In this document: positions 1-64,000 of the stretch, piece after piece
How positions within the stretch are numbered: the stretch's first letter is position 1
Layout of the letters: every line of letters begins with the position of its first letter
IMG/VR virus record: IMGVR_UViG_3300036945_001058
From: a virus
DNA: 64,000 nucleotides
Reading direction: 5' to 3' (one strand)
The notes under the pieces: generated by a model
Databases searched by the model: none
What the model saw: the letters and a program-made list of their open reading frames with translations, nothing else
Told to the model about the DNA's origin: nothing
Program-made: the position numbers and the translations under genes

Positions 1-2
1 AA

Positions 3-1136
3 ATTGACAACACCCCATATTATAATTTTAAAGGCAATAGAGTCTATTTGAGAAAACAACAAGAAGGTACTTATTTAGTGGAGAAATATTGTAAAGATGT
101 CAAAGTTGAATATTCCTCAAATAATAAATTATACTTGCCTTTTAAAGATGGTAAAATCTATAATGGTTGTGGGTTTGAAGTCGATAAAAGTAAAGGTATT
201 TTTGCGAAATTAAAGTATGCTACTACCACTAAGAAAGTCTTTATGTATAGAGAAAAACTTGGCGGAGGAATATCACCTTTTGTTGATTTATTTATCGTTG
301 TTGGTGGTTTGGGCGACATCGATACTGAAAACATGTTGGTAAAAAATTTACCTACATTTATTGTTGCTGATATTTTAGAAAAAGCAGGTGTTAAAGTTAG
401 AATTTATGGTGTTAGGGGTTGTGAGACTCCAGAAGAAACAATAGTATTTTTACCTTTTGCTTTAAAAGAATATGGGGAAACACTTGATTTTGCAAACCTT
501 GCATCTTTTACTTCTGACATCCGTTTTTTTAGGGTAAATCTTTGGCGTAGTTTAGCAACCGTTAGAAGAATGACTAAAAAAGCAAATGACCCAAACAGTA
601 TTGAGTATCCTTATGGTTATGGTGTTACTTTATATGGCTTTAAAGGTAATAGTAGAGATGATTTGTATGATGTTTTTCAAATGTATAAAAATTGGGTTTT
701 CAATCAAAAAGATTCTGTAAAAAATACTACGAAAATTAATGACAAAGGGTTAATGATACTTGGGGGATTAAGAAATTTAAGTAGTAGTGATAGATTAACT
801 GGGGCTAATAGTGTACAGACTTTTGCAAAAATAAAAGAAGAAGTTTATAGAATGTTAGATTATGTTGGTATGTTGTTGACAAATAACGCTTCAAAATTTA
901 TTCAAGGTATTTACGTTAGACAAAAAGAAGAACCTCAATATGCTGGCTATTCCGATTCTGATAAAAAAATACAGATAAGAAGATATTTGTCGGGTCTTAT
1001 TCGAGATAATTTGCAAATAGTTCCAAGTTTAAATAACGCTAATTTAAAGGTTTATGAAACACCTGCTGACGAAGCTTTAAGAATTCAGGAGCGAACAAAT
1101 GATTTGATAAATGCAATTGATAAAACGTTAAGTTAA
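3..1136 (+). CDS. 5'-truncated protein, possibly vWA-like (partner of a MoxR-type AAA+ ATPase)
   Basis: Frame is open back to position 3 (IDNTPYYNFKGNRVYLRKQ), so the real start lies upstream of the window. VDLFIVVGG...IVADILEKAGVKVRIYG gives a vWA-like strand/helix pattern, but there is no canonical DxSxS. Confidence 0.4.
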   Translation: MDNTPYYNFKGNRVYLRKQQEGTYLVEKYCKDVKVEYSSNNKLYLPFKDGKIYNGCGFEVDKSKGIFAKLKYATTTKKVFMYREKLGGGISPFVDLFIVVGGLGDIDTENMLVKNLPTFIVADILEKAGVKVRIYGVRGCETPEETIVFLPFALKEYGETLDFANLASFTSDIRFFRVNLWRSLATVRRMTKKANDPNSIEYPYGYGVTLYGFKGNSRDDLYDVFQMYKNWVFNQKDSVKNTTKINDKGLMILGGLRNLSSSDRLTGANSVQTFAKIKEEVYRMLDYVGMLLTNNASKFIQGIYVRQKEEPQYAGYSDSDKKIQIRRYLSGLIRDNLQIVPSLNNANLKVYETPADEALRIQERTNDLINAIDKTLS

Positions 1137-1137
1137 T

Positions 1138-1413
1138 ATGGTAGCTGAAGTAACAAAAAGAAAAAAACACTACGAAGATTTTGGCAAGTACAAAAACGTA
1201 TCTTTGAATAATCTTAAGGTTTTAAAACACGCTGAAATACCAGATATGTTTTTTATCCACGTTAATTATCACATTGGTGAGGGTGGAATTTACAAAGAAG
1301 TAGAAATACTAGAGGCATACGAACCTGAAAATGGTTGGCAAGATTTGGAAAAAAGCATGACAAAATTAGAATATGGTGCTTTTTTAGGCGATTTGAAACC
1401 AACAGAAATATAA
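1138..1413 (+). CDS. hypothetical protein
   Basis: ORF packed between neighbours in the same orientation. Confidence 0.6.
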   Translation: MVAEVTKRKKHYEDFGKYKNVSLNNLKVLKHAEIPDMFFIHVNYHIGEGGIYKEVEILEAYEPENGWQDLEKSMTKLEYGAFLGDLKPTEI

Positions 1414-1428
1414 TTTAAAAGGTAAAAA

Positions 1429-2787
1429 ATGGAATTAACAATGGACTATAAAGAGGGTAATTTAATGAACGAGGGCAATACTTTGTATTTGGTCTTATTT
1501 AAAACTCTTTACAATATGGTTATAGTAGAATTTAGCAATTATGTATTAACAATACCTTATTCTGAATGGAGAAATAAATTACCTATAATCACTTGGAAAA
1601 ATTATGACTTAACAAATAAAGATGATATTGAAAAACTCAATGCTAAGTTTGTTGTTACACTTACGAATAATTTGAATAAATTTCCAATTGTTTATAATGT
1701 TGAAATCGGCTCTGTTCTGGAATTTGACTACAAGCAGATGATACTTTTAGGTAGGACAGAAAGGAAAGTATTGACTTTTACCTTGATAAGACCCATTTTA
1801 TTTGATTTTAACAAAGCAAAGGAAAAATACATAGTATTTGACAGAATGGGTAAAACAATGGAACTACAGCAAGAATTTGACTTAAATTGGGCTGAATACC
1901 TAATCACTCCTTTTGCTTCTGAAGAAAATATTGATTGGAATGTAGTTAGAGATAGGTTGCCTTTTGAAGAGGTTGTTGGAAAAGATTTTATTGTAAATGA
2001 ATTTGCTCCTTACCCAACCGAAGAAATTACTTTAGATGATTTTTACAAAGTAATTGATTCTAAAAAATTAAATAAAATTAAAGATAAGGGTATTAAAAAC
2101 GAAATTATTAAATTAATTAAGCAGACTTTAGTTCTTGCCAAAGAAAACAATAGTATTGGTATTAAGTTGGAGTCAAAAGAGCCACAGAAGCAAACCAAAG
2201 AGGAAGTAAGGTTTAATATTGAATTTACCTATAAAATAAATTCGTCTGATAGGGATGTTTTAACTGTAAGCGAGTTTGTTTATGGAGTTGATAAAGAAGA
2301 CGCTTTGGCTAAAGCTCCAAATTACTTTTACGATATTTATGAGGGTAAAAATTATGACTTAATTTCAGTATCTTTAATCGAGGAAAGTGAGGAAAAAGAG
2401 ATAAAAGAGATAAAAGAGGAAATAAAACCTGTCGTACCAATAAATGAAGTTGTTGATGAAAATGCTGGTAAAACTCTTTATAAAATAGAGGTTGTTGTTT
2501 CCGAATATAAAAAAGACGGTGGTACAAAATACTCTAAATTATATGATGTGTATGCCGACAACCAAGATGAAGCACTTGAAAAAATAAGAAAACAAGTAGG
2601 GGAAAGCATCAAATTAATCGATTTGTATTACGATTCTGATTTGATTTTACAAGTAATACCTCCTGTTAATAAAGAAGCTGTAATTGAAAAACCAATTGAA
2701 GAAACGGAAAACCTTGAAGACTTATTAGCCCTTTATAAAATTGGAGAAACAGAAAATCTTGAAGACTTATTAAAACTATACGAATAA
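1429..2787 (+). CDS. hypothetical acidic protein with two small repeated domains and a duplicated C-terminal ETENLEDLL
   Basis: 452 aa ORF; V-x-A/G-x-D-x-x-D/E-A-L motif occurs twice; 27-nt repeat at 2701-2727 and 2746-2772. Confidence 0.7.
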   Translation: MELTMDYKEGNLMNEGNTLYLVLFKTLYNMVIVEFSNYVLTIPYSEWRNKLPIITWKNYDLTNKDDIEKLNAKFVVTLTNNLNKFPIVYNVEIGSVLEFDYKQMILLGRTERKVLTFTLIRPILFDFNKAKEKYIVFDRMGKTMELQQEFDLNWAEYLITPFASEENIDWNVVRDRLPFEEVVGKDFIVNEFAPYPTEEITLDDFYKVIDSKKLNKIKDKGIKNEIIKLIKQTLVLAKENNSIGIKLESKEPQKQTKEEVRFNIEFTYKINSSDRDVLTVSEFVYGVDKEDALAKAPNYFYDIYEGKNYDLISVSLIEESEEKEIKEIKEEIKPVVPINEVVDENAGKTLYKIEVVVSEYKKDGGTKYSKLYDVYADNQDEALEKIRKQVGESIKLIDLYYDSDLILQVIPPVNKEAVIEKPIEETENLEDLLALYKIGETENLEDLLKLYE

Positions 2788-2802
2788 TTAAAAACAAAAA
2801 AT

Positions 2803-5800
2803 ATGAACTCTACATTATTAAAAAAATACGAAACTATCGACCAATCTAAAGTGTCTGAAAAAGATAAAAAAGTATTGGAACAAGTAAAAAAACTCACGAA
2901 TGGTTTCGAGGAAACAGATGAAGCGAAAAACAAAGTTGCCGAAAAGATTTTAGACCAAATCACAACATTGAATCCTGATGCTGTAAAAAAGCCTGAAGTA
3001 GTTGCTCAAAAAGTTTCTAAAGTACAAAAGGTGGTTAAAGCCAAAAAAGTAACGAAAGCAAAAAGCACTGCAACTACTCATAAAAACAGCCACAAGAACA
3101 CTCCTGCTCCTGCTCCTGCTCCTGCCTCTGCTCCTGCAAGTGCTAATACTGCTAAAGGTTCGGGCAATAACATAATGTCTGTTGCAAAAGAAATTCAAAA
3201 AACTGGAGAATCTTGGAAAGACGCTATAGAACGTGCTAAACAAGTTCTCAAAGACCGTAAAGAACAAGTTGTTGAAAAAAAGAAAACTGAATTACAGAAG
3301 CTTTTAGCACTTGTTAAAACTAAAAAAGAACTTCAAGGCTTTGCTAATTCCGATATTGATAGAGATTCACGTAGAACTGCTTTGCCAAGAGGTAGACGAC
3401 TTTCTAAAAATGGTAATACCTATTATGAAAATAGAGAGAACCGCACAGACAGACTTGCGCCTAATTACCCACAAGATATGCCTTTGTTGGCGAGTGGCGG
3501 TGAAACCGAAAAATACAAAGCAGGTCAAAAATTTTACGACACAAGATACGATAGAGTTTGTGAAATAGTTCCGTCTAACTACGATGGTTTGGTTACTTGG
3601 AAAAGGTATAATAAATCAGGAACGGAATTTGAAAATAACGAAAAACACTCGTTGGTTGAAAATCAATTTGATTATTTAGTAAATATGGGTGCTTATCAAA
3701 TTAGCAAACAACAAATGGCTGAAGGCGGTTCTGTTTCAAATGAAAGAATGTATAATTTCTTAACAGACGATTTGAATAAATTAGAAATTGCAATAAACGA
3801 AGGCGACAAAGAAGAAGTTGAAAGATTTTTTTCTTATTGGAGTTACCATTTAAAATCTCTTGAAAACAAAAGGTACGGTGAAAAATACGGCAGAATGTAC
3901 AATTTCTTAGAAGACGATTTAGGAAAATTAGAAAAAGCAATAAACGAAGGCGACAAAGAAGAAGTTGAAAGATTTTTTTCTTATTGGACTGGTAGTTCGG
4001 GTCATATAAAATCATTAAAAATGGCTAACGGCGGTTCTATAAATATGAATAAACATATTTGGGAGGGTTGGACTGTTGGGGGGTTTATCGAAGATTTAGA
4101 ACCTACATTTAATCAAATTATGACAGGAAGTTCTTGGCAAGAACCATTTAAAACCAAAGAAGAAGTTAAGAAATGGACTATGGATAACCAACCAAACTAT
4201 AAAAAAAATATTCCAGAAGTAGTAAATTATTTCTGGGCTAGGGTTCAAAGCAAAGAGAACTACGCTAACGGCGGTTCGGTTGGAAGTGGTAAAAACGGAT
4301 ATGTAGCCTTTTATAAAGGGAAACAAGTTGATGTTTATGCCGACACAAAATACGAAGCTCAAAAATTAGCTTCTCAACATTTTAAAGCTAAAAAAGATTA
4401 CGATGTAAATGTTGTTTTAGTAGAACTTGACGGAAAGCCTTATGTTAATAAGGCTAGTTTTGCCGATGGAGGAGAAACAAACGAATATACCTTAAATTAT
4501 AAAATTGAATTTACTACATCTGGTGAAGATTCTTATTTAGAAGGTAATGTAGGTGGAGATATTATGGATTTGAGTGATGTTAAAAATATTGATACTAATA
4601 AATATTCTGCAATAGCAAAAAGTTCTAGTGTAGCTTTTGAGGGGCTTAAAGGTCAGGAATTAGAAGATGAGATATACAATCAAATGAACGAAATGTTTGC
4701 TACAAATGACAGTATTGAAGTTGATTTAGAATCGGTCGAATTTAAAGGTAATAAATTTTCAGACGGCGGTTATTTTGATAAACTAGAAGACGTTAATTTT
4801 CTATTTGAAGTTGGAGAAAAAATAAAAATACCCCAAATGGAAAATGGAAAGTTAGAATTAGTCGATGCTGAAATTATAGAACAATACCCTGCCGAACAAA
4901 ATGACGGAACATATTATCCTTTTTATTATGTAAAAGGTTTGTGGAAAAACGCAGGTAAAATGCTTTATGATGAAGAAAAAATTTTAGAATACGGAAATAA
5001 AAATAAAAATTCTTTTGAACTTGGTGGAGCTTTTATGACTGATTTAGCAGGTCATACAGGAGGTTCTTTCGGAACAGGTAATCCGACAAATTTAGATAGT
5101 TTTTCAGGCACTAACTATACAGGTCTTGTTGGGGAAACTGGCGCAATGTCAAGCGGTGAATTATTTGAAAATGGCGGTGCTATGATACAAAACCAACAAG
5201 TAATTAATGATGCTTCTCAATCTTATGTTAATTACTACTTGGGAGATGGCGCAGGTCAAGGTAGTTATAAAAAAGGTGGTTCAATTCCAAACAATTACGA
5301 AGGAAGGACAGCGGATGATGTTTGGGGAAATTGGACAGAAAAACAAAGAAGCCACTTTCTTTTAGACCATAGCGAATTACTAGACAAGGATAGGCTTGAT
5401 AATAATTTAGGTTATACAAGGACAGTTCAAAAAGACAAAAAATTCACAGAACTAACTCCGCTTACAAAAAGAGTATTGGAATCTCATATTGGAAGCGGTC
5501 AATATGCTTACGGTGGCAAAATAAACGGCAACCTAAACAAAAAAATAAAATCTTTAGCCGAGAAAAAAGGAATAACTCCTGATGAATTAGGCATTGTCGA
5601 ATACAATAAAGCTATGACTCAAGCATTAGTGGAATCTTTAACTGATGCTAACTTTCACGATGAAGCAAAAGAAGTTATCTCCGCTATGGAGAAAAAAGAA
5701 TGGTCTGACGATTTGTATAAGTCGGTATATTTCAATCCTGATGAAAAAATAAGTTCTTTTGCTAGAGAAGTTGCGAGAGAATGTGAATGGGACGGAAATG

Positions 5801-8800
5801 ATATTATAAACGCCTATTTCTTTGTAACTAAAATGAATGGTTTAAAAGTTGGGTCTGTAATTGAAAATTTGTTTTTAAAAGCGAAGCCAACGAAAAGTGG
5901 TTTCGATGGAAACATAGAGTTTAACGTTGGCGATATTGTATGGCAAAAAGACGAAAGAGGATACGCTACCGTAATAAATAATTACGGCGACCCCATTAAT
6001 GGAAATTATGGAGACGTAAGGCTTGACTCAACAGGAAACACTGGGATTTACAGTCACGACTCAAAAAGGAAAACACCTGCCACAACAATAAATGCAACTG
6101 GTTATAATCTTATCAAATTAGGAGAAAAAGGAGACACAGGAAAGTTTACAACCGAAGTTCTTGCTAAAATGAAAGAAAGTGCAAATAGCCTTATTGATTA
6201 CAGAAAAAAAGCCAAAGACAAAGATGGTATTGTTTATTACCAAGAGGTTTACAAAAGGCTTCTCGATGGCGAGTTTGATTCAATGGTTAAAGGAACTTCA
6301 ACCCAAAAAAAATACATTGACCACGATGACATTAAAACCGTTACGGTAATGTATAAAGGCAAGCAAACCGTATTTAAAGGCGAGGACGTTCTTAACGGAG
6401 CAAACTTACTAGAAGATGGCGGAGACCTAAGTAAAATTGCTTTCTATATCGCTAAACGTGACGTAGTTTCTGTAGAGCTTAAAAACGGAGAAACAATAAA
6501 GCCTGCAAATGGATATTGGATTAAGAAAGGGGCAGAGCCTCTTTTTACCCCAAGCGGAACTCCAAAAAATAAAACGGACGAAAATAAAGCACATTTTCAA
6601 GCAGATGCTTTAGGGAATATTTTTGTAGATAGTAATTTTGTTAATCAATCTAAAGGTAATTTACCAAATTCAGAATTAAAGCATTATGGCTTTGGAGATT
6701 TTTATTTAGAAACTCCCGAAGGTAATATTGACTTTATTAGAACTTCTGAAGAAAAAGAAGGTTTTGTTGGTCGAACCCATAAATTAAAAGGTAGTAATGA
6801 ATTAATAAAGAAATTAATTGACGCTATGAAAGAAAAAGGCAGGTTTGACGATAATCAAACTTTTGCAAATGGAGGGTCTTTTGCTAAAGGTGGTGCTTTC
6901 AAACCTTACGGAAAAACAAAAGGAAGATACACAGTTAATTACACTGTAGATTCTGAAAAACAGTCTGAAATTTGGAACACAAGAGAAATGGCTGTGAATA
7001 ACGCTAAAAGATACGCTAAAATTGACGAATATTCAGATGTAATGGTTTTTGACGAAAACGGCAATGAAATTGATTTTTTAGTTGAAGTTTCTTTTGCTGA
7101 CGGTGGATTATTAAACAGTCGTCAAATCGAAAAACTAGATAATGGTTTTACAATTCCTCAACTTGACAAAATGTTAAGAGAAATGTTTCCTGATTCTTTT
7201 GGATTAGCTGTTTTTAAAAATGGTAAAAACCTACTTGATTACGATTATAAAGACAAAATAAAAGGCGATAAATTAAAGCTTTATTTCTACAACAAAAACT
7301 CTCGAAGAGATTTGAATTACGAGGTTCGTCAAGGGGAAGAAAATACATATTTTGATTTTAAGTTATTCGATGAAGAACAAAATACTTATACAGGTGGATT
7401 TGGATTTAAAGACGAGGGTGATGTGGACAAAAGTTATATAACCAAATTTCTTTCTTTTTTACAAGACGCTTATCATTATCCTTTCGAGGTAAAACATCTT
7501 GTAATGGCTAACGGTGGTGGTATTTCCGACTATGGGAACAGTCCAGAACTTAAATCTTTGATAGATAGACATGAAAAATTACATTTCGATGTTAAAAGCA
7601 AGATTGCAATAGCGGTTGGTCTTGACGATGCAATTTCTTTTTATGATGTAAATTTAAAAATTAATCCTTTCAGGTTTATTGAAAGAGCTGTCTATGGCGG
7701 TTTAATTTCGCTTGACGAAATAGACAAACAGCTAATCGATTCAGCAATGGAAGAAGCAGAGGATATTGATAGTGATGATGATTTGGACGAAATTGGTAGT
7801 AGCGACTTTACTTATTACTTGAAAAATGTTTTGGAAGATGCTGGCATTAAAGTTGGATTCGTAAGTGGTAGACTTCGTAGATTAAATGAAGATGGAAGCG
7901 TAAAAGAAATTAGTAATAATTTTGCTGAAGGTGGAGAAATAAGAAGATTCAATCGACACGAACAAATGGATTCTGAAACAAGAGAAGAAATTTTAGATAT
8001 TGTTTCTGACCCAAATTTAAACGGCACTTTAACTAATTACTTATATGGTTTATTTGACGGATACGATTATTCTGAAACAGAAAATTTTAAAAAAGAATTG
8101 AACAAGTTAAAATCAAAAGGTTTAGCTTTATACAGTAGAATAATTGATGTTTACGAAAAAATCGAAAAGTACAAATTTGAAAAGTATGATGAGTACGCTG
8201 ATGGTGGAATGTTTGAAGCTCCAATTGGTGTTCAAAGGGAAGTTAAGGGAAAATTAATTAGTGTTCCCACAACAGAGCAAATATCAAAATCAGAAGTTGA
8301 CAGATTTGTAGATTACGTTTATGAAGCTTATGAATCGTACGACCAAGAAGGTGTATATCAATTTACAAAACCACAAGTTAGAAAAGCAGTCAATAAATAT
8401 TTGACTCAATTAGAGTTTCAACCTACTTGGGGAGGTGGTGATAGTTTAGATAGAGAAAGAGTTTACGAATTTCTTATAAATCCGAAACTTGACGAAATTA
8501 AAAATCCAGTCTTCGCTAACGGTGGTTTTTTTGATAACAACGATGGTTTTATGGAAGCAAAAAACGGAAATAATTACCGTTATCCAGAAAGACCTGTTAA
8601 TATTGATGTTATTGACGAGCCGATTGATTTAACAAATAATGTTAGTAATCGCACAAATAAAGTTGTTATAAAACCAATTAGTGAAGATGTAGACATAACA
8701 GGGAATAACTTAAAAGCAAAGTTAGGTCATTACCAAAAAAACAGAACACCTGACAAAATGATTGCGGTAAATCCTAGAATGATTTTATATAATTTACCAA

Positions 8801-8832
8801 ACATTAATTATGAAGAACATAAAAATAACTAA
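2803..8832 (+). CDS. giant modular polyprotein 1 (18 [FYML]xxGG motifs), probable internal virion protein
   Basis: 2009 aa ORF. Motifs in order: LASGG, MAEGG, MANGG, YANGG, FADGG, FSDGG, FELGG, FENGG, YKKGG, YAYGG, LEDGG, FANGG, FAKGG, FADGG, MANGG, FAEGG, YADGG, FANGG. Confidence 0.75.
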   Translation: MNSTLLKKYETIDQSKVSEKDKKVLEQVKKLTNGFEETDEAKNKVAEKILDQITTLNPDAVKKPEVVAQKVSKVQKVVKAKKVTKAKSTATTHKNSHKNTPAPAPAPASAPASANTAKGSGNNIMSVAKEIQKTGESWKDAIERAKQVLKDRKEQVVEKKKTELQKLLALVKTKKELQGFANSDIDRDSRRTALPRGRRLSKNGNTYYENRENRTDRLAPNYPQDMPLLASGGETEKYKAGQKFYDTRYDRVCEIVPSNYDGLVTWKRYNKSGTEFENNEKHSLVENQFDYLVNMGAYQISKQQMAEGGSVSNERMYNFLTDDLNKLEIAINEGDKEEVERFFSYWSYHLKSLENKRYGEKYGRMYNFLEDDLGKLEKAINEGDKEEVERFFSYWTGSSGHIKSLKMANGGSINMNKHIWEGWTVGGFIEDLEPTFNQIMTGSSWQEPFKTKEEVKKWTMDNQPNYKKNIPEVVNYFWARVQSKENYANGGSVGSGKNGYVAFYKGKQVDVYADTKYEAQKLASQHFKAKKDYDVNVVLVELDGKPYVNKASFADGGETNEYTLNYKIEFTTSGEDSYLEGNVGGDIMDLSDVKNIDTNKYSAIAKSSSVAFEGLKGQELEDEIYNQMNEMFATNDSIEVDLESVEFKGNKFSDGGYFDKLEDVNFLFEVGEKIKIPQMENGKLELVDAEIIEQYPAEQNDGTYYPFYYVKGLWKNAGKMLYDEEKILEYGNKNKNSFELGGAFMTDLAGHTGGSFGTGNPTNLDSFSGTNYTGLVGETGAMSSGELFENGGAMIQNQQVINDASQSYVNYYLGDGAGQGSYKKGGSIPNNYEGRTADDVWGNWTEKQRSHFLLDHSELLDKDRLDNNLGYTRTVQKDKKFTELTPLTKRVLESHIGSGQYAYGGKINGNLNKKIKSLAEKKGITPDELGIVEYNKAMTQALVESLTDANFHDEAKEVISAMEKKEWSDDLYKSVYFNPDEKISSFAREVARECEWDGNDIINAYFFVTKMNGLKVGSVIENLFLKAKPTKSGFDGNIEFNVGDIVWQKDERGYATVINNYGDPINGNYGDVRLDSTGNTGIYSHDSKRKTPATTINATGYNLIKLGEKGDTGKFTTEVLAKMKESANSLIDYRKKAKDKDGIVYYQEVYKRLLDGEFDSMVKGTSTQKKYIDHDDIKTVTVMYKGKQTVFKGEDVLNGANLLEDGGDLSKIAFYIAKRDVVSVELKNGETIKPANGYWIKKGAEPLFTPSGTPKNKTDENKAHFQADALGNIFVDSNFVNQSKGNLPNSELKHYGFGDFYLETPEGNIDFIRTSEEKEGFVGRTHKLKGSNELIKKLIDAMKEKGRFDDNQTFANGGSFAKGGAFKPYGKTKGRYTVNYTVDSEKQSEIWNTREMAVNNAKRYAKIDEYSDVMVFDENGNEIDFLVEVSFADGGLLNSRQIEKLDNGFTIPQLDKMLREMFPDSFGLAVFKNGKNLLDYDYKDKIKGDKLKLYFYNKNSRRDLNYEVRQGEENTYFDFKLFDEEQNTYTGGFGFKDEGDVDKSYITKFLSFLQDAYHYPFEVKHLVMANGGGISDYGNSPELKSLIDRHEKLHFDVKSKIAIAVGLDDAISFYDVNLKINPFRFIERAVYGGLISLDEIDKQLIDSAMEEAEDIDSDDDLDEIGSSDFTYYLKNVLEDAGIKVGFVSGRLRRLNEDGSVKEISNNFAEGGEIRRFNRHEQMDSETREEILDIVSDPNLNGTLTNYLYGLFDGYDYSETENFKKELNKLKSKGLALYSRIIDVYEKIEKYKFEKYDEYADGGMFEAPIGVQREVKGKLISVPTTEQISKSEVDRFVDYVYEAYESYDQEGVYQFTKPQVRKAVNKYLTQLEFQPTWGGGDSLDRERVYEFLINPKLDEIKNPVFANGGFFDNNDGFMEAKNGNNYRYPERPVNIDVIDEPIDLTNNVSNRTNKVVIKPISEDVDITGNNLKAKLGHYQKNRTPDKMIAVNPRMILYNLPNINYEEHKNN
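3745..3987 (+). repeat. internal duplication (2 x 96 nt, period 147) encoding RMYNFLxDDLxKLExAINEGDKEEVERFFSYW
   Basis: 3745-3840 vs 3892-3987 are near-identical. Confidence 0.9.
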
Positions 8833-8850
8833 ATTATAATAAATAAAAAT

Positions 8851-11800
8851 ATGAAGCTATTCGATAAAACAATAGACGAACAATTATTTAAACAATATGC
8901 ACTTGGTAGTGACCTCTCTAAACAAGAGGTTGTTGTTAAGATTTATAATCCTTTTGGAGCGGGAAGCTGGTATATATTAAATTCCGACCCGCAAGACCCT
9001 GATTACCTTTGGGCAATTGTTGATTTAGGCTATGGAGCAGAAGTTGGTTCTGTTAGTCGAAACGACCTAGAAAGTTATCGTGGTGAATTCGGGTTAGGAT
9101 TTGAACGAGATTTAGGTTTTGAACCTGTTAATGGAGAAGAACTCTTTAAAGGACTTCGTCAAGGTAAGTTTTACGCCAATGGTGGTGGGATTGATGATTA
9201 TTCTGATTTGTATGGTCAAGAAGTTATGGCTTTAAAAAACGCAAAAAATCAAGCGAAAAGAACGGGTTACGACTATCTTGTTTATTTGAAATAAGGAGAA
9301 ATTTCTTTTGCTCGTAAAAATGAATTTGAAAGATTCTTTGATAAAGAGGAGTGTAAAATACTATATACGATTGATGAAAAAGGAAATGCTGATAAAATCA
9401 AGTCTTATGATGAAGGCGGAAATGTTGAAGAATACAAACCTTATGTATTTTATTTCTATTACGATGGGAACGAAATGACCTTTAACACTTTAGAGAAAGC
9501 TCTTGAAGAAGCTAAACAATTAGGAGCAATGAAAGTTAGAGATGATTTAGGAGGAGAGTACTTTGTAAATTATGCTGACGGCGGAAACTTGTCAAGAGAC
9601 CAGAAATTCGTAAACAAAAGCGAAGATTATGAGGTAGAGTATTCAAAAGGCACGAATCGAAAAGGTTATGAAAAACATTCTTTTGCAGAAGGAGGAAACG
9701 TAAGACAATCTTTAGAAGATGTTTTGAAACAAGATGTTACTTTTTTAAAATTCGATAGTAATAGAGCTTACGATAAATTAGTTAGATTAAATATTCCGCT
9801 TATTAATGTTCACGATTATGATTTTAATCATTATACTATAATTGAAACTAAAAACCTTGAAAAAGTTTTAGAGTATGTAAAAAAAGGGGTAAGAATAGTT
9901 AAGAAGAAATTTGCATCGGCTGATTTGGGTTTTGACTACAGAGGGAGTATGAGTTTTGAAGATGGTGGAGATATTGATAATGAAATCTACGAAAAAAGAC
10001 TTCAATATTTAAAAATGATGAAGAACAATGAGCGTAGTGATTTGGGTAAATACCAAATAGATAAAGAAATTAAAAATATAAATATGATTTTAGAACATAG
10101 AAAAAACATAGAAAGTTCTTATTCTAATGGCGGAAATCTATTTAAAAACCTTAGTATTGAAAAACAAGAAGCAAGACAAAATCTTAAAGAAAACATTATA
10201 AAAGCATTATTTGTAGATAAAAAAAATCCAATCACAGAAGTTGCTTTAACCTATTCTAATTCTAAGTATTCAGTTCCTAATATTAATAAACAAGACATTA
10301 GAAATACGGTATGGGAGATAAACCAAACTAAAAAATATAAAAATATAATTGTTTACACTAATTCTTATGGCGTTTTGAGTTTAAAAGTAGAAAACAGCTT
10401 TGAAGAAGGTGGCTCTATCAAAAAAACAAGGCGAACAAATAACCAAATAAGAAAAGATAATTATAACAAGGAAGTTGATTTGTATAATTGGTACGTTGTT
10501 AATGTTGCAGAATTAAAAGCGGAATCAGGATTTGAACACAAAGAAGATGCACTTGATTTGCTTTCGGACTATGATGGTGATAAAAACTTTAAGGTAGTTT
10601 CTAAAAAATCTTTAAAAACTTTAGGAATTGAAATACCTAACGAAAGATGGAAATATGCTAATGGTGGAAGTTTTGACGATGATTTTGACGGAATTGCTTA
10701 TGCTAAAACCAAAGGAAAAGAAAGTATCGACTGGGATAAGGAATTAAAAGAATATGCTGGCGAAAAAGAATATCAAAGATTGACTCCACGAGAAAAAGAA
10801 GAAATAATTTCTGACCTACAAAGAGATTGGGATAGGTCTAATTCCTATGCTAATGGAGGAAACATAATAAAACCAAAAGTAGGAGATACGATATTTAGAG
10901 CTTACTACGTTAAGGATTACGATGGCGAACATTATAATGCAATTATTATAGCTGAAAACGCTGAAAAAGCCGAAGAAAAAGCAAGGTCAATCTACAAGGA
11001 TGATTTTTCTTTTATAAGTGATGGCATAAAAATAAAGAACGAAGAACAATTGTTTGAAGAAACAAGAGAAGACGAGCCAGTTTATAATTGTGAAAAAGGA
11101 GAAGAAATGAACGCAAAAGATTTAACTAATAAAGAAGTTTATGAGCAAATTGTGTCGAAAGTAGGTAATAGTATTTGGGAACAAAATGCTTTAAATATAC
11201 TAAGGAATGAATCGGTAAAGAACCCTGATGGCGTATTTAAACCTACAGGAGATTTAGACAAGTTGCAAAAGTATCTATCCAATAGTAATTACTATGAAAA
11301 AGGCGGAGAAATTGCCAAAGCAGAAATTCTCGGTTTCAGTAAAAACATAATGGGAACTACTGATATTGAAATGAGAATAACAGGAATGAGAAAACCTCAA
11401 AACTTCATTGTTTATCCAATAGGCAAAGACGATGCTGGAAGTGTTATTACAATCCAATCAGAAACAAGAATAGGTCAAATTAACTTGGTAAAAGGGGTTG
11501 GTGTAATGAGCCAAAGTCATTCAAGCGGGGCTTATTTTGTTCACTTACAAATGGATAAACTAACTCCTTTCACATTAAGCGAAAGCGACTTGGAAGACCT
11601 AAAAACAAGCGTTTTTAAAACTTCTGGTTCTAACGTTGGGTCTTCTATTGTAAAATCTGATAATTCAGGGGCTTCAAGGATTTTAGCCAAAGGTGGCGAC
11701 TTAGGCAAATACGAAGGCGGTAAGAATTTTGAAATTAGAGACTACAAAATGCTAAATATAGATGATGTTTTAGAGAGAGAAAAACCTATAAAATTATACA

Positions 11801-14799
11801 AAGAGCAAGTTTTATGTATAAATCCTACTTATGCCGATAATTATACATATTGGATTTGTCCTAGAGATATAACCATTAAAGAAAATTACGGAAACATTTA
11901 CATAGAAAAAGGAGATAAGCTGTATTTGACAATACAAAACCCTGTAAATGGAGACGCTAGTTCGTCTACCTCTTATAATGTAATTATAAACGGTAAATCC
12001 TACCCTTTATTACATTTTATTCCAGAAACAGCAGATGGTGGCGACTTAGACGATGTTAATCATTATGATGCTATTACTCAATTAAAAAACTTGGACAAAG
12101 TATTAACAGGAACACTCGAAACGCCACAACAAGCGGAAGAAAGAAAAATAAGAATAGCTGAAACGTTAATACCAGCTAATGATTTCTATGTTTCTAAACC
12201 ATATCATTCTCACGGTTTTGAACACCCTCAAAAAGTTATATTCAAAGACGGTAAGTGGCTTAGATTAAGAGAAGATAAATGGGTTACTAAAGAAGATTAC
12301 GAACAACAAACAAATAGACCCGACTTAAATTTTGATGAAGACCAATTTAATATTTGGGGCAAATTTGACACCAAATATGATTTAGCTTGGGATATAGTAA
12401 TGAATGCAAGGGTTATTTTAGAAGAAAAATCGGAAAAAGACATTGATAGCAAGTGGGATAAACAGTATGATTATTTAACTTCGGAAAACAAAAAACAATA
12501 CAATTCTAAAACAAAAGAAAGTAAACTCGAAAACGGTGGCGATGTTTTAGAAAGAGGAAAAAAATCTGGATGGGGAAATGTTAGCGAAGAAGAAGATAAT
12601 GCTATTGCTTGGTACAGCAGTCTTTCTATGAATCAGCAAAAGGAAGTTGATAAACATCTTGAAAGCTACAAAGCTAATCTTACTGAAGAAAAGTTCCAAA
12701 AAAGAGGATTAAGTGTTAGAGATTTCGGACGCACATATCGAAGAGATAAATTAATCCATATTTGGAAATCAGAGGGTAGTCCCGAACCACAGGATAGCTT
12801 TGCTAATGGTGGCTCTACTGGGGATGTTTACGCTGACGGTGGACAAATTAGAGTTGGCGACAAGTATAAATACAACTGGACTGACAATGATGGTAATGAG
12901 GGATATACAATTCGTGAAGTGGTAAAGCAAAACATTACGAGTAGCAAAGATTTTAGAACTAAAGTTATGATTATGAAGGTTGTTGAAAGCTCAATGCCTG
13001 AACAAGTAGGACGATTAGAAGAAGAATATAAACCAAGTTTCAAAAAAAGAATTGGATGGGGTTTAGAAATTCCTATGCACGAAAGAATGCCGAAATTAAC
13101 TGATGAAAATTATGCCAAAGGCGGAAGCTTAGAAGATAAATTGACTAAACTTGAAAAGAAGAAATCCGACTTAGAATCAAAATTATTTGAAGCTAAATTA
13201 GCAGAAAATAAAGTTATGAATAATATGGGTTTTGGCGCAGGAATGAGACGTTCTAAGATTAGTATTTCCACAACTAGAACTGATTCGTTAAAAGCTAGGA
13301 TTGAGGCTGTAGAAAAAGAAATCGAGCAAACCAAAGAAGATATGTTGCCAAAAAAACCAAAATACATTCTAAAAGCAGACATCAAAACAGTTACGGTAAA
13401 ACGGAACGGTAAAAAAGTTACCTATAACAGCGCAGACGTTTTGAATGGTGCTAATGTACTTGAAAAAGGGGGTGATTTGACTTCAAAAGCGAATTACGTT
13501 GCAAAACGTGATGTGGTTAGTGTGGAATTAAAAGACGGAACTGTAGTTAAGCCAGTAAACGGATATTGGGTTAAAAAAGGTGCTGAACCGATTGGAGCAG
13601 AACCAAAATCTACCCAATTATTAAATACATTATCTGATAACGAGAAAGAAATAGACGAAAAGTTAGCATTGTTTACAAAATCAGACAAGGAATTTAATAG
13701 GTTGCAATCTGAATCAAATAAAGAATTTGTTAAAAAGACGAAATTAGAAAAAGAAAGAATTGCTTTAATTAAAAAAGGCGTTAGTAATACCGAAGAAATT
13801 GATGCTAAAATAAAGGATGCAAAAGAAAAAGGTAATTTGTATTCAGAACAAGCGATTGGTTTGTTAAAGAAATATCAAGAAGATTTGGCACAACCTAAAA
13901 ATTCATCTTCATCGGTAAATAAAATTAGCACTACCGAAATAAGAAAAGACCAAAGAGGTATTTGGAGAGCAGAAACTACCATAGATAACTTTAATGGTTA
14001 TGATTGGAGACTAACTACTTTAAAAACATATAGTGGTCAATTAATTTCTTCTGCTCAAGGTGGAAAGTTTCAAGATTCAGGAAGTAAAGGCATTAATATG
14101 TTTAAATACACAATGTACGAAGACCCATATCACACTTTAGAAGTTTCAAAACCAAGCCGTTTGACTGAAAAAGTGGTTGCAGAGCAACACGTAAAAGCTT
14201 TAGCTAAATTTAAAAAGTTTATGGAAACAGGAGTGTTCAAAGGAGGTGGTAAAATATCTACTTTTGATAAGGTCTCTGCTAAAATAGCAAAAGAGTTCGA
14301 GGGTAAGCCTGTTGCAAATAAATATCAAGAAGAATACGGAAAATATTATTCTAAACAAGAAGCTGAAATTGTGGGTAATAAAATTACTGGAAAAAGTAGA
14401 GCAATGGATGTTGATAAAAAAGCATTTGGCGGTTTATTTAGCCACGTTAAAAAACTGACTGATTCCAAGCCAAAATACCCAAATCTTGAAGGTAAACAAG
14501 TTTTTTTAAAGACAGGAGAACTCGTTCAAGTTTTTACACAATCTGACAATACTTTAAGCGTTTTAGATGTGAGTAAAATGAATTATTCAGGCGAAAGACC
14601 ACGTTTGATTGATATTTCTGAAGTGAAAAATAGTTCATTTGAAAGCGGTGGCGGATTAAATACCAAAACATCGAATAAAGGTGCTGAAACTTTAAAAAAA
14701 GCAAATGAGTTGGCTACTAAAATTAGAATTAAAGGCGAGAGTTGGTTAGATGCTAAAAAAAGAGCTTTTGCCGAATTGAAAAAAGCAGTGTCAAACTAA
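8851..14799 (+). CDS. giant modular polyprotein 2 (N-terminal DUF2958-like module; ~18 [FYML]xxGG motifs), interrupted by one in-frame TAA at 9292-9294
   Basis: ORFs 8851..9294 and 9475..14799 are in the same frame. The 180 nt between them are stop-free and encode SYDEGG. The N-terminal module VKIYNPFGAGSWY...GAEVGSVS...ERDLGF resembles DUF2958. Confidence 0.75.
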
Positions 14800-14855
14800 G
14801 AACCCTCAATTTAATATAAAACTAGGCATTAAATACCTGCTTATTATTTTTTTAT

Positions 14856-14863
14856 TATATTTG
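14856..14863 (+). promoter_or_regulatory. Bacteroidota-type -7 promoter element TATATTTG
   Basis: Matches TAnnTTTG; intergenic, about 35 nt before ATG 14897. Confidence 0.6.
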
Positions 14864-14896
14864 TCATTAAAATTAACCTTATAAAAGTCATAACTT

Positions 14897-15415
14897 ATGG
14901 AAACAATTAATGAATTATTAAAAGCTTTGGATAACAAAGTACCAGCTTCAATTGCTAAAAGATTAGAAGGTTTACGAAAACTGAACGAAAAATTGAGCCT
15001 TGCAAGGAAAGAACACGAAGAAAATCCAACAGATGAATCTCAAGAGTCGTTAGATGAAATTGTTGATTTTATCACTGACACTGAAGATGATTTACAGGAA
15101 GATTTGGCAGTCATTGTAAAGCAAAAAAAAAGTGATGAATCCAATAGAGCAGAAGCAAAAAGAAAAGCGGAAAGCGAAGCAAGAGACAAAAGAGAGCAAC
15201 AAGCTAGAAGAGAGCAACAAGCTAGAAGAGAGCAACAAGAACAAGAAAAATTAAAAGAAAAAGAGTTAGAGGAAAAACAATCGAAAGAAAAGTCTTTAGA
15301 ATTAAACGAAAAAACTGATGATAAAAAAAGCATTGGTTGGGGTAGTTTACTTTTAGGCGGTGCTTTACTTGTGTTAACAGGTGGGGCTATAAAGTATTTC
15401 GGAAATAATAAATAA
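14897..15415 (+). CDS. coiled-coil protein with C-terminal TM anchor
   Basis: E/K-rich; 18-nt REQQAR repeats at 15191-15238; hydrophobic C-terminus GWGSLLLGGALLVLTGGAI. Confidence 0.75.
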   Translation: METINELLKALDNKVPASIAKRLEGLRKLNEKLSLARKEHEENPTDESQESLDEIVDFITDTEDDLQEDLAVIVKQKKSDESNRAEAKRKAESEARDKREQQARREQQARREQQEQEKLKEKELEEKQSKEKSLELNEKTDDKKSIGWGSLLLGGALLVLTGGAIKYFGNNK

Positions 15416-15417
15416 TA

Positions 15418-15585
15418 ATGAATAAAAAACAGAAAATTTTATTAATAGTAGGCGTTTTAGGTCTTGCTTTTGGTGGCTTCGTTTTAACGAAGTACCTTAC
15501 TCGAAATGTGCATAAATACAAATTCTATAAAATAACAGTAGTAGAAGAAGATGAACCTGCTTTATCATCAGAAGACGTTGAATAA
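15418..15585 (+). CDS. small membrane protein (55 aa, not in ORF track)
   Basis: MNKKQKILLIVGVLGLAFGGFVLTKYL... Confidence 0.65.
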   Translation: MNKKQKILLIVGVLGLAFGGFVLTKYLTRNVHKYKFYKITVVEEDEPALSSEDVE

Positions 15586-15600
15586 AAACTATTAATATAT

Positions 15601-16314
15601 ATGTTGAAATTTACAAAAATAACAGATTTTATTTTACCAGACTTGCCGTATAGATATGTTGGTAGTGGGTCGGACTATTCTCGTGTAGATAATAGGAAGG
15701 CTAATATTGAAATGTTAAAAAACATAAAACAAAGTTATGATACATTTGTTAAACAATGGGCTGATGTTTTTGAAATAGGAGAACCTGTATTAACGAGTTT
15801 TATAGCTGTTGAAAGTGCAGGAAAGATGGTTGGTAAAAATGGTGCAGGTGCTATTGGGTTAGCTCAAGTTACTGTTATAGCAATAATTGAAGGTATTAGT
15901 AAGTTTAAAATAATCACACGTCAAGACTTGCCTAGTGAAGCTGTTTCTTTAATAAAACAAAAAGCTCCTTATTTATTAAGCTTAACTGCAAATAATCAAA
16001 ATTTATCAAGCTCAAATACTTCTAAGTTACAAACTCTTTTAGCTAAAGATGCTAATTTCAATATTATGGCTGGAGCTTTGGTTTTGAGATGGAATTTAGA
16101 GATAACACGAGCCAATGAATTAGCTTATATTCAAAAAGGTATTATTGCCTACAATCAAAGTGCTTATGGTGACATATCAAGATACAAAGGAAAATTTGTA
16201 TCGACTAATACTTTGTTTAAAGATAACAGAATACCAAAAGAAACAAGAAATTATTTAGTAAAAGTACTAGGTAAAGACGGTTATTTACAACTATACGCTG
16301 TTGAAAATGTTTAA
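15601..16314 (+). CDS. lytic transglycosylase (SLT/lysozyme-like)
   Basis: FIAVESAG (catalytic Glu), GAIGLAQV, IIAYNQ, ETRNYLVKV. Confidence 0.8.
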   Translation: MLKFTKITDFILPDLPYRYVGSGSDYSRVDNRKANIEMLKNIKQSYDTFVKQWADVFEIGEPVLTSFIAVESAGKMVGKNGAGAIGLAQVTVIAIIEGISKFKIITRQDLPSEAVSLIKQKAPYLLSLTANNQNLSSSNTSKLQTLLAKDANFNIMAGALVLRWNLEITRANELAYIQKGIIAYNQSAYGDISRYKGKFVSTNTLFKDNRIPKETRNYLVKVLGKDGYLQLYAVENV

Positions 16315-16329
16315 AAAATAATTAAAATT

Positions 16330-16824
16330 ATGAATAATAGAAATTTATTAATAGGTACTGGAGTTTTGGTAGTAGGTTATTTTCTCTATGTAAAAAGTAA
16401 AAAAAATAGCGTTAGTGATGTGTCAACTAATATAAATACTATTCCAGATAGTTTTGTTATAAAATATGATGGTTATAATACAACGTATGTAAAACAGCCA
16501 GCACCTTTAGGAAATACATCAACTACTGTTTATACAAAAATATCAGGAAGAACAGACGGTTCTGATAGTATGGGTAGTCCAGTTGGAATTACGGCTAAAG
16601 AATTTGAAGATGCTTACAAGGAATTTAAAAAAACAACCTTTTTATTAGACAATAGTATAAAAGACCCCACTAAAGCAGTTGTAGGCAGAACTATGACAGA
16701 AGATGGGGTAAAAAAGTTTATATGCGCACAAGAATATGCTAGATTAGCAAAACCAGATGTTATAAAGCCACCTGAATATTGGACTAAACATAGAGAAGAT
16801 TGGATGAAAATTAATTGTAAATAA
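16330..16824 (+). CDS. N-terminally anchored membrane protein
   Basis: MNNRNLLIGTGVLVVGYFLY; C-terminal Cys pair. Confidence 0.7.
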   Translation: MNNRNLLIGTGVLVVGYFLYVKSKKNSVSDVSTNINTIPDSFVIKYDGYNTTYVKQPAPLGNTSTTVYTKISGRTDGSDSMGSPVGITAKEFEDAYKEFKKTTFLLDNSIKDPTKAVVGRTMTEDGVKKFICAQEYARLAKPDVIKPPEYWTKHREDWMKINCK

Positions 16825-16840
16825 ATCAAATATAAAAATT

Positions 16841-16981
16841 ATGAAAAAAGAATATGTCATTACGGGTTTAGCGATTTTAGGTGCTGTAGCATTATTTACT
16901 TGGTACAGTAGTAAGCCAAAGAAAAATTCAGACGGTTTTTTTAGTGCAACGGGTGGTTGTGGTTGTGGTTGCGGAGCATAA
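16841..16981 (+). CDS. small membrane protein ending FFSATGGCGCGCGA (46 aa, not in track)
   Basis: MKKEYVITGLAILGAVALFTWYSSKPKKNSDGFFSATGGCGCGCGA; TAATG overlap with next gene. Confidence 0.7.
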   Translation: MKKEYVITGLAILGAVALFTWYSSKPKKNSDGFFSATGGCGCGCGA

Positions 16982-17274
16982 TGGCTTACAAGATTTTTCC
17001 ATATTCTAAACAACAAGCGGGTAAATTAGGTGTTGAAATAAAACCCTCAACTAATGTATTGAAAAAAATTGATGTTTTTAAAGACGGTAAAAAAATCGCT
17101 TCGATAGGTGCAAGGGGTATGAATGACTACCCAAATTATTTAGAAAAAGAAAAAAAAGGAGCTTATCCCAAAGGGTACGCCAAAGAAAGAAGAAAACTAT
17201 ACAAGCAACGTCACGAAAAAGACCGTAAAAAAACGGGTACAAATGGGTGGTATGCAGATAAAATATTGTGGTAA
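16981..17274 (+). CDS. small basic protein resembling a family I recall from NCLDV/virophage/Polinton-like genomes (DUF5754-like, unverified)
   Basis: Likely start is ATG 16981; KKIDVFKDGKKIASIGARGMNDY...ERRKLYKQRH...GWYADKILW. Confidence 0.5.
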   Translation: MAYKIFPYSKQQAGKLGVEIKPSTNVLKKIDVFKDGKKIASIGARGMNDYPNYLEKEKKGAYPKGYAKERRKLYKQRHEKDRKKTGTNGWYADKILW

Positions 17275-17967
17275 ATGGCAGTATATACAAATATAATAAA
17301 CTTTATAAAAAGCAGAGAGGGTGGATTAAGTTCTACTACTACTGATACGGCATCAAAAAACCCTTCTAATTGTGATAATGGTTCTAACGGAAAGCCATAT
17401 CATACAAATAAAGGAGTTACTTGGGCTACTTTTAAAAGCCTGTCGAGTAAATTAGGGTATTCAGCTACTTGTGATAATTTTATTAAAATGCCAAACGATA
17501 TTTGGGGCAAAATATATAAAGATGGATTTTGGAATCCAATGCAAGGAGATAGAATAAAAAATCAAGCTATTGCAAATACGTTTGTTGAAATGGCTTGGGG
17601 AAGCGGATTAGGAAGTAACACTTCGGCAAAAGGAGCTATTCCGTATCTTAAAACCCTTTTTAAAACTAAATACAACAAGAATTTTGATAACATAACTCAA
17701 ATTGTAGATTACGTCAATGAATTAGATGAAAAAGGAAAAACACCAGAATTATTTGAAAACCTATATGACTTTAGAAAAAGCCTATATACTTCATTTAATC
17801 AACCATCAAACACAAAAGGTTGGATTAATCGTTTAGACGCTTTTTATCTGCTAAATAAACCTTACGCTTTATCAATTGGCGATAAATCAAAAATTATATT
17901 TGGAGTTTTATTAATAGTTGCAGGAGCAACATTATTTTATAAATATGGCAGAAGCAATTCAAAATAG
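17275..17967 (+). CDS. glycoside hydrolase family 108-like muramidase with C-terminal TM
   Basis: REGG motif, TNKGVT, YKDGFW, MAWGSG, GWINRL; hydrophobic C-terminus. Confidence 0.75.
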   Translation: MAVYTNIINFIKSREGGLSSTTTDTASKNPSNCDNGSNGKPYHTNKGVTWATFKSLSSKLGYSATCDNFIKMPNDIWGKIYKDGFWNPMQGDRIKNQAIANTFVEMAWGSGLGSNTSAKGAIPYLKTLFKTKYNKNFDNITQIVDYVNELDEKGKTPELFENLYDFRKSLYTSFNQPSNTKGWINRLDAFYLLNKPYALSIGDKSKIIFGVLLIVAGATLFYKYGRSNSK

Positions 17968-18139
17968 TCAAACAGGAACTTCAAAAGAAGAAGTTGACGC
18001 AACAATAAAAAAAGACGTAAATACACAAATTCACCAGCATTTGTCTACAATTTTTGTTGTGGTAGGTATTATATCTTTTACATTAGGTGCAATTGTAAAT
18101 TATTATACTATTCAAAGAATTAGAGGAGGAAAAGCATAA
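17945..18139 (+). CDS. small membrane protein
   Basis: Likely start is ATG 17945; TM LSTIFVVVGIISFTLGAIV. Confidence 0.65.
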   Translation: MAEAIQNSQTGTSKEEVDATIKKDVNTQIHQHLSTIFVVVGIISFTLGAIVNYYTIQRIRGGKA

Positions 18140-18567
18140 TGAAGATATTTGGACAAGTTTTAGATACAAGTAATGAGCCAATGGCTTTTGCGAATATCAC
18201 CATTATCACAGGTGCTAATGCTAATAAAATGGGTACGCAATCCGATTTAGATGGTAATTTTGTTTTAGAAAATGAAACTATTAATTCTGAATCTCAATTT
18301 AGGATTTCTTATATTGGATATAAACCTACATTTCGCAAAGCAAGCGAATTACAAGGGCAAAAAATAAAATTAGCTGACGATGTAGAAGAACTAGAAGAAG
18401 TTGTAATTAAGGTGGGTAAAAAACCGTTAAACTCTTCTTCTAAACCTGATGTCAAAGTTTCAAATAAACAAAAATTTGTTCAGCACTTAAAAGAACATAA
18501 AGTTATTTATGCAGGAATAGGTGGTTTGGCTGGAGTTTTATTAATTATTAATGCGTTTAAAAAATAA
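18139..18567 (+). CDS. carboxypeptidase-regulatory-like (SusC N-terminal type) domain protein with C-terminal TM
   Basis: IFGQVLD...EPMAFANI...GTQSDLDGNFVL...ISYIGY...LEEVVI. Confidence 0.75.
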   Translation: MKIFGQVLDTSNEPMAFANITIITGANANKMGTQSDLDGNFVLENETINSESQFRISYIGYKPTFRKASELQGQKIKLADDVEELEEVVIKVGKKPLNSSSKPDVKVSNKQKFVQHLKEHKVIYAGIGGLAGVLLIINAFKK

Positions 18568-18573
18568 AAAATT

Positions 18574-18933
18574 ATGAAAATACAATTTATAAAAGACTAT
18601 ACATTAACTGTAAATAATCCTGATTGTATAAAAGGAATGCTTGGTTGTCAATATAGCAACACTCAAAATTTTAAGTCAGGTCAAGTCGTGTCAGGAGGAG
18701 TTAGAGGGGGGAGTTTAGATAGTAAAAATTTCTATATTGATTATGGTAATTATACTAATCCAATACCTCTTGACTACATAAAGGTATTAAATGATGACGG
18801 AACTCTTTATGATAAAAAAACATCTAATGTTAATTCAACTTCAACAGAAACATTTCTCCAAAAAAACAAAACCACTTTAATGTTTTTTGGAGCATTGGTA
18901 GTAAGTTATTTGGTATATAAAAAATTAAAATAA
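18574..18933 (+). CDS. C-terminally anchored membrane protein
   Basis: TM LMFFGALVVSYLVY then KKLK. Confidence 0.7.
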   Translation: MKIQFIKDYTLTVNNPDCIKGMLGCQYSNTQNFKSGQVVSGGVRGGSLDSKNFYIDYGNYTNPIPLDYIKVLNDDGTLYDKKTSNVNSTSTETFLQKNKTTLMFFGALVVSYLVYKKLK

Positions 18934-18942
18934 ATAAAAATT

Positions 18943-19263
18943 ATGGAAGAAGTAGGTACAGTAGCACCAGTAGCACCAGTTCAATCGGTAGCCCCTATTC
19001 AAGAAGTAGCACCAACATCTGGCGGTGGAGATGATGTGTTTGAAAATATGTCAAGCCAAAAACCTATGGATATTAAAAGCATTTTATTGTTTGGGCTTTT
19101 GTTTGCCTTTTCGTTTTATGGAATAATATATTACAGAAAAGCAATAGCAAAATTGAATGAAGATAAAAATCCAAACGATGATTTCTTGAATCTCGTAGAT
19201 GATGTTGAAGAAGTGAAATACAATGTTAAAAAAGCATTGGGTAAACGATATTCAAATACGTGA
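18943..19263 (+). CDS. membrane protein
   Basis: Pro/Val-rich N-terminus, central TM ILLFGLLFAFSFYGIIYY. Confidence 0.7.
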   Translation: MEEVGTVAPVAPVQSVAPIQEVAPTSGGGDDVFENMSSQKPMDIKSILLFGLLFAFSFYGIIYYRKAIAKLNEDKNPNDDFLNLVDDVEEVKYNVKKALGKRYSNT

Positions 19264-19409
19264 GTTGTCTCCCTAAATTAAAATGGATGGACACGCTTGC
19301 TAAAATGTTATAAAAAGAGACTAGGCATTAAAAAGATTTGTTATTTAAAAAAAAATAATATCTTTACCTAAATAATAATAAGCCAAGCAAATAACAACAA
19401 AATAAAACA

Positions 19410-19592
19410 ATGGAAAAGAGTAAGGGTTTAGGCGACACCATTGGTAAAATCACTAAATTCACAGGAATAAAAGCAGTTGTGGATGCAGTCGTAGAAAATT
19501 GCGGTTGTCAAGCAAGGCAAGATTGGTTAAACGGTAAAGTACCGTATGACGGAAAAAATGTTCAAAGAATATTAAAATTATTTAAAAAATAG
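19410..19592 (+). CDS. small phage protein (SKGLGDT...CGC type)
   Basis: SKGLGDTIGKITKFTGIK...CGCQARQDWLN, a pattern common in aquatic phages. Confidence 0.65.
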   Translation: MEKSKGLGDTIGKITKFTGIKAVVDAVVENCGCQARQDWLNGKVPYDGKNVQRILKLFKK

Positions 19593-19620
19593 AATCAATA
19601 ATAATTAAAAAATAGAAATT

Positions 19621-19857
19621 ATGGTTGCATTTTTTTGGGAATATAAAGTCAAAAGAAAAAACGAGTCTTCTAAAAAAGATTTGCCTAAAAATAGAAATTC
19701 AAAAACTTTTAAAACTAAAGCAGAGGCTTTGGCTTATGCTAAAGATAAAAAATCAGATTGGTTACAAGCAATTTTGTATGGTTCTAAAACAGGAGGGATG
19801 TTTTCTATAATAGGTGTTATTGGACTTAGTGGGAATTATTCAGAAAAATATATTTAA
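19621..19857 (+). CDS. hypothetical basic protein
   Basis: ORF preceded by the recurrent AAATAGAAATT-ATG start context. Confidence 0.55.
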   Translation: MVAFFWEYKVKRKNESSKKDLPKNRNSKTFKTKAEALAYAKDKKSDWLQAILYGSKTGGMFSIIGVIGLSGNYSEKYI

Positions 19858-19867
19858 AAATAAAAAT

Positions 19868-20113
19868 ATGGCACTTCTAAACGAAAATCAACAATCAAGA
19901 ATTAATAATATCAATTGGACGGTTTCTTCGGTTTCTTTATTAGGTTCTGTAAGCGGTCTAATATAGACTCACAAAACAGGCGGTCACTTTTGGAGATACG
20001 TAGGTTATTTTATTTTAGGAGGAATAGTAATTGGAGTACCAGCAAAATTAGTAGCTTTGCCTTTTACAAATAAAATTATAAAAGAATCAGAGAGTAATTC
20101 AACTCAAGAATAA
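19868..20113 (+). pseudogene. two-TM membrane protein with in-frame TAG at 19964-19966
   Basis: MALLNENQQ...SGLI*THKTGGHFWRYVGYFILGGIVIGVPAK...; reading frame continues coherently past the stop. Confidence 0.55.
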
Positions 20114-20189
20114 TAAATAGTAAATCAAAGTATTTACTACAGGCAGTTAAACAATAAAAAAATAAAAACAATTAAAAAAAACAGAAATT

Positions 20190-20327
20190 ATGGCAAAAGC
20201 GGTAAACGGTTATTTCAAAGCAATGTTGGAAGCCAAAAAAAGTAATTCAGAGTCTTTCGAGTATAATGGGAAGACCTACGTAGCATCAAAAACTAAAACA
20301 GGAATGATTGTTTATAAAGCGAAGTAA
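20190..20327 (+). CDS. small basic protein (45 aa, not in track)
   Basis: MAKAVNGYFKAMLEAKKSNSESFEYNGKTYVASKTKTGMIVYKAK; AGAAATT-ATG start context. Confidence 0.6.
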   Translation: MAKAVNGYFKAMLEAKKSNSESFEYNGKTYVASKTKTGMIVYKAK

Positions 20328-20336
20328 GTAATCGTT

Positions 20337-20579
20337 ATGAAAACGAATGATGTAATTTTAGTCGCTCTTGGCTTTGTCGTAGGTTATTTTGTAAAAAGTA
20401 ATTGGGACAGAAGAAATGCTGTTATGACAACGCCAAGCGAAGAAAATTTTGTGTTTTCTCAAAAGTATAAAGATTGTGAAGCACAAGTTTCTAACTTTAT
20501 GAAAACGGCAGAATTTGAAAGGATAGATTTAGAAACCTACAAGAAAGATGCTATTGCAAAATGTATGAAAAAGGTATAA
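20337..20579 (+). CDS. membrane protein with C-terminal Cys-pair domain
   Basis: N-terminal TM; CEAQV...F...YK...C resembles the next gene. Confidence 0.7.
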   Translation: MKTNDVILVALGFVVGYFVKSNWDRRNAVMTTPSEENFVFSQKYKDCEAQVSNFMKTAEFERIDLETYKKDAIAKCMKKV

Positions 20580-20599
20580 ATTAAAAAAAAATAGAAATT

Positions 20600-20905
20600 A
20601 TGACCACAAAAGATTTTATTTTAATAGGAGCAGGGGCGGTAGTCGGATACTTATTAGTAGGTGTTGTAAACAAGAAAAAAACTGTTTTGGATGAAACTAA
20701 AGATGCGACTGCTTTGCCAGATACATCTTCTCAAACATTACCACCAAATTCAACAACCGAAACTAAAGAATCAGTAGTTGACCCAAATTTGGTTATTTGC
20801 AATGAAAATTGGAATAAGTTTTCTAAAAACAAACGTTTTCGTTCACAACAGGACAAGCAAAGCACTTATGATAAGTTTATTGAAACTTGCTTAGTTAGAA
20901 CTTAA
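20600..20905 (+). CDS. membrane protein, probable paralog of 20337..20579
   Basis: N-terminal TM; CNENW...F...YDKFIETC. Confidence 0.7.
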   Translation: MTTKDFILIGAGAVVGYLLVGVVNKKKTVLDETKDATALPDTSSQTLPPNSTTETKESVVDPNLVICNENWNKFSKNKRFRSQQDKQSTYDKFIETCLVRT

Positions 20906-20918
20906 TAAAGAGAAATCT

Positions 20919-21566
20919 ATGGAATTTAATGATATAACCTATGGTAATCCGACTGTTCAAGAAATAAATTTCATTCAGAACAAAGGTTTGACTGACGACT
21001 TATTTGAAAAATTAAAACAGACCTTAAGTTTTCCTAAAAATGATTCGGAATTAGTCAAAGATGAACTCAACGAAATTGTAGATTGTTTAGCGACAATGAC
21101 ACAACCTGAAAACCAAAGTTTTTTAAAAAGATACCAATCTTATGATAGGAATTTAATACAGGCATTGACTGGCATCTTTAAAGAAAAAAACATTGATGTT
21201 GAAGAATTGTGTATTGATATTATTCAGGATATTCAAAGTTTGATTTATAAACTAAAGTATTATTATCAAAGACCAAGACCAAAGCAAATAGCTCAATATT
21301 ATAAGTTGAAATTATTCCCTTATAAAAGCTTTTCAGCACATACACCGTCTTTTCCGAGCGGACATTGCGTAGAAGCAGTTGTAATGTTAAATGTGATTGG
21401 AAATAAAAACCCAACGGAATATCCATTCTGTAAGGAGCTTATCGAAGATATTGCATATAGCAGAGTTTATTTAGGACATCATTATTCAAGCGACAACGAA
21501 GGAGCAAAACAAATGGCAAAAGAGATTTTAAAACATCCTGAATTTGTAAAAAAATATGGTATATAA
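20919..21566 (+). CDS. PAP2/vanadium-haloperoxidase superfamily phosphatase
   Basis: All three motifs present: KYYYQRPRP, PSFPSGH, SRVYLGHHYSSD. Confidence 0.85.
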   Translation: MEFNDITYGNPTVQEINFIQNKGLTDDLFEKLKQTLSFPKNDSELVKDELNEIVDCLATMTQPENQSFLKRYQSYDRNLIQALTGIFKEKNIDVEELCIDIIQDIQSLIYKLKYYYQRPRPKQIAQYYKLKLFPYKSFSAHTPSFPSGHCVEAVVMLNVIGNKNPTEYPFCKELIEDIAYSRVYLGHHYSSDNEGAKQMAKEILKHPEFVKKYGI

Positions 21567-21625
21567 ATAACAAAATAATACCAAGAAACTATACCAAGAA
21601 ATAATAACAACCAATAACAATTAAT

Positions 21626-22012
21626 ATGAAGCACGAAGAATATGAACTACAAAAAGCGGTAGCTCGTTATTTATCTCACCAGTATCCTGAAATTGACTTC
21701 TTTTCAGATACTATTGCCTCTGTAAAACTTACCGAAAGACAGTCGGGGCGTAATAAACTTATTCAAAAGAATGGTTTTAAAATGCCTGATATTGTACTTT
21801 TTGAGCCACGCCATAACTTTTGTGGATTACTTATCGAGCTTAAAATACAAACTCCTTTCAAAAAAGATGGAACTATTAAAGCATCTCAAAAAGACCATTT
21901 GAAACTACAACACGAATCTTTAATAAAACTAAATTCAATAGGTTATAAGGCGGTTTTCTCGTGGAATTTTGATATGACTAAAGAAATTATTGACGAATAT
22001 TTAAAACAATAA
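21626..22012 (+). CDS. VRR-NUC-like PD-(D/E)XK nuclease
   Basis: ExxLQ...PDI...LIELK...Q...L...GY. Confidence 0.75.
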   Translation: MKHEEYELQKAVARYLSHQYPEIDFFSDTIASVKLTERQSGRNKLIQKNGFKMPDIVLFEPRHNFCGLLIELKIQTPFKKDGTIKASQKDHLKLQHESLIKLNSIGYKAVFSWNFDMTKEIIDEYLKQ

Positions 22013-22014
22013 AT

Positions 22015-22443
22015 ATGGAGCAAGAAAACAACAACGTATCAAAGGTTTTTAAAGAATTAGATAAAACAATTCAAGTAATCGGAACAGAAAAACTTCTTGA
22101 AATATTAAAGTATTCAAGACTTACTACCACAAACATAAACGAAGCCCAAATAAACAGATGTTTAGAAATTATAAAAACAGTCTGCGATGAATTTGGAATT
22201 AGCGTAAGTGATTTTTTTGACACTAACAGAAAAATATTAAGAAGGGTTGCAATAGGCGTTTCGGCTTTTATAATCCAAAAGGAAATGAATTTAAGCAATT
22301 CTGATATTTCATATATTTTGAAAAAATCAGATGAGGCTGTTTCTTTATATAAACAAGAGATAATCAGATTAAATTCAAACCACCCACAAGACAAGCAAAT
22401 ATTAGAGAAAATAAAAAAAATAAGCGAAACTATTAAAAATTAA
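22015..22443 (+). CDS. DnaA C-terminal-like (HTH) DNA-binding protein
   Basis: IIKTVCDEFGISVSDF...RRVAIGVSAFII...LSNSDISYIL...V pattern. Confidence 0.55.
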   Translation: MEQENNNVSKVFKELDKTIQVIGTEKLLEILKYSRLTTTNINEAQINRCLEIIKTVCDEFGISVSDFFDTNRKILRRVAIGVSAFIIQKEMNLSNSDISYILKKSDEAVSLYKQEIIRLNSNHPQDKQILEKIKKISETIKN

Positions 22444-22450
22444 ATAAAAA

Positions 22451-23545
22451 ATGAATAACCAAGAAAACTACCAAGATGTAGAGATTGTTAATGATGACTT
22501 CTCTCCATTAGATGCTCCTGTAAAAGAAAGGGCATATACTCATCACAAAATAGACGAAACTCAAGTAATGCAAGACTTGGAAGAACCTACGTTTGAAAGA
22601 CCTAGTTTTTCAGACCTTGATGATACTGCCGAAGAAGGGGAACAAGAACCAGAAAGACCTTTTAATCAGTCCTACAGTGAGTTAGATGGGAAAGAGAAAA
22701 CTATGGGTGCAGAGATGATGGCTGATATGACATTAGACATTTATGATAAAGCTTGTTTTTATATGGGTAAAATACCAGAGATAAGCGAGTCAAAACTTGA
22801 TAAATTAATAGCAGAAGGGGAAATAGACCCATCAATTCAACTCCAGACAGAATCGGGCGGTATGGCTGTTAAAGATTTTGCCGTAGAGTTTAATGACAGT
22901 ATAAAAGATGCCTTTCAGGTTAGCGATGAATTTAAAGAAAAGGTAAAACCACCATTAATCCGTGTGTTCAAAAAACGTGGAATTGGAATGACCGATGAAC
23001 AGTTGTTGGCTTACTATTTCGTTACCGATTTAGGTGCTAAAGGTGCGCAAGCTTTTATGTTGAGAAAAACCGCTAATGGTATTTTAGATTCTTTGAAAGA
23101 AAACACAATAGCAATTAGAGAAAGTCAAATAAGAACTCAAGCACCACCTCCGCCAGCTCCGCAACAAGCATATCAAGAAAGACCAACTTCACAAGAAACA
23201 TATCCGAAACAGTCAAAAAGTTCTGATGACGAGTATTCTGCAAATATAGCAGAAGTAATTAGTGAGCCTGTTAAAAAAAATAAGAATGAAAAACCAGTTA
23301 GAAGAACGGCTAAAACAAATCTGGAAGAACAGGTTGCGTATTTTGAACCCGAAGAACAAGAGGTTTTTAGCAATTTAAAAGACAAAGATGGCTTTACTGA
23401 TAGTTTTCAAGACGTAGTAGGTATGCCACAGTACGGCGACCCATTAATGATGTCAGAATTAGAAAGGTTAAGTAAAAAAGACCCAACTAAACCTGTTAGA
23501 AAAGTAAGAACAACGGCTTTAAGAAAACCAAGAAATAAAAAATAA
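22451..23545 (+). CDS. hypothetical acidic protein with Pro/Lys-rich tail (possible assembly protein)
   Basis: 364 aa ORF near the ATPase gene. Confidence 0.6.
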   Translation: MNNQENYQDVEIVNDDFSPLDAPVKERAYTHHKIDETQVMQDLEEPTFERPSFSDLDDTAEEGEQEPERPFNQSYSELDGKEKTMGAEMMADMTLDIYDKACFYMGKIPEISESKLDKLIAEGEIDPSIQLQTESGGMAVKDFAVEFNDSIKDAFQVSDEFKEKVKPPLIRVFKKRGIGMTDEQLLAYYFVTDLGAKGAQAFMLRKTANGILDSLKENTIAIRESQIRTQAPPPPAPQQAYQERPTSQETYPKQSKSSDDEYSANIAEVISEPVKKNKNEKPVRRTAKTNLEEQVAYFEPEEQEVFSNLKDKDGFTDSFQDVVGMPQYGDPLMMSELERLSKKDPTKPVRKVRTTALRKPRNKK

Positions 23546-23547
23546 TT

Positions 23548-24258
23548 ATGGAACAATTTGATAAAAACCATTTGCAAGCATTAGATGTTATGGAAAGACC
23601 TGATAATTTAATACTAAAATACATAGACGGAGATTGGTATTTGTTATTCGGGGGGTGCTTCTCTACTCAACAAAAACAATTAAAATTTTATCTTCATTTT
23701 AATTCATATCAACTTAACATATTAGCTTCTACCAAAAAAATAGATGGTTGTTATTTGTTAGATAGGGAAGTAAAGTCTATGAATATAGGAAAAAGGATTT
23801 TAAGTTTAGATGATATAGACCCTTTAAAGAATTATTTAAAGGGAACGTCAGCATTGGTGGAAGATTCTATTTTCAATAAAAAAGAAAATAATGAATTTGA
23901 TTCACAAGAACCAAGTCAAGAAGAATTTTATAGAAAAGGATTTAATGATGCTTTGGAAATTTCTAAAATAGAAAATTTAAGATTAAACAATCAAAATATT
24001 TTTGACTTTAATTACGATATTATAGAAAATACTTTTTTTGTTGAAATTAACGTTTCTAATCTCGAAGATTTCCAATTTAAAGAACTTACCGAAATTACAG
24101 GTAAAGAACAGTCTTTGGATGGTAAAGCGATTACAAAATATGTCATTGATTTATTTACAAAATCTAATTACTTAATTCAACCCATTATTTTTGTTAAAAA
24201 ACACAGCAAAAAAATTGAGTGGTTAGAAAAGTTAAGTAAAGACGAAAAAAAAGAATAA
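23548..24258 (+). CDS. hypothetical protein
   Basis: 236 aa ORF. Confidence 0.6.
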   Translation: MEQFDKNHLQALDVMERPDNLILKYIDGDWYLLFGGCFSTQQKQLKFYLHFNSYQLNILASTKKIDGCYLLDREVKSMNIGKRILSLDDIDPLKNYLKGTSALVEDSIFNKKENNEFDSQEPSQEEFYRKGFNDALEISKIENLRLNNQNIFDFNYDIIENTFFVEINVSNLEDFQFKELTEITGKEQSLDGKAITKYVIDLFTKSNYLIQPIIFVKKHSKKIEWLEKLSKDEKKE

Positions 24259-24280
24259 AACCAAAAAATAAAAAATAATT

Positions 24281-24391
24281 ATGGCTGTAAATTTAACGAA
24301 TAAGCAAAATAACAACCCTTTGTGGGTTGTTTTGTTGCTGTTTGTGATTTGGCTAATTGTATTTATTTATAGACTAAAAAACGCATTGTAA
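24281..24391 (+). CDS. small membrane protein directly upstream of the packaging ATPase (36 aa, not in track)
   Basis: MAVNLTNKQNNNPLWVVLLLFVIWLIVFIYRLKNAL. Confidence 0.65.
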   Translation: MAVNLTNKQNNNPLWVVLLLFVIWLIVFIYRLKNAL

Positions 24392-24392
24392 T

Positions 24393-25208
24393 ATGGAACA
24401 AAGAGAACCGAAATTAATTATTGTTGTGGGGCGTAAGGGTTGTGGGAAAACCTTTACAACCACGAAGCTCATTAATCAATACGCACAAGGAAATCCGTCT
24501 AAAGGTGTTCCTGCGAGAAGGGCTTTAATCCTCGATGTAAATGACGAATACGAACAATTTAAAGCACTAAAATTATCTGATATTATGAGATTTTCAGCAC
24601 ATCCTAAAATTGAAGTAAGAAGAATTAGACCGTTTCATGATAACGGGCTTAGAATGACGATTAGGGATTTACAAGAAGCTTTATCTAAAATACTTAGGGA
24701 TTTTAGAAATGGATTATTTCTTATTGAAGATAGTTCAAGAATTCTTGCTGATAGTTTATCTATGGATTTGATGGGAGCAATTGCCACAAGTAGGCATTTA
24801 GATATGGATATAATAATGCACTTTCAATCAATAGGAAGAATAACTCCTAAAATTTGGCAGAACCTCACGCACATTAGGTATCATAAACAAACGGATGGGG
24901 TAGAGAAAAACAAAAGTAAATTTGAAGATAAATACGAATTGTTAAAATTAGTAGAAAGTTATGTAGATGATGAGTATAATAATGGAAATCAAAGGTTTTA
25001 TTTATATATTGACGTAGAAGATGAAAAAATAAAAAATGTTGATTTAAAAAAATTCGACAGAATTGTAGAAGACTATGTGATTGAAAATCAGAAAAGATTA
25101 ATAGCTCCGTTGGTAAATAAGGGGAGTTTGTTAAAAAATACTAAAGCACAAACTGTAGAGCAAGCATTAAAACTACAAAAAGAAAGAATTATAAAATATT
25201 ACACATAA
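24393..25208 (+). CDS. FtsK/HerA-superfamily (poxvirus A32/PRD1 P9-like) genome packaging ATPase
   Basis: Walker A VVGRKGCGKT, ILDVNDEY, Walker B LFLIED, and an SRHxxxDIIMHFQS Arg-finger/sensor motif. Confidence 0.8.
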   Translation: MEQREPKLIIVVGRKGCGKTFTTTKLINQYAQGNPSKGVPARRALILDVNDEYEQFKALKLSDIMRFSAHPKIEVRRIRPFHDNGLRMTIRDLQEALSKILRDFRNGLFLIEDSSRILADSLSMDLMGAIATSRHLDMDIIMHFQSIGRITPKIWQNLTHIRYHKQTDGVEKNKSKFEDKYELLKLVESYVDDEYNNGNQRFYLYIDVEDEKIKNVDLKKFDRIVEDYVIENQKRLIAPLVNKGSLLKNTKAQTVEQALKLQKERIIKYYT

Positions 25209-25220
25209 AAAAAGGCTATT

Positions 25221-26390
25221 TCATAGCCTTTTTTTTATTAGATGTTCAATATTTTGCCCTTGATTTAAAAGAAAAACTGCTCTATCATAAACACCTCTTG
25301 CTGATTCAGGATTATCATAAGAGCCTAAATTATTAGTTTTTCCCTTTATTGTTAATTTAGCCTGAAACTTATCGCCAGTCCTAAAAACACCTTTATATGT
25401 TTTATTTGGAGATTTTTTAGGATAAAAATGCTCTATTGATTTTCCTTCTAAAATTAATTTTTTAGCTTCCAAATATCTATTATTTGCTAAATTTACATCT
25501 GCAAAAGTACCTAAATCTTTGTTTAACCCATCTATATAAATCCTTACTCTAAACTTATCACGGCTTTTATGAACTCCTCTAAAATTTGTTTCGCTTATTT
25601 TAATATTTTCTGTAGGCATTACTTTACCTCCTTTATTTTTAATTTCAAGAGCTTTCTTATATTCTACTCCTGCTAATTCGGCAGTTTCAAAAACACCTAA
25701 ATTAACAAATTTATTATCTATAATAATTCTAGCTTGAAATGTACTTTTATTTTTACATACTCCCGTATATAAATTGATGTTGCTTCTTGTTTTTACTAAG
25801 TGCAAAATATCTTTATTACAATCTATCAATCTAACTGCTTCATTATATTTTTCAGATGCTTCTTCAGGAGTATTATAAGCCCCTAAATTAAGTAATTTTC
25901 CTTTGTGTTGAATTACAGCGACAAATCCATTTTTAATTTTAGAAACACCTGTAAATCCTGCTGAATTTATTTTGTCTTTTGAAATATTATTACGATGAGT
26001 GATTACTTGTAAATTAGAAAGCATATTATGCTCTTTCACATTATCTTTATGGTCAATTACCAGTTCATTAGTTCTTGGGAAATGATTTATAAAAGCAATA
26101 GAAACTAAATGATGTGTTAAATAACTTTTTAATTTTGAATCTTTATAAAGACCAACTGAATAATAAGCAACCCTTTTGCTTTGCTTCATTATTTTTTCTT
26201 TTGACAAAAAAGTTCCTTTACCAGAAGAATGATTTTTATAGCGGTCAAGTCTTTTTACCCTACCTAAATCACTTACTTGATACAGCTCTTCATAATCAGG
26301 AATATCTTTCCATTCCTCAACACATTCTAAACCCTCTCCGTTTAAGTAAACGATAGGCTCTAAACTAAAATCTAAATGATAGTTTGACAT
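25221..26390 (-). mobile_element. NUMOD4-HNH homing endonuclease with four AP2-like domains
   Basis: WKDIPDYEELYQVSDLGRVK (NUMOD4), IDHKDNVKEHNMLSNLQ (HNH), four xxGV...F.A.I...LG repeats; opposite strand to its neighbours. Confidence 0.85.
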
Positions 26391-26526
26391 AATTTTAAAA
26401 AGAGAAAGCCTTAATAGATAGATGCAGGGTCTGAAGCTACACTTTCTCTAAAAAGGCTAATCTTTATTTTTTTTGTTTCTAATAATTCAGACCGAAACGA
26501 TAGTGAAAATATAAAAATTTTTTTTA

Positions 26527-26534
26527 TATATTTG
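26527..26534 (+). promoter_or_regulatory. -7 promoter element TATATTTG upstream of lysis cassette
   Basis: TAnnTTTG match, intergenic. Confidence 0.6.
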
Positions 26535-26604
26535 TCAAAATAAAATATTTTCTCTTAACCAAGAAGCTTTAATTAACTGAATATTAATCAATAAAATTAA
26601 AGTT

Positions 26605-26829
26605 ATGAGCAGAAAAGAAATTGTAGACAGAATACAGTCGAAATGGGTTAGCAGGAAACTGTTAGTTTTCATAGTAGCGTCTGTTGCTTTGTTTGAAGGA
26701 AAAGTTTTGAGTGAAGATTGGGTAATCATTTCTTCTATTTACATTTCCCTAGAAGGAGCAACCACTATTGTAGAAAGAATCTTTAAAGCAAAAAGCGGAA
26801 GTACACAAACTAATCAAAATGTAGAATAA
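26605..26829 (+). CDS. probable holin
   Basis: SRKLLVFIVAS...WVIISSIYI, 2 TMs, directly before the endolysin. Confidence 0.65.
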   Translation: MSRKEIVDRIQSKWVSRKLLVFIVASVALFEGKVLSEDWVIISSIYISLEGATTIVERIFKAKSGSTQTNQNVE

Positions 26830-26830
26830 T

Positions 26831-27358
26831 ATGGCATATAGTTATTTAAACAACGAGGATTCCCCTCAAATTTTAGTTCAAGCAAAAATGCTATTAGGAA
26901 CTAAGGAAATCGCAGGTAGCGTTCATAGTAATATTATTATGAGTTGGGCTAAAAGTTTAGGTCTTGAAAAAATATACACCGCAGATGAAATAGCGTGGTG
27001 TGGGCTTATGATGGCGATAGTCTGTGAAAGAGCAGATGTAAAAACTAATCTAACACCTAAAGAAGCTTTATGGGCTTTAAATTGGAGTAAATTTGGAACA
27101 AAACAATCCGTAGCAATGCTTGGAGATATTCTTACGTTTAAAAGGAATGGAGGAGGACACGTTGGCATTTATGTCGGGGAAGATAATACTTGTTATCATA
27201 TTCTCGGAGGAAATCAATCAAATATGGTGTGTATTACTCGAATAGAAAAATCAAGGTTAAACAGTATTAGACGTACAAACTGGAAAGTAAAACAGCCGTC
27301 TAATGTTAGGGTAATTAAGATAGAGAGTAATGGCGTAATTTCTAAAAACGAAAGTTAA
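26831..27358 (+). CDS. endolysin, NlpC/P60-CHAP type (TIGR02594-like)
   Basis: DEIAWCG, GGGHVG, LGGNQSN. Confidence 0.85.
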   Translation: MAYSYLNNEDSPQILVQAKMLLGTKEIAGSVHSNIIMSWAKSLGLEKIYTADEIAWCGLMMAIVCERADVKTNLTPKEALWALNWSKFGTKQSVAMLGDILTFKRNGGGHVGIYVGEDNTCYHILGGNQSNMVCITRIEKSRLNSIRRTNWKVKQPSNVRVIKIESNGVISKNES

Positions 27359-27359
27359 T

Positions 27360-27755
27360 ATGGAAGCTATGAAAGTTTTTTTATCAAATAAGATAAACTT
27401 ATTGATGATAATGGTTTGCTTAGTTTTTTGCTTTCAACTGGTTAGTTTCTTCAGCAATGGTAACGAGGTTGAAAAAAATAACTATATAAAAAAAGAAATT
27501 ACAAGCTTAAAAAAAGAGATAAAGTCTATTTATGAAGCAGAACACGCTTTAGATAAAAAGATAGATATTTTTAACCAGAGAATTGAAAACATACACGAAG
27601 CGGTAATTATTAATAACACAAAAATAGATAATCTAAAAAAATATGAAAAAATTCAAATTGATAAGTTTAAGTCTTATGATGCTCGTATGTGGGAGAAGTA
27701 TTTCGCAGACCGTTATGCAAAAAAAAGCTTACCCATTACAAACACAAGAAAATAA
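27360..27755 (+). CDS. probable inner spanin (Rz-like)
   Basis: N-terminal TM plus coiled coil, follows the endolysin, overlaps the next gene. Confidence 0.55.
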   Translation: MEAMKVFLSNKINLLMIMVCLVFCFQLVSFFSNGNEVEKNNYIKKEITSLKKEIKSIYEAEHALDKKIDIFNQRIENIHEAVIINNTKIDNLKKYEKIQIDKFKSYDARMWEKYFADRYAKKSLPITNTRK

Positions 27756-28086
27756 AGTAGTAATCGATACTTCGGTAGCAAGACTTATCGCTAATGACCT
27801 TGTGAGAGGAGATTTTTGTAAAGAGGAAATAAAGTTGGTTGTAAATAATCTAAACTTAACCAAGAAAGAGGTAGTGCTTAAAGATAGTATCATAGATACT
27901 TTAGAAAAGCAGAAAGATTACCTCGATTTGATTATTTCAAAAAAAGATAAAATGTTTGCCAACCAAGAAGAAATATCTAAGACCTTTAAAAAAGAACTTT
28001 CAAAACAAAAGCGCACAACCTTTCTTTATAAGTTTTTTTCTTTGCTAGGGGTCGCTTCTACAGCAATACTCATAGTGAAACCATAA
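27643..28086 (+). CDS. probable second spanin component
   Basis: Signal-like N-terminus with Cys (LMMLVC), coiled coil, C-terminal hydrophobic segment; 113-nt overlap with previous gene. Confidence 0.5.
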   Translation: MKKFKLISLSLMMLVCGRSISQTVMQKKAYPLQTQENKVVIDTSVARLIANDLVRGDFCKEEIKLVVNNLNLTKKEVVLKDSIIDTLEKQKDYLDLIISKKDKMFANQEEISKTFKKELSKQKRTTFLYKFFSLLGVASTAILIVKP

Positions 28087-28113
28087 TCTAAAAATATTAA
28101 AACAAAAACCAAA

Positions 28114-28353
28114 ATGTCAAACGTAAGCACGTATTTATCGAACGCACGTCAAAGTGCAATGGAATCTTTCTCAAATGCTGATGGATTCATCGACCAAGAT
28201 TTGAGTTTCACTAATTTGATTATTTCAAAAAAAGATGAAATATTTGTCAACCAAGAAGAAATATATAAGACTTTAAGAAAAAGAACTATCAAAAAAAAGA
28301 GAACAACATTTCTCTATAAAGTTTTTTCTTTTTTAGGAGTTGCTTCTACGTAA
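28114..28353 (+). CDS. chimeric ORF: capsid-candidate leader fused to a diverged copy of the spanin C-terminus
   Basis: 28092-28212 matches 28741-28860; 28214-28350 matches 27926-28061. Confidence 0.7.
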   Translation: MSNVSTYLSNARQSAMESFSNADGFIDQDLSFTNLIISKKDEIFVNQEEIYKTLRKRTIKKKRTTFLYKVFSFLGVAST

Positions 28354-28383
28354 CACTAATAAGAACTAAAAACATTAAATTTT

Positions 28384-28412
28384 AAACACACCAACAAGGT
28401 GTGTTTTTTTTT
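28384..28412 (+). terminator. rho-independent terminator
   Basis: AAACACACC-aacaa-GGTGTGTTT followed by a T run. Confidence 0.75.
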
Positions 28413-28506
28413 GTTATTAAATCTTAATAATTTAAAATAAATTATCGCAAGTTTATTATTTATTGATAAACAAGACGTTAATTAATTGCGATTTGAATAT
28501 ATAATA

Positions 28507-28514
28507 TAAATTTG
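28507..28514 (+). promoter_or_regulatory. -7 promoter element TAAATTTG upstream of the capsid operon
   Basis: TAnnTTTG match with TTGC about 20 nt upstream. Confidence 0.55.
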
Positions 28515-28580
28515 ACATTAATATTATTTCTGTAAATAATAATCTTTAAAAATAAGTATAAATAAAAAAATCATTCTGAA

Positions 28581-28706
28581 ATGAAAAACGAAATTGTTCC
28601 TTTATTGAAAAGTGTTGCCGTTGTTGTTGTAGGTGTTTTAATTGCTAATTATGTTCAAACAACATTATTGGTAAAAAAAATTGAAGCTCCTAAAACTGCC
28701 GTGTAA
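28581..28706 (+). CDS. small membrane protein (41 aa, not in track)
   Basis: MKNEIVPLLKSVAVVVVGVLIANYVQ... Confidence 0.6.
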   Translation: MKNEIVPLLKSVAVVVVGVLIANYVQTTLLVKKIEAPKTAV

Positions 28707-28761
28707 TTAGGTGTAAAATCCGAGTAAAAAAATTAGTAAAAAATATTAAAACAAAAACAAA

Positions 28762-29457
28762 ATGTCAAACGTAAGAAGATATTTATCGAACGCACGTCAA
28801 AGTGCAATGGAATCTTTCTCAAATGCTGACGGATTCATCGACCAAGATTTGAGTTTCACTGGTGATGATTTCTTTAGAGCAGATGGGGGTATGGGTCAAC
28901 AAGATATTCAAACATCTCAACCCTACATAATCAACGTGACTTCTACATCAGGGTCAGCAGTTGCAAACTTTAGTGTACTTGGTTCTTTCCAATACATTAA
29001 CAATACAGGATTTGTTAATGGTTCATTAACCATTGGTTCTATTACAATTAGTTCAGGTATTCCTGACATCACTTATCAAGAGATGTTATATCAATTTATG
29101 AATAATCCTTATTCAGTTGGTTTAACTTACATTCAATCGGCTACTACAAATCAAGTTTTACAAACTTTGTCTGTAAACACGAGAGATGCGAATGGTAATT
29201 TAGCACAAAAAACTTTAGTACCTACTATTGACCCTTACCAACAACAAACCAATATTGTTGCGATGAAGTATGCTTACCGTATTGATGGTTTTACAAAAAT
29301 CATTATTGCTCAAGTATTAGCTAACGCTACTGTATCGTTATACTTCTACCCTGCTGATAACATCAACCTTTCGAGAGCATTGGGCGGTCAACCAGTAAGC
29401 AGACAATTCGGAACACCTCCTGTAACTAATGGACAAACCATCAAGTTAAGAGCGTAA
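28762..29457 (+). CDS. candidate major capsid protein (single jelly-roll-sized beta protein with acidic leader)
   Basis: Alternating beta-strand patterns; promoter upstream and strong terminator downstream; clear paralog at 48687; leader carries FSNADG and FFRADGG. Confidence 0.55.
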   Translation: MSNVRRYLSNARQSAMESFSNADGFIDQDLSFTGDDFFRADGGMGQQDIQTSQPYIINVTSTSGSAVANFSVLGSFQYINNTGFVNGSLTIGSITISSGIPDITYQEMLYQFMNNPYSVGLTYIQSATTNQVLQTLSVNTRDANGNLAQKTLVPTIDPYQQQTNIVAMKYAYRIDGFTKIIIAQVLANATVSLYFYPADNINLSRALGGQPVSRQFGTPPVTNGQTIKLRA

Positions 29458-29495
29458 TTATCGATAATGGTATAACGAATTAATGTATAATTTAG

Positions 29496-29535
29496 AAAAA
29501 GAGCAAGTTTGATTTATTTCTACTTGCTCTTTTTT
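29496..29535 (+). terminator. rho-independent terminator after the capsid candidate
   Basis: AAAAAGAGCAAGT...ACTTGCTCTTTTTT. Confidence 0.8.
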
Positions 29536-29552
29536 ATTTAAAATCAAAAATT

Positions 29553-29984
29553 ATGAACGTATATGAATATGTTGCGGATTCTAATCCAAGAGTAGCAGAA
29601 AAGATAATGAATTCATTTAATTATGACGCTATTAACAGTTCTGATATGGGATTAAGTCAATTAGTAAACAAGGTTGGAGAACCCGCTTTGCAAAAAATAA
29701 TGGAAAATCATCCAGATAAAGACATTATTTTAGAGTTATTCTCAAAAAAAGAAGATGAGAAAACTGATGGTTGCGGTTGTGATAGTTGTAAAAATAGAAA
29801 TAGAAGCAATGACGAACACCTTAATTATCTTAATGTAACTGGTAGTAATAAAGACGCTCCTGTTCCACCTTTAGCTAAGTCAAATGATTCTTCTACAAAC
29901 ACACATTTATTGGCAAACCAAACAAATGTTATTTTAGTGGTATCTGCATTGTTTATAGCGACTGCATTAATCTTAAAAAAATAA
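29553..29984 (+). CDS. membrane protein with CGCDSC motif and C-terminal TM
   Basis: CGCDSCK, YLNVTG, TM VILVVSALFIATALIL. Confidence 0.7.
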   Translation: MNVYEYVADSNPRVAEKIMNSFNYDAINSSDMGLSQLVNKVGEPALQKIMENHPDKDIILELFSKKEDEKTDGCGCDSCKNRNRSNDEHLNYLNVTGSNKDAPVPPLAKSNDSSTNTHLLANQTNVILVVSALFIATALILKK

Positions 29985-29989
29985 ATAAA

Positions 29990-30664
29990 ATGACAAAATT
30001 AAACGCAAATGCTCAAACTGGAGCATTAACATTGGTGTTACTTGTAAAATCATATAAACCCCAAATGATTGCTTTATTAGTTAAAAACGGAATAGTTGTT
30101 AATAATGATGCGTCAGACGAGCAAGTTGTTAAATTAATGGTTAACTTGTTGAAAGTTTCAAAGTCTTATTTTCAAGACCTGAATAACTTCGTAACAAACC
30201 CTGCCGTTGCAAATGTTATTGCTGGTGGTTTTGAACAAACAACTCAATATTTGAAAATGACTGGCGATGGTTATATGAATGTTGGTGGTTTTTTAGATTA
30301 CCAAATTCCTGATTCTCCTTTTGCAAATAGTTCAACAACAAATACTAGCTCTAAAACAGACACAGCTTCTTCTTCTTCTTTTTGGGGCGAGATGAAATCA
30401 AATATACCGAATTGGATAAGTGATGGAATTAAGCTGTTTGGAACAATAAGCACAAATAAAGCAAATGCTGAAATTGCAAATGCACAAGTTATAGTTGCAC
30501 AAAATGGTTCTGGAACAGGCGGAAACACAGACGGAAACACAGGCGGAAATGGAGGTAAAACACCTGATGAAGGAATGAGTACAACTTCAATTGTTTTATT
30601 GAGTTTACTTGGAGTTGCGGTATTAGGTACTGCAATATATTTTGTGGTAAAACAAAAAAAATAA
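29990..30664 (+). CDS. C-terminally anchored virion membrane protein
   Basis: YLKMTG and YMNVGG motifs, Gly/Asn linker, TM IVLLSLLGVAVLGTAIYFVV. Confidence 0.7.
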   Translation: MTKLNANAQTGALTLVLLVKSYKPQMIALLVKNGIVVNNDASDEQVVKLMVNLLKVSKSYFQDLNNFVTNPAVANVIAGGFEQTTQYLKMTGDGYMNVGGFLDYQIPDSPFANSSTTNTSSKTDTASSSSFWGEMKSNIPNWISDGIKLFGTISTNKANAEIANAQVIVAQNGSGTGGNTDGNTGGNGGKTPDEGMSTTSIVLLSLLGVAVLGTAIYFVVKQKK

Positions 30665-30679
30665 AAAAAAAATAGAGTT

Positions 30680-30907
30680 ATGCTTATAGACGAACAAATG
30701 TTATCAAAAATTATTGGAAGTTCTGTTGGTACTTATCCAAATAAAGTTGCTGGATTTCTTGTAAGTAATAAAATACTCGCACCTGCTCCGCAATACACCC
30801 TTGACCAATTGGTAGATGGTGTATTTCTTGGTTTAAATCAAAATCCAACCTTTACTCAAGAATATGGTTCTTGGTTGGAGCAAATTATAACTACATTAAC
30901 CTTTTAA
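30680..30907 (+). CDS. hypothetical helical protein
   Basis: 75 aa ORF with AAATAGAGTT-ATG context. Confidence 0.6.
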   Translation: MLIDEQMLSKIIGSSVGTYPNKVAGFLVSNKILAPAPQYTLDQLVDGVFLGLNQNPTFTQEYGSWLEQIITTLTF

Positions 30908-30918
30908 AAAATAATATT

Positions 30919-31236
30919 ATGGCTACTTGGGGAGATGTGTTAAAAGGTATTATACCGTCTTTAGTAGAGGGTGGAATAGGATTGTATGGAAACAAAAAAG
31001 CAAGTGATATAGCAAAACAACAAGCTAATGATGCAAAAGCTGTAGCTGAATTACAATATCAAACTGCTTTGGCAACCGAAAGAGCTAAAGCGTTAGAAAG
31101 AGCTAAAGCGTTAGAAAGTCAAGGCGGTGGAAAAACAACCGAAAAACCAAAAAGCAATACTGCTCTTTATATTGGATTAGGCGTTGGTGGATTAGTCTTG
31201 ATTGGTGCTGTAGTTTTTGCAGTTACAAGAAAATAA
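30919..31236 (+). CDS. membrane protein with Ala/Gln-rich coil and C-terminal TM
   Basis: Likely start is ATG 30919 (MATWGDVLKG); 18-nt ERAKAL repeat. Confidence 0.7.
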   Translation: MATWGDVLKGIIPSLVEGGIGLYGNKKASDIAKQQANDAKAVAELQYQTALATERAKALERAKALESQGGGKTTEKPKSNTALYIGLGVGGLVLIGAVVFAVTRK

Positions 31237-31254
31237 CATTAAAAAATATTTAGT

Positions 31255-31470
31255 ATGGAAAATTTTTTAGCACAAGCAAAAGACATAGTAAGTAAGGACA
31301 AAAGAGAAATTCTAATGATTACTACTCAAGCATCGGTAAACGGTGCGGTTACAGGACTTGTATTAGGTCTTATGGTTGGTTATTGGAAAAATAAAAATAT
31401 TTATGTTACAGGTCTTATAGGGGCTGTAATAGGAGGTGTTGCTACGAGTATTATTGTAAACAGAAAATAA
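31255..31470 (+). CDS. two-TM membrane protein
   Basis: GAVTGLVLGLMVGYW and TGLIGAVIGGVATSII. Confidence 0.7.
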   Translation: MENFLAQAKDIVSKDKREILMITTQASVNGAVTGLVLGLMVGYWKNKNIYVTGLIGAVIGGVATSIIVNRK

Positions 31471-31471
31471 A

Positions 31472-31582
31472 ATGAAAACACCAAACATTTTAACAGTAGT
31501 AATCGGATTAGCACTATCTTTAGGGGTGGTTTATAGTTATACTTATGTTATCGGGAAGTCTTGGAAAGCAAGTCAAAAATAA
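31472..31582 (+). CDS. small membrane protein (36 aa, not in track)
   Basis: MKTPNILTVVIGLALSLGVVYSYTYVIGKSWKASQK; paralog at 32577. Confidence 0.65.
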   Translation: MKTPNILTVVIGLALSLGVVYSYTYVIGKSWKASQK

Positions 31583-31603
31583 TAACAATTAAAAATAAAA
31601 AAA

Positions 31604-31741
31604 ATGGACAATAAAAAAATTTTAATGATAGGGTTATCGATTGTGGGTGTGTTAGCATTATTTGCTTATTTAAAACCAAAACCTAAAAGGAATTCAGAAG
31701 GGTTTTATGGAGCAAACGGAAAAAAACCAAGTGTTTATTAA
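31604..31741 (+). CDS. small membrane protein (45 aa, not in track), paralog of 16841..16981
   Basis: MDNKKILMIGLSIVGVLALFAYLKPKPKRNSEGFYGANGKKPSVY. Confidence 0.7.
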   Translation: MDNKKILMIGLSIVGVLALFAYLKPKPKRNSEGFYGANGKKPSVY

Positions 31742-31781
31742 AAAAAAAAAGAAAGTATCAATAATTAAAAACAAAAAAAAA

Positions 31782-32114
31782 ATGGAATTACTAAAAGACA
31801 AAAAAGTATTAATAGCATTAGGACTATTAGTTTTAGGTGGCGGATTTCTTTATTTAAGAAGTAAAAAAGCGAAAGAAGATGTTTTATCAACAGGTGCTGT
31901 AGCAGGTACTCCTCCAAAAAACAATTACGCTATAAAAGAAGAAGGAAAAGATGGGGTATGGTTGGTTTCAGACGGTACAAAATATGCATTTTCAAGCATA
32001 GATTCTTATAAAAACTATGGCTCTCCAACTGTTACACATGTTACAAAATCAGAATTAGATTTGATACCAACTATAGGATGGGTAAATTTAAAAGGAGAGC
32101 TTGTGAAAAATTAA
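31782..32114 (+). CDS. anchored surface protein A
   Basis: Likely start is ATG 31782; first 31 aa identical to the next gene. Confidence 0.75.
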   Translation: MELLKDKKVLIALGLLVLGGGFLYLRSKKAKEDVLSTGAVAGTPPKNNYAIKEEGKDGVWLVSDGTKYAFSSIDSYKNYGSPTVTHVTKSELDLIPTIGWVNLKGELVKN

Positions 32115-32132
32115 TAATTAAAAACAAAAAAA

Positions 32133-32558
32133 ATGGAATTACTAAAAGACAAAAAAGTATTAATAGCATTAGGACTATTGGTTTTAGGTGGCGGATTTCT
32201 TTATTTAAGAAGTAAAAAAGCGAAAGAGAATCTTTTTAAGAATTCAACGACGAGTAATAATACAGGCGGTAATTCAACAGCAACTAATGAAACAGGTGAG
32301 GTAGATAAAAACCTTAAGAGTTATACTTGGTCTTATAATAGCGGTGATACTAATTCTATTGCATGTTCTCAAGGCGCAGGACAATCACTTTATAGTAAAA
32401 ATGACACTATGGTAGCTGGAGATACGGTATATACTGATTCAAAAGGTCTTTCTGTTTTTAATGGAAAAAATGCTTATTGGAAAAAATATACTGGAATTGT
32501 AAACCAAACTATGCAAATAAATGATAAAGGAGTGGTTGGTAATGTTTCAAACTGTTAA
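32133..32558 (+). CDS. anchored surface protein B with Cys-closed beta domain
   Basis: Same anchor; AC...GDTVYTD...FNG...Y...I...G.V...C domain. Confidence 0.75.
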   Translation: MELLKDKKVLIALGLLVLGGGFLYLRSKKAKENLFKNSTTSNNTGGNSTATNETGEVDKNLKSYTWSYNSGDTNSIACSQGAGQSLYSKNDTMVAGDTVYTDSKGLSVFNGKNAYWKKYTGIVNQTMQINDKGVVGNVSNC

Positions 32559-32576
32559 TTAGTAAAAATAAAAGAA

Positions 32577-32711
32577 ATGGACATTTTTTATGACGACAAT
32601 AAAAAGCCAAGTACAGTAAGTAATTTGGTTTATATCGGAACGTCAGCGTTAGTTGTGTTCGGATTGGTTTATCTTGTGGGTCGTGCTTGGAAAAAAAGCC
32701 AAACTGCATAG
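32577..32711 (+). CDS. small membrane protein (44 aa, not in track)
   Basis: ...LVYIGTSALVVFGLVYLVGRAWKKSQTA. Confidence 0.65.
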   Translation: MDIFYDDNKKPSTVSNLVYIGTSALVVFGLVYLVGRAWKKSQTA

Positions 32712-32726
32712 GTGTTGAAATTAGTA

Positions 32727-32758
32727 AGGTAGGTTATTTAGATAGCCTACCTATTTTT
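32727..32758 (+). terminator. rho-independent terminator
   Basis: AGGTAGGTTAT-ttag-ATAGCCTACCT then ATTTTT. Confidence 0.65.
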
Positions 32759-32862
32759 AAAAATAAAAAACTATTATAAAAAAAATATCGCTTTTTATGG
32801 TTCTTGTAGATGTAAATAAAATTAATTAATTAGATAAGGCGAACCATAAATAAAATTGGCTT

Positions 32863-33018
32863 ATGGAAACTAAAAAAATCATAGGAATAGTAATGTTAGG
32901 TGCTTCGGTAGGGTTGATTGTTTATCTCTATAAAGGGTATTTAAAACCAAGACTTGAAGTTGATGCTCAAATATTAGCGGGTGCAACTTCTCCAACAACA
33001 ATAACAACAAAAAAATAA
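32863..33018 (+). CDS. small membrane protein (51 aa, not in track)
   Basis: METKKIIGIVMLGASVGLIVYLYKGYL... Confidence 0.6.
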   Translation: METKKIIGIVMLGASVGLIVYLYKGYLKPRLEVDAQILAGATSPTTITTKK

Positions 33019-33023
33019 AAAAT

Positions 33024-33356
33024 ATGGAAACACAAGTAAAAAGTGCAAATCGTTTGTGGCGAGAAAGCGGAACTTCACTAAGTTTTGCTGAATGGATTCA
33101 ACGTGAAAAAGACAAAAGTAATTTTGTAATGAACAAAAAGTTTGAAAATTTTTCAAACGTAGATGGGATTTTAAATAATAACACTTGGATACAAGATAGT
33201 ATTGCTAAAGCAAAAATAGATTTAGGAATAGATGTTCCTAAAGTAAATAAAAAGCCAAATGACACTTTTGTAGGCTTAAATAAAACTTTTATACTGTTTT
33301 CAGTGTTAATCGTTGTGGGAGCAATTGGCTATAAAATTTACAAAAAAAATAATTAG
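33024..33356 (+). CDS. C-terminally anchored protein with FSNVDG motif
   Basis: ENFSNVDG; TM FILFSVLIVVGAIGY. Confidence 0.7.
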   Translation: METQVKSANRLWRESGTSLSFAEWIQREKDKSNFVMNKKFENFSNVDGILNNNTWIQDSIAKAKIDLGIDVPKVNKKPNDTFVGLNKTFILFSVLIVVGAIGYKIYKKNN

Positions 33357-33357
33357 G

Positions 33358-34143
33358 ATGAATTTAAGGTTAGATACAAGATTTGAAGAAATGTGCTTGG
33401 TAGTTAAAGTTGGAGTGACAATGCCTACTAAAGTCAGAATTAAAATTTTTGATGAGCAAAAACCTAAAATTGTTTTTACGGACAGGTATAAAACAGTTAA
33501 CTCTGATTATACTTTTTTTGTACGTATGCCAATTACGTCTAAAAGTGTTATAATTTCAGTATATGACGATATAAAAGGTAACACACCTCAAAGTCAAGAC
33601 AATAATGTAAAAGTAGTTTCGGTTGATAAAACACCGTTAAAAAAGAGAATTGATGTGGTTGATATTCATAATCCAACTATCGCTTATTTTGTAGATTTTG
33701 CACAAAGATTTTGCTTTAATGCGCCTTATTTAGAGGCAAATAAATCTTATCAATCAGACAATGGTGGATTTATGATTGAGTACTTACCAACTATTATAGA
33801 TTCAAAAGGAAAAGAACTTACAACACCCGCTAGAATTTCAAGAATGACAGGGCGTATTCAAGTCTCTAAAAAACAATTTGATGAATACACTATTCCAATG
33901 CGTTTTGCGATTCTTTGCCACGAGTTTAGTCATTTTTACGTCAACGAAGATATGGGGGACGAAAGCGAAGCAGATTTAAACGGACTATTGATTTATTTAG
34001 GTCTTGGTTATCCGAGAATTGAAGCTTGTGAAGCTTTTTTAGAAGTTTTCGAACACTATCCAAGCCAAGAGAACAAAATGCGTTATGATAAGATTAAAAA
34101 CTTTATCGACAACTTTGAGAAAGATAATATTGTATTCAAATAA
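33358..34143 (+). CDS. zincin metalloprotease (HExxH plus downstream ExxAD)
   Basis: Likely start is ATG 33358; FAILCHEFSH...DESEADLNG. Confidence 0.7.
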   Translation: MNLRLDTRFEEMCLVVKVGVTMPTKVRIKIFDEQKPKIVFTDRYKTVNSDYTFFVRMPITSKSVIISVYDDIKGNTPQSQDNNVKVVSVDKTPLKKRIDVVDIHNPTIAYFVDFAQRFCFNAPYLEANKSYQSDNGGFMIEYLPTIIDSKGKELTTPARISRMTGRIQVSKKQFDEYTIPMRFAILCHEFSHFYVNEDMGDESEADLNGLLIYLGLGYPRIEACEAFLEVFEHYPSQENKMRYDKIKNFIDNFEKDNIVFK

Positions 34144-34153
34144 AAATAGAATA

Positions 34154-34714
34154 ATGATGATTACAAAAAAAGCAAGAGCACCTTTAGAATATTTGGAACA
34201 AATAGAAGACTTTGTACCTGTGACTATTCAAACAAGAGGTAATGAATATTATAAACCTGTAGAACGACTTGAGGACGAGCTATTAATACTTGAAACTAAA
34301 TATCCTAAACCAGTAAAACAAGGTGTTTCTATAATTTTACCTGACCACGTGCCTTTAGAAGATTTGGAAAAAATAGAAGACTTTGTGCCTGTGACCATTC
34401 AAACAAGCAGTAATGAATATCCTAAACCTGTAGAACAAGGTGTTTCTATAATTTTACCTGACCCATTGCCTTCGGAAGATTTGGGAAAAATAAAAGACAC
34501 AGCACCTGTGAATATTGAAACAAGCAGTAATGAATATCCTAAACCTGTAGAGCAAAATTCTATAGATATTCCTGTTGAATATTCGAAAAGAGATTTTCAA
34601 ACAAATAGCAATACAATCGTTTCTGTTATCAACAAAAATAAAAATTTACTAATGATAGCAGGTGCTTTTTTAGTAGGATATATTATATTCAGCAATAGTA
34701 AATCGTCTAATTAA
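34154..34714 (+). CDS. repetitive Pro/Glu-rich protein with C-terminal TM
   Basis: About three imperfect units of (E)DFVPVTIQTxxNEYPKPVE; TM LLMIAGAFLVGYIIF. Confidence 0.65.
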   Translation: MMITKKARAPLEYLEQIEDFVPVTIQTRGNEYYKPVERLEDELLILETKYPKPVKQGVSIILPDHVPLEDLEKIEDFVPVTIQTSSNEYPKPVEQGVSIILPDPLPSEDLGKIKDTAPVNIETSSNEYPKPVEQNSIDIPVEYSKRDFQTNSNTIVSVINKNKNLLMIAGAFLVGYIIFSNSKSSN

Positions 34715-34725
34715 AAATAGAAATT

Positions 34726-35448
34726 ATGGCAACTAAACCCATTAATGTAAATAAGGCTTTAACCCTAGTTTATTTCAATAATTTAATTCTTGGAGAATTA
34801 AGAAAAAACGGAATTAAATCTTGGATTGCAGGGGGTGTTTTGAGAGATTATTTTTCAGATAGACCGCTTAAGTCAGATTGTGATATTTTCTTTCCAAGCC
34901 TTTCGGAATTTGAAAAAACTAAAGATTATTTTATTTCCAAAGGAGGTAAAATAATTTGGCAAAGTGAAAATGGTATGAAAGTCACTTACAAAGGAAATAC
35001 TTTTGACTTGATAAAAATATTCACGCCTAATCCAATGGCTACTATTGGTCGGTTTGATTTTACAATTTCAATGTTTGCTACTGATGGTAGCGAGGTTTAT
35101 TATGGTAATAATTCGCTTAAAGACCTACAAGACAGGAAATTGGTAATAAATACGATTGTAAATCCCTTAAGCACACTAAAAAGAGTTTTAAAGCACTACA
35201 AAAAAGGCTTTACTATGTCTGCCGAAGAAACTAAAAAATTATATACTTCTTTAAACAATCTCCCTTATGATAATTCAGATGATTTGCTTAATGCAAATGG
35301 AACGTCAGGGGGTGGAGTTAAAGAAACTGTAATTGTAACAAAAGACGCTCCAATCGTTCCTGTTCCTCTTGACAATACGAAACATATCTTGATTGGGGTT
35401 GTTACTATTTTAGCTGTGTATGTGTTTTATAATGAATTTAGCAAATAA
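34726..35448 (+). CDS. poly(A) polymerase/CCA-type nucleotidyltransferase head domain with C-terminal TM
   Basis: WIAGGVLRD...SDCDIFF, FDLIK, RFDFTISM; LLNANG linker then TM ILIGVVTILAVYVFY. Confidence 0.75.
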   Translation: MATKPINVNKALTLVYFNNLILGELRKNGIKSWIAGGVLRDYFSDRPLKSDCDIFFPSLSEFEKTKDYFISKGGKIIWQSENGMKVTYKGNTFDLIKIFTPNPMATIGRFDFTISMFATDGSEVYYGNNSLKDLQDRKLVINTIVNPLSTLKRVLKHYKKGFTMSAEETKKLYTSLNNLPYDNSDDLLNANGTSGGGVKETVIVTKDAPIVPVPLDNTKHILIGVVTILAVYVFYNEFSK

Positions 35449-35477
35449 CCGATGATTAAAAATAAATTTTAGAAATT

Positions 35478-35819
35478 ATGAATTTAGGCGCAAAACAAAA
35501 AAAGTATTTAATAATTGGTGGTGTATTAGTTTTGGGAATTTTTATAATTAACAAATGGCTACATAGTTTTCCAAAACCTGAAAATCCAGATTTAGATACA
35601 ACAACTTTAGACCTAGAAAAAGTTCTTAAAAACGGGGTGCAAGGCAATGAAGTCGCAGAACTCCAAAGAGTTTTATTAAAAGACTATTCGGCTAACTTAG
35701 GATATACTGGAAGTAATAAAGACGGTGTTGATGGAGATTTCGGAATCTTAACCGAAGTTGCTTTAAAAAAGGCAAAAGGAGTAAAGGAAATAGCATTAAA
35801 AGATTTAAAAAATGGGTAA
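35478..35819 (+). CDS. membrane-anchored peptidoglycan-binding domain protein
   Basis: LKNGVQGNEVAELQRVL...DGDFGILTEVAL (PG_binding_1 pattern). Confidence 0.75.
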   Translation: MNLGAKQKKYLIIGGVLVLGIFIINKWLHSFPKPENPDLDTTTLDLEKVLKNGVQGNEVAELQRVLLKDYSANLGYTGSNKDGVDGDFGILTEVALKKAKGVKEIALKDLKNG

Positions 35820-35973
35820 AGGTTATTATATAGTAGGAGCTGTTTTAGTTGGCGTTGGAGTATTTTTACTTTACAACAAAATTAAAAATGGAAATGTAAA
35901 TTTCAATACAACAAGCGAAAATTTTATACAGGAAGAAGAAGGAAGTCATTTAAGTCCTCCGATGGAAGTTTAA
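35812..35973 (+). CDS. small membrane protein (53 aa, not in track)
   Basis: MGKGYYIVGAVLVGVGVFLLYNKI... Confidence 0.6.
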   Translation: MGKGYYIVGAVLVGVGVFLLYNKIKNGNVNFNTTSENFIQEEEGSHLSPPMEV

Positions 35974-36013
35974 CGACAATTTATCATTAAAAAACGTAAT
36001 AAATAATTTAATT

Positions 36014-36340
36014 ATGCAAAATAAAACAAAAATACAAATCGCTTCTGTAGGTCTAATTTTATTAGGTCTTTATTATTTTTATAAACAAAAAGAACAGAAG
36101 GCAGAGATTACTGAAGAAGATGTTTCTGCTAACCCTCAAATCATAAAAAATGATTATGATAAAGTTTTGAAAAAAGGTTCTACGGGTAGAGAAGTAGAAA
36201 TGCTTCAAAAAGCATTAAAAACATTAGTTGCTGATGGGAATTTTGGTAATTTAACAGAGGCAAGGCTTAAAAAGGTAATGGGAGTAACAGAAACATCAAT
36301 AAATAAGTATAATCAGTTTATTAAAAACAAACAAAAATGA
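36014..36340 (+). CDS. second membrane-anchored peptidoglycan-binding domain protein
   Basis: LKKGSTGREVEMLQKAL...DGNFGNLTEARL. Confidence 0.75.
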   Translation: MQNKTKIQIASVGLILLGLYYFYKQKEQKAEITEEDVSANPQIIKNDYDKVLKKGSTGREVEMLQKALKTLVADGNFGNLTEARLKKVMGVTETSINKYNQFIKNKQK

Positions 36341-36870
36341 TAAATAGAAACGTAATAATAATAGGAAGTCTTGCTTTGTTGGGAGTGGGTGCTTATATCT
36401 ACTTTAAACCGAAAGCAAGTAGTAAGGTAGTAGGAGATACTAATCTTGGCGGTAAAAATACAGAAACTACTAATCCGACAGATAATTCAGGTCAAGGTTC
36501 TTTAGACAATACTATTGTACAAACAAAAGACCCTGTAACCAATGAACCTCTAAAAAATCCGATTGTAAAAACATTGACTAATACAGATATTTTGGCAATT
36601 CAAAAATTAAGAGATGATATATTGAGTGATATGAATAAGATGCCTAATTTAAAAAAACAAAGCTCACGTAACAACGTACAAGCTAATATTAACTTACTGT
36701 TTGGCAGATTACAAACCTATGGATACAGTTTAGACACAAATAATAATTTGATTAAAATCGTAGCAAACGATTCTGGAGAAGATGTTTATAAATATAACGG
36801 AACAAAAAGCTCTGCTGTTCCAAAAATAATTAAAACTATTACACTTCCAATAAGTAGGTTGTTTAGATAG
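36337..36870 (+). CDS. N-terminally anchored membrane protein
   Basis: IIIGSLALLGVGAYIYF. Confidence 0.7.
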   Translation: MINRNVIIIGSLALLGVGAYIYFKPKASSKVVGDTNLGGKNTETTNPTDNSGQGSLDNTIVQTKDPVTNEPLKNPIVKTLTNTDILAIQKLRDDILSDMNKMPNLKKQSSRNNVQANINLLFGRLQTYGYSLDTNNNLIKIVANDSGEDVYKYNGTKSSAVPKIIKTITLPISRLFR

Positions 36871-36894
36871 AAAATTAATAACTAAAATAAAAAT

Positions 36895-37329
36895 ATGGCA
36901 CAGATAAAATGGGATACCGTACCTGATTACGACCAATGGGGAGTTGATTCTTTTTGGAATTGTGAAGATTGGATTAGTTGGCATAAAAAATTAGCAGAGC
37001 ATTTTGGTAAAGAAACCGCTAATGAAATTTGGGATTATGCCTATGCAAAATCAGGAAGCTTGAGTTCTAATCTTGATTGTCGCACATTTAACTCTGTTTT
37101 CAGAGAATATGTAAATAAAAACGGATTGTCTCCGTATGCCAACGCAGGTATATTTGCTCCAGTTTTATCAGGTTACGGAACGGCAAGTGACGTATTAAGT
37201 GGTACTTTATCTGGAGTATCTTCTTTTTTTGAATCAGAAAATGTAAAAAAAATAATAAATATTATTTTAATTGGAGGTTTTATTTTTGGCGGAGTTTATA
37301 TTTATAAATCTGTAAAAAAACAACAGTAA
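36895..37329 (+). CDS. Trp-rich protein with C-terminal TM
   Basis: W-rich N-terminal domain; TM IILIGGFIFGGVYIY. Confidence 0.7.
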   Translation: MAQIKWDTVPDYDQWGVDSFWNCEDWISWHKKLAEHFGKETANEIWDYAYAKSGSLSSNLDCRTFNSVFREYVNKNGLSPYANAGIFAPVLSGYGTASDVLSGTLSGVSSFFESENVKKIINIILIGGFIFGGVYIYKSVKKQQ

Positions 37330-37493
37330 TGAAAGACAATAAATTAGTAATAATAGCAACCACGTCTGTAATAATTGCAGGAATACTCTATTTTGCGATT
37401 AAAAAAGCAAATAAAAAAAATATAGACACTGACCCCAAATTAAAATCAGATTATGATTTGGTAATGAAAAATATTGAAAAGGCAAAAAAGTAA
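37329..37493 (+). CDS. small membrane protein (54 aa, not in track)
   Basis: MKDNKLVIIATTSVIIAGILYFAIKK... Confidence 0.6.
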   Translation: MKDNKLVIIATTSVIIAGILYFAIKKANKKNIDTDPKLKSDYDLVMKNIEKAKK

Positions 37494-37497
37494 AATT

Positions 37498-38064
37498 ATG
37501 AACAGCGATAAAAAAATGTACTTGTATTCAGGATTGGCAATAGTAGGAGCTTTAGTTGCCTATGTTATTATTACAAAGAAAAAACCATCACCTACTGATA
37601 GCGAGGGTACTGGAACTACTGATACCGAAACAACTGTTGCAGTATCTACAACAGGAGAGGTTATTGACCAAAGTCAAGTTATCATACCTGTCGATTTAGC
37701 TAATATTTTAAAGAAAACTTCGGCACAAGCAACTGCTCTTTTAATAAACAAGCCTATTTATTCAAAATTAGATAACGTTAAGGTTAGAATGGATAATTTT
37801 GTAAATAACGGTGTCGTTAATAATATTATGTCAACGATAAATAATAAAGGAACTCTTTTAGGAAACGTTATACAGGTGGTTGACGATAAAGGTAAATTGA
37901 CTAATCCCGAAGGTAAAATTTACAAATGGTTTAAAATTAAACCTTCTCAAGTAGCTTTGGACGATATGAATAAGAATAGAGATTTTCTTACCCGTTTATT
38001 CCTGCCAAGCACTACTGGGGGTGTGTTTTATGTTAGAGAAGATACCGTAAGACTGGATAAATAA
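37498..38064 (+). CDS. N-terminally anchored protein, possible SH3-like C-terminal domain
   Basis: Likely start is ATG 37498; TM then VKVR...WFKI...YVREDTV. Confidence 0.65.
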   Translation: MNSDKKMYLYSGLAIVGALVAYVIITKKKPSPTDSEGTGTTDTETTVAVSTTGEVIDQSQVIIPVDLANILKKTSAQATALLINKPIYSKLDNVKVRMDNFVNNGVVNNIMSTINNKGTLLGNVIQVVDDKGKLTNPEGKIYKWFKIKPSQVALDDMNKNRDFLTRLFLPSTTGGVFYVREDTVRLDK

Positions 38065-38102
38065 TTGTTAGAAAATTAACTATCAAATAAAAACAATCGC
38101 TT

Positions 38103-38249
38103 ATGAAAAGCTATATTGAAGGCGGTACAACCCCTGATTCTAAGATTGTAATAAATAAACCAAAGCCTAATTATACCAAAATTGGTATCATAGGTCTTAT
38201 CGGAGTATATGTAATTTACAAAGTGGTTTTTAATAAAAAAAGTAAATAA
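38103..38249 (+). CDS. small membrane protein starting MKSYIEGG (48 aa, not in track)
   Basis: MKSYIEGGTTPDSKIVINKPKPNYTKIGIIGLIGVYVIYKVVFNKKSK. Confidence 0.6.
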   Translation: MKSYIEGGTTPDSKIVINKPKPNYTKIGIIGLIGVYVIYKVVFNKKSK

Positions 38250-38250
38250 A

Positions 38251-38619
38251 ATGGAAATAAATTCGTCCACAATTTTTCAAAAACAAAGTAAAATTGTTTT
38301 AAAAATAGTTGCAATTGCTACTGTAGTTACAGCTCTAGGTGGGGCTTATTTCTTTTTCATTAATAATATTTGGAAGCCAAAAGTGAAAGTTTTAAGCGTA
38401 GATTTTACAAATGGATTTGCGACTGTTGAAACTAATTTTGGAAAAAAAATCAATATTTATGGAGACTCACAATATTTAATAACTGGCGAATGGGGAATTA
38501 AGTTTGGAACTGTGAACAAAGGGGGTAAATTGTCATACGAAAATTTACAACTGCTAAAACACGGCTTGGTTGATGAATATTTAGACACATCTCAATTCAC
38601 AAATAAAAAAAACAATTAA
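38251..38619 (+). CDS. membrane protein with small beta domain
   Basis: TM IVAIATVVTALGGAYFFFI. Confidence 0.7.
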   Translation: MEINSSTIFQKQSKIVLKIVAIATVVTALGGAYFFFINNIWKPKVKVLSVDFTNGFATVETNFGKKINIYGDSQYLITGEWGIKFGTVNKGGKLSYENLQLLKHGLVDEYLDTSQFTNKKNN

Positions 38620-38621
38620 TT

Positions 38622-38837
38622 ATGAATTATACAGATATAGGCTCTAAAGCAGGCTTAATATACGATGTTGATGAAGATATAAGGTTAGGTAATTTTGCAA
38701 ATAAACTTAACAAGGAAACGAACAAAGCAGACATTGAGGAGTCGAAAAAAAAAGATATAATTAGATATACTATTATTAGTATAGGAGCTATATTGATTTT
38801 AGTAGCTGTACAATTTTTAGTAAAAAAAAGAAAATAG
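38622..38837 (+). CDS. small C-terminally anchored protein
   Basis: TM YTIISIGAILILVAVQFLV. Confidence 0.7.
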   Translation: MNYTDIGSKAGLIYDVDEDIRLGNFANKLNKETNKADIEESKKKDIIRYTIISIGAILILVAVQFLVKKRK

Positions 38838-38841
38838 CAAT

Positions 38842-39405
38842 ATGAAAAAAGTTTTTTTATTTGGAGGAATAGCCCTTGCTGGCTTTGGATTATATAGATA
38901 TTTTAAATATCAAATTGAGTTGGCTTTAAATTATCAATACGCCTTAAAAGATTTTAAAATTTTACCTCAAACAAAAAAAGGAGTAATTAATGTTTCTGCT
39001 GTTTTTAGCATTACTAATAAGTCTTCTTTTGAAGTTTTAGTCAAAGACTACGATTTGCAATTATTTTATAAAGATGTTCCTTTTGCTAATACAAAATCAG
39101 AACAAGCTATTAAGGTTCAGCCTAATTCAACTTTTGAAGTGACAGGTTTCGGAGAAATAGATATTGAAAAATCAAAAATTGCAATTATACCACTTGCTAA
39201 GGATATTTTAGAAAGAAAACCAATTGATGTAGCGGTTTCTGGAAAAATAAACATTGTTTTTCTCGCAGTTCCCACTAGCCTAAGTTTTGACAAGCAAAAA
39301 TTTAATTATTCAGTTGACTTAATTTCGGAATACAATTTAGGAAACGCTTATGAAAAACTCAAAGCTAAATATCCAAAAATATTTCAATTTTTAGGAATTA
39401 AATAG
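38842..39405 (+). CDS. LEA_2/WHy-like domain protein with N-terminal TM
   Basis: VFSITNKSSFEVLVKDYDLQLFYKDVPF...IKVQPNSTFEV. Confidence 0.6.
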   Translation: MKKVFLFGGIALAGFGLYRYFKYQIELALNYQYALKDFKILPQTKKGVINVSAVFSITNKSSFEVLVKDYDLQLFYKDVPFANTKSEQAIKVQPNSTFEVTGFGEIDIEKSKIAIIPLAKDILERKPIDVAVSGKINIVFLAVPTSLSFDKQKFNYSVDLISEYNLGNAYEKLKAKYPKIFQFLGIK

Positions 39406-39412
39406 TAAAAAA

Positions 39413-40348
39413 ATGAGTGCTTTAAAAACAGTTGGTGTTATTGGTGCAATTAGCGGTGTGGGGTTGATAGGGTTTTATTTATTCAATAAATATAAGCCGA
39501 CAATTGCAGAAACACAAATAGATGAATTAAAGGGCGAAGGATATGTGCTTAAAGTTGACAAACCAGAACATCGTAAGATATGGAGTATTGTTGCTCAATA
39601 TGGATATGATAATTTAGGTAAAAATCAATCGTATATTGACTTAAAAAAGCAATTGATAGAGCAAAAAAACCTAGTCATAACTAATGAACAATTTAATAAT
39701 CTTGAACGATTTATTGTTGATATGAATAAAAAAGGTGTTTTTGAAAAAATTGTTGGAGCAGAACTCGCAAAAATTAACAGTCAAAACTTTTGGTTTGAAA
39801 AAAGAACTAAAGGAATTGGTGATGACGTTTTTGATGCTGACAAATCGTTGGTTTCGTTTAACAAAGTTGTTAATTGTGAATATAAAACAGGAGAAAAAAA
39901 CCCTTGTACATACGATTATATCCCATTCAAAGGTAAGGACTATTGGCGTTACGCCTCTAACGAGAGCACGCCTTATTTTTGGAGTACACCTTATCCTTCA
40001 GGTAAAGATATACGAATAGTTTCAGACGATTGTGTAGAGTTAGATTTAGCAATGAAACGAATAACCGATAGAATTGCAGAACAAACAAGGACTAAGCCCA
40101 ACGAAGACAATAGACAGGTTTTGCTTTGGTATAAAGACATACTTGAAGATTATTTTAGATTTAATAGTTGTGGAGACAAAATAACAAAACAAAGATTTTT
40201 GGACTTTGGAAAAAACACAGCTTTAAGTGTTATCACATCAGAAAAAAGTGTTCTAGGAGCAAGCCAAAAGAATCAAAATATTTATTTAGGAATAGGAGCG
40301 TTAGTTTTAATATTAAGTGCAGGAATGTTAACGAGTGGAAAAGATTAA
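39413..40348 (+). CDS. membrane protein anchored at both ends
   Basis: Hydrophobic N- and C-termini. Confidence 0.7.
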   Translation: MSALKTVGVIGAISGVGLIGFYLFNKYKPTIAETQIDELKGEGYVLKVDKPEHRKIWSIVAQYGYDNLGKNQSYIDLKKQLIEQKNLVITNEQFNNLERFIVDMNKKGVFEKIVGAELAKINSQNFWFEKRTKGIGDDVFDADKSLVSFNKVVNCEYKTGEKNPCTYDYIPFKGKDYWRYASNESTPYFWSTPYPSGKDIRIVSDDCVELDLAMKRITDRIAEQTRTKPNEDNRQVLLWYKDILEDYFRFNSCGDKITKQRFLDFGKNTALSVITSEKSVLGASQKNQNIYLGIGALVLILSAGMLTSGKD

Positions 40349-40401
40349 TCGGATTATATACTGGTTTTAATTTTTTTTTAACCTAATAAAAAAAATAAAT
40401 A

Positions 40402-40764
40402 ATGAATTATAATAAATGTGGATTATTAGGAAATACAGGTTCTGTACAGTTATATAAAGATTTTGGTTGCGGTGCTAATAAAGAGTTAGAAAACTGCTCG
40501 TATTATCAATATAAATTACAACAAAACCCTAACGACAAAAGTTTTCAAGCATTAATGAATAATTTTAAATGCACTGATTTGTTAACTGCAAAAGCAAATG
40601 AAACAGTAACAGATATTTTAAATACTTATTCGGATTATGACAAAACGAGAATAGAAGCCGAGTCTAAATATCAAAGAAATATGAGGATATTTATAGCTGG
40701 AATATTCTTTTTAACAGTAGTAGGTGTTTTTGCTACAAGAAAAACGGTTTTAATTAAGACTTAA
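40402..40764 (+). CDS. Cys-containing protein with C-terminal TM
   Basis: C-terminal region resembles that of the previous gene (C.D...K/A...E..V/I). Confidence 0.65.
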   Translation: MNYNKCGLLGNTGSVQLYKDFGCGANKELENCSYYQYKLQQNPNDKSFQALMNNFKCTDLLTAKANETVTDILNTYSDYDKTRIEAESKYQRNMRIFIAGIFFLTVVGVFATRKTVLIKT

Positions 40765-40832
40765 TAATTGGAATAGTCTAACAATAAAATATTTTTAAAT
40801 TAAATTTTATTTTAAAAAGGAAATTAATTTGT

Positions 40833-40840
40833 TATTTTTG
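40833..40840 (+). promoter_or_regulatory. -7 promoter element TATTTTTG
   Basis: TAnnTTTG match about 30 nt before ATG 40869. Confidence 0.5.
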
Positions 40841-40868
40841 ACAAAGAAACCATTTAAACTAAAACGCT

Positions 40869-41264
40869 ATGATTGAGGGAATTGTTGAGAAAATTATGAT
40901 GACTGGAATTAATAAATATGCAAAAGCATACGAAACATCAAATGATAATATACAAATTAAAGTAACTGATAATAAAAATGGAACTGTTTTATACACTATT
41001 TGCAACGACTTTAAAGATGTAGAAAATATTTCTTTTTTAAATATAATGGATAAAAAAATAGATTTTTTAGGGTACGAGGCATTGGCTTCTCCTTTTTTAA
41101 AAAAGGCATTAGAAATATTTGCTAAAGAATTAAATTGCGAAGTATCAAACGTTAGTTGCTTTATAATGAAGCATAAAAAAACAGTTGGCTTGGCTTTTTA
41201 TAATCAATTTAAAAACGGTAAAAATATCCTAATTGGCGAACAATTAAAAGAATTAGGATTATAA
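40869..41264 (+). CDS. hypothetical protein
   Basis: 131 aa ORF. Confidence 0.65.
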   Translation: MIEGIVEKIMMTGINKYAKAYETSNDNIQIKVTDNKNGTVLYTICNDFKDVENISFLNIMDKKIDFLGYEALASPFLKKALEIFAKELNCEVSNVSCFIMKHKKTVGLAFYNQFKNGKNILIGEQLKELGL

Positions 41265-41279
41265 ATTTATAATTAAAAT

Positions 41280-41585
41280 ATGGCATTACAAAAAACACAT
41301 CTCAATTCAAAAGACACGGTCGAAGTAAACGTTTCAGACATAACATGGATTAAAAATAACATATCTTCTATGAATGAGAAGATTCAAGAAGTAAATACTT
41401 CATTAGTTAAACTAAATCAAACCGTTATTGGAGATAAAACCTATGGTCAAATAGGATTAATAGAAAAAGTTGAAGAACATAATAGATATATAGAAAAAGA
41501 CAAAGATTTCAAATCGAAAATAATAGGAGGTGGCTTAGTAATCTCTTTTGTTTGGGCATTAGTGGTTAAGTTTTTTAAATTTTAA
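41280..41585 (+). CDS. coiled-coil protein with C-terminal TM (holin-like architecture)
   Basis: GLIEKV...IIGGGLVISFVWALVVKFF. Confidence 0.6.
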   Translation: MALQKTHLNSKDTVEVNVSDITWIKNNISSMNEKIQEVNTSLVKLNQTVIGDKTYGQIGLIEKVEEHNRYIEKDKDFKSKIIGGGLVISFVWALVVKFFKF

Positions 41586-41595
41586 AAAAAAAAAA

Positions 41596-43620
41596 ATGGG
41601 AACAGTAACAAGGTCAAGTCAGAACAATATTACGAGTCCGAACGGAAATAGTTTGGCAATATTTGTTGATGGCGAAAGTGAGGTAATGAAAGTGAAAGAT
41701 GTTCGTGGTAATATACAACCATTATCTGATTTTATTGAAAATAACGGCGGTAGTCCTTTTGAATACAACGAAGTTGTTGGTACTGGGATTCAGCCAACTA
41801 TGGGAGGTAATTATGCTTCTGCTGTTTTTTCAACAGTAGGTGGTGGCGTTTCAAATACAGCCTCTGGTGAAAATTCAACAGTTGGAGGAGGCTGTGGCAA
41901 TGTAGCTTCTATTACCAATTCGACAATTGGGGGAGGAAATAATAACTCTTCCTGTGGAGTAAATTCAACAGTTGGTGGGGGACGTAACAACACGTCTTAT
42001 GGGCAAAACTCAAAAGTAGGAGGAGGGTTTGGTAATTATTCTTCTGGTTTTAATTCAGTAATTGGAGGAGGATCTGGCAATATAGCTTCTAGTTCCGATT
42101 CGACAGTTGCAGGCGGTTCTAAAAACACTGCTTCTTGTAATTTTTCAACAATAGGTGGAGGACGTTACAACACTGCTTCTGGTTGTTTTTCAATGATTTC
42201 AGGAGGGTATAACAACATTGCTTCTGGTTGTTATTCAATTATTTCAGGAGGGTATGGCAACGATTCTACTGGTGGCTTTTCAATAGTTAATGGAGGGAAA
42301 AATAATAATTCCTCTAGTCTTTATTCAGTAGTTGGAGGAGGATTTGGCAACACTGCTTCTTATAATGGTGCAACAGTTAGTGGAGGATGTTTAAACACTG
42401 CTTCTGGTCAAGTTTCAACAGTTTTAGGAGGGTATTGCAACCTTGCTTCTAGTCCTTATTCAGTAGTTGGAGGAGGGAATCTCAACTCTTCTACAGGGGG
42501 TATGTCAACAATAGGTGGAGGATGTGGTAACACTGCTTCTTATAATGGTGCAACAGTTGGAGGAGGGACTGGCAACGCTTCTACAGCGAATAACTCAACA
42601 GTTGGAGGAGGTTTTTGCAACGTTTCTAGTGGTATATTTTCAACAGTTGCAGGAGGGTATGCCAACGCTTCTGTCTGTAACTATTCAACAATTGGAGGAG
42701 GAAAAAGAAATACATCTTCTAATTGTGGTTCAACAATAGGTGGTGGGATTTACAACTTAGCTTATAGTCCTAATTCAATTATAGGTGGGGGTGCAAATAA
42801 CAGCATTACATATAGTAATGGTGCTCCGTTAGGTGTTGGTTCTTTTTTTATTCCTAATTCAAATGTAATCGCAGGAGGGAATCAAAACTGTATTATTGGT
42901 ACTATGGATAGCAACCTACAAATAAGTAAACAAGCTAATGGAAATACAATTGGTGGAGGTGTTTGCAACGTTGCTGGTTATAATCTTACTGGTATTGGTA
43001 TTTATGACTCTGGGTTTGCAACAATTGGCGGTGGATATAAAAACACAGCTATAGGATTTTATTCAACAATAGGTGGAGGGGCTAAAAATTGTTCTCGTGG
43101 TGCAAATTCGGTAATTAACGGTGGTTATTGTAATAAAGCTGATGGTGTAAATTCGGTAATTGGAGGAGGATTTAAAAATGAAGAAAGTGGTTCACTTTCG
43201 GTAATTGGTGGTGGTTATTGTAATTCTATATATCAAGCTTGTTTTTCAACAATTAGTGGTGGGCGGAGTAACTCTATTGCTGGTTATGAATCGACAATTA
43301 GTGGTGGGCGGAGTAATTGTGTTAGTGGTGCAGTATCTACAATTTCTGGCGGAGGTCAAAATATTGCTAGTGGTTACTTAAGTTTTATTGGAGGAGGTCG
43401 CTATAATGTTACTTCTTATTCTAATACTGCGATTTTAGGAGGGGTTTTTAATAACGCAACTTGTTCAGAATCTATGATTGTAGGTAGTAATATAACAAGC
43501 AATAGAGATTGTACTACTTTTGTGAATAATTTATCTATTATGAATATTCCAACATCTAGTGCAGGTTTGCCTAGTAAATCAGTATGGAGTAATTTAGGAG
43601 TATTAACAATCGTACCTTAA
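41596..43620 (+). CDS. Gly-rich beta-roll repeat protein, probable spike/receptor-binding protein
   Basis: Dozens of ~14-aa STxGGGxxNxAS repeats (YadA-head/Hep_Hag-like). Confidence 0.7.
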   Translation: MGTVTRSSQNNITSPNGNSLAIFVDGESEVMKVKDVRGNIQPLSDFIENNGGSPFEYNEVVGTGIQPTMGGNYASAVFSTVGGGVSNTASGENSTVGGGCGNVASITNSTIGGGNNNSSCGVNSTVGGGRNNTSYGQNSKVGGGFGNYSSGFNSVIGGGSGNIASSSDSTVAGGSKNTASCNFSTIGGGRYNTASGCFSMISGGYNNIASGCYSIISGGYGNDSTGGFSIVNGGKNNNSSSLYSVVGGGFGNTASYNGATVSGGCLNTASGQVSTVLGGYCNLASSPYSVVGGGNLNSSTGGMSTIGGGCGNTASYNGATVGGGTGNASTANNSTVGGGFCNVSSGIFSTVAGGYANASVCNYSTIGGGKRNTSSNCGSTIGGGIYNLAYSPNSIIGGGANNSITYSNGAPLGVGSFFIPNSNVIAGGNQNCIIGTMDSNLQISKQANGNTIGGGVCNVAGYNLTGIGIYDSGFATIGGGYKNTAIGFYSTIGGGAKNCSRGANSVINGGYCNKADGVNSVIGGGFKNEESGSLSVIGGGYCNSIYQACFSTISGGRSNSIAGYESTISGGRSNCVSGAVSTISGGGQNIASGYLSFIGGGRYNVTSYSNTAILGGVFNNATCSESMIVGSNITSNRDCTTFVNNLSIMNIPTSSAGLPSKSVWSNLGVLTIVP

Positions 43621-43657
43621 CTGTTAATTAAATTTCAATAAATCTAAAAATATTTTA

Positions 43658-43665
43658 TAGATTTG
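43658..43665 (+). promoter_or_regulatory. -7 promoter element TAGATTTG
   Basis: TAnnTTTG directly before the ATAA array. Confidence 0.55.
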
Positions 43666-43666
43666 T

Positions 43667-43714
<48 letters not shown>

Positions 43715-44038
43715 ATGGAAAATTTCACAATTCACATCTTCGGTTACGGAGAAACTCAAATTAATTCAAAAGATTTGTCTATTAAAGTGTCTACCGATAC
43801 TTTAACAGCGGTAACTCCTTTGGTAGATGCTATTTTTGCAGAAAAACCATTAGAAAACACCTCTGTAATTACAGGATTTCACGCAATTAATATTTTCGGA
43901 TATAGAGATGTTCGATTTATGTCAAAGAAAGGATTTGACGTAAAAAACAATTTAGATTTAAAACCTCTTATTGATTCTTTGATTGCTGAACTACAAGTTG
44001 CAAGAGATAATAATCCAATAGTTATTCCGCAAGAATAA
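43715..44038 (+). CDS. hypothetical protein following the spike gene
   Basis: 107 aa ORF. Confidence 0.65.
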   Translation: MENFTIHIFGYGETQINSKDLSIKVSTDTLTAVTPLVDAIFAEKPLENTSVITGFHAINIFGYRDVRFMSKKGFDVKNNLDLKPLIDSLIAELQVARDNNPIVIPQE

Positions 44039-44191
44039 ATAAAACAAAACAGTTTATACTCGGCAAATCCTCTTTGTTAATTCAAATGAAGCCGAGTTAA
44101 GACTATTTAATTGTTTAGCCTAAATTTCCTATGCCTTTAAGCTAGTGAGATGTAAAGAATACAGAATTAAACCAAGTAACAAATAACAACA

Positions 44192-45010
44192 ATGAAAAAG
44201 ATTTTTTTTAATTCCTCCCTACCCCGTGCTGGGTCAACGTTAATTTCCAATTTAATTGCTCAAAACCCAGATTTTTATTGCACCCCTACCTCTGGACTAG
44301 CGGATTTGATATTAAACGCAAAAAACACTTATGCTCATTCACAAGCAATTTTAGCTCAAGACAAAATAGTTATGGAAAACGCTTTTTTGGGGTTTTGCAG
44401 AGCTGGTATGCAAGGTTTTTTTAATAACATTACCACAAAAGAATTTATTTTAGACAAAAGCAGAGAATGGAGTATTCACTATAACCTTTTAAATATGCTA
44501 AACGAAAACCCTAAAATCGTTTGTATGGTTAGAGATGTTCGTTCTGTTTATTCTTCAATGGAAAAAAACTTCCGAAAAAATCCACATAGGGAAAATCACA
44601 TTCAAAATGCACCGCAGTTAGTCGGCACTACATTAGATAAAAGAATAAATATTTGGGCAGATGGAATACCAGTTGGTGTTTCAATGGACAGATTAAAAGA
44701 CTGCATTCAGCAAGGTATAGCAAAAAAAATGTTGTTTATAAGGTATGAAGATTTAATGGTAAACCCAGAAATCGAAATGAAGCGTTTGTACGAGTATTTA
44801 GGCTTACCTTACTACGAAGCACACGATTTTGAAAATGTATCTCAATTAACCCACGAAAACGACCTTGTTCACGGTATCTACGGCGACCATACGTTAAGGC
44901 ACAAGTTTGAAATGAAACCAGACGACTATTATGATGTTTTAGGGTATGAATTATCCAATAAAATTAAGAATACCTATAAGTGGTTTTACGACTATTTCGG
45001 ATACGTTTAA
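44192..45010 (+). CDS. sulfotransferase
   Basis: SSLPRAGSTL (5'-PSB loop), DKSREW, MVRDVRSVYSS (3'-PB). Confidence 0.85.
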   Translation: MKKIFFNSSLPRAGSTLISNLIAQNPDFYCTPTSGLADLILNAKNTYAHSQAILAQDKIVMENAFLGFCRAGMQGFFNNITTKEFILDKSREWSIHYNLLNMLNENPKIVCMVRDVRSVYSSMEKNFRKNPHRENHIQNAPQLVGTTLDKRINIWADGIPVGVSMDRLKDCIQQGIAKKMLFIRYEDLMVNPEIEMKRLYEYLGLPYYEAHDFENVSQLTHENDLVHGIYGDHTLRHKFEMKPDDYYDVLGYELSNKIKNTYKWFYDYFGYV

Positions 45011-45017
45011 TATTTAT

Positions 45018-45779
45018 ATGATTTTTTTATTTACAGGGCAACCCCACGCAGGTAAGACAACATTAGCTAGATATTTACACTCTTTTTTATTAGAAAACTC
45101 AATAAAAAATACATTTTTAATCGATGGAGATGATTTGAGAAAAATAAATAATAATAAAGATTATTCGGAGCAAGGGCGTAGAAGCAACATAACCCAAGCG
45201 TTCTCAATAGCAAAATATTTAGATTCTTTAAACCACGATGCAATTATAGCTTTAGTTTCTCCTTACAAAGATATGAGGGAAGAACTAAAAGCAAATTCAA
45301 ACGTAGTTGAAGTTTATGTACACACTACAGAAAGAAGAGGTAGAGAGGGTTTTCACGTTGAAAATTATGAACCACCTACTGAAAACTACATCAATATAGA
45401 TACTACTGATGTAGATGAATTATCGTCTATGAACGAACTATTTAATCACATTCAAAAATTCATTAAAATGCCACCAGAAAAAAACGAGTTAAGCAAGTTA
45501 GATTCCGTTCAAAAATTCATCCTCGAAGGTAGAGAAGTCGTGCTGAAAAAAGAAGATGAAACTTCTTTTGTCCGCATATATAACAACAATTCAGCCACGC
45601 AATCTTCTGAAAAATGGTTGTTAATCATAAATGGTAATAAGTTTCATACAAGTGAAGTAAATATAAACTGCCGAACAAGAACCTTTACAGGTAAATTTGA
45701 AGATATGGATATTGAAAATCACATAGTTTGCGATGCAAATGAAGTAAAATTCAAAAACAACATAGCTACTATAATCTAA
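45018..45779 (+). CDS. cysC: adenylyl-sulfate kinase with C-terminal extra domain
   Basis: Likely start is ATG 45018; FTGQPHAGKTT, LIDGDDLR, DYSEQGRRSNI, LVSPY, YEPP. Confidence 0.8.
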   Translation: MIFLFTGQPHAGKTTLARYLHSFLLENSIKNTFLIDGDDLRKINNNKDYSEQGRRSNITQAFSIAKYLDSLNHDAIIALVSPYKDMREELKANSNVVEVYVHTTERRGREGFHVENYEPPTENYINIDTTDVDELSSMNELFNHIQKFIKMPPEKNELSKLDSVQKFILEGREVVLKKEDETSFVRIYNNNSATQSSEKWLLIINGNKFHTSEVNINCRTRTFTGKFEDMDIENHIVCDANEVKFKNNIATII

Positions 45780-45821
45780 ACAAGAACAAGAAAAAACAAC
45801 AATAAATTAAAACTAAAAATT

Positions 45822-46151
45822 ATGGATTTTATAACAGATAAGACAATTTCAAGCGAGGAATACGAGAAGTTAAGAAGCGATAGTTTAGAATTGCAACTAC
45901 TTAAAAACCATAAGTCAGTAAGTTACAAGAGACATCTTTCAAAAACTATTAGTTATAGAGTTTTAGGTTCTTTTCAGACTTTTTTGATTTCATATTTTAT
46001 CACAGGTGATTTTTTGGTTGCGGGTAGTGTCGGCTTGACCGAAATTTGTATTAAGCCAATTGTATATTTTCTTCACGAAAGAGCTTGGTACAAATTATCA
46101 GATTATGGAATTTATATTAAAAAAATACAGATTAACAAAACCACAAAATAA
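45822..46151 (+). CDS. DUF2061-like membrane protein
   Basis: RHLSKTISYR...K...YFLHERAW. Confidence 0.75.
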   Translation: MDFITDKTISSEEYEKLRSDSLELQLLKNHKSVSYKRHLSKTISYRVLGSFQTFLISYFITGDFLVAGSVGLTEICIKPIVYFLHERAWYKLSDYGIYIKKIQINKTTK

Positions 46152-46185
46152 AAAACAAAAATCATAATTAAAAAAAACAAGAAAC

Positions 46186-47061
46186 ATGTCAACAATAATA
46201 TTTTCTATCGAGGGTGGTCTTGGAAAGTCAATAATGGCTACCGCAGTATTAAAAGCAATTAAAAAACAATATAAAAAGTCAAATATCATTGTTATTACTG
46301 CTTATCCCGATGTTTTTATCGCTAATCCAAACGTGAATAAAGTTTTAAAATTCGACCAGTTAAACGGAATTTACGAAAAAAACATTATGAATAATAAAGA
46401 CTGTAAAGTTTTTGTTGCAGACCCTTACCATACTTCGGATTTCATCACAGAAAGTAAACATCTGATTCAAATTTGGTGTGAAATGTATGGTGTAAAATAT
46501 GATGGCGAAATGCCAGAATTGTTTTTGCTTAAAGCAGAAAAAGAATACTTTGAGCCTTTTTACAGATTGGATAAGCCTATTATGGCAATTCAACCAAACG
46601 GAGGTGCGATAAATCAACCTTTAAAATATTCTTGGACAAGAGATATTCCTGCTCCAATAGTAGAGGAAGTGATTGAGTGCTTTAAAAACGATTACGCTAT
46701 TTTGCATATAAAAAGGGAAGACCAAATAGCATATCCAAACACACTTCAAGCCCTTGATAACTTCAGAAGTATTGCGGTTTTATTAATTATGTCGAAAAAA
46801 AGATTATTGATTGATAGTAGTGCAATGCACATAGCGACTGCTTTGAATTTACCTTCAAATGTTGCTTGGATAGGTACAAATCCTAAAGTTTTTGGTTACG
46901 ATATTCATACAAATATTGTTGCGAACCAACCGACCAGAGAGCTTGATTTAAACCACTCACATTATCAAAAACATTTGTTGTTTCAAGATATTAGCACAAT
47001 TCCTTATAATGATTTAAGCGAAGTTTTTGATAAAAAATTGATAATTAATTCTTTGAAATAA
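46186..47061 (+). CDS. glycosyltransferase, GT9-like
   Basis: EGGLGKSIMATAVLKAIKKQY, IDSSAMHIATAL. Confidence 0.75.
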   Translation: MSTIIFSIEGGLGKSIMATAVLKAIKKQYKKSNIIVITAYPDVFIANPNVNKVLKFDQLNGIYEKNIMNNKDCKVFVADPYHTSDFITESKHLIQIWCEMYGVKYDGEMPELFLLKAEKEYFEPFYRLDKPIMAIQPNGGAINQPLKYSWTRDIPAPIVEEVIECFKNDYAILHIKREDQIAYPNTLQALDNFRSIAVLLIMSKKRLLIDSSAMHIATALNLPSNVAWIGTNPKVFGYDIHTNIVANQPTRELDLNHSHYQKHLLFQDISTIPYNDLSEVFDKKLIINSLK

Positions 47062-47117
47062 TTATTCAAAGAATTAATTTTGTAATATTGCTATATTTAT
47101 AAAAATTAAGTGGTAAA

Positions 47118-47621
47118 ATGGAGGATTTAGAATTAACAGATACAATAAGGCAAGGAATTGTTTTTAAAGCGGACGGTTCAAACTTTATGGAGCAACTAGA
47201 GTGTATTGAAAATTTGTTAATTAGCAGTAATTCATCAGATATAATTATAGGCAATTCAGACGAGTTGCCTTTAACTCATTCTTTTTCTGATGGCATATAT
47301 GTCAGAGAGATTTTTATTCCAAAAGGAATGTTTGCAATTGGAAAGGTTCATAAACTGAATCACACTTTCTTTTTAATGAAAGGAAAAATGCTGTTGTATA
47401 GCGAAAGAGGTGTAGAGGAGATTGAAGCTCCTTATTATGGAAATTCAAGTGCGGGAACAAAAAGACTTGTTGTCGCTTTAGAAGATATGGTCTTTGTAAA
47501 TGTATTTCCAAATCCAAACAATATAAAGGAAGTAGACAAATTAGAAGATATATTTTATGCTTCTTCTTATGAAGATTTTCAGAATTATAAATCGTTAAAA
47601 AAACAATTATGTCAGGAATAG
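47118..47621 (+). CDS. cupin-fold protein
   Basis: HSFSDGIYVREIFIP...GKVHKLNH...GTKR. Confidence 0.7.
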   Translation: MEDLELTDTIRQGIVFKADGSNFMEQLECIENLLISSNSSDIIIGNSDELPLTHSFSDGIYVREIFIPKGMFAIGKVHKLNHTFFLMKGKMLLYSERGVEEIEAPYYGNSSAGTKRLVVALEDMVFVNVFPNPNNIKEVDKLEDIFYASSYEDFQNYKSLKKQLCQE

Positions 47622-47956
47622 CGGTAGCAGGGATAGCTGTGTCGGTTGGAATGGGTTTTTTTTCTGCGGAATCAGCAAAAAAACAGTCTGAAAAACAAAT
47701 GGCTCAATTATGGAATCAAGAAACTATGAAAATAGCTTCTCAAGAAAAACTTTTTCTGGAGCAAATTCGCACTGAAAACGAAACAGAGCTTATCAAAATA
47801 TTTTCAGAAGATATGTTGAAATATCGAGAAGCTTTACAAAAAGAAAGTACAATTAGACTTCGTGATACTTGGATTTATGTCGCTGGTCTTGGTGCTGGGA
47901 CAAGTGCTATATACGCCGTTTCTTTAATGTATTCCAAATCAAAAACAAATGGATAG
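47609..47956 (+). CDS. virion membrane protein (Gly/Ala-rich N-terminus)
   Basis: MSGIAVAGIAVSVGMG; C-terminal hydrophobic segment. Confidence 0.65.
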   Translation: MSGIAVAGIAVSVGMGFFSAESAKKQSEKQMAQLWNQETMKIASQEKLFLEQIRTENETELIKIFSEDMLKYREALQKESTIRLRDTWIYVAGLGAGTSAIYAVSLMYSKSKTNG

Positions 47957-48338
47957 TATTTTTTTTAATGTTGGAGGTGAAAGCGTAGCAAGTGGTAGTA
48001 CTAGCGGAATAGCTGGGTATAGCGATGTAATTAAGATTGTTGCCGATTTAGGGATTCAGTATTTGTACGCTAAAAAAGAAAAAAAAAAATACGAAGAGTT
48101 AATCCAACGAATAAGCGAGCTTAATACTCAAGAAAAGGAAAAGTTAAAAAAACTTTTAGAAAAGTCTCTAAATGAAGTTGCTAAAACGCAAGTGATAATT
48201 GAATTTCTTAACGAAAAAAAAATAAATGATTTAGAAGCTGAAACTAAAAAAAAGAGAATTGTATCTTTAATTGCGTTAGGCATTGGGGTAATTATAATGG
48301 GATTAATGTTTTATAAATTAAATAAGCAAAATGGATAA
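47949..48338 (+). CDS. membrane protein starting MDSIFFNVGG
   Basis: FFNVGG motif; C-terminal TM. Confidence 0.7.
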   Translation: MDSIFFNVGGESVASGSTSGIAGYSDVIKIVADLGIQYLYAKKEKKKYEELIQRISELNTQEKEKLKKLLEKSLNEVAKTQVIIEFLNEKKINDLEAETKKKRIVSLIALGIGVIIMGLMFYKLNKQNG

Positions 48339-48684
48339 AGAAACGAAGACGGTTATAGTGTCAATTGGAATTGCATTAGTAATTCTTTGGATTTTTAAAC
48401 CAAAAAACAGCACTAATAGCGACTCTAAAACAGACGATGTGTTAGTCGATAAGTATCAAGCACCTAGATTAGTTGCTGAAGATGAAAAAAAATTAAAAGA
48501 CGAAGCAGTGGTTGGATTAAAAGCAATGCGTGAAGCTATTAATAACGGAGAGTCGGCAAGGGAATTAGATAAACTGAAAAATGTAATTTTACAAGAAAAC
48601 AGCATCAAGATTATGATTTCTAAAAAAACCAAGAAGTTAAGAGCGATGGATAAAAAAGGAGAAGTAATTGCTGAAGAAGAATAG
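48331..48684 (+). CDS. N-terminally anchored protein
   Basis: VIVSIGIALVILWIF. Confidence 0.7.
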   Translation: MDKETKTVIVSIGIALVILWIFKPKNSTNSDSKTDDVLVDKYQAPRLVAEDEKKLKDEAVVGLKAMREAINNGESARELDKLKNVILQENSIKIMISKKTKKLRAMDKKGEVIAEEE

Positions 48685-48686
48685 TT

Positions 48687-49154
48687 ATGGCGGGTTTGTA
48701 TGCACCAGTAGTTACTTCATATCCAAAAGGAGTATTTTCAATAACAAGCAACAAAGGAACTCCATACCCTTTGATACAAGAGTCTATGGGTAGTTACCAA
48801 TACCGTATAGATGAAATTTATTTACAAGCAAATACGGCACAACAATTATTTCAGCCTATAAGCTTTAGGAGTTATGATGCTAATGGAACTGTAAATATTG
48901 TTGTAGATGTTATAACTATCAATCCTTATCAGAAACAAAACTCACTTTTTATAAAGCCTGTAAATAAAAATCTAATTCTCGATGGGCGTACATCTATAAA
49001 GTTTGATTTACTACCAAATGAAGAACAAAACATGGTCTTTTTTACTACCGAACAGTCAAATGATTACGGTTTAAAAGAACCAAATTTCTTTGACGATTAT
49101 TTTTTTAAACAACAACAAGACGATTTTTTTAATGGGTTTGTCGAGCAAGTTTAA
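48687..49154 (+). CDS. paralog of the capsid candidate (minor or second capsid protein)
   Basis: YLQANTAQQLFQ...DANG...TINPYQKQ...LDGRTSI aligns with YIQSATTNQVLQ...DANG...TIDPYQQQ...IDGFTKI. Confidence 0.65.
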   Translation: MAGLYAPVVTSYPKGVFSITSNKGTPYPLIQESMGSYQYRIDEIYLQANTAQQLFQPISFRSYDANGTVNIVVDVITINPYQKQNSLFIKPVNKNLILDGRTSIKFDLLPNEEQNMVFFTTEQSNDYGLKEPNFFDDYFFKQQQDDFFNGFVEQV

Positions 49155-49611
49155 TAGGTTGGGTCTTTATAAATTAAAGATTGAGAACAGAAGTCAAATA
49201 GTGTCTAAACTAAAAACAGGAGACACAATTACAACAAAATCCACATTAATACCTCTTTACGTTCACTACGGAATAATTGAGAGAATTGAAGACGAGATAT
49301 TTATAGTGCATTTACATCCAAATAAAGTTAATTCTAGTGGGGGTAATTTAATTAAAGAACCTTTAACTAAATGGCTTGTAGGAGGTAGAGAAATTGTTTC
49401 AATTCAAGAAACAAATTTAGATTCAGCTACACTAGACCAACTTTATAAAGATTTAAAAGAACAAAAATACGACCCTATTAATTACAACTGTGAGCATTTT
49501 GTCAATTTTGCAAAAGGAGATTATTTTGTTAGCAGACAAGTGATTAGATATACAGGAATACTTTTAATAGGTGTTTTTGTATATTATTTGATAAAAAATA
49601 AAAAAATATAA
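49132..49611 (+). CDS. LRAT/PLAAT-like H-box/NC protein (permuted papain-like NlpC/P60) with C-terminal TM
   Basis: VHYGII...VHL...YDPINYNCEHFV; likely start is ATG 49132. Confidence 0.75.
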   Translation: MGLSSKFNRLGLYKLKIENRSQIVSKLKTGDTITTKSTLIPLYVHYGIIERIEDEIFIVHLHPNKVNSSGGNLIKEPLTKWLVGGREIVSIQETNLDSATLDQLYKDLKEQKYDPINYNCEHFVNFAKGDYFVSRQVIRYTGILLIGVFVYYLIKNKKI

Positions 49612-49613
49612 TT

Positions 49614-50801
49614 ATGAGTGCATCAATTAGTTCTACAATAGCCCTTAATGTTCAAAACAATACTAATTTACCGCAAAATGTAAATTTATTAGGTGGAACT
49701 CAAGATGCTTCAAGTGTTCCTCCGAGTACGCTTTACGAATATGATTTATCAGGGGAAAATTATACTGGAATAGCAAATGCAAATATTATTATCTCTAATA
49801 CAGCAAATCCAACGCCTGTAACATATACTGTTCAAGTTAATGGTGGTAATATTCAATCCTTAGCCATTGCCTTTAACACGCTTAATCAAGGTCTTTTTCA
49901 ATCAAACGGCAATACGCTTTATGTTTCTTCGGATTATTATATTTATTCAAATATAAGTATTTCTGGAAGTTCTGTTTTCGGAACAACTGATTCACAACCA
50001 CAAGCAATAACAATTGATTCAGTAGGTAATATTTACACAGCAAATAGCGGAAGCGATAATATAAGCAAAATAACACCTCTTGGAGTATCGACTATTTTAG
50101 GAACATCTGGTTCACAACCAAGAGGAATAACAATTGATTCAGTAGGTAATATTTATACAGTAAATTCATTTTCGGATGATGTAGTTAAAACAACACCTTT
50201 AGGAGTATCTACTATTCACGGAATAACTGGAAGTAATCCTTTTGGGATTACAATAGATAGTTCAGGAAATATTTACACTTCAAATTACAATTCTAGTGAT
50301 GTAAGTAAAATTACACCTCTTGGAGTATGTACTATTTTAGGAACAACTGGAAGTAATCCTGCTGGGATTACAATTGATTCGTTAGGTAATATTTATACTG
50401 CAAACGCTGGAAGCAATAACGTAAGTAAAATTACACCTCTTGGGGTATCCACTATTTTAGGAACAACTGGAAGTAATCCTTTTGGGATTACAATAGATAG
50501 TTCAGGAAATATTTACACTTCAAATTACAATTCTAGTGATGTAAGTAAAATTACACCTCTTGGAGTATCTACTATTTTAGGAACAACTGGAAGTAATCCT
50601 GCTGGGATTACAATTGATTCGTTAGGTAATATTTATACTGCAAACGCTGGAAGCAATAACGTAAGTAAAATTACACCTCTTGGGGTATCCACTATTTTAG
50701 GAACAACTGGAAGTAATCCTTTTGGGATTACAATTGATTCATCAGGTAATATTTATACAGCAAATAGTGGAAGTGATGATGTTACGGTAATCGTTCAATA
50801 A
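49614..50801 (+). CDS. vertex/spike candidate: beta N-terminal domain plus 7 x 40-aa NHL-type propeller repeats
   Basis: P.GITIDS.GNIYT.N.....VSKITP repeats. Confidence 0.75.
   Translation: MSASISSTIALNVQNNTNLPQNVNLLGGTQDASSVPPSTLYEYDLSGENYTGIANANIIISNTANPTPVTYTVQVNGGNIQSLAIAFNTLNQGLFQSNGNTLYVSSDYYIYSNISISGSSVFGTTDSQPQAITIDSVGNIYTANSGSDNISKITPLGVSTILGTSGSQPRGITIDSVGNIYTVNSFSDDVVKTTPLGVSTIHGITGSNPFGITIDSSGNIYTSNYNSSDVSKITPLGVCTILGTTGSNPAGITIDSLGNIYTANAGSNNVSKITPLGVSTILGTTGSNPFGITIDSSGNIYTSNYNSSDVSKITPLGVSTILGTTGSNPAGITIDSLGNIYTANAGSNNVSKITPLGVSTILGTTGSNPFGITIDSSGNIYTANSGSDDVTVIVQ
49981..50800 (+). repeat. 120-nt tandem units, including a near-perfect 240-nt duplication
   Basis: Units start at 49981, 50101, 50221, 50341, 50461, 50581 and 50701; 50221-50460 matches 50461-50700. 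Confidence 0.9.
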
Positions 50802-50869
50802 ACTATCCATAACTTAAAAGCACAGTTTGTTAATCACAATTAACAAAAAAACAACAAATTACAAAAGAA

Positions 50870-50901
50870 AAAACCCCAAACTTTTTCAAGAATGGGGTTT
50901 T
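50870..50901. terminator. hairpin at the convergence of the two transcription blocks
   Basis: AAAACCCCA...TGGGGTTTT with A/T runs on both sides. Confidence 0.6.
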
Positions 50902-51021
50902 AACTTTTTTAAAACTATATTTAAAAATAGAAGTTAAAAAATAAGTTTTTTTGTCCTTTTAGCGTCCGTCATTGTTTCTTTCAGAAGTAACTTTGATGTT
51001 AGGAGACAAATTTAATTAAAA

Positions 51022-51855
51022 TTAATCAATTGACAAGGAGTTTTCCGATAAATCCGTTAGATTTTGATAAATACTAATTTTTTTTCTGTTATTTTGCTTA
51101 CCGATAATCGTACCTTGAACCACTCTCACGTTATCATTATCATCTAATACTAAATAACCTCCGCCTTCTACATTATCGTCATAAGATACCGCTTTTAACA
51201 ACCTATCGTCTTCTTTTGGTATTAGCTTAGACATTTGTTTTAATACTACTTTTTTTAGCGACCATTTTTCAGGGTCTTTCCTATCGTTAAAGTAATATTC
51301 ACTTGGCGTTTCTAGCATATTCACTATGGTCTTTATTTCTTCAATAGTCATAACTTTAAATACCACTTCGCCTTCTATTTTGGCACAAGCATAAATACAT
51401 TTGATATTGTCACAGGTTTTTTTGGAATTAAAGCTTGGAATGTGAACCATTTTAGGTTCTAAGCCAAGTTCGTACTCAAAATCATCTTCGTTGTAAACTA
51501 TTTCAGCCCAAATCTTCTTAATCTTGTTAGAGCGAAGTAAAAGTGTAACCAAGCCTTTGTATCCTAAAATTGGTTTTACCTCCTCATTCATTACCGTAAA
51601 GTAGAATTCGCCCACTAAACTTGACGGAGATAAATTAAGTTCTGCGCAATACAATGCCGAAGCAAAAAAAGAAGATGGTTTTTTTAAAAAAGCATCTTGC
51701 AATTTTGGAGAACGCTCTAATTCGTTTACTAACATTTGTTTGAATTTTTGAGGCGATGTATTAGTTCCTGAAAGCAAATCTATCAAGTTTTTCTTCTCGT
51801 ATTTTTCTATGGAATTATTAAAGTTGTTAAATACTTTTGTGCTTAATGTACTCAT
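51022..51855 (-). CDS. recT: RecT-family single-strand annealing recombinase
   Basis: SFFASALYCAELNLSP...GEFY...ILGYKGLVTL...VY..D.FEYELG. Confidence 0.8.
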   Translation of the reverse strand: MSTLSTKVFNNFNNSIEKYEKKNLIDLLSGTNTSPQKFKQMLVNELERSPKLQDAFLKKPSSFFASALYCAELNLSPSSLVGEFYFTVMNEEVKPILGYKGLVTLLLRSNKIKKIWAEIVYNEDDFEYELGLEPKMVHIPSFNSKKTCDNIKCIYACAKIEGEVVFKVMTIEEIKTIVNMLETPSEYYFNDRKDPEKWSLKKVVLKQMSKLIPKEDDRLLKAVSYDDNVEGGGYLVLDDNDNVRVVQGTIIGKQNNRKKISIYQNLTDLSENSLSID

Positions 51856-52112
51856 TGTTGTTGTTCTTTTGTTTTTATGTAATGTTTTTTTTTGTTTTCT
51901 AAAAACTCTATCTCCACACTCATTCTTTGAGTTTCGTTTATTATTCTTTGAAAGTCAAGAAAAATAAGTTTTCCTTTTTTGCTTTCTGAATAAGCAAACT
52001 TAACAAGATTATTTTTGTTCTTTTTAATAGAGGACAATTCTTTATTTATGAAATTGATAATTGAATCAATTTCATTTTCATAAAGACCATTTGTGATTTC
52101 AAATTCGTACAT
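51852..52112 (-). CDS. hypothetical protein
   Basis: ORF overlapping the recT start. Confidence 0.55.
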   Translation of the reverse strand: MYEFEITNGLYENEIDSIINFINKELSSIKKNKNNLVKFAYSESKKGKLIFLDFQRIINETQRMSVEIEFLENKKKHYIKTKEQQQ

Positions 52113-52556
52113 TTACCTTTTATAAAGTTTGTGAGCAATATGGTTTAGGTATTCTTTTTCTATTGGTTCGCTTAAAGAAGATTTGCTTAAAATATAATTA
52201 TATGAATTACAAACCAAAAAGCCTTTTTCGGTTCTTGTGATTCTTAAATATTTCAAATTCCAATTTGTTACATTCTTGTTTTTGCTTTTAAGCGACAACA
52301 TTCTCCATTCTCCATCACCACCACTTTCTCTCCAAAACCTTTCAATCAAATCTTTTACTTCTCGTTCTGTATGATAAAATTTAGTTTCAGGATATGTGTC
52401 AATTACTTTGGTGTCTAATTTCGGAATCAACTTGTGATTTTCTTCCATTTCTTTTTTGGTCTGAACGCCACAGTAAAAATCACGAGTATCAATATTGTAT
52501 CTTGCAATATTAATATCTAAAAAGTCTACGTCTTCATAATATTTCCAATCACTCAT
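52113..52556 (-). CDS. hypothetical protein
   Basis: 147 aa ORF. Confidence 0.6.
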   Translation of the reverse strand: MSDWKYYEDVDFLDINIARYNIDTRDFYCGVQTKKEMEENHKLIPKLDTKVIDTYPETKFYHTEREVKDLIERFWRESGGDGEWRMLSLKSKNKNVTNWNLKYLRITRTEKGFLVCNSYNYILSKSSLSEPIEKEYLNHIAHKLYKR

Positions 52557-52849
52557 TTTCTTTTTTTTAAATTTTCTAGTAGCATTTCTGGAGTTTTTTC
52601 TTGTGTAGTCATTTCTGCCACATAGCCAAATTCAACAACTTCATCGTGTCTACTTATATTCCCGTTTGTAACACTTAGTGAAATTATTTCATCACAAGTA
52701 AGACAAGTGTAGCCAGAATTAAAATCTCCCATATAAATGCCCGCCCAATTAATCATAATTGTGTTTTTTGGAAAATTTTTAAGGCAACTAAAACAAAGGT
52801 GCGGTTTATTAGTTTTTACCTGTTTATGCTTGAGAATTGTATATGACAT
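52553..52849 (-). CDS. small zinc-finger protein
   Basis: KPHLCFSC...YTCLTC. Confidence 0.65.
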   Translation of the reverse strand: MSYTILKHKQVKTNKPHLCFSCLKNFPKNTIMINWAGIYMGDFNSGYTCLTCDEIISLSVTNGNISRHDEVVEFGYVAEMTTQEKTPEMLLENLKKRK

Positions 52850-52860
52850 CTTTTAAAAAA

Positions 52861-53454
52861 TTAAAAATTGGTTAATTTGTTGTAGCACTCACGTATGATG
52901 ACAGCGTCATACAAAGCATTGTGTTTTATAGAACTGAAATCATTATACAGAAATTTTGTTCTTAAATCTCTAAAACTCTCTATTTCGCAATATTCTTCTC
53001 TTGAAATATCAGGGTCAACACCTTTTATTTCAAATGCGGTGCATATATCCATTGGAATATAATAGATGTTTTTTGGAATGCTAAATGCGTGACCCCAAAT
53101 CTGATTAAAAAGAACCCAATCATAAGCAAGGCAGTCTGACCACATAACAACTTCTTCAAATTGCGACAACCACTTTTCTAAAAAAGGTTTGATATAATCA
53201 GACGAGCCATAAACGTGAACGTCAGCCCAGCGACTACTAACAACTTCGCCAAATGAGGTGAACGGATTGTTTATAGCAACCCAAGTATTCGGAATTACAT
53301 TTTCATCTAACCAATCATTAAGTTGAGACCTATCGTAATCTGTAAATTCAGCATAGAAAGTTTTTCCGCATTCGGAAATTATGCCTAAAGATATTGGTGT
53401 AGTGGCTTGATGTAGCCCCGAAAATTCAAAGTCAAAAAAAATCTTTGTTTTCAT
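52861..53454 (-). CDS. DEDDh 3'-5' exonuclease
   Basis: IFFDFEFSG...ISLG...FYAE...DW...HNALYDA. Confidence 0.8.
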   Translation of the reverse strand: MKTKIFFDFEFSGLHQATTPISLGIISECGKTFYAEFTDYDRSQLNDWLDENVIPNTWVAINNPFTSFGEVVSSRWADVHVYGSSDYIKPFLEKWLSQFEEVVMWSDCLAYDWVLFNQIWGHAFSIPKNIYYIPMDICTAFEIKGVDPDISREEYCEIESFRDLRTKFLYNDFSSIKHNALYDAVIIRECYNKLTNF

Positions 53455-53495
53455 GTTTTTTTTGTATAAAATGATTATTGTTTTAAATTAAAAAT

Positions 53496-54050
53496 TTAAA
53501 GAATATGTTTAGAAAGCGTTTCCAAATCAACTAATCGTTTTTGAAACATATTAATTCTTTCGTTTTTTTTACTGATTTCCTCTTCAAGTTCTTGTTTTCC
53601 TTCTTCAAGAATTTTAATATAACTTTTACAGTCTCTTAATCCATAATCAATAGCTTCTTCACGAGTTTTGAAAAAAGTGTTTTCATAAATCAAATAACCT
53701 TCAATTGTTGTATTTGGGAAATCGTATTTTTCGCAAAATGTTTCGATTAAAACACCATCATCAACTGTGAAGATTGGAAGCAAAACTTTAAAATCGTCTT
53801 TTAAATCAATCAGTTTTTTAAGCTCTCCGTTTTCTTCGTCAATAATCATTTCTTCTTGGTAGCGTTTTAAATTTTCATTTGTACTCCAACCATCGTTGTA
53901 CACTCCGTTTTTATACTTTTTGATGATTTTACCATCAAAACTAATTACAATAATATCGTGAATATAACCAGAGCCAATGCAAATTACATTATCTCTATTT
54001 TGAACTAGATGCTCAATTTTGTACTTTTCCCTTATCGCTTTAATACCCAT
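53496..54050 (-). CDS. hypothetical protein
   Basis: 184 aa ORF. Confidence 0.6.
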   Translation of the reverse strand: MGIKAIREKYKIEHLVQNRDNVICIGSGYIHDIIVISFDGKIIKKYKNGVYNDGWSTNENLKRYQEEMIIDEENGELKKLIDLKDDFKVLLPIFTVDDGVLIETFCEKYDFPNTTIEGYLIYENTFFKTREEAIDYGLRDCKSYIKILEEGKQELEEEISKKNERINMFQKRLVDLETLSKHIL

Positions 54051-54062
54051 TGAAGTGTTTTT

Positions 54063-54674
54063 TTAAGAATTATGATTTATGTTTTTTTTTGTTTTATACC
54101 ATTTATTATAAATATCATTAACGTCAAAGTTAGTTTTAAAGCAGTTAAATCTACCTAAATCGTTATCAAAACTATCTTTTTCTATTAATTCAGGTGTAAT
54201 TAACATACAGACCAATTGTTCTTTAGTAGGGTAGTTTTTTGTTCTTATAATAGTGGCATAAGTACCATCTTTCTGTACACTATCATCTAACATTTCAATA
54301 TTGCCAAATTCGTATATAACATTGAAAATATAAACGTTATTATAAGGTTCTTTTTTTATTTTAAAACCTTCAAAAAGCGAAGCTCCAGACTTACCTCTTG
54401 ATTCTGTACCGACTATTTTAATCATAGCTTTAACGACTTCCTTTTCAGAAAATTTATCAAAATAACGGTAAATAGTATCAACTAAATAATCTATTTTAAT
54501 AGTTAAATTTTGATGGAAATACTGTTCTTCTACAGTTCTTTCTTTATCAAAATCTTTGCCTACTAATTTTAAAAATCTTATCCTATCTAAAAAATTTAAA
54601 TTTGATAAGTGGATGGTTTGGACTGTTATACCATCATTTTTGCATTTTTGCATAAAATCTTTATCTAATAACAT
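54063..54674 (-). CDS. hypothetical protein
   Basis: 203 aa ORF. Confidence 0.6.
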   Translation of the reverse strand: MLLDKDFMQKCKNDGITVQTIHLSNLNFLDRIRFLKLVGKDFDKERTVEEQYFHQNLTIKIDYLVDTIYRYFDKFSEKEVVKAMIKIVGTESRGKSGASLFEGFKIKKEPYNNVYIFNVIYEFGNIEMLDDSVQKDGTYATIIRTKNYPTKEQLVCMLITPELIEKDSFDNDLGRFNCFKTNFDVNDIYNKWYKTKKNINHNS

Positions 54675-54695
54675 GTCTATTGAAGTGTTTTTTAA

Positions 54696-54714
54696 GTTTA
54701 TTGGTACAAATATA
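54696..54714 (-). promoter_or_regulatory. promoter TATATTTGTACCAATAAAC
   Basis: TAnnTTTG core; identical 19-mer at 61862-61880. Confidence 0.65.
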
Positions 54715-54759
54715 GAGAGTATTTTGGTACTAAAAAAATAAAATGGTACTTATTTTTAA

Positions 54760-55548
54760 TTAATAATAAACTTCTTGTATTGGAGGTATCTCAATTCGGT
54801 AGTTACAACTATCTTTTATTCCACATCCCAAGCATCTTAATAGTTCTGGTTTAGCTCTGAATACAGCATCGACAGGTCTTGCTAACTCTTTTTTCACATA
54901 GCTAATAGCCAAATGGTGTTGTTCTATAGTAGCTTCGTCATTTACCACTTTAATAATCTTTGCATCGTTTGGATTTGTAGAGGAAAATACAAAGAAGTAG
55001 AAGTCAATATCTTCAATAGGAATTCCAAGTTCTAACGACATTAAAATTTTGTATTGGACGGGTTGTAGCATTAAATTATGCTTTTCTGGAAGTGAATCCA
55101 AATCCCAGCCCATTGAGTTATATCTGTCGTAAAGCAGTCCACTATATTTTGTGTCAATTATAGAATGTCTACCATTCCATATAGCGTAAATATCTAAAAT
55201 GCCAGTCATACCGTCTTGGGTGATAACTTTACCAGTTTCTTTGATTTCAATTTCGTAGTGCTGAATTATTTTTTTAAAAAACAAGGCACTGTCTAAAGCT
55301 CTTTGATATTTGTCGTCTAATCTCTGTTTTGGAGTGTTTTTATAAACAACATTAGCGATAGGAATTTGACCATCACGGGGAAGCGAACCAGTTGCCATGA
55401 ACTCGAAGAAGCAACCTAGCTCCATTACTTCTGAAGATGTTCTTGGGTAGTTATTGTCAATGTATTTTGCTTTTACTTGTAATCCGCAAGTTTCTCCTAG
55501 CTTGTACTTATTAAACTCTTTTAGGAATGATTGTGAAATATTAATCAT
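54760..55548 (-). CDS. Cas4-like/RecB-type PD-(D/E)XK exonuclease
   Basis: Likely start is ATG 55548 (ATGA overlap); GILD...IIDTKYS...Q...Y; N-terminal Cys plus CxxCxxxxxC. Confidence 0.7.
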   Translation of the reverse strand: MINISQSFLKEFNKYKLGETCGLQVKAKYIDNNYPRTSSEVMELGCFFEFMATGSLPRDGQIPIANVVYKNTPKQRLDDKYQRALDSALFFKKIIQHYEIEIKETGKVITQDGMTGILDIYAIWNGRHSIIDTKYSGLLYDRYNSMGWDLDSLPEKHNLMLQPVQYKILMSLELGIPIEDIDFYFFVFSSTNPNDAKIIKVVNDEATIEQHHLAISYVKKELARPVDAVFRAKPELLRCLGCGIKDSCNYRIEIPPIQEVYY

Positions 55549-56120
55549 AAATATTTGTTTTCTATGTTGTTGTTTTTTTCGTAATCGCATCTAGCTTGGT
55601 ATGCTTCCTCTTGATTTTTAAAACTACCGATATAAATTAGCTTTCCATTTATCACTATTGTACTTAACCATTTATTCCTGTTTTTACGAAAAGAAACTCC
55701 TATAAAATTACTTGATGATTTCTGATTGGACATTTGGTAGCAAGCGGTTTCTAAAAGATTCGTCCATTCTAAATTATTTGATTTATTATTGTGTTTAATA
55801 AAGTCAATATGAATCACTTTTTCTTTATTGAATAAATTTTTTACAAATGCAGTAGCAACTAATTTATGAACTAGAAAATTTTTACTAATATTTTCAATAT
55901 ACAAGCCTACTACTTGATAACCATCTTTACGCATAGTTGGTTTAAGTATCTTTTCTTTTTTTAAATAATAGCCAATTCCATTAAAAACATCTCTGCTTAA
56001 AGATTTTATTCTACCACAATTACTTACTTGATAATAACCGTCATAACCTTGAATATCTTTCCAAATTTCTCCATCCATATCTTCGAGAGAAAAATTTTGA
56101 TTTGGCAATAATTTATCCAT
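55545..56120 (-). mobile_element. NUMOD4-HNH-AP2 homing endonuclease
   Basis: WKDIQGYDGYYQVSNCGRIKS; H.D..K.NN...NLEW; GVSFRKNRNKW...IYIGSF. Confidence 0.85.
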
Positions 56121-56122
56121 TA

Positions 56123-56295
56123 TTATTGATTATCGATTAAGTCTCTTTCCACGTATTTCACATACTTCATAAAAGTTCTTTTATAAAGTATTTTCCGTTT
56201 TCGGTTCTTCCTGCGCAAATACCGTGATGTCGGTTCATACAGATGCCATATTGTTTCTGACTCACTTCAATTGGGGTGTTGTATTTAAGTTTCAT
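56123..56295 (-). pseudogene. small ORF, apparently frameshifted in a T run
   Basis: MKLKYNTP...KYFIKELL* continues as MKYVKYVERDLIDNQ* in another frame; one extra T would join them. Confidence 0.35.
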
Positions 56296-56297
56296 AA

Positions 56298-57827
56298 TTA
56301 TAAAAGTTTAAGTTGTACGTTTGGTTTCTTTTTTGGTTTTATTTCTTTTTTTGCTTTGGTTTGTTTTTTAGGTTCAAATACTTTGCCTTTTTCGTCAAAA
56401 GGCTTATCTTTCCAATGCTCAAATCTAGTGTTTCCAATATCGATATACTCGGCATTTAACTCACATCCTGAAAAGTCTGTAAAACCAGCTTTGTAGCCTC
56501 CAATCACTTCGCTTTGAACTCCTGCAAACGGATAAACAATTTTCTGCGGGTTTGGAGTTTTGAATAAGGTCAATATTCTAAAAGAAAGGCTAATTGGTTT
56601 TAACGTAGGGTGGTTGTTTTTTGATGGGGCTGTCAGCCCTCCCATAGCTTCTACTGAAGGAGCATCTTCGCTTCTTCCTGTAGCCGATGGATTTCTAAAA
56701 TTTAAAGAACCGCCAATCTTTTGCTCAAAACCTTCACAACCTGCGTTTCTTTCGCTTTTAGACACTTTTGGCGCATAAACATATAAATCCATTTTGCCGT
56801 TTTCATAGTCGCATTTATGAAGTATTTTGGAACAACCACCTATATCTGAATATTCTGGAGTATTGTCGTTTGGCATACCGAATGATTCAGATGTTTTAGT
56901 TCTTGTTCTTAGAGCATCACTTCCTTTTGTAATACCACTCTGCTCATCAAGTCTTTCAGCAGTACCGCTATCGCAAAACGTTTGACTTGGGTAACGACCT
57001 TGTTTGTTTGGCGGAGTAGCAATGTTTAAAGCAAAATCTCCGTATTTCTGATGGTCTTTACCGTTATAATTATCAGTTGGATTTTTGCTTGATTTGGCAT
57101 CTAGCATATCTTTATCGGATTCACTCATAGGAACTCTACCACCGTCAATATTCCAAGCAAAGCAAGCGCAAGTTTCATCTCCGTTTTCGTAAGCTAAAGT
57201 ATCGTGGAGGCACGAACCCGTCTTGTAAGGTTTTTGAAAAACCATAATAGTTTCGCAAGTTTGCTTGAGGGGTGCGATAGAATAGCGCAAACCATCGTAT
57301 TTTTTAGCTAAGTCGTGTGTAGGATAAGTTAGGTCGTATTCAGGCTTAATGTAATTTTCTTTTCTACCTTGATTTTTTCCTCCAAATTCAGGGTTTTGTT
57401 TTCCCATACCTTTTTTTGTGCCAACTACGGTTCTTTCAATTTTAAGATTTTTATCAATATTGTCTGAAAGATTACTCGATTTTGGAAAATTTGAAATAAA
57501 GTACCAGTACATCGATTGGCGTACTTGAAACCCAGCTTTGATAGCATAATACTGAAACATAGGTAGTTGTCGGTCTATACCAAACATAACACAGTAGCCA
57601 CCGTGTTTTAATGTTCTAATACTTTCTTCAAACCATTTTTCCCAATAGTCACCAGTTGGCATTTCCCATTTATTCATAAAGTCGGTAGCCTTTTTGTAAT
57701 CAAGCTTGCCATCAGGACGAATATAAATCTCGCTACCTAAAGCGTAAGGTGGGTCTGAATAATTAATATCAAAAGCAAAATCTTTTTGCTCTTGTAAAAA
57801 CATTAGGCTATCTTTTTCTATTATCAT
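56298..57827 (-). CDS. amino-DNA methyltransferase (N4/N6, beta-type order)
   Basis: N-terminal SDPPY, HPTLKP, and a divergent SAM motif YPFAGVQS...G.ELN.EY near the C-terminus. Confidence 0.8.
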   Translation of the reverse strand: MIIEKDSLMFLQEQKDFAFDINYSDPPYALGSEIYIRPDGKLDYKKATDFMNKWEMPTGDYWEKWFEESIRTLKHGGYCVMFGIDRQLPMFQYYAIKAGFQVRQSMYWYFISNFPKSSNLSDNIDKNLKIERTVVGTKKGMGKQNPEFGGKNQGRKENYIKPEYDLTYPTHDLAKKYDGLRYSIAPLKQTCETIMVFQKPYKTGSCLHDTLAYENGDETCACFAWNIDGGRVPMSESDKDMLDAKSSKNPTDNYNGKDHQKYGDFALNIATPPNKQGRYPSQTFCDSGTAERLDEQSGITKGSDALRTRTKTSESFGMPNDNTPEYSDIGGCSKILHKCDYENGKMDLYVYAPKVSKSERNAGCEGFEQKIGGSLNFRNPSATGRSEDAPSVEAMGGLTAPSKNNHPTLKPISLSFRILTLFKTPNPQKIVYPFAGVQSEVIGGYKAGFTDFSGCELNAEYIDIGNTRFEHWKDKPFDEKGKVFEPKKQTKAKKEIKPKKKPNVQLKLL

Positions 57828-58120
57828 CTTTGTTGTTGTTTCATTTTTTCGATTTTTTCGTATTCTTCTAATTCAAGCCATCCGTCAGAGGTTTTATCCT
57901 TTCCTACCCAGACCCATTCAATATTGTTTCTTGTCTTTGTTGTTATTCCGAATAAAGGTGTTTCAATCCGCACATCGATAAGGTCGGCAGTTTTCATTCT
58001 TACTTTAGATTTTAGGCTCAATCGCACTAACATTTGGTCTGCTGTTCTTTTATCTTCAGCTTCCATAGTCAAAGGTTTATCTAAATTCTTAAAGTAATAT
58101 TTGTAAAATTTAGTGTTCAT
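57824..58120 (-). CDS. hypothetical protein
   Basis: 98 aa ORF. Confidence 0.6.
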   Translation of the reverse strand: MNTKFYKYYFKNLDKPLTMEAEDKRTADQMLVRLSLKSKVRMKTADLIDVRIETPLFGITTKTRNNIEWVWVGKDKTSDGWLELEEYEKIEKMKQQQR

Positions 58121-58261
58121 CCTTTAAAATAAATTATGTAAAAATGATTATTTAAAATTAACAGTGGGTAAAATATATAAATCAAGAAATAAAACAAGTA
58201 TTTTTGTCTTAATAACTTCATTAATCCATAGGGTGTTGTTGTAAAGTTTCTTGGTTTTTTT

Positions 58262-58289
58262 AAAAGGCGGAGTTGTTACCGCCTTTTTT
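58262..58289. terminator. bidirectional-looking terminator hairpin
   Basis: AAAAGGCGG-agttgtta-CCGCCTTTTTT. Confidence 0.7.
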
Positions 58290-58333
58290 ATTTTACAAAT
58301 TTTTGGTTTAAAAACTCACCTTTATAGGTGTTT

Positions 58334-58633
58334 TTATTCATAATCCATTTCTTCAAACTGATTTTCATCCTCAAATAAAAGAACGTCTCCTACAATGTAG
58401 TCGTGAGGATATATAGCTTCGTTTAAGTGCGCTATATTTGTGGCTATCTTGTTTGTCGGGAAATTTTTAATCTTGCCCTCTTCGTCAATTAGAAATAACT
58501 TCCCATCAGGTAATCGTACTATTTCAGCAAGACCATCGTTGTCGAAATTACATACTATTGCTCTTGCTTCAACAAAAGTGTTTGTTTTGATTTTTTTAAT
58601 TGTTCCGTCAGTTTTAAATAAGGTTGCGTTCAT
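58334..58633 (-). CDS. DUF3846-like protein
   Basis: LIDEEGK..N.P.N..AT...IVGDVL. Confidence 0.7.
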   Translation of the reverse strand: MNATLFKTDGTIKKIKTNTFVEARAIVCNFDNDGLAEIVRLPDGKLFLIDEEGKIKNFPTNKIATNIAHLNEAIYPHDYIVGDVLLFEDENQFEEMDYE

Positions 58634-58634
58634 T

Positions 58635-58958
58635 TTAATTTTCTCTAATGTTAACTTTAAACAATGGGATTTTTGGTTTTTTTTTTCTTTTCCCGAACTC
58701 TACACCTCTAAGTTCTGTGTTGTTCTTTTGAATCTTAATTCTAGCTCTACGAATAGTTTCAAATGTGGTTAATTTGGAATTAGATATTTTAGCTAATAAA
58801 TCTAAAGCGGTCATTTTTTGAATTTCCATATTTCCAATTTCGTTAAAGATAAAAGTCGCAATCAAATCATTATCGCTTTCCCTTAATTTCGGAATTTCTT
58901 TAAGCAGAAAAAGAACTTTGTTGTTTACTGTTTTTTGATTTAAAAACGTTGGCTTCAT
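58635..58958 (-). CDS. hypothetical protein
   Basis: LRESD..L...ETIRRAR.KIQ. Confidence 0.6.
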   Translation of the reverse strand: MKPTFLNQKTVNNKVLFLLKEIPKLRESDNDLIATFIFNEIGNMEIQKMTALDLLAKISNSKLTTFETIRRARIKIQKNNTELRGVEFGKRKKKPKIPLFKVNIREN

Positions 58959-59383
58959 AGCATTTTTGTTATTTCAGGGTATTTTTTTTCAAATTCATCA
59001 AACGTATAAAAAGCATTAACAAATGCTTCAACAGCAAAATTAATCTTTTTATTTTTTCTAACCTTTTCTAAAACTTCATTTTCAGTTCCATGAAATAAAT
59101 CTTCAAATTGAATGGGTATATCTTCTCTGTCACAATTGTTATAAATTGTAGTAATTGCAGAAAGCATACTTGCCTCAAAACAAGCAACAACTTCTTTGAT
59201 TTGACCTGTTCTTCTTAAAGACTCTTTAATTAGCACATATATGATTAATTTAGAATCGCAAAATTCATCTAATATCTTAATAGACTCTTCAGCACATTTT
59301 ACACTTCCATTTTCCTTAGAAGCACCAACTAGGAAGTTTTCTAAAATTCTATCTCCGTCTTCTTTACTTATAACTAAATCCAT
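58955..59383 (-). CDS. hypothetical protein
   Basis: 142 aa ORF. Confidence 0.6.
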   Translation of the reverse strand: MDLVISKEDGDRILENFLVGASKENGSVKCAEESIKILDEFCDSKLIIYVLIKESLRRTGQIKEVVACFEASMLSAITTIYNNCDREDIPIQFEDLFHGTENEVLEKVRKNKKINFAVEAFVNAFYTFDEFEKKYPEITKML

Positions 59384-59386
59384 ATT

Positions 59387-59704
59387 TTATTTTTTTACTT
59401 TAAAAGTGAATGGAATATTAGTGGTGTTTTTATTGACATCTAATAAAATACCGTAAATGTTACGCATTTTTGCACGGTCAATTGTTTGACCTTGTATTTT
59501 TCTTACAGGCTCTCCGTTAAAGTACCAAAAATAATTTCCGTCAATTATAACACCAAATTTATAACAGTTCCCTGACGATAATTTTTGTCTATTACCACTA
59601 ACATCATTAAGCATGTTGATTTTGACACCCAACTCTACAAAGGTTGTAATTTTATATTTTTTTTTAAGTTCTTGATTTGAAAACGGCGTTGTTTCTAATT
59701 GCAT
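59387..59704 (-). CDS. hypothetical protein
   Basis: Likely start is ATG 59704 (MQLETT), downstream of the promoter at 59738. Confidence 0.55.
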   Translation of the reverse strand: MQLETTPFSNQELKKKYKITTFVELGVKINMLNDVSGNRQKLSSGNCYKFGVIIDGNYFWYFNGEPVRKIQGQTIDRAKMRNIYGILLDVNKNTTNIPFTFKVKK

Positions 59705-59737
59705 AGTCTTTTTTTTATAATTATATTTTTTATTATA

Positions 59738-59745
59738 CAAATATA
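59738..59745 (-). promoter_or_regulatory. -7 promoter element TATATTTG
   Basis: CAAATATA on the + strand, intergenic. Confidence 0.55.
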
Positions 59746-59814
59746 AGTATAAAATTAATATATAAAATAAAAATACATAAATAAATTAAAAATTATTATA
59801 AATAATAATAAAGT

Positions 59815-60588
59815 TTAATAATCTACATCTATAGTTCGGTCTTTATCATCGTAAATTAATTGTTTATACGACATTTCACGGTTGTCGAGGTAATCTTGTA
59901 CGGTTTTTATGTTTTTAGCAGAACTTCTGTAGTAAATGCAGTCGGTCTTCCAACAAAAGAAATCTTTTCCGAGTAATTTAGAAATCTCGTACATCATATA
60001 AAAACAAGAAAAACGAATATCATCATATACCATTCGAAGTTGTTCGTCTTTTGGTTTGATAGTTATGTTTTCTACGTATTTACCATCTTCCCACACCTCA
60101 AAAACCTTATCCCTACCTAAAACAGATAATGTGGCAAGACGCAAAGGCTTTGCCATTTCATCAAGTCCGTAATTATAGGTTCTTTTTGAAATATAACCTT
60201 TTGAATATGCTATTCTCCAATAAGCGTGATTAAGGTCAGTGCCAGTTAAAGTTCCTTCTCGTAAATCATACGTATAAGAATAAAAAGTAACGTCTTTTTT
60301 TGGAGGTAATTCCACAAAAGGATTTTTTTTTAAAAATTTTTTCACATCACGAGCAACAAGATTGAAAAGAAAAACTTTTTTGCTTGAAAAATTTTTATTT
60401 TCTGTCGGGTAAATGTTATGGTTTCCGTCAAATATAAGTTCATTACATTCTGTTCCTCTACGAATCAGGAAATTCACTTTTCCTTCAAGTAAGTTTGTGT
60501 ACATTCTAGTCATTGGCACACGTTTGTAAGTTTGTTTTGTTTTTTTTTTGTTAGAATCCATAGTAAATAGTTCGTTGTTAAATTTCAC
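59815..60588 (-). CDS. minimal family B DNA polymerase-like (palm only) protein
   Basis: Motif A-like TDLNHAY, motif B-like RLATLSVLG, motif C-like KTDCIY; no exonuclease domain; start may be ATG 60561. Confidence 0.5.
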   Translation of the reverse strand: MKFNNELFTMDSNKKKTKQTYKRVPMTRMYTNLLEGKVNFLIRRGTECNELIFDGNHNIYPTENKNFSSKKVFLFNLVARDVKKFLKKNPFVELPPKKDVTFYSYTYDLREGTLTGTDLNHAYWRIAYSKGYISKRTYNYGLDEMAKPLRLATLSVLGRDKVFEVWEDGKYVENITIKPKDEQLRMVYDDIRFSCFYMMYEISKLLGKDFFCWKTDCIYYRSSAKNIKTVQDYLDNREMSYKQLIYDDKDRTIDVDY

Positions 60589-61537
60589 CTCCTTCTTTAA
60601 GATTTTTACCTAATTGGTCAAATCTTTCTGAAAATTGTTTCTTGGTTATTAGTTTTCTCTCTAAAAGACTTTCCAATTTATCAATTGCTTTATTGTATTC
60701 AGCAGTCCTATTTGCTTTTGAGTCTTCAATAATGGTTTGGTTTGTCTTCTCAACTTTAGGTATAGGTTTTAACTCTACTTTAGAAGGTAAATTAGTGTTT
60801 TTTACGTTCTTTTTTAAAAGTAATTTACGCTCTTCTTCTTTTTGCTTATTAAATAATTCTATACGCTCTCTTTCATCGACTGGCATTTGGTCTTTGGTTG
60901 TATATGAATTTCTAATTAGACGCTTTTTATTAACTGTTTCAAAAGCTAAAGAATTGTCAAAGGTTATTAGAATATAGTAATTACAACCAATTGTAGAATT
61001 ATCTTCTTCTCCTTCAATTAAAACAATAAAAAAAGAAATAATAGGAAAATATCCGCTTTTATTACTTACTTTACGCATGTCTTCACGTATTGAAATTAAG
61101 TTAGGTAATAATTCTTTTTTGATTACACCTGTCTTAGCAAAAACATTACCGTTAAACTCCAAGTCTAAATTCACCTTAACATCACTGTTCAAGATAGAAA
61201 CCTTATCATCAATGTCAAACCATTCAAAACTATCTAATAATTCTCCACTTATGGAAAATGGATTAAAACAAATTTCTCTTGATTTTGTATGGGTAGCTGT
61301 AGAGGTTTGTTTTACAAAAGAACTAATTGTTCCATCCAAAATACCAGTTACTTGAATATCAATATCAGTAACTTTTAATTTAGAAAGATTTTTAGTTCCT
61401 TTATACTTCTGAAAAATATTTTTAGAAGTCCACTTTTGCGCATCAGACCACTTCCAACCTAACTTGCGTTTTTTCGATACTTTATAAGCTCTTCTCGCAA
61501 GTTTGTTAAATAATTTAAGAGAATTATTCTTTTTCAT
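60578..61537 (-). CDS. hypothetical basic protein ending LKEGGEI
   Basis: 319 aa; Lys-rich termini; overlaps the PolB-like gene. Confidence 0.65.
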   Translation of the reverse strand: MKKNNSLKLFNKLARRAYKVSKKRKLGWKWSDAQKWTSKNIFQKYKGTKNLSKLKVTDIDIQVTGILDGTISSFVKQTSTATHTKSREICFNPFSISGELLDSFEWFDIDDKVSILNSDVKVNLDLEFNGNVFAKTGVIKKELLPNLISIREDMRKVSNKSGYFPIISFFIVLIEGEEDNSTIGCNYYILITFDNSLAFETVNKKRLIRNSYTTKDQMPVDERERIELFNKQKEEERKLLLKKNVKNTNLPSKVELKPIPKVEKTNQTIIEDSKANRTAEYNKAIDKLESLLERKLITKKQFSERFDQLGKNLKEGGEI

Positions 61538-61840
61538 TTAGACTGTTGGTTCAGGTTCAGGGACTTGGTAGTTCTTGTAATTATTAATTGTAGAAAGTGA
61601 AAGTTTGAACGCTTTTGCAGTAGCTACTAAAGAGTGATTTTTGCAATAATCAGCAATACTTTTCTTAAGGTCATTATCAATAGGGTAAACTTTTTTACCA
61701 GTGTCTACCATACCTGTATTTCGACAATGGTAATTGATTGTACCTCTTGAACAAGTGAGAATTTTTTGAATTTCTCTATAAGATTTGCCTTCGTTTCGTA
61801 ATTGAACTATGTTGTTTTTTAAATTTCTTTTTAATGACAT
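61538..61840 (-). CDS. double-HTH DNA-binding protein
   Basis: GKSYREIQKILTCSRGTINYH; LVATAKAFKLSLSTI. Confidence 0.7.
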   Translation of the reverse strand: MSLKRNLKNNIVQLRNEGKSYREIQKILTCSRGTINYHCRNTGMVDTGKKVYPIDNDLKKSIADYCKNHSLVATAKAFKLSLSTINNYKNYQVPEPEPTV

Positions 61841-61861
61841 AATGTTGTTGTTTATGAATAG

Positions 61862-61880
61862 GTTTATTGGTACAAATATA
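61862..61880 (-). promoter_or_regulatory. promoter TATATTTGTACCAATAAAC
   Basis: Identical to 54696-54714. Confidence 0.65.
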
Positions 61881-61950
61881 TGGTTTTTTTATAAAAAAAA
61901 GTGCAAATGCACTTAGTTTAAAAAAATTAAAAGCGTGTTAAATATCAAAA

Positions 61951-62181
61951 TTACTTATAGGGCTTTAAACTTATAGGGTCAAATGTAATGTCCATTAGAG
62001 ATTTAAAATAGTTAGAGGAAGAATTGTTTTCTGTATTATTTTGTTTTTCATCAGAAGTACCTAAGTCGTTTTTACTTAAAGAAATGTCTGGTTTTTGAAA
62101 AAAAGACCATACAAAAAAACTAATCGCCCCTAACGCAATTGCGCTACCTCCGTATAATAATAATATTTTTTTAGTATTCAT
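61951..62181 (-). CDS. N-terminally anchored membrane protein
   Basis: ILLLYGGSAIALGAISFFVWSFF. Confidence 0.65.
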   Translation of the reverse strand: MNTKKILLLYGGSAIALGAISFFVWSFFQKPDISLSKNDLGTSDEKQNNTENNSSSNYFKSLMDITFDPISLKPYK

Positions 62182-62366
62182 AATGGTTATGTTTAAACCT
62201 GTTAAAACAGTTTTTTTTTTAAGTTTGTTTTTTTTATATAAAAAAAAATTTATATTCTGCTAAATAAGGTTTTTTTATTGATTAATGCAAATTAATTTTT
62301 GTTATTTTTTTTTTTTTTATTTTTTATTTTAGAAACAGGATGACATAGTAGATTTATGGAAAAGTA

Positions 62367-62693
62367 CTAGCCATTACACAGAAAATACATCTCTGAATTA
62401 ATTCCTTTTTGTGTTTTAATAAGATTTTTGTTTTCTAACTCCTTAATATATACTTCAATATCAGTCCATTTAAAAAGGTTGTTTAGCTCAACAGAGGTAA
62501 CTCCGTTACTTCCATTACTTAAATTGTGTTTTTCTTTTACAGCTTGAAAAATAGTTCTTTTGATAAAGAAATCCTTAACGCTTTCAAAGTCTAATGAATT
62601 CAATGTTTTGAATTGAAATTCTTTTTCAGAGCCAAAATCTGAAGATGGTATAATTTCTCCATCCGTAGATATTATTGCACTTATTTTAGCCAT
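62367..62693 (-). CDS. hypothetical protein (possible winged-helix C-terminus)
   Basis: 108 aa ORF. Confidence 0.55.
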   Translation of the reverse strand: MAKISAIISTDGEIIPSSDFGSEKEFQFKTLNSLDFESVKDFFIKRTIFQAVKEKHNLSNGSNGVTSVELNNLFKWTDIEVYIKELENKNLIKTQKGINSEMYFLCNG

Positions 62694-62696
62694 AGT

Positions 62697-63171
62697 TTAA
62701 AAATTATATTTCATCTTCGTTGGAGTCTCCAAAAGTGGAATCCTGACATACTCTCGTGCATTTTTAAATGGAGATTTATCAAAGTTAACTCCGTGAGTAA
62801 CCGCTTCAATAATTTGTTTTTTTTTCTTTTTCTTTCAATCTTCCGCTATTTTAAACTTATACAATCTTGAACATTTACGTTTAAGGTTGCTGTTAAATTA
62901 ATGCTTTATTGAGATTCCGACAAATTATTTATCGGTGATTTAACCTCTCCACATCCGAGTTAAACGGTATAGCTTACCGCTTTTTTCTTTAAATTTAAAC
63001 TTGCATTCAAATCTCTATCCAATTCGTTTTTACATTCTTGGCATTTGAATATTCGTTCACTTAATTTCAATTCTTTTTTCTTAAACCCTTTTCCTCATTA
63101 AATCATCTTTTAAAATCTATAATGCTAAAAAATTCAGATGCTTTTACTATTTCGTCAATTACTGTTTTCAT
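62697..63171 (-). pseudogene. small phage gene broken by the TnpB remnant
   Basis: 5' part MKTVIDEIVKASEFFSIIDFKR*FNEEK; 3' part ...KQIIEAVTHG...AREY beyond the insert. Confidence 0.45.
62843..63088 (-). mobile_element. tnpB: 3' remnant of a tnpB gene plus element right end (IS607/IS605-like)
   Basis: GFKKKELKLSERIFKCQECKNELDRDLNASLNL...* (63088-62960), then noncoding sequence ending TGTATAAGTTTAAAATAGCGG. Confidence 0.75.
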
Positions 63172-63259
63172 ATTTTTATATTTAGTTTGTTAGCAAAAAA
63201 AAAACGAGAATAAATAGGTGACCAGCTTTAACGGTATATTTTTTTTGTTTTACCACTAT

Positions 63260-63320
63260 TGATAACTCGTTGATATACATTGTTTTGAACAGTTTAGTAG
63301 CGACAATTAAGGAGTTATGC
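63260..63320 (-). other. attC-like recombination site downstream of the methyltransferase cassette
   Basis: Minus strand GCATAAC (overlaps the stop codon) ... GTTATCA, with an ATAACTC/GAGTTAT inverted repeat. Confidence 0.55.
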
Positions 63321-63860
63321 GTAATGGCTACGATACGTTTCCAAATCAACAGACCCTTCTGCCTCGTTACCCCAAACGTCCCACCCCTGTTTTACGTCCC
63401 TTGCAAATAATTCTATTCGGTTTCCAGACGGATATATAGTATCAATTAAGTCCGCAAAATACTTTGGTTTTTTTGAGTGTTCGGTGCGTTCAATTGAAAC
63501 AACACTATCAAACAATTTCTTTATTTCAGGGGTGCAACTTCCTTTTGTGCATATCAATAAAAGTTCGTGCCTTACAGAATTATAATGTCCCATATTGTGT
63601 TTTATTTTATCCCAAACAAAGCTGCTTTTATAACTGAAACCCCACGCTTTTATCACAGCAAATGTTTCTTCAAGTAAAGGGCTTGTAGTCCAAATAAATA
63701 AAACAGCGTTATCTTCTATAAGGCACTTCACAGGTAAGTTGCAAAGTTCTTTTATTGTCATTGTTTTATAGTGTTTTACCGCACCTCCAAGTTTAGGTGT
63801 ATTTTGCTTATCGTTGTATTTCCAAGCAGGGTCTGCGTAAATTATTTTATATTTCTTCAT
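63315..63860 (-). CDS. MT-A70 family N6-adenine methyltransferase
   Basis: IIYADPAW, LFIWTT, WGF.YK...WDK, ELLLI..KG, HSKKP, IELFAR, GW..WGNE. Confidence 0.9.
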   Translation of the reverse strand: MKKYKIIYADPAWKYNDKQNTPKLGGAVKHYKTMTIKELCNLPVKCLIEDNAVLFIWTTSPLLEETFAVIKAWGFSYKSSFVWDKIKHNMGHYNSVRHELLLICTKGSCTPEIKKLFDSVVSIERTEHSKKPKYFADLIDTIYPSGNRIELFARDVKQGWDVWGNEAEGSVDLETYRSHYA

Positions 63861-63895
63861 ACTAATTGAGTTTATCGTTAATTAACCGCCACTAC

Positions 63896-63995
63896 GCATA
63901 ACAGCGGTTTTGTGCTATTTGCCCCATCAACATTTGTGGTAAACTTGAAACTTTGTGCAAGGGGCAAACAGACACAAAGCCGCGAAACGTTATAG
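63896..63995 (-). other. attC-like long imperfect palindrome upstream of the cassette
   Basis: CTATAAC...GTTATGC ends; nested inverted repeats GCGGTTTTGTG/CACAAAGCCGC and TTTGCCCC/GGGGCAAA. Confidence 0.7.
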
Positions 63996-64000
63996 CACAT

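Follow-up and report, generated by a model that had tools for sequence, protein, structure and literature searches.

A putative large tailless, membrane-containing virus with a B204-like packaging ATPase and a single jelly-roll capsid candidate

Introduction

What kind of particle is assembled by a virus whose morphogenesis genes run for some 48 kb on one strand, with an FtsK-type ATPase and many small membrane proteins among them? The question is raised by IMG/VR record IMGVR_UViG_3300036945_001058, of which we analysed a stretch of 64,000 nt (the window, numbered from its first letter). The initial annotation, made from the letters alone, proposed a very large tailless, membrane-containing, Varidnaviria-like virus of Bacteroidota. 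Our analysis confirms the underlying observation and supports this interpretation, which survived the refutation tests run. We favour, with moderate confidence, a reading in which the window spans the morphogenesis arm, and the first part of the replication arm, of an as yet uncultured virus of at least 100 kb, tailless and membrane-containing, with a B204-like motor, a jelly-roll shell and about 40 membrane proteins. The computations themselves show two predicted folds, an excess of membrane proteins, conserved gene order, the distribution of the lineage and a lack of tailed-phage families.

Results

Genome layout and size

51022-64000, - strand, replication/recombination arm converging on the morphogenesis block (RecT 9.2e-39, RNase H 8e-51, HNH endonuclease, DNA methyltransferases)
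25221-26390, - strand, HNH homing endonuclease between the ATPase and capsid candidate genes (PHROG HNH families down to 4.6e-43)

The same-strand block described previously is real: all ORFs of at least 100 aa in 1-50801 have + orientation, the exceptions being the HNH endonuclease gene (25221-26390) and a handful of short ORFs nested in larger + strand genes. The HNH insert is missing at the same place in a distant relative (G002), where the capsid candidate gene begins about 310 bp past the end of the ATPase gene. Our direct examination of this virus's own genome covers the window, and the remaining ~54 kb were seen through relatives only. The genome had been put at more than 64 kb; its real size is even larger, the contig probably measuring 117,987 bp and the genomes of relatives spanning 62-137 kb. 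In a 132-kb relative the replication arm extends 21.7 kb further, with families for DNA polymerase and replication initiator among its genes. A 123-nt inverted repeat is found at both contig ends of one relative; it corresponds to a tRNA-Leu gene and could be an artefact of assembly. The lineage is widespread and mainly freshwater.

A packaging ATPase closest to B204

[quoted passage not shown]
22451-23545, + strand, 364-aa universal protein, encoded shortly before the ATPase gene (~55 related loci)

The ATPase had been assigned to the A32/P9 type, and structure prediction bears this out with a confident fold (AlphaFold2 model, pLDDT 88, pTM 0.84) whose best match is the viral packaging NTPase B204. 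Pfam gives weak P-loop and DUF87/HerA matches only. In a Foldseek search of the PDB, ranks 1-15 are all STIV/STIV2 B204 (E 3.5e-9; TM-score normalised to B204 length 0.62-0.71), followed by SIR2/HerA (1.6e-6) and Zot (2.5e-6), and VIA-align also places B204 first (Z 18.2, rmsd 2.6 A, 185 of 204 residues aligned), ahead of DndH-C (16.4), HerA (15.9) and VirB4 (15.7). An ATPase of the A32/FtsK-HerA packaging type, as expected of Singelaviria/Helvetiavirae and of Varidnaviria, is thus indicated by two independent searches with B204 on top, and terminases are missing from the top 50 of both. Sequence identity to B204 is 16-19%. Neighbours in the Atlas are tagged Pox_A32, DUF87 and Zot, and the Pox_A32 Pfam model found no sequence match in the relatives' ATPases.

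A point that we counted against our reading is the narrow lead of B204 over HerA-type proteins in the VIA-align search, only ~2 Z units. Clustering with conjugative or HerA ATPases had been named in advance as an outcome that would speak against a packaging role; B204 is instead the closest structure, its chain being covered by the ATPase over nearly its whole length, and HerA, VirB4, TrwB and FtsK score lower and match as parts of larger proteins. We give very little credence to a non-viral conjugative or mobile element in which a HerA/VirB4-like ATPase, the transglycosylase and the membrane proteins form a secretion or transfer apparatus. HerA, VirB4 and TrwB do come just under B204 (Z 13-16), and an SLT domain, DUF2958 and many small membrane proteins are reminiscent of type IV secretion loci. 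However, the ATPase has single-domain size (271 aa, against ~800 aa for VirB4), scans of the window and of the 132-kb relative contain no relaxase or coupling-protein family, and the contigs are free-standing at 62-137 kb with even G+C content. The jelly-roll gene described below shows extreme conservation, its transcripts occur in lake metatranscriptomes, and the gene content indicates a viral nature: RecT, HNH homing endonucleases, lysins and tRNAs, which suit a lytic virus, together with RNase H and methyltransferases.

The gene of the 364-aa protein overlaps the ATPase gene in G002, and its product may be an assembly or packaging partner. Its consensus contains much E, K and P and has a helical or disordered appearance; the protein is not regarded as a capsid candidate.

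A conserved single jelly-roll protein and its paralogue

28762-29457, + strand, single jelly-roll protein of 231 aa, best major-capsid candidate (conservation and model)
48687-49154, + strand, 155-aa jelly-roll paralogue, vertex (penton) candidate (profile match E 4.7e-14)
28581-28706, + strand, 41-aa ORF with a single TM helix (residues 3-27), directly before the capsid candidate gene and called at the same place in relatives

The two paralogous beta proteins of the initial annotation belong together, since one family profile matches both (28762-29457 at E 2.9e-87, 48687-49154 at 4.7e-14). The 231-aa form was modelled with a helix at residues 2-17, a disordered linker and a single jelly roll at ~50-215 (pLDDT 88), so that a capsid candidate lacking this fold, previously listed as a finding that would count against the proposal, was not what emerged. 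Its gene is the most conserved of the lineage, the best 120 clusters being 81-95% identical in a family of 570 clusters at 50% identity. Transcripts of relatives' copies were assembled in freshwater (lake) metatranscriptomes of several studies. The ~150-aa paralogue is present in one copy in every full-length relative.

Viral coat proteins dominate the structural matches of the 231-aa model, which include comovirus and picornavirus coat proteins and the vertex proteins P31 of PRD1/PR772, P1 of PM2 and A223 of STIV (Z 5-6.6). Their weak and generic nature (TM-scores of 0.2-0.4 at these Z values) counts against our reading; carbohydrate-binding modules, TNF/C1q-like fibre heads and a cement protein are among them as well. 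P23-77/SH1-type (Helvetiavirae) capsid proteins do not appear in the top 50 of the structure searches, nor did these searches give a specific link to double jelly-roll capsid proteins. With regard to the single jelly-roll capsid proteins that stand vertically in Singelaviria/Helvetiavirae shells, the window offers a predicted fold at pLDDT 88 and two paralogues, with no P23-77/SH1-specific match. Conservation and predicted fold make the 231-aa protein our capsid candidate, and by analogy the 155-aa paralogue would probably sit at the vertices.

A virus without tailed-phage genes could also build its shell from another ORF, with a double jelly roll or a new fold, or be pleomorphic or enveloped, the jelly-roll family then providing a vertex, spike or cement protein. 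We consider this unlikely but worth weighing. Some of the best matches are indeed vertex or penton proteins (PR772/PRD1 P31, PM2 P1, STIV A223), a cement protein and TNF/C1q-like fibre heads, and one relative encodes a 397-aa tandem fusion of two jelly-roll domains plus three more paralogues, from which it follows that the family serves several roles. Several large ORFs without an assigned fold (one of 452 aa in the window; others, of 586 and 529 aa, in the upstream parts of relatives), which also count against our reading, could hold another capsid protein. On the other hand, 81-95% identity over so many clusters is unusual for a receptor-binding protein, and the 231-aa and ~150-aa forms are the only universal ones in the family. 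No other conserved core protein is beta-rich in look, the core proteins of 364, 261 and 291 aa having other likely roles. In relatives the jelly-roll gene adjoins the ATPase gene, following it closely much as P3 follows P9 in PRD1. We therefore retain the 231-aa protein as the most plausible shell subunit.

Enrichment of membrane proteins

29553-41585, + strand, closely packed small genes, mostly for single-pass membrane proteins (TM helix N-terminal in about half, C-terminal in about half)
20919-21566, + strand, PAP2-family lipid phosphatase, a core gene (Pfam PAP2 1e-12, annotated on the relatives' homologue)

Counting ORFs of at least 40 aa with one hydrophobic segment, we found 39 among 76 on the + strand. 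Such ORFs are enriched only between 14.8 and 49.7 kb, where they make up 38 of 68; the preceding stretch has 0 of 7 and the - strand 1 of 24. A relative (G005) has the same pattern (35/81 vs 1/43). The enrichment claimed in the initial annotation is thereby upheld, and its count of about 50 becomes 39 at this length threshold, the earlier figure taking in shorter ORFs. By the same measure PRD1 has 14 of 28. Within the run of small proteins, the genes at 29553, 31255, 33024, 36895 and 37498 are conserved in relatives, and the PAP2 protein is 41-42% identical in all distant relatives. A share of TM ORFs equal to that of PRD1 and a PAP2 core gene are indirect evidence for a putative internal membrane.

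Giant proteins, enzymes and candidate spikes

2803-8832, + strand, giant 2009-aa protein, probably a structural polyprotein (matched only by two small PHROGs of unknown function)
8851-9294, + strand, DUF2958 protein (Pfam DUF2958 1e-13; 49-58% identical in distant relatives)
9475-14799, + strand, second giant protein, 1774 aa, with the same [FYML]xxGG motif (motif count)
15601-16314, + strand, SLT-like lytic transglycosylase with one TM helix at residues 81-100 (Pfam SLT 1.1e-4, PHROG endolysin 3.8e-5)
16981-17274, + strand, 97-aa core protein (60-63% identical in distant relatives)
17275-17967, + strand, GH108 muramidase with a C-terminal membrane anchor, TM residues 198-216 (Pfam Glyco_hydro_108 1e-10, PHROG endolysin 4e-9)
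18139-18567, + strand, CarboxypepD_reg-like (SusC N-terminal type) protein with a C-terminal TM helix (PF13715 3.5e-12)
33358-34143, + strand, 261-aa protein with an HExxH zinc-protease motif, HEFSH (48-53% identical in distant relatives)
41596-43620, + strand, 674-aa repeat protein, spike or fibre candidate (at least 19 tandem 45-nt, 15-residue repeats)
44192-45779, + strand, sulfotransferase and APS kinase pair (Pfam Sulfotransfer_3 1.4e-17, APS_kinase 8.7e-16)
46186-47061, + strand, 291-aa protein with a faint glycosyltransferase-9-like signal (sub-threshold NCBIfam heptosyltransferase, E 0.008)
47118-47621, + strand, 167-aa adhesin-like protein (PHROGs "short tail fiber protein" 1.7e-27, "tail fiber adhesin" 2.4e-20)
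49132-49611, + strand, small protein with a C-terminal TM helix, residues 136-155, called LRAT/NlpC-like in the initial annotation
49614-50801, + strand, NHL/SBBP beta-propeller, vertex or receptor-binding candidate (Pfam Vgb_lyase 1.5e-24, SBBP 2.4e-23, NHL 1.2e-20)

The two giant proteins share an excess of [FYML]xxGG motifs: 18 in the 2009-aa protein vs 2.7 expected (maximum 9 in 2000 shuffles) and 16 in the 1774-aa protein vs 1.5 expected (maximum 7 in shuffles), the latter giving no family match in Pfam and PHROGs scans. The virion-type peptidoglycan enzymes reported earlier are recovered as the GH108 muramidase and the SLT-like protein, each with a TM helix. A family search with the 261-aa HEFSH protein returned no match, and the 291-aa protein is 43% identical in two relatives (L004 and L005). 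Of the holin/endolysin/spanin cassette proposed in the initial annotation, we saw three small TM ORFs at 47609-48684, among which no endolysin was identified. Pfam LRAT (2.6e-5) occurs in one of the 73 scanned ORFs, a match that is not mapped to 49132-49611. For the spikes that had been proposed, the candidates are the 674-aa protein with its 15-residue repeats, which also has a weak match to a beta-roll family, and the NHL beta-propeller, whose gene contains six 120-nt repeats.

Search for tailed-phage genes

The initial annotation recognised no terminase, portal, HK97 capsid or tape measure, and Pfam and PHROGs scans of the window agree: none of these families is present, and no tube or sheath family was found. 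The same holds for terminase, portal and HK97 capsid in two collinear relatives, one of 102 kb that adds 32.6 kb upstream and one of 132 kb that adds 42.5 kb upstream and 21.7 kb downstream. The outer parts of the 132-kb contig gave matches to 87 families, the best 25 of which include no tailed-phage hallmark, and PHROG scans of the large ORFs of G002 and of the upstream 32 kb of G005 found none either. Six-frame searches with Terminase_6N, TerL_ATPase, TerL_nuclease, Phage_portal and Phage_capsid were negative in five relatives rated complete and positive in control genomes. Tailed-phage genes on the same genome, a finding named in advance as contradicting a tailless virus, were thus absent from the window, its collinear extensions and these five relatives. 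As regards membership of Caudoviricetes, the only packaging-type ATPase is B204-like and a large terminase with ATPase and nuclease domains is missing; portal and HK97-fold capsid are absent at the profile level, the level at which these negatives hold.

Could this be a very divergent member of Caudoviricetes, with HK97-fold capsid, portal, terminase and tail genes that profiles fail to detect? We judge this improbable. Labels in IMG/VR and the Atlas put relatives in Uroviricota, but these are automatic. The PHROG of the ATPase is annotated "terminase large subunit", yet the protein, at 271 aa and without a nuclease domain, matches B204 and not terminase. Two tail-fibre/adhesin PHROGs match the 167-aa ORF; both are short profiles matched over nearly the whole length, this mapped tail-named match is a short adhesin-type domain, and we read the ORF as a putative receptor-binding module that carries no sign of a tail. 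The PHROG "baseplate hub subunit and tail lysozyme" matches one unmapped ORF, probably through a lysozyme domain, and ORFs of 450-590 aa have no structure model. Against these points stand the negative scans for the five hallmark Pfam families and PHROGs in the window and in relatives of 68-132 kb, with positive controls, the lack of tape-measure, tube and sheath families, and a membrane-protein density equal to that of PRD1. A tailless particle thus seems to us the better account.

Host

A Bacteroidota host had been proposed from SD-less starts, TAnnTTTG promoters and a SusC-type domain, and these features hold up. Only 2 of 99 ORFs have a Shine-Dalgarno core ahead of them, the density of TAnnTTTG is 1.9 per kb in intergenic sequence vs 0.75 per kb within genes, and one ORF matches CarboxypepD_reg (PF13715, 3.5e-12), placed at 18139-18567 through an annotated 143-aa homologue in relatives. 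Binning assigns a collinear 132-kb contig to a Sediminibacterium MAG and a short contig to an uncultured Bacteroidetes MAG; such assignments are unreliable, as distant family members fall in Planktophila, Bathyarchaeia and Chlamydiales bins. On this indirect evidence the host is likely, though tentatively, a member of Bacteroidota.

Discussion

A unifying model, drawn by analogy with PRD1, STIV and P23-77, is that the late + strand genes would build a shell of the 231-aa single jelly-roll protein, with the 155-aa paralogue probably at the vertices. The shell would enclose a host-derived lipid vesicle carrying about 40 virus-encoded single-pass membrane proteins, its membrane tuned by lipid enzymes such as the PAP2 phosphatase. 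The B204/A32-like ATPase could then pump the genome into the preformed particle at one vertex, and the two giant GG-motif proteins would probably be cut into internal or cementing proteins. Attachment and entry, probably into a member of Bacteroidota, may involve the membrane-anchored muramidase and transglycosylase, the repeat-rich spikes and the beta-propeller.

In the ICTV 2025 split, Helvetiavirae/Halopanivirales are now in the realm Singelaviria (PMC12714852). Because no double jelly roll is conserved in the lineage and a single jelly roll is found instead, a Singelaviria/Helvetiavirae-like assignment is nearest, rather than strict Varidnaviria. The earlier Varidnaviria-like label is corrected accordingly, the capsid candidate being a single and not a double jelly roll. 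Among the conserved core genes there is no double jelly-roll candidate of the Varidnaviria/Bamfordvirae kind, the 397-aa tandem occurring in one relative only. Pfam models of PRD1 P3 and NCLDV capsids were negative, with uninformative controls for both. Tectiviridae have linear ~15-kb genomes with inverted terminal repeats, a terminal protein and a protein-primed family B polymerase; here genomes are 62-137 kb and, unlike in Tectiviridae, no terminal protein or protein-primed polymerase was identified.

Helvetiavirae/Halopanivirales (Thermus P23-77 and IN93, haloarchaeal SH1 and HCIV-1) are tailless with an internal membrane, features that the gene content suggests for our lineage. The likeness extends to single jelly-roll proteins from two related genes, an A32/FtsK-HerA-type ATPase and many small membrane proteins. 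However, their genomes are far smaller, that of HCIV-1, the largest of the group, being ~31 kb. In that group the two capsid genes stand side by side and the products of both form the lattice, whereas the paralogues described here lie 20 kb apart and measure 231 vs 155 aa. Comparison of their capsid proteins with the window's jelly-roll proteins revealed neither sequence similarity nor specific structural similarity, and their hosts are Thermus and haloarchaea.

STIV and STIV2 provide the best structural match of the ATPase, B204, and STIV is tailless and icosahedral with an internal membrane. It is, however, an archaeal virus with a double jelly-roll capsid and a genome of ~17 kb, and shares no gene besides the ATPase.

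PRD1 resembles our lineage in gene order, with the capsid gene (P3) soon after the ATPase gene (P9) and a small TM gene directly before the capsid gene. Its 42-aa P20, between P9 and P3, is similar in size and place to the 41-aa ORF at 28581-28706, by analogy only. PRD1 and the block also have an equal share of membrane proteins and both encode a virion-type muramidase and transglycosylase. Prokaryotic double jelly-roll viruses from metagenomics measure 7-18 kb (PMC5894146). Profile searches gave no sequence similarity to PRD1 proteins.

To our knowledge, SSIP-1 has the largest genome among described tailless membrane-containing phages, circular and 43,788 bp (44 kb) compared with 62-137 kb here. 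Its host, Salisaeta, belongs to the Bacteroidota/Rhodothermota lineage. hmmsearch and hhalign comparisons of our ATPase and jelly-roll profiles with 30 SSIP-1 proteins gave at most 6% probability, over the Walker A only. SSIP-1 has a PRD1-type architecture with two capsid protein types (PMC6356626). The 2009-aa giant can be likened to its 2319-aa structural protein gp43, an analogy only, and its habitat is hypersaline whereas our lineage is a freshwater one. If our reading is true, the genome of this virus would exceed several-fold that of every bacterial virus of the tailless membrane-containing type described so far.

Genome layout and extent

The lineage to which this window belongs is probably, though far from certainly, one of tailless, membrane-containing jelly-roll viruses. 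The initial annotation had read the stretch as a very large tailless membrane virus of Bacteroidota; its observation was confirmed and its reading is supported, but the genome proved larger, the jelly roll single and the host assignment soft. The window has a G+C content of about 30% throughout, and no tRNA genes were found in it. From 1 to 50801 all genes lie on the plus strand with the sole exception of one HNH endonuclease gene, and from 51022 to the window end genes lie on the minus strand. The minus arm codes for RecT, RNase H, a second HNH endonuclease and DNA methyltransferases, and resembles a viral module for replication and recombination. The features on which the argument turns are:

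2803-8832, plus: first giant ORF
9475-14799, plus: second giant ORF
22451-23545, plus: universal 364-aa protein, upstream of the ATPase
24393-25208, plus: ATPase, 271 aa
25221-26390, minus: HNH homing endonuclease
28762-29457, plus: jelly-roll protein, 231 aa, the capsid candidate
48687-49154, plus: 155-aa protein
55545-56120, minus: second HNH homing endonuclease

A protein identical to the 364-aa protein was found on a 117,987-bp contig, so the window probably represents about half of its own genome. Two further contigs are collinear with it: G005 (IMG/VR, 102,228 bp), in which window base 1 corresponds to base 32,606, and G010:C9 (132,486 bp; JBBAJS010000009.1; from a Sediminibacterium MAG), which reaches 42.5 kb farther upstream and 21.7 kb farther downstream at an even G+C of 0.31-0.35. 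G002 (67,810 bp, rated complete) is more distantly related and has a core in common with the window.

Several details concern the ends and the mobile genes. The 5'-open ORF at 1-1136 is the end of a 528-aa protein, whose gene is preceded on a short matching contig (L016:20-3024) by one for a 470-aa MoxR-type AAA ATPase, and this pair is conserved in G002, G005 and G010. At both ends of G002 lies a 123-nt 'inverted terminal repeat' (L009:1-123 and L012:7688-7810, in opposite orientation), made up of a tRNA-Leu(AAG) gene and some 40 nt more; it may be the real terminus, or the assembly may have broken off at an inverted duplicate of the gene. Near one end of G010:C9 (L107:12035-12276) lie genes for tRNA-Pro, tRNA-Gln and tRNA-Leu. 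The two HNH genes of the window are related and match at 77% over 60 nt; the one at 25221-26390 lies between the genes for the ATPase and the capsid candidate, and the 132-kb relative likewise has at least two HNH genes elsewhere.

The probable packaging ATPase

By sequence, the ATPase gives weak matches only, to P-loop, DUF87/HerA and Sll1717-type proteins; a PHROG annotated 'terminase large subunit' also matches it, through the C-terminal part of the profile, and it is not a member of the Pox_A32 Pfam family. We modeled it with AlphaFold2 from an alignment of 59 homologues (A6), at pLDDT 88.0 and pTM 0.84. In a Foldseek search of the PDB, ranks 1-15 were all B204, the packaging NTPase of the Sulfolobus turreted icosahedral viruses STIV and STIV2 (E 3.5e-9 to 1.8e-7; TM-scores 0.62-0.71, normalised to B204 length), followed by the SIR2/HerA complex (1.6e-6) and the Zot N-terminal domain (2.5e-6). 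A second, exhaustive structure alignment again ranked B204 highest, with 185 of its 204 residues aligned at Z 18.2 and rmsd 2.6 A, above DndH-C (Z 16.4), HerA (15.9), VirB4 (15.7), TrwB (13.1) and FtsK (11.0). Terminases were absent among the best 50 matches of both searches, and its neighbours in the ESM Atlas, beyond its own clusters, were viral ATPases 186-204 aa long, some of which bear the Pox_A32 tag. From the matches of the model to B204 and from these viral neighbours, we infer a minimal FtsK-HerA-superfamily ATPase of the B204/A32 kind. Its original description as an A32/P9-type FtsK ATPase holds, B204 leading both searches with HerA, VirB4, TrwB and FtsK lower. That the stretch is instead a non-viral element, with an ATPase of the HerA or conjugative type, is very improbable.

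The jelly-roll capsid candidate

The 231-aa protein is encoded by the most conserved gene in comparison with the related contigs (61-65% identity, with the ATPase there at about 50%). The best 120 database clusters are 81-95% identical to it, and an exhaustive search yielded 570 clusters at 50% identity. A model based on 96 diverse homologues (alignment A2) reached pLDDT 88.3; in it, an N-terminal helix (residues 2-17) is joined through a disordered linker to one beta-sandwich (about 50-215). Its structure matches include comovirus, picornavirus and nepovirus coat proteins and, from membrane-containing viruses, the vertex proteins P31 of PR772/PRD1, P1 of PM2 and A223 of STIV, and chains of PBCV-1 and phiCjT23, with carbohydrate-binding modules and TNF/C1q domains intermixed; all have Z scores of 5-6.6. 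Searches of BFVD, the ESM Atlas and, a second time, the PDB gave generic beta-sandwich matches only. The predicted fold is that of a jelly roll for which no particular family can be named. The capsid candidate of the initial annotation therefore keeps its jelly-roll fold, but as a single and not a double one. The main rival reading accepts the same kind of virus and gives this protein a role other than the shell; the vertex proteins among the matches speak for it and the high conservation of the gene against it, and we regard it as rather unlikely.

The 155-aa protein is a paralogue of the 231-aa family (E 4.7e-14), which bears out the earlier description of two paralogous beta proteins, and a pair of about 231 and 150 aa is present in each full-length relative. 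In relatives the jelly-roll gene closely follows the ATPase gene, with a gap of about 310 bp in G002, and in the window and its close relatives the gene of a 41-aa TM protein lies directly 5' of it. The order ATPase, 41-aa TM gene, jelly-roll gene resembles the PRD1 order P9, P20, P3, as an analogy only.

G005 codes for a 397-aa protein (L086:17225-18418) with two tandem copies of the jelly-roll domain (E 8e-45 and 2e-42), and also for two short jelly-roll paralogues (L086:6650-7174 and 14648-15112); P0250, P0284, P0315 and P0341 were noted alongside the tandem protein, and several database clusters have two matched stretches. Judged from its sequence, the 397-aa protein appears to be a natural single-to-double jelly-roll fusion inside the lineage.

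Duplication is also seen beside the capsid gene, where 28089-28212 repeats 28737-28860, the 5' end of the gene, at 91%, so that the 79-aa ORF 28114-28353 starts capsid-like (E 4e-7). A second local duplication pairs 27926-28061 with 28214-28349 at 82%. Both (27926-28860) fall in the ATPase-capsid interval of 25.2-28.7 kb, which holds extra genes here and measures about 310 bp in G002.

Other core genes do not qualify as capsid candidates. The 364-aa protein, considered as a double jelly roll, was dropped on account of a proline-rich consensus that looks helical; the 261-aa core protein at 33358-34143, likewise considered, carries an HExxH protease motif instead; 20919-21566 encodes a PAP2 phosphatase; and 46186-47061 gives a faint glycosyltransferase-like signal only.

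Membrane proteins and giant ORFs

ORFs with one TM-like segment are concentrated in the structural block of the window and in the homologous block of G005.

ORFs with one TM-like segment (Kyte-Doolittle, 19-residue window, mean >=1.6)
Window, 14.8-49.7 kb: 38/68
Window, first 14.8 kb: 0/7
Window, minus strand: 1/24
G005, homologous block: 35/81
G005, upstream 32 kb: 1/43
PRD1, plus-strand genes: 14/28

This enrichment is genuine, locally confined and conserved, and it matches in strength that of PRD1, the model internal-membrane phage. Among the ORFs in the block of the window, 17 have the segment at the N-terminus and 17 at the C-terminus, and two peptidoglycan hydrolases carry membrane anchors. 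The adjoining single-TM ORFs 31707-32114 and 32133-32558 arose by recent duplication, with 95% identity between 31769-31885 and 32120-32236, and therefore at least part of the membrane-protein array grows by tandem duplication.

The motif [FYML]-x-x-G-G, mostly as F/Y-A-N/D/E-G-G, occurs 18 times in the first giant ORF and 16 times in the second, whereas 2000 shuffles averaged 2.7 and 1.5 and never gave more than 9 and 7. Core polyproteins of adenovirus, ASFV and poxviruses are cleaved at Gly-Gly-type sites by the viral proteases; no cysteine protease matching such cleavage was identified here. Also inside the structural block, at 44192-47061, a sulfotransferase gene adjoins one for an APS kinase, followed by that of the faintly glycosyltransferase-like protein, and the relatives have more glycosyltransferases upstream. 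Together these genes suggest sulfated or glycosylated components of the virion or the host surface.

Tailed-phage genes

When the large ORFs of G002 and the upstream part of G005 were scanned against PHROGs, no terminase, portal, HK97 capsid or tail genes appeared, nor were any among the best 25 of 87 families for the 45 ORFs of G010:C9 outside its window-homologous part. The scans of relatives matched instead glycosyltransferases, a MoxR-type AAA ATPase, a DNA polymerase and a replication initiator. Six-frame searches of relatives rated complete for five hallmark Pfam families were also negative, while control genomes matched, and the absence of terminase, portal and HK97 capsid noted at the outset extends to these relatives. 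A cryptic tailed phage could be read from PHROG 1259, 'baseplate hub subunit and tail lysozyme', which matches one of 73 scanned window ORFs (7.7e-28). Although the name suggests a tail part, the match probably reflects a lysozyme domain; the three candidate ORFs for it had no PDB relative. With the hallmark searches negative, we consider a tailed phage improbable.

Host and habitat

A Bacteroidota host, as originally proposed, is still the best guess. Shine-Dalgarno cores precede only 2 of 99 ORFs, the 15 bases 5' of start codons are 58% A, TAnnTTTG is 2.5 times as dense between genes as within them, with eight intergenic copies 36-138 nt 5' of a start codon, and one ORF has a SusC-type CarboxypepD_reg domain; these points favour the assignment, but it stays soft. 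MAG binning placed family members with Sediminibacterium and an uncultured Bacteroidetes bacterium, and short contigs of distant members in unrelated bins. A possible Sediminibacterium host is a starting point toward isolation.

DNA runs containing the stretch come from shale-gas metagenomes, one of which may be the source sample, and from freshwater metagenomes. Words of the capsid gene were found in 23 metatranscriptome runs from 19 studies, and the family, with its 570 clusters, is large. In three of these runs the longer contigs that could be aligned to the window fall mainly on 28.5-29.6 kb. Genes of relatives are transcribed; their expression rank is not readable from these contigs because the runs were selected by the capsid gene.

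Comparison with known viruses

When 50 kb of the window was compared by megablast with 50,697 phage records, no DNA-level match emerged, and tblastn of the ATPase and jelly-roll proteins against the same records gave nothing significant, the best being Zot genes at E 0.2. PDB sequence and profile searches with both families returned P-loop noise only, hhalign detected no relation to PRD1 P9, P31 and P3 or to 30 proteins of SSIP-1, a tailless membrane-containing phage of Salisaeta, and we found no description of the lineage in the literature.

A more far-reaching reading, doubtful as a whole, would make the lineage a new high-rank group of bacterial viruses. One small single jelly-roll protein would then form a membrane-lined icosahedral shell for 100-137 kb, giant polyproteins would be matured at Gly-Gly sites as in adenoviruses and African swine fever virus, and the tandem jelly-roll fusions would be double jelly rolls in formation. 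If true, this group would offer a living model for the scale-up of a single jelly-roll shell and the origin of double jelly-roll capsids.

Bacterial tailless membrane-containing viruses are commonly regarded as small, and to our knowledge SSIP-1 (44 kb) is the isolate with the largest genome. A widespread lineage from fresh water, with genomes of 62-137 kb, a packaging motor like theirs and a candidate jelly-roll shell protein, would extend the size range several-fold. Its genomes now carry automatic labels as tailed phages, and some of what counts as Caudoviricetes in aquatic viromes would then be wrongly classified. The SSIP-1 genome measures 43,788 bp and codes for a 2319-aa structural protein; genomes of the lineage are 1.4 to 3 times that size. 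SSIP-1 has a PRD1-type architecture with two capsid protein types (PMC6356626), and prokaryotic double jelly-roll viruses known from metagenomics have genomes of 7-18 kb (PMC5894146). In 2025, viruses whose capsid proteins are single vertical jelly rolls were moved to a new realm, Singelaviria (PMC12714852). How single and double jelly-roll capsids are related underlies this split from Varidnaviria, and the lineage bears on that question. With PRD1 and SSIP-1 the lineage has no detectable sequence in common but would probably have a functional design in common, which extends to the metagenomic double jelly-roll phages and Singelaviria-type viruses.

Follow-up and report, generated by a model that had tools for sequence, protein, structure and literature searches.

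The stretch of DNA analysed here (the window; 64,000 nucleotides) comes from a large virus of freshwater Bacteroidota that has not been cultured; a near relative is found on a contig that was binned with a Sediminibacterium genome. The features relevant to this study are as follows.

3..2787, plus strand: upstream neighbours, comprising a VWA-like DUF7192 protein, which the window truncates at its 5' end, followed by proteins of 91 aa and 452 aa
2803..8832, plus strand: polyprotein 1 (PP1; P0001), 2009 open codons encoding 2009 aa, with 18 junction motifs of 15 nt each
2803..3501, plus strand: constant N-terminal module of PP1 (aa 1-233), with a basic stretch rich in Lys/Ala/Pro and a second half that is strongly conserved
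3502..5028, plus strand: variable cassettes (aa 234-742), seven inter-motif segments of 16-102 aa
5029..5517, plus strand: constant central core (aa 743-905), two Gly-rich modules (743-792 and 793-826) and a 79-aa helical module
5518..6894, plus strand: modules aa 906-1207 (302 aa, several sub-domains) and 1208-1358, and a 6-aa mini-segment (1359-1364) between tandem motifs
6895..8526, plus strand: cassettes aa 1365-1908, five modules of 71-139 aa
8527..8832, plus strand: constant C-terminal module (aa 1909-2009) and TAA stop
8851..9294, plus strand: DUF2958 module ORF, 147 aa, with its own YANGG junction, cut off by an in-frame TAA (9292-9294)
9295..14799, plus strand: polyprotein 2 (PP2), frame open from 9295, ORF called from the ATG at 9475 (1774 aa)
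49090..49611, plus strand: LRAT/PLAAT-like permuted papain-fold protein (His ... NCEHF) with a C-terminal membrane helix

A recount of the pattern [FYML]-x-x-G-G in the 2009-aa ORF gave 18 occurrences, the same number as in the preliminary description, beginning at residues 229, 305, 407, 487, 553, 652, 738, 788, 822, 901, 1203, 1354, 1360, 1431, 1568, 1707, 1798 and 1904 (nt 3487, 3715, 4021, 4261, 4459, 4756, 5014, 5164, 5266, 5503, 6409, 6862, 6880, 7093, 7504, 7921, 8194 and 8512). In 2000 shuffles of PP1, 2.7 +/- 1.6 occurrences were expected and the maximum was 10, which indicates that the motif is enriched, and the narrow form [FYML]A[NDE]GG was observed 10 times versus 0.04 expected. 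When the whole 64 kb was scanned in six frames, 23 of the 25 strict motifs fell in one frame over a span (3487-13111) that takes in PP1, the DUF2958 ORF (8851-9294) and the second polyprotein (9475-14799); PP2 has 16 junction motifs versus 1.5 expected. The loose motif occurs at 1.06 per 1000 aa in other window ORFs of at least 80 aa versus 9.0 in PP1, and these matches outside the polyproteins are mostly LxxGG within membrane helices. The strict motif is specific to the polyprotein genes: the six-frame scan of the 64 kb and the ORF counts found none in the remaining window proteins, so there is no indication of a general maturation protease that would trim capsid proteins as well. The segments between the motifs of PP1, which are 6 to 302 aa long, are mutually unrelated, as had been described, apart from an internal 49-aa duplication in segment 310-411; the minimum of one residue given earlier was merely a GGG run. 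PP1 contains only 2 Cys and has no Pfam match.

The motif is present in 108 of 108 homologues, at 6.8-15.9 per 1000 aa, and in all of 97 further proteins found via the N-terminal module (median 10.2 per 1000 aa). The junction consensus is [YFM]-A-[DKN]-G-G-x-[VLIMF]: in a logo over 2792 GG sites, Y/F/M accounts for 72% at position -3, A for 56% at -2, D/K/N for 65% at -1 and V/L/I/M/F for 75% at the second residue past GG, with flanks that carry no information. The codons of the motif vary synonymously (GGT/GGC/GGA, GCT/GCC/GCA, TTT/TAT/TAC/ATG), which indicates that selection acts at the peptide level; as a peptide, the junction is kept across hundreds of modules that are unrelated in other respects. 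Cutting the homologues at their motifs yielded 2452 modules (median 73 aa) in 404 families, most of which, out of roughly 400, have no Pfam match. Comparison of the homologues showed that whole modules are inserted, lost and shuffled at the motifs, with insertions even inside the constant core, while the N-terminal, central and C-terminal modules are constant; strains that are nearly identical differ in the deletion of a whole cassette and in the copy number of a repeat. The ends of BLAST HSPs lie on motifs in 64%/61% of cases versus 14%/12% for random cut sets (1000 trials, maximum 40%/38%), which bears out the expectation that homologues would gain and lose whole inter-GG modules. ArdA, RelA_SpoT, DUF2958, DUF6926 and LPD11, where found in homologues, each lie within one inter-motif segment; relatives also carry LPD1 and DUF5661, with ART-PolyVal in a neighbouring giant gene. 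Because relatives swap whole modules at the junction peptide, it is probably a cutting site.

Domain boundaries had been expected to coincide with the motifs, and in two AlphaFold models each of the 11 motifs tested overlaps coil with pLDDT below 50 between folded units, with none inside a folded domain. Judged from sequence and these models, PP1 consists of about 19 small, mutually independent modules strung together by one recurring seven-residue peptide. Its N-terminal module (module family 2, in 79 homologues) has 343 matches among 1.84 billion representatives, invariably at the protein N-terminus. The families of the cassettes that follow (aa 234-742) each occur in just 3-27 homologues, in differing order, and segment 492-557 matches phrog_19202, a stand-alone phage family. 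The central-core families 1, 3 and 0 are found in 60-89 homologues, and relatives insert other modules between the three core modules. The two Gly-rich modules are nearly invariant, yet are predicted to be disordered (pLDDT below 50 for 743-828 in AF2, with helices after), and the helical module has conserved residues W841, H851, F852, D855, H856 and H895. A unit spanning PP1 1170-1240 recurs in PP2. Within aa 1365-1908, AF2 places low-confidence coil at the motif borders of each module; module 1573-1711 is modelled with pLDDT above 90 and borders that are exactly two motifs, and module 1803-1908 matches phrog_7799. The C-terminal module (family 4) is the final module in 63 homologues and is predicted to be mostly disordered. 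The comparison of homologues therefore describes PP1 as a constant chassis (1-233, 743-905 and 1909-2009) around about 13 small proteins, 60-150 aa long, that can be exchanged. Tandem motifs lie 6-23 aa apart, and cutting at them would release tiny peptides.

The surroundings of PP1 are also conserved. The order DUF7192, 91-aa and 452-aa protein ahead of the polyproteins is kept in three related contigs, with a MoxR-type AAA+ and the VWA-like protein conserved just upstream, and peptidoglycan hydrolases come after the polyproteins. Two to three such giant genes adjoin one another per genome, and the DUF2958 module is the first module of PP2 in relatives. A 498-nt deletion (8849-9346), the ends of which are not at motifs, removes the DUF2958 ORF in two other metagenomes. 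In-frame TAA stops split polyprotein genes in two genomes and leave the downstream frame intact, which suggests that parts of the polyproteins work separately. The virus also encodes a RecT recombinase.

From the exchange of whole modules at the junction, we infer that the chain is cut there. Our favoured reading, in which we place roughly even confidence, is that PP1 is a cassette-carrying polyvalent protein whose junction peptide serves as a processing site for cutting the chain into single proteins. One site-specific endopeptidase, viral or host, would recognise the junction peptide and cut PP1 and the neighbouring polyproteins into individual proteins, at a bond that may lie after GG or, as in the phage T5 protein pb2, between the aromatic residue and Ala. 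One translation product with one targeting signal would thereby deliver many small effectors, several of which, judged from the relatives, would be anti-defence or host-takeover proteins. Packaging or injection of the PP1 products is suggested by analogy with polyvalent proteins.

Several systems offer comparisons. Adenain and pS273R of ASFV, both of clan CE, free several virion core proteins from precursors by Gly-Gly-directed cleavage, at (M/I/L)-x-G-G↓x, with a hydrophobic residue at P4, in the case of adenain and at G-G↓x in that of pS273R. The preliminary description had drawn on this analogy, which fails on the enzyme and agrees only in part on the site. GG is invariant in the junction, but the hydrophobic residue lies at -3 from the first Gly and Ala occupies -2 (P4), a shift of one position, and the adenovirus and ASFV systems have a C5 or C48 peptidase, whereas the related viral contigs have neither: adenain (PF00770) and Ulp/C48 (PF02902) gave no match on G001:C9, G002 or G003 and matched only other contigs of the host-genome bin. 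A double-glycine leader system is not supported: the C39 peptidase PF03412 has no match on the related viral contigs. MARTX toxins, which are bacterial and secreted, contain their own cysteine protease domain, which cuts after Leu; their conserved, partly Gly-rich N- and C-terminal regions surround strain-variable effectors that are exchanged by recombination and freed by linker cleavage. Like MARTX, PP1 has conserved, partly Gly-rich regions around variable modules and unstructured linkers; unlike MARTX, it is virus-encoded and has no conserved Cys or protease domain. In the internal proteins of T4 and the inner-body proteins of phiKZ-type phages, a short motif marks prohead-protease cleavage of many packaged, injected proteins, which are encoded by separate genes, have N-terminal targeting peptides and are cut after Glu. 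Pfam detected neither a homologue of that protease nor an HK97 head module among the ORFs scanned, which were the larger ORFs of the window and, in a related 132-kb contig, the ORFs of at least 120 aa outside the window-equivalent part.

The same Pfam scan of the window and the 132-kb relative detected no peptidase, and no peptidase family matched PP1 or 150 module-family representatives. Furthermore, no module family has a conserved HExxH or GDSGG-type signature, and PP1 has no conserved Cys. Two papain-superfamily proteins were seen in the window, an NlpC/P60-type wall hydrolase (26831-27358) and the protein at 49090-49611, which is 80% identical in the 132-kb contig and matches PF04970 at 24.6 bits (cut-off 24.3) and PF05903 (PPPDE) at 18.2 bits, under the cut-off. 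By sequence, the latter protein looks more like a lipid enzyme than a GG-directed peptidase, for which it is a weak candidate at best.

Polyvalent proteins are giant proteins of phages and conjugative elements. They are predicted to be processed and to reach the host along with the DNA, and embedded peptidases (zincin-like MPTase, papain-like, assemblin-like or other) have been proposed for the processing (Iyer, Burroughs, Anand, de Souza and Aravind, 2017; PMC5512222). The earlier remark that no characterised prokaryotic-virus example exists at this scale thus needs tempering, as polyvalent phage proteins with predicted processing have been published and relatives of PP1 have the domains LPD1 and LPD11, both defined there, as well as ArdA, RelA_SpoT and DUF2958. 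Like polyvalent proteins, PP1 combines many unrelated domains, in about 19 modules, in one polypeptide of a mobile element, here in a viral context. The domain families typical of the class are seen around PP1 and in its relatives rather than in PP1 itself, which has no Pfam match: the PP2 locus of the window begins with DUF2958, and ART-PolyVal is found in a neighbouring giant gene of relatives. Unlike that class, PP1 has no peptidase domain, and a single seven-residue motif delimits essentially every module. A search of the text of PMC5512222 for glycine, diglycine and linker returned nothing, which suggests that the class as described there apparently has no conserved junction peptide.

A cleaved site resembling the junction occurs in the tape measure protein pb2 of phage T5, which matures into pb2* and pb2C by cleavage mapped after R1127 (Linares et al., 2023; PMC10038345). 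The context of this site, FVPR↓AEGGMMYPG, shares the core A-x-G-G-x-hydrophobic with the PP1 junction, a likeness to one site in one phage, and the cut sets a functional C-terminal domain apart from the remainder of pb2. However, pb2 has a single site with Arg before Ala, where the PP1 consensus has an aromatic residue, and PP1 is not recognisable as a tape measure. In its account of pb2 maturation, PMC10038345 names no T5 protease and refers to a study from 1973 whose title concerns a part played by the host in the cleavage of a T5 tail protein.

We judge it unlikely that the chain instead stays whole, with the junction as a conserved docking or hinge element for a non-proteolytic partner, so that the modules resemble beads on a string threaded or anchored at many points. 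Such a partner could be the inside of the particle, a membrane or translocation channel, or the MoxR-type AAA+/VWA pair that is kept directly upstream. The location of the motif in flexible linkers is consistent with an intact chain, as are the lack of a detected protease (PF00770, PF02902, PF03412; HExxH/GDSGG signatures) and the high conservation of the core and C-terminal module despite their predicted disorder, as is often seen for binding segments. Because the short inter-motif segments of 6, 10 and 20-23 aa are themselves conserved peptides that resemble repeated ligands, the junctions could have a role in binding rather than cutting. However, a mere hinge does not need conservation of aromatic-Ala-x-Gly-Gly-x-hydrophobic, and small residues between hydrophobic ones in exposed linkers are typical endopeptidase sites. 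The TAA stops that split the genes in two genomes, with the downstream frame kept, also argue against an intact chain, as does the T5 site, which has the same core and is truly cleaved.

It appears quite improbable that PP1 belongs to a tailed phage as a divergent protein of the tail tape-measure type, with cargo cassettes and with junctions that are copies of the tape-measure maturation site; such an identity is compatible with cleavage and would change where the protein is located. The T5 site context, the peptidoglycan hydrolases downstream of the polyproteins and the start of a relative's upstream polyprotein (GG ... G-S-E-I-I-I-T-A-P, like the element after the T5 site) point toward it. 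In contrast, there is no tape-measure match in Pfam or PHROG, the models consist of small globular domains and disorder rather than a long coiled coil, two to three giant genes lie side by side, and the Pfam scan of the window and the 132-kb relative detected no terminase, portal, HK97 capsid or tail protein. About equally improbable is the view that cassette exchange is the main reason for the motif, as its by-product or its tool, which would make the motif a standard joint for in-frame, foldable chimeras with no reader protein: modules are swapped exactly at junctions, near-identical strains differ as described and the virus has RecT, but the 15 nt are very short and their synonymous codons vary so freely that there is no conserved DNA sequence to recombine on, the 498-nt deletion in other samples ends away from motifs, and the position-specific amino acids, including the hydrophobic residue after GG, indicate selection on the peptide.

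Returning to cleavage at the junction, we tentatively propose a wider model, in which large Bacteroidota viruses of a lineage not recognised before (over 130 kb, with no detectable terminase, portal or HK97 capsid) may use two or three giant carrier polyproteins to deliver dozens of small host-takeover and anti-defence proteins, cut at a universal Phi-A-x-G-G-x-Phi by a dedicated endopeptidase that is unrelated to known Gly-Gly proteases and possibly host-encoded. If so, the junction would be a portable "cut here" tag and would define some 400 new families of small effectors, and it may be common to tape-measure maturation in tailed phages. The ArdA, DUF2958, ART and RelA/SpoT-like content of the relatives suggests that many of these would be counter-defence or takeover factors, and the likeness to the site in the T5 tape measure hints at a shared processing activity. 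The junction also gives a concrete handle on a question from work on polyvalent proteins, namely how these giants are taken apart. If it is a cleavage site, the motif would give exact boundaries for hundreds of unknown small viral proteins, and these viruses would employ a polyprotein strategy on a scale usually tied to eukaryotic viruses, with one gene yielding about 19 proteins and three such genes per genome.

The open reading frame of polyprotein 1 (PP1) at 2803-8832 (+) contains 2009 open codons, and a direct scan for [FYML]xxGG recovered 18 matches, which bears out the preliminary description of a polyprotein punctuated 18 times by this motif. The enrichment expected over shuffled sequence was also observed, as shuffles of the same residues gave 2.7 +/- 1.6 matches (maximum of 10 in 2000 shuffles). 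The narrower pattern [FYML]A[NDE]GG occurs 10 times in PP1, compared with an expectation of 0.04. When the whole window was scanned in six frames, 23 of 25 strict motifs were found in a single frame between nt 3487 and 13111, a span that covers the following features:

2803-8832 (+), PP1
8851-9294, small ORF
9475-14799, 1774-aa ORF of polyprotein 2 (PP2)

PP2 contains 16 motifs where 1.5 are expected. Loose matches in all other ORFs of the window occur at about 1 per 1000 aa, mainly within membrane helices, compared with 9 per 1000 aa in PP1. Taken together, the motif pattern of PP1 is real, specific and far above chance. The G+C content of the window is 31%, and TAA is the stop codon of 23 of the 24 long ORFs checked.

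Among 5.8 billion proteins searched, 108 were homologous to PP1 (1107-3340 aa), and all of these carry the motif at a density of 6.8-15.9 per 1000 aa. The best local alignment per homologue spans only 4-28% of PP1, which indicates that the family is a mosaic. The N-terminal module alone, searched against 1.84 billion proteins, gave 343 cluster representatives, in the N-terminal position in every case, and the median motif density of the 97 new representatives of at least 400 aa is 10.2 per 1000 aa. In a sequence logo built on 2792 GG sites, position -3 is Y/F/M (or L), position -2 is A (56%) or E, and position -1 is D/K/N, while the glycines are followed by any residue and then by V/L/I/M/F (75%); the flanks outside the motif hold nearly no information. 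The codons of the motif vary synonymously among sites, which indicates that the constraint acts on the peptide and led us to reject conservation at the level of DNA.

We also found that the motifs mark the boundaries of exchangeable modules. In BLAST alignments of PP1 with its homologues, 64% of starts fell within -12 to +3 of a motif end and 61% of stops within -3 to +10, compared with 14% and 12%, respectively, when 18 cut points were drawn at random (1000 trials, in which the highest values were 40% and 38%). When every protein was divided at its motifs, 2452 segments with a median length of 73 aa resulted, and those of at least 30 aa formed 404 families, 206 of them singletons. The architectures have a constant frame made up of an N-terminal family, a C-terminal family, a central trio (PP1 aa 743-905) and a small number of common modules; between these, differing cassettes appear in differing order. 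Entire modules are inserted even inside the central trio, which, with the clustering of alignment ends at motifs, supports gain and loss of whole inter-GG modules among homologues, a comparison that the preliminary description had listed as a check. Where two motifs lie close together, the short stretch between them is itself a conserved peptide (6, 10 or 20-23 aa). That the cassettes are free-standing genes was rejected, as three related genomes contain only two pieces, split by TAA, as free-standing ORFs. The module at PP1 aa 310-411 (window 3730-4035) contains a tandem 49-aa duplication, and X2, a contig from a freshwater metagenome, is without the 147 nt (3790-3936) that correspond to one repeat copy.

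In-frame stops and deletions were observed in a few cases. A TAA at 9292-9294 lies in frame inside the DUF2958 module and separates DUF2958 from PP2, and the frame past this stop is still open (to 14799) and conserved; in relatives, PP2 begins with a fused DUF2958 module. Contigs from two other freshwater metagenomes feature an in-frame 498-nt deletion (nt 8849-9346), which takes out the DUF2958 ORF together with the TAA stop. In G001:C9, a related contig, a TAA (14993-14995 of locus L001) breaks the PP1 of that relative 2 residues past a FADGG motif; the frame beyond extends as far as the conserved C-terminal module, and its next ATG encodes the Met of a MADGG motif. These few cases would fit parts that function separately.

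Structure prediction placed the motifs between folded units. A MAFFT alignment of the multi-module set (A1) stacked fragments from unlike modules and was unusable, and only two alignments of collinear segments (A4 and A6) were folded. In the model of PP1 aa 743-1364 (mean pLDDT of 70), all six motifs (792, 826, 905, 1207, 1358 and 1364) overlap coil with pLDDT <50, and motifs 792 and 826 fall in an 86-residue stretch that is predicted to be disordered. The model of aa 1365-2009 (mean pLDDT of 62) shows the same for all five motifs (1435, 1572, 1711, 1802 and 1908), and the module at 1573-1711, with pLDDT >90, has both ends exactly at motifs. None of the 11 modelled motifs is in a helix or strand or inside a folded domain; the preliminary description had named the coincidence of predicted domain boundaries and motifs as a check. 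Low-confidence breaks that lack a motif are also present within the 302-aa module, which indicates that not all linkers bear one. The Gly-rich constant core and the C-terminal module are near-invariant in sequence and predicted to be disordered. Both models were searched against the PDB, and the second was additionally compared with AlphaFold DB clusters; no meaningful match at E <=0.001 resulted, the sole AlphaFold DB hit under the threshold (E 5.1e-4) having a TM of 0.09-0.12. Scattered hits to 3C/TEV protease folds were dismissed as noise (TM of 0.14-0.15, conserved catalytic residues absent).

That selection has kept this seven-residue peptide in exposed linkers, between domains that number in the hundreds and are unrelated, implies that it has a common reader. 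Endopeptidase sites typically consist of small residues (A, G, G) with hydrophobic flanks. We consider the chances evenly balanced that the junction is a proteolytic processing site, in which case the cleaving enzyme may be novel or host-encoded. The sole experimentally mapped site available for comparison is that of the T5 tape-measure protein pb2, which is cut after R1127 (FVPR↓AEGGMMYPG; PMC10038345). This site and the PP1 junction have the same A-x-G-G-x-hydrophobic core, a likeness by which the scissile bond here could be the one between the aromatic residue and Ala instead of one after GG.

Evidence against cleavage is that our search of the related viral contigs found no clan CE (C5, C48) or C39 peptidase, that none of the module families conserves a metallo- or serine-protease signature, and that PP1 contains only two Cys residues. 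The preliminary description had invoked processing of the adenain/ASFV type, but PP1 appears to fall outside that system because no such enzyme was found on the related viral contigs and the register of the site is shifted. Self-cleavage by Asn/Asp-Gly chemistry is unlikely because Lys is the second commonest residue before GG. Two papain-superfamily proteins were seen in the window:

26831-27358, NlpC/P60 wall-hydrolase-type protein
49090-49611, LRAT/PLAAT-like protein with an NCEHF motif and a C-terminal membrane helix, at the Pfam threshold

A complex prediction for aa 30-150 of the LRAT-like protein with a 42-aa PP1 junction segment scored 0.00, which is evidence neither way. Alternatively, the chain may remain uncleaved with the junction as a docking or hinge element, which we regard as a tentative possibility. 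A location of the tape-measure type, which would still permit cleavage, is improbable. PP1 is not recognizable as a tape measure. Least probable is a junction that is purely a recombination joint, since the synonymous variation puts the constraint on the peptide and not on DNA.

Collinearity of the window extends over 68 kb of the 132,486-bp contig G001:C9, which was assigned to the bin of a Sediminibacterium genome, and two contigs from IMG/VR are likewise collinear with it. The stretch is found in shale-gas and several freshwater metagenomes. Genes are arranged in the following conserved order:

MoxR-type AAA+ protein
VWA-like DUF7192 protein
91-aa protein
~400-aa protein
PP1
PP2, with DUF2958 at its start in relatives
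small membrane proteins and wall hydrolases

In every relative examined, the genes for the MoxR/CobS-like AAA+ ATPase and the VWA-like DUF7192 protein (window 3-1136; 5556-8561 in L002, the locus of a relative) are conserved directly 5' of the polyproteins. ESM Atlas look-ups assigned the 529-aa upstream protein as DUF7192/VWA-like and gave nothing usable for the 452-aa upstream protein. Relatives also have a third motif-bearing giant gene upstream, which in G001:C9 (93146-97999, outside the window) encodes 1617 aa with 8 motifs; its N-terminus contains an element, GG ... G-S-E-I-I-I-T-A-P, that is similar to what directly follows the cleavage site in T5 pb2. When the larger window ORFs and 56 ORFs from the remainder of the 132-kb contig were scanned with Pfam, the matches were glycosyltransferases, homing endonucleases, RecT, methyltransferases, a small HerA/FtsK-like ATPase, GH108, SLT and NlpC/P60 enzymes and an LRAT-like protein, and no terminase, portal, HK97 capsid, tail protein or peptidase. 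In tblastn searches of deposited phage genomes, three conserved window proteins had no match and PP1 matched one 5-kb faecal contig only. Other genes of the window include:

22451-23545, ORF of 364 aa with no family match
24393-25208, HerA/FtsK/Zot-like P-loop ATPase of 271 aa, the only packaging-ATPase-like gene seen
25221-26390 (-), HNH homing-endonuclease gene, on the opposite strand within a long same-strand gene block
44192-45779, sulfotransferase gene overlapping an APS-kinase-like gene

The 364-aa protein has >600 homologues of uniform length, with 60-86% identity among those listed, and is among the most conserved of the virus group; it was set aside as a capsid candidate because its consensus looks helical, acidic and Pro-rich, and our guess is a scaffold or core protein. 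The genes at 44192-45779 may encode a virus-borne sulfation pathway. Related contigs also contain clusters of glycosyltransferase, methyltransferase and sulfotransferase genes, and relatives have further NUMOD4/HNH genes.

PP1 yielded zero Pfam matches, and two of its modules correspond to stand-alone phage families that are small and have no known function. Among 150 module-family representatives, there were 3 weak Pfam matches and 17 PHROG matches, nearly all of unknown function. The ArdA, RelA_SpoT, DUF2958, DUF6926 and LPD11 domains of homologues each lie within one inter-motif segment, and LPD11 (69-position profile) occupies a whole segment of 78-80 aa. A more distant relative has three consecutive giant genes, with DUF5661, LPD1 and LPD11, which are followed by peptidoglycan-hydrolase and PAP2 genes, as in the window. 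The searchable literature yielded neither a universal junction motif with its cassette grammar nor anything relevant on Gly-Gly-cleaved phage polyproteins or processed polyvalent virion proteins. Judged by architecture and by the domain content of relatives, the PP1 family is placed in the polyvalent protein class (PMC5512222), which has an embedded peptidase, whereas PP1 does not. A junction motif appears not to be described in PMC5512222. In its mode of action, PP1 would be comparable to polyvalent proteins or to effector carriers of the MARTX type.

What the first reader, a model, noticed from the sequence alone, without database searches (positions are those of the whole stretch)
8851..14799. 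Second GG polyprotein looks built from captured stand-alone mobile-element proteins
Seen: about 18 more motifs. The first module is a complete DUF2958-like domain ending at YANGG. Other modules read like independent small phage or plasmid proteins, for example 13921-14235 (EIRKD...WRAETTI...RLTEKVVAEQH), 11305-11680, and 4036-4260 and 4276-4458 in polyprotein 1. Inference: the GG scaffold works as a cargo array into which small host-takeover or anti-defence genes are recruited and delivered with the genome, a protein-level analogue of a gene-cassette array.
Basis: partly seen in the sequence, partly recalled or inferred. Interest (0 to 1): 0.85.

Follow-up and report, generated by a model that had tools for sequence, protein, structure and literature searches.

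The report
GG-punctuated mosaic effector polyprotein of a virus
A giant gene of an uncultured bacterial virus strings together about 20 small independent protein domains, each ended by the same short Gly-Gly tag. Several of these domains exist as stand-alone genes in other phages and plasmids, so this is a new, regularly punctuated form of the known "polyvalent protein" cargo arrays.

Summary
Frame 8851-14799 carries 18 [FYLM]-x-x-GG sites, against about 1.6 in shuffles. It starts with a true DUF2958 domain. Relatives are unbroken there.

Over 89 related proteins the motif is [YF]-A-[DKN]-G-G-x-[IVLM], about one per 100 residues. In the 64-kb window it is confined to the two giant ORFs. It lies in disordered linkers between confidently folded domains. 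Homology blocks between relatives begin and end at it, at protein and DNA level.

Stand-alone homologues were found for:
- DUF2958 (plasmids, tailed phages);
- 11308-11697 (124-131-aa ORFs in phage-like contigs and in Polaribacter and Agitococcus MAGs);
- 10861-11090 (77-92-aa ORFs);
- three PP1 modules.

None was found for 13921-14235. Relatives carry ArdA, a zeta-toxin kinase and LPD11 as motif-bracketed modules.

This matches the known polyvalent-protein concept (Iyer et al. 2017) but lacks its metallopeptidase and adds a universal punctuation motif. Cleavage, packaging and anti-defence activity are untested, and no protease was identified. I rate it a new variant of a known kind. This scan had already noted the same motif in the neighbouring PP1 gene of this window.

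The parts
8851..9294 (+). 147-aa ORF: DUF2958 module plus the first 35 residues of the next module, ended by the TAA
8851..9186 (+). Module 1, DUF2958 (PF11171), ends ...KFYANGG. It is the N-terminal module of 69 of 89 family proteins. Stand-alone relatives occur in 78 plasmid and 9 phage records.
9295..9297 (+). In-frame TAA inside module 2. The relative L004 has GAG here, with 3 more bases just upstream.
9298..14799 (+). Rest of the array, 1833 codons without a further stop. The first ATG is at 9475. It holds 17 more motif sites.
9421..10860 (+). Seven variable cassettes of 37-93 aa (clusters 19, 17, 43, 15, 102, 44, 21), each present in only 2-14 of the 89 family proteins and at varying relative positions
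10861..11307 (+). Composite 149-aa module. The N-half (about 10870-11090) is homologous to the stand-alone 77-aa and 92-aa proteins P0100 and P0099. The internal border motif is decayed (YNCEKGE, where relative P0096 has YNKGG).
11308..11697 (+). Module 6, 130 aa, present in 64 of 89 family proteins. It is a confidently folded autonomous domain. Stand-alone homologues of 124-131 aa occur elsewhere.
11698..12540 (+). 281-aa module shared with only one other family protein; no relative found in IMG/VR
12541..13125 (+). Variable cassettes (clusters 45 and 26) and a 10-aa mini-module, STGDVYADGG
13126..14796 (+). Conserved C-terminal block (clusters 4-2-0-0), collinear in 63 proteins. Its motif sites fall in linkers with pLDDT below 50.
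13921..14235 (+). No stand-alone homologue was found.
2803..8832 (+). PP1, the neighbouring 2009-aa array with the same motif. PP1-type and PP2-type proteins share 28 module clusters across the family.
4036..4275 (+). PP1 module homologous to a small ORF that starts at the module border in a gut phage scaffold (MT839127.1; 58% identity, E 1e-16)
4276..4473 (+). PP1 module matching phrog_19202 (61-position profile, E 5e-5)
8209..8526 (+). PP1 module matching phrog_7799 (78-position profile, E 4e-12) and an 83-aa ORF in L025
49090..49611 (+). LRAT/PLAAT-like permuted papain-fold protein with a C-terminal TM helix. It is a weak candidate for a GG-directed peptidase, and equally likely a lipid enzyme.

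Best explanation
PP2 and its neighbour PP1 belong to a family of giant mosaic proteins of an uncultured dsDNA virus lineage with about 30-35% GC. Its contigs reach 158 kb and come from freshwater and subsurface samples. The host is probably in Bacteroidota.

Each protein is a string of 9-40 small, independently folding domains (median 77 aa). Each domain is followed by a disordered linker with the consensus [YF]-A-[DKN]-G-G-x-[IVLM]. PP2-type proteins keep an N-terminal DUF2958 domain, module 6 and a C-terminal block. The cassettes between them are gained, lost and replaced, with breakpoints at the motif. Part of the cassette pool is shared with stand-alone small genes of other phages, plasmids and bacterial contigs, and in relatives it includes ArdA and a zeta-toxin-type kinase.

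Inferred function: a polyvalent effector array. Many host-takeover or counter-defence proteins are made as one polypeptide together with the virion-gene block. They are probably packaged and delivered with the DNA, and probably cut after Gly-Gly by a site-specific protease that has not been identified.

In this genome a TAA has split off the DUF2958 head as a separate 147-aa ORF.

Shown: anatomy, motif, linker location, mosaicism, stand-alone homologues.
Inferred: cleavage, packaging, effector role.
For: Motif. It occurs in all 89 proteins at about 1 per 100 aa, 5-8 times the shuffled expectation. The logo over 1530 sites includes an aliphatic P2' preference that was not part of the search pattern. 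Within the window it is confined to the two ORFs, and in relatives' loci to the PP1/PP2 pair.

Linkers. The AF2 model of module 6 has pLDDT above 90 over residues 11-130, with both flanking motifs below 50. In the C-terminal block four motif sites fall in segments below 50.

Mosaicism. There are 273 module clusters, and architectures differ between relatives. BLAST HSP ends lie within 5 aa of a motif in 53% of cases against 12% for random positions. The four central DNA homology blocks with L004 start 0-15 nt before a GG end and stop within 6 nt of one, while the two blocks in the conserved C-terminal region do not.

Stand-alone homologues.

Known effector families bracketed by motifs in relatives: ArdA, Zeta_toxin, LPD11.

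Synteny next to SLT and GH108 wall hydrolases, on one strand with conserved core genes.

Concept precedent: PMC5512222.
Against: No protease was identified. There is no zincin HExxH in the family. Four relatives' records gave no Peptidase_C48 or C5 hit. The NlpC/P60-like gene is missing from syntenic relatives.

No proteomic evidence exists for cleavage or packaging.

PP2's own modules, apart from DUF2958, match no Pfam, PHROG or NCBIfam family, so an anti-defence role rests on relatives only.

Module order is mostly conserved: only 20 of 252 co-occurring cluster pairs occur in both orders.

The gene is interrupted by a stop codon here, so PP2 may be partly non-functional in this genome.

One invariant motif site (LEKGG at 13459-13473) has strongly conserved flanks and could be part of a fold rather than a cut site.
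Confidence: 0.6

Rival explanations
1. Uncleaved beads-on-a-string protein. The array acts as one long flexible polypeptide, for example an internal virion, core or ejection protein or a matrix under a viral membrane. The motif would be only a hinge: GG flanked by an aromatic and an aliphatic residue that cap the neighbouring domains. Modules add bulk or binding sites and are not released effectors.
For: No protease was found. The proteins lie in a same-strand block with wall hydrolases and conserved core genes. N- and C-terminal modules are conserved, as expected for anchoring ends. Phage N4 vRNAP-type polyvalent proteins are packaged unprocessed (PMC5512222).
Against: A pure hinge does not need a 7-residue consensus kept across hundreds of unrelated domain junctions. 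Stand-alone homologues function without the array. ArdA and zeta-kinase modules are soluble effectors elsewhere. Doubled sites that release only 6-10 residues, such as FMNNVYADGG, make little sense as hinges.
Confidence: 0.2
2. Intracellular polyprotein expression. The arrays are not packaged. They would be a way to translate many small accessory proteins from one start, useful in hosts with weak Shine-Dalgarno use, and to release them by cleavage inside the infected cell.
For: Stand-alone homologues sit in dense arrays of small early-type ORFs. The motif fits a cleavage site.
Against: The genes are co-oriented and contiguous with wall-hydrolase and core genes rather than with the replication genes (RecT, methylase) on the opposite strand. 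Nothing excludes this reading directly.
Confidence: 0.15
3. Decaying or non-functional gene in this genome. The TAA marks PP2 as a pseudogene, and the apparent modules are relics.
For: The in-frame TAA at 9295-9297 is absent from all relatives examined.
Against: 1833 further codons stay open in 31% GC DNA. Substitutions after the stop, compared with L004, are largely synonymous. The family as a whole is intact in over 80 genomes.
Confidence: 0.05

Closest known systems
Polyvalent proteins of phages and conjugative elements (Iyer, Burroughs, Anand, de Souza, Aravind 2017, PMC5512222)
   Same: Giant multi-domain proteins of invasive elements that combine unrelated effector domains. They show extensive mosaicism between orthologues, have solo versions of the same domains, and are predicted to be delivered with the DNA and processed into units. 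Relatives of PP2 carry LPD11 (a domain defined in that study) and ArdA.
   Different: There is no zincin metallopeptidase and none of the common hub domains (ArdC-N, MTase-helicase, MuF). Modules are much smaller (median 77 aa) and more numerous (up to 40). Every junction carries one conserved [YF]A[DKN]GG-x-[IVLM] motif. The paper's main text has no hit for the words glycine, linker or spacer.
Gly-Gly-processed polyproteins of eukaryotic dsDNA viruses (ASFV pp220/pp62 cut by pS273R; adenovirus precursor proteins cut by adenain at (M/I/L)XGG-X) - from general knowledge
   Same: A dsDNA virus makes large precursors with repeated GG-X sites. A hydrophobic residue upstream of GG helps define the site.
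   Different: Those products are fixed structural core proteins, not exchangeable cassettes. Their hydrophobic residue is at P4, here it is at P5. No clan-CE peptidase was detected in four relatives. Cleavage here is unproven.
Head-protease-processed internal proteins of tailed phages (T4 IPs and Alt with LxE sites; phiKZ inner-body proteins cut many times at S/A/G-X-E by gp175; P1 Dar proteins) - from general knowledge and PMC5512222
   Same: Proteins packaged in the capsid, cut at a simple recurring motif, injected with the DNA, and some anti-restriction.
   Different: The motif is different. No prohead protease, terminase or other tailed-phage hallmark was seen in the window or in relatives. 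The cassette mosaicism has no counterpart there.
Integron gene-cassette arrays
   Same: This works like one at the level of evolution. Interchangeable units are bounded by a short conserved element, and replacement breakpoints lie at that element.
   Different: The units are in-frame protein domains within one ORF. No integrase or attC is involved. DNA conservation of the motif is only modest. Selection for in-frame swaps could explain the breakpoints without any site-specific mechanism.
Polyubiquitin and ubiquitin-like precursors
   Same: Head-to-tail units, each ending in Gly-Gly, in a single translation product.
   Different: The units here are unrelated to each other and are not beta-grasp domains as far as modelled. 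No DUB or JAB enzyme was identified.

Membership tests
DUF2958 (Pfam PF11171) | Profile match above the curated gathering score | tested here: met
   Residues 25-92 of 8851-9294, 52 bits against a cut-off of 21, E 1e-13. tblastn finds annotated DUF2958 genes in plasmids and phages.
Polyvalent proteins (Iyer et al. 2017) | Several unrelated globular domains in one polypeptide encoded by a phage or mobile element | tested here: met
   19 motif-delimited modules, mutually unrelated. Two regions were modelled as separate folded domains. The viral context is shown.
Polyvalent proteins (Iyer et al. 2017) | Mosaic architectures among orthologues, and solo versions of the same domains | tested here: met
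   for mosaicism; for solo versions
Polyvalent proteins (Iyer et al. 2017) | Presence of domains from the published inventory (MPTase, ArdC-N, MTase-helicase, LPDs, ArdA ...) | tested here: inconclusive
   None in this window's PP1 or PP2, and no HExxH. Relatives of the same family carry LPD11 and ArdA.
Polyvalent proteins (Iyer et al. 2017) | Delivered into the host with the DNA (packaged or escorted) | not testable with these tools
   Gene-order context only
GG-processed viral polyproteins (ASFV / adenovirus type) | Recurrent Gly-Gly-X sites in a viral precursor | tested here: met
   (as a sequence motif only; cleavage not shown)
GG-processed viral polyproteins (ASFV / adenovirus type) | Virus-encoded clan-CE (Ulp1/adenain-like) cysteine protease | tested here: not met
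   No PF02902 or PF00770 match at E<=1 in four related records, and none among the Pfam-scanned window ORFs. The relatives' records are fragments, and about 54 kb of this virus's 118-kb contig lies outside the window, so a divergent enzyme is not excluded.
Head-protease-processed internal proteins of tailed phages | Tailed-phage head module (terminase, portal, prohead protease) next to or with the cargo genes | tested here: not met
   No PHROG hit for ten large window ORFs. No Terminase_6N in four relatives. Instead a HerA/FtsK-type ATPase is conserved in 5 of 5 relatives. Prohead-protease families were not searched specifically.

The most novel reading that the evidence does not exclude
A bacterial dsDNA virus uses a true polyprotein strategy. 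Up to 40 exchangeable effector cassettes per gene would each be released by a dedicated protease that cuts after [YF]A[DKN]GG. The same 15-nt motif would also serve as the microhomology at which cassettes are swapped between viruses and captured from stand-alone genes of phages and plasmids. That would make it a protein-level integron feeding pre-made counter-defence proteins into the virion.
Probability: 0.3. Interest if true: 0.85.

Novelty: new variant of a known kind. Interest (0 to 1): 0.62.

Why it matters
If the motif is a cleavage site, these proteins would be the first regular, multi-site polyproteins described in a virus of bacteria. They would also define a new protease specificity. 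The family already lists hundreds of small domain families selected for delivery or co-expression during infection. A few of these are recognisable (ArdA, zeta-type kinase, LPD11, DUF2958) and most are unknown, so the motif could be used to mine candidate host-takeover and anti-defence proteins from metagenomes. The motif-bounded cassette replacement between close relatives also gives a concrete case of domain-level exchange between giant ORFs and stand-alone small genes.

Tried and rejected
Searches with no result:
- Cultured phages: megablast and tblastn of 9298-14796, which excludes the DUF2958 head, found nothing.
- PDB sequence search of PP1, PP2 and the DUF2958 ORF found nothing.
- Foldseek of the C-terminal block and of module 6 against PDB and BFVD gave no hit at E<=0.001. 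The only AFDB hit is an unnamed 130-aa homologue.
- NCBIfam on PP1 and PP2, and PHROGs on four large relatives, found nothing.
- IMG/VR scans with modules 11698-12540 and 9697-9969 found nothing. Module 12844-13125 gave one embedded hit and one spurious hit.
- Full-text literature searches (motif strings, DUF2958, and phage/polyprotein/Gly-Gly/virion/cleavage) returned no relevant paper.

Protease candidates:
- The NlpC/P60-like ORF 26831-27358 was rejected as the universal protease. It is absent from the syntenic region of G003 and G004, which do have GG arrays.
- The LRAT-like ORF 49090-49611 was first thought absent from three relatives. That absence is uninformative, because synteny shows that at least the G003 and G004 contigs end before that region.
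- A complex prediction of its soluble part with a 48-aa PP2 junction gave no verdict, so it counts neither for nor against.
- The upstream ORF 48-1136 is DUF7192/vWA-like, not a peptidase. ORFs 1429-2787 and 22451-23545 gave no usable lead.
- No C48 or C5 peptidase and no HExxH motif was found.

Other ideas rejected:
- TAA recoding. The rest of the window reads as dense ORFs under table 11.
- Strong DNA-level conservation of the motif. Only a moderate codon bias was seen.


Full report
**What is there**

The frame opening at 8851 runs to 14799. It is cut once by a TAA at 9295-9297. Upstream of the stop is a 147-aa ORF. Its first 112 residues are a DUF2958 domain (PF11171, E 1e-13, 52 bits against a cut-off of 21) ending in YANGG. 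Downstream, 1833 codons stay open, and the first ATG is at 9475.

The stop lies inside the second module. The closest relative (P0004 on L004) has GAG at that codon and three more bases just before it. The DNA on both sides is 91% identical, with many synonymous differences after the stop. None of 16 IMG/VR relatives has a stop within 600 codons of the DUF2958 start. A short contig from a second sample reproduces the TAA, but only at its very end and at low depth. The split is either a recent nonsense change or a fission that leaves DUF2958 as a separate small protein.

**The motif**

The frame has 18 sites of the form [FYLMIVW]-x-x-GG, giving 19 modules. The called 1774-aa protein has 16 such sites against 1.6 in shuffles.

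A word-indexed search found 88 proteins of 1000-3200 aa. Nearly all have DUF2958 fused at the N-terminus. Each aligns to only 3-30% of PP2 in the best local alignment. All of them carry the motif at about one per 100 residues, 5-8 times the shuffled expectation.

Over 1530 sites the logo is [Y45 F33]-[A66]-[D39 K31 N8]-G-G-x-[I29 V20 L14 M12]. The P2' preference was not part of the search pattern, so it is independent signal.

With a strict pattern, 30 of 31 occurrences in all six frames of the window lie in PP1 and PP2. In six relatives' loci the motif is likewise almost confined to the PP1/PP2 pair. One more distant locus (L007) has three consecutive motif-rich ORFs.

**Modules are real domains and the motif is a linker**

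Module 6 (11308-11697), modelled with ten flanking residues on each side and a 30-sequence alignment, has pLDDT above 90 over residues 11-130 and pTM 0.79. Both flanking motifs are below 50.

The model of the conserved C-terminal block (13126-14796) has lower overall confidence (mean pLDDT 69, pTM 0.30). In it the sites LEKGG, FKGGG, AFGG and FESGG all fall in segments below 50, between structured elements. A non-canonical AQGG sits inside a beta-sheet.

**Mosaicism**

Cutting all 89 proteins at the motif gave 1573 modules (median 77 aa). The 1388 modules of 20 aa or more formed 273 clusters.

PP2-type proteins keep DUF2958 at the N-terminus, module 6, and the terminal block 4-2-0-0. The centre differs from genome to genome:
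- PP2 reads 3-96-19-17-43-15-102-44-21-u-6-95-45-.-26-4-2-0-0.
- P0011 reads 3-1-.-36-5-6-44-.-22-.-15-4-2-0.
(u = a module unique to this protein; . = a mini-module under 20 aa.)

PP1-type and PP2-type proteins share 28 clusters. Order is mostly kept: only 20 of 252 co-occurring cluster pairs occur in both orders. Gain, loss and replacement therefore dominate over shuffling.

BLAST alignment ends fall within 5 residues of a motif in 53% of cases, against 12% for random positions. At DNA level against L004, the four central homology blocks (77-84% identity) begin 0-15 nt before the end of a GG codon pair and stop within 6 nt of one. The cassettes between them show no similarity. The two remaining blocks, in the conserved C-terminal region, are not bounded by the motif.

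Codon use at the motif is moderately biased: Ala GCT 78% against 43% elsewhere, and the first Gly avoids GGA. Third positions vary, so the DNA is not strongly conserved.

- DUF2958. tblastn finds 78 plasmid and 9 phage records. Examples are a 97-aa gene on a mobilizable Salipiger plasmid and a 123-aa gene in Sphingobium phage Lacusarx, both in runs of small genes.
- Module 6, the named 11305-11680 module. Fourteen proteins of 109-218 aa match it, eleven of them 119-131 aa long. Several are complete ORFs in dense small-gene arrays on contigs of 10-28 kb. Others lie in a Polaribacter MAG and a gammaproteobacterial Agitococcus MAG with 47% GC. They start about 10 residues before the module's first conserved position. 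They end ...SIFAL or ...SIFNL exactly where the polyprotein copies read ...IFA[DK]GG. The only fold match is an unnamed 130-aa AFDB protein (TM 0.78/0.89).
- The module that looked unique, 10861-11307. An exhaustive search showed it is composite. Its N-half matches other GG arrays and two complete small proteins: P0099 (92 aa, E 2e-10) and P0100 (77 aa, E 3.5e-7). Both are on phage-like contigs of 36-49% GC.
- PP1 modules. 4036-4260 matches the start of a small ORF in a gut phage scaffold. 4276-4458 matches phrog_19202. 8209-8526 matches phrog_7799 and an 83-aa ORF in L025.
- Negative cases. The named module 13921-14235 found only three proteins on contigs of about 1 kb. The one inspected, P0090, is a fragment of a polyprotein. 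Module 11698-12540 found nothing in IMG/VR. PP2 apart from DUF2958 matches no Pfam, PHROG or NCBIfam family.

Apart from L024/L025, which share two more genes with this lineage, the contigs with stand-alone copies share only the module with it.

**Effector content in relatives**

ArdA (P0084 residues 1214-1379) sits in a module bracketed YELGG | ... YANGG. LPD11 (P0011 residues 654-721) is bracketed YAKGG | ... YADGG. A Zeta_toxin/AAA_33 kinase (P0079) is bracketed YKSGG | ... IEKGG.

**Context**

PP1 and PP2 follow a DUF7192/vWA-like gene. In relatives an AAA_5 ATPase lies further upstream. They precede SLT and GH108 wall hydrolases and many small ORFs on the same strand.

A 271-aa HerA/FtsK-type ATPase (DUF87, E 2e-5) is conserved in 5 of 5 relatives. 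No PHROG hit was obtained for ten large ORFs, and no Terminase_6N in four relatives. I did not pursue that further.

One PP2-type gene lies on a 132-kb contig binned with a Sediminibacterium MAG, which is a weak host hint.

**Mechanism**

The best-supported reading is a polyvalent-type effector array (Iyer et al. 2017, PMC5512222). In that concept, many unrelated domains with solo counterparts are fused for simultaneous delivery and are processed into units.

This family differs in three ways. It lacks the zincin peptidase that the paper regards as the processing device. Its modules are smaller and more numerous. It has a uniform seven-residue junction.

Three observations point to a protease recognition site rather than a plain hinge:
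- a P5-P2' consensus is kept across hundreds of unrelated junctions;
- the motif lies in disordered linkers;
- doubled sites enclose only 6-10 residues. FMN[NDG]VYA[DK]GG makes up about half of the 171 mini-modules of 12 aa or less in the family.

Cleavage is not shown and the enzyme is unknown. The NlpC/P60-like ORF is missing from syntenic relatives. The LRAT-like ORF remains a weak candidate whose architecture equally suggests a lipid enzyme. No clan-CE peptidase was detected. Packaging and delivery rest on gene order only.

**Verdict**

Exchange with a pool of stand-alone small genes is demonstrated for several modules, including one of the two PP2 modules named as examples, plus the DUF2958 head. 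It is not demonstrated for the other, and the direction of exchange is open.

The cargo-array idea corresponds to a published concept. What appears new is the universal GG punctuation and the motif-bounded cassette replacement. I therefore rate this a new variant of a known kind. The same motif had already been noted by this scan in the neighbouring PP1 gene (note e1-5346812).

Noticed in passing
window 9295-9297: An in-frame TAA splits the PP2 gene. Relatives have a sense codon (GAG in L004). The stop leaves DUF2958 as a separate 147-aa ORF, a natural example of a module becoming stand-alone. A second sample's contig also shows the TAA.
   Followed up: partly
PP2 12814-12843; PP1 6877-6894; many sites in relatives (e.g. 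P0011): Mini-modules of 6-10 aa sit between two motifs. The 10-mer FMN[NDG]VYA[DK]GG makes up about half of the 171 such mini-modules in the family. They may be empty cassette sites or a longer form of the motif.
   Followed up: partly
motif codons in window PP1/PP2 and in L002, L003, L004, L007: Codon bias at the motif: Ala is GCT in 78% of sites against 43% elsewhere, and the first Gly is GGA in 7% against 35% elsewhere. This may reflect avoidance of GGAGG or modest DNA-level conservation useful for recombination.
   Followed up: partly
window 3730-4035 (PP1 residues 310-411): Internal tandem duplication of a ~35-aa segment (RMYNFL.DDL.KLE.AINEGDKEEVERFFSYW occurs twice) within one PP1 module.
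   Followed up: no
window 6300-6600 and 13350-13650: PP1 and PP2 share a highly conserved element (KTVTV...DVLNGAN.LE.GGDL...YW.KKGAEP) that spans an invariant GG site. This particular GG may be part of a fold rather than a junction.
   Followed up: partly
window 24393-25208: A 271-aa HerA/FtsK-type ATPase (DUF87, E 2e-5) is conserved in 5 of 5 relatives. No Terminase_6N was found in relatives and no PHROG hit for ten large ORFs. The virion type (tailed or not) is unresolved.
   Followed up: partly
window 25221-26390 (- strand): An HNH/NUMOD4 homing-endonuclease-like gene on the opposite strand, directly after the ATPase gene. It has only partial, non-syntenic matches in relatives.
   Followed up: no
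window 44192-45779: Adjacent sulfotransferase (PF13469, E 1e-17) and APS-kinase-like (PF01583, E 9e-16) genes: a possible sulfation module in a virus.
   Followed up: no
window 49614-50801: A 395-aa NHL/SBBP beta-propeller protein (Vgb_lyase, SBBP and NHL repeats) next to the LRAT-like gene.
   Followed up: no
G003 and G004 (IMG/VR records of L018 and L015): CheckV rates these records 100% complete. However, synteny with the window runs off their ends (window ~38 kb corresponds to G003 position ~900; window ~43.6 kb to the end of G004). They are fragments, so completeness estimates for this lineage are unreliable.
   Followed up: yes
L038 (MAG Sediminibacterium sp., 132-kb contig): A PP2-type gene lies on a 132-kb contig binned into a Bacteroidota MAG. 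This is either a host hint or a binning artefact.
   Followed up: no
L028 372-2563: The stand-alone 77-aa homologue P0100 lies directly upstream of an AAA_5 ATPase and a DUF7192 gene. The same two families lie upstream of PP1 in this lineage, although this contig has 49% GC.
   Followed up: partly
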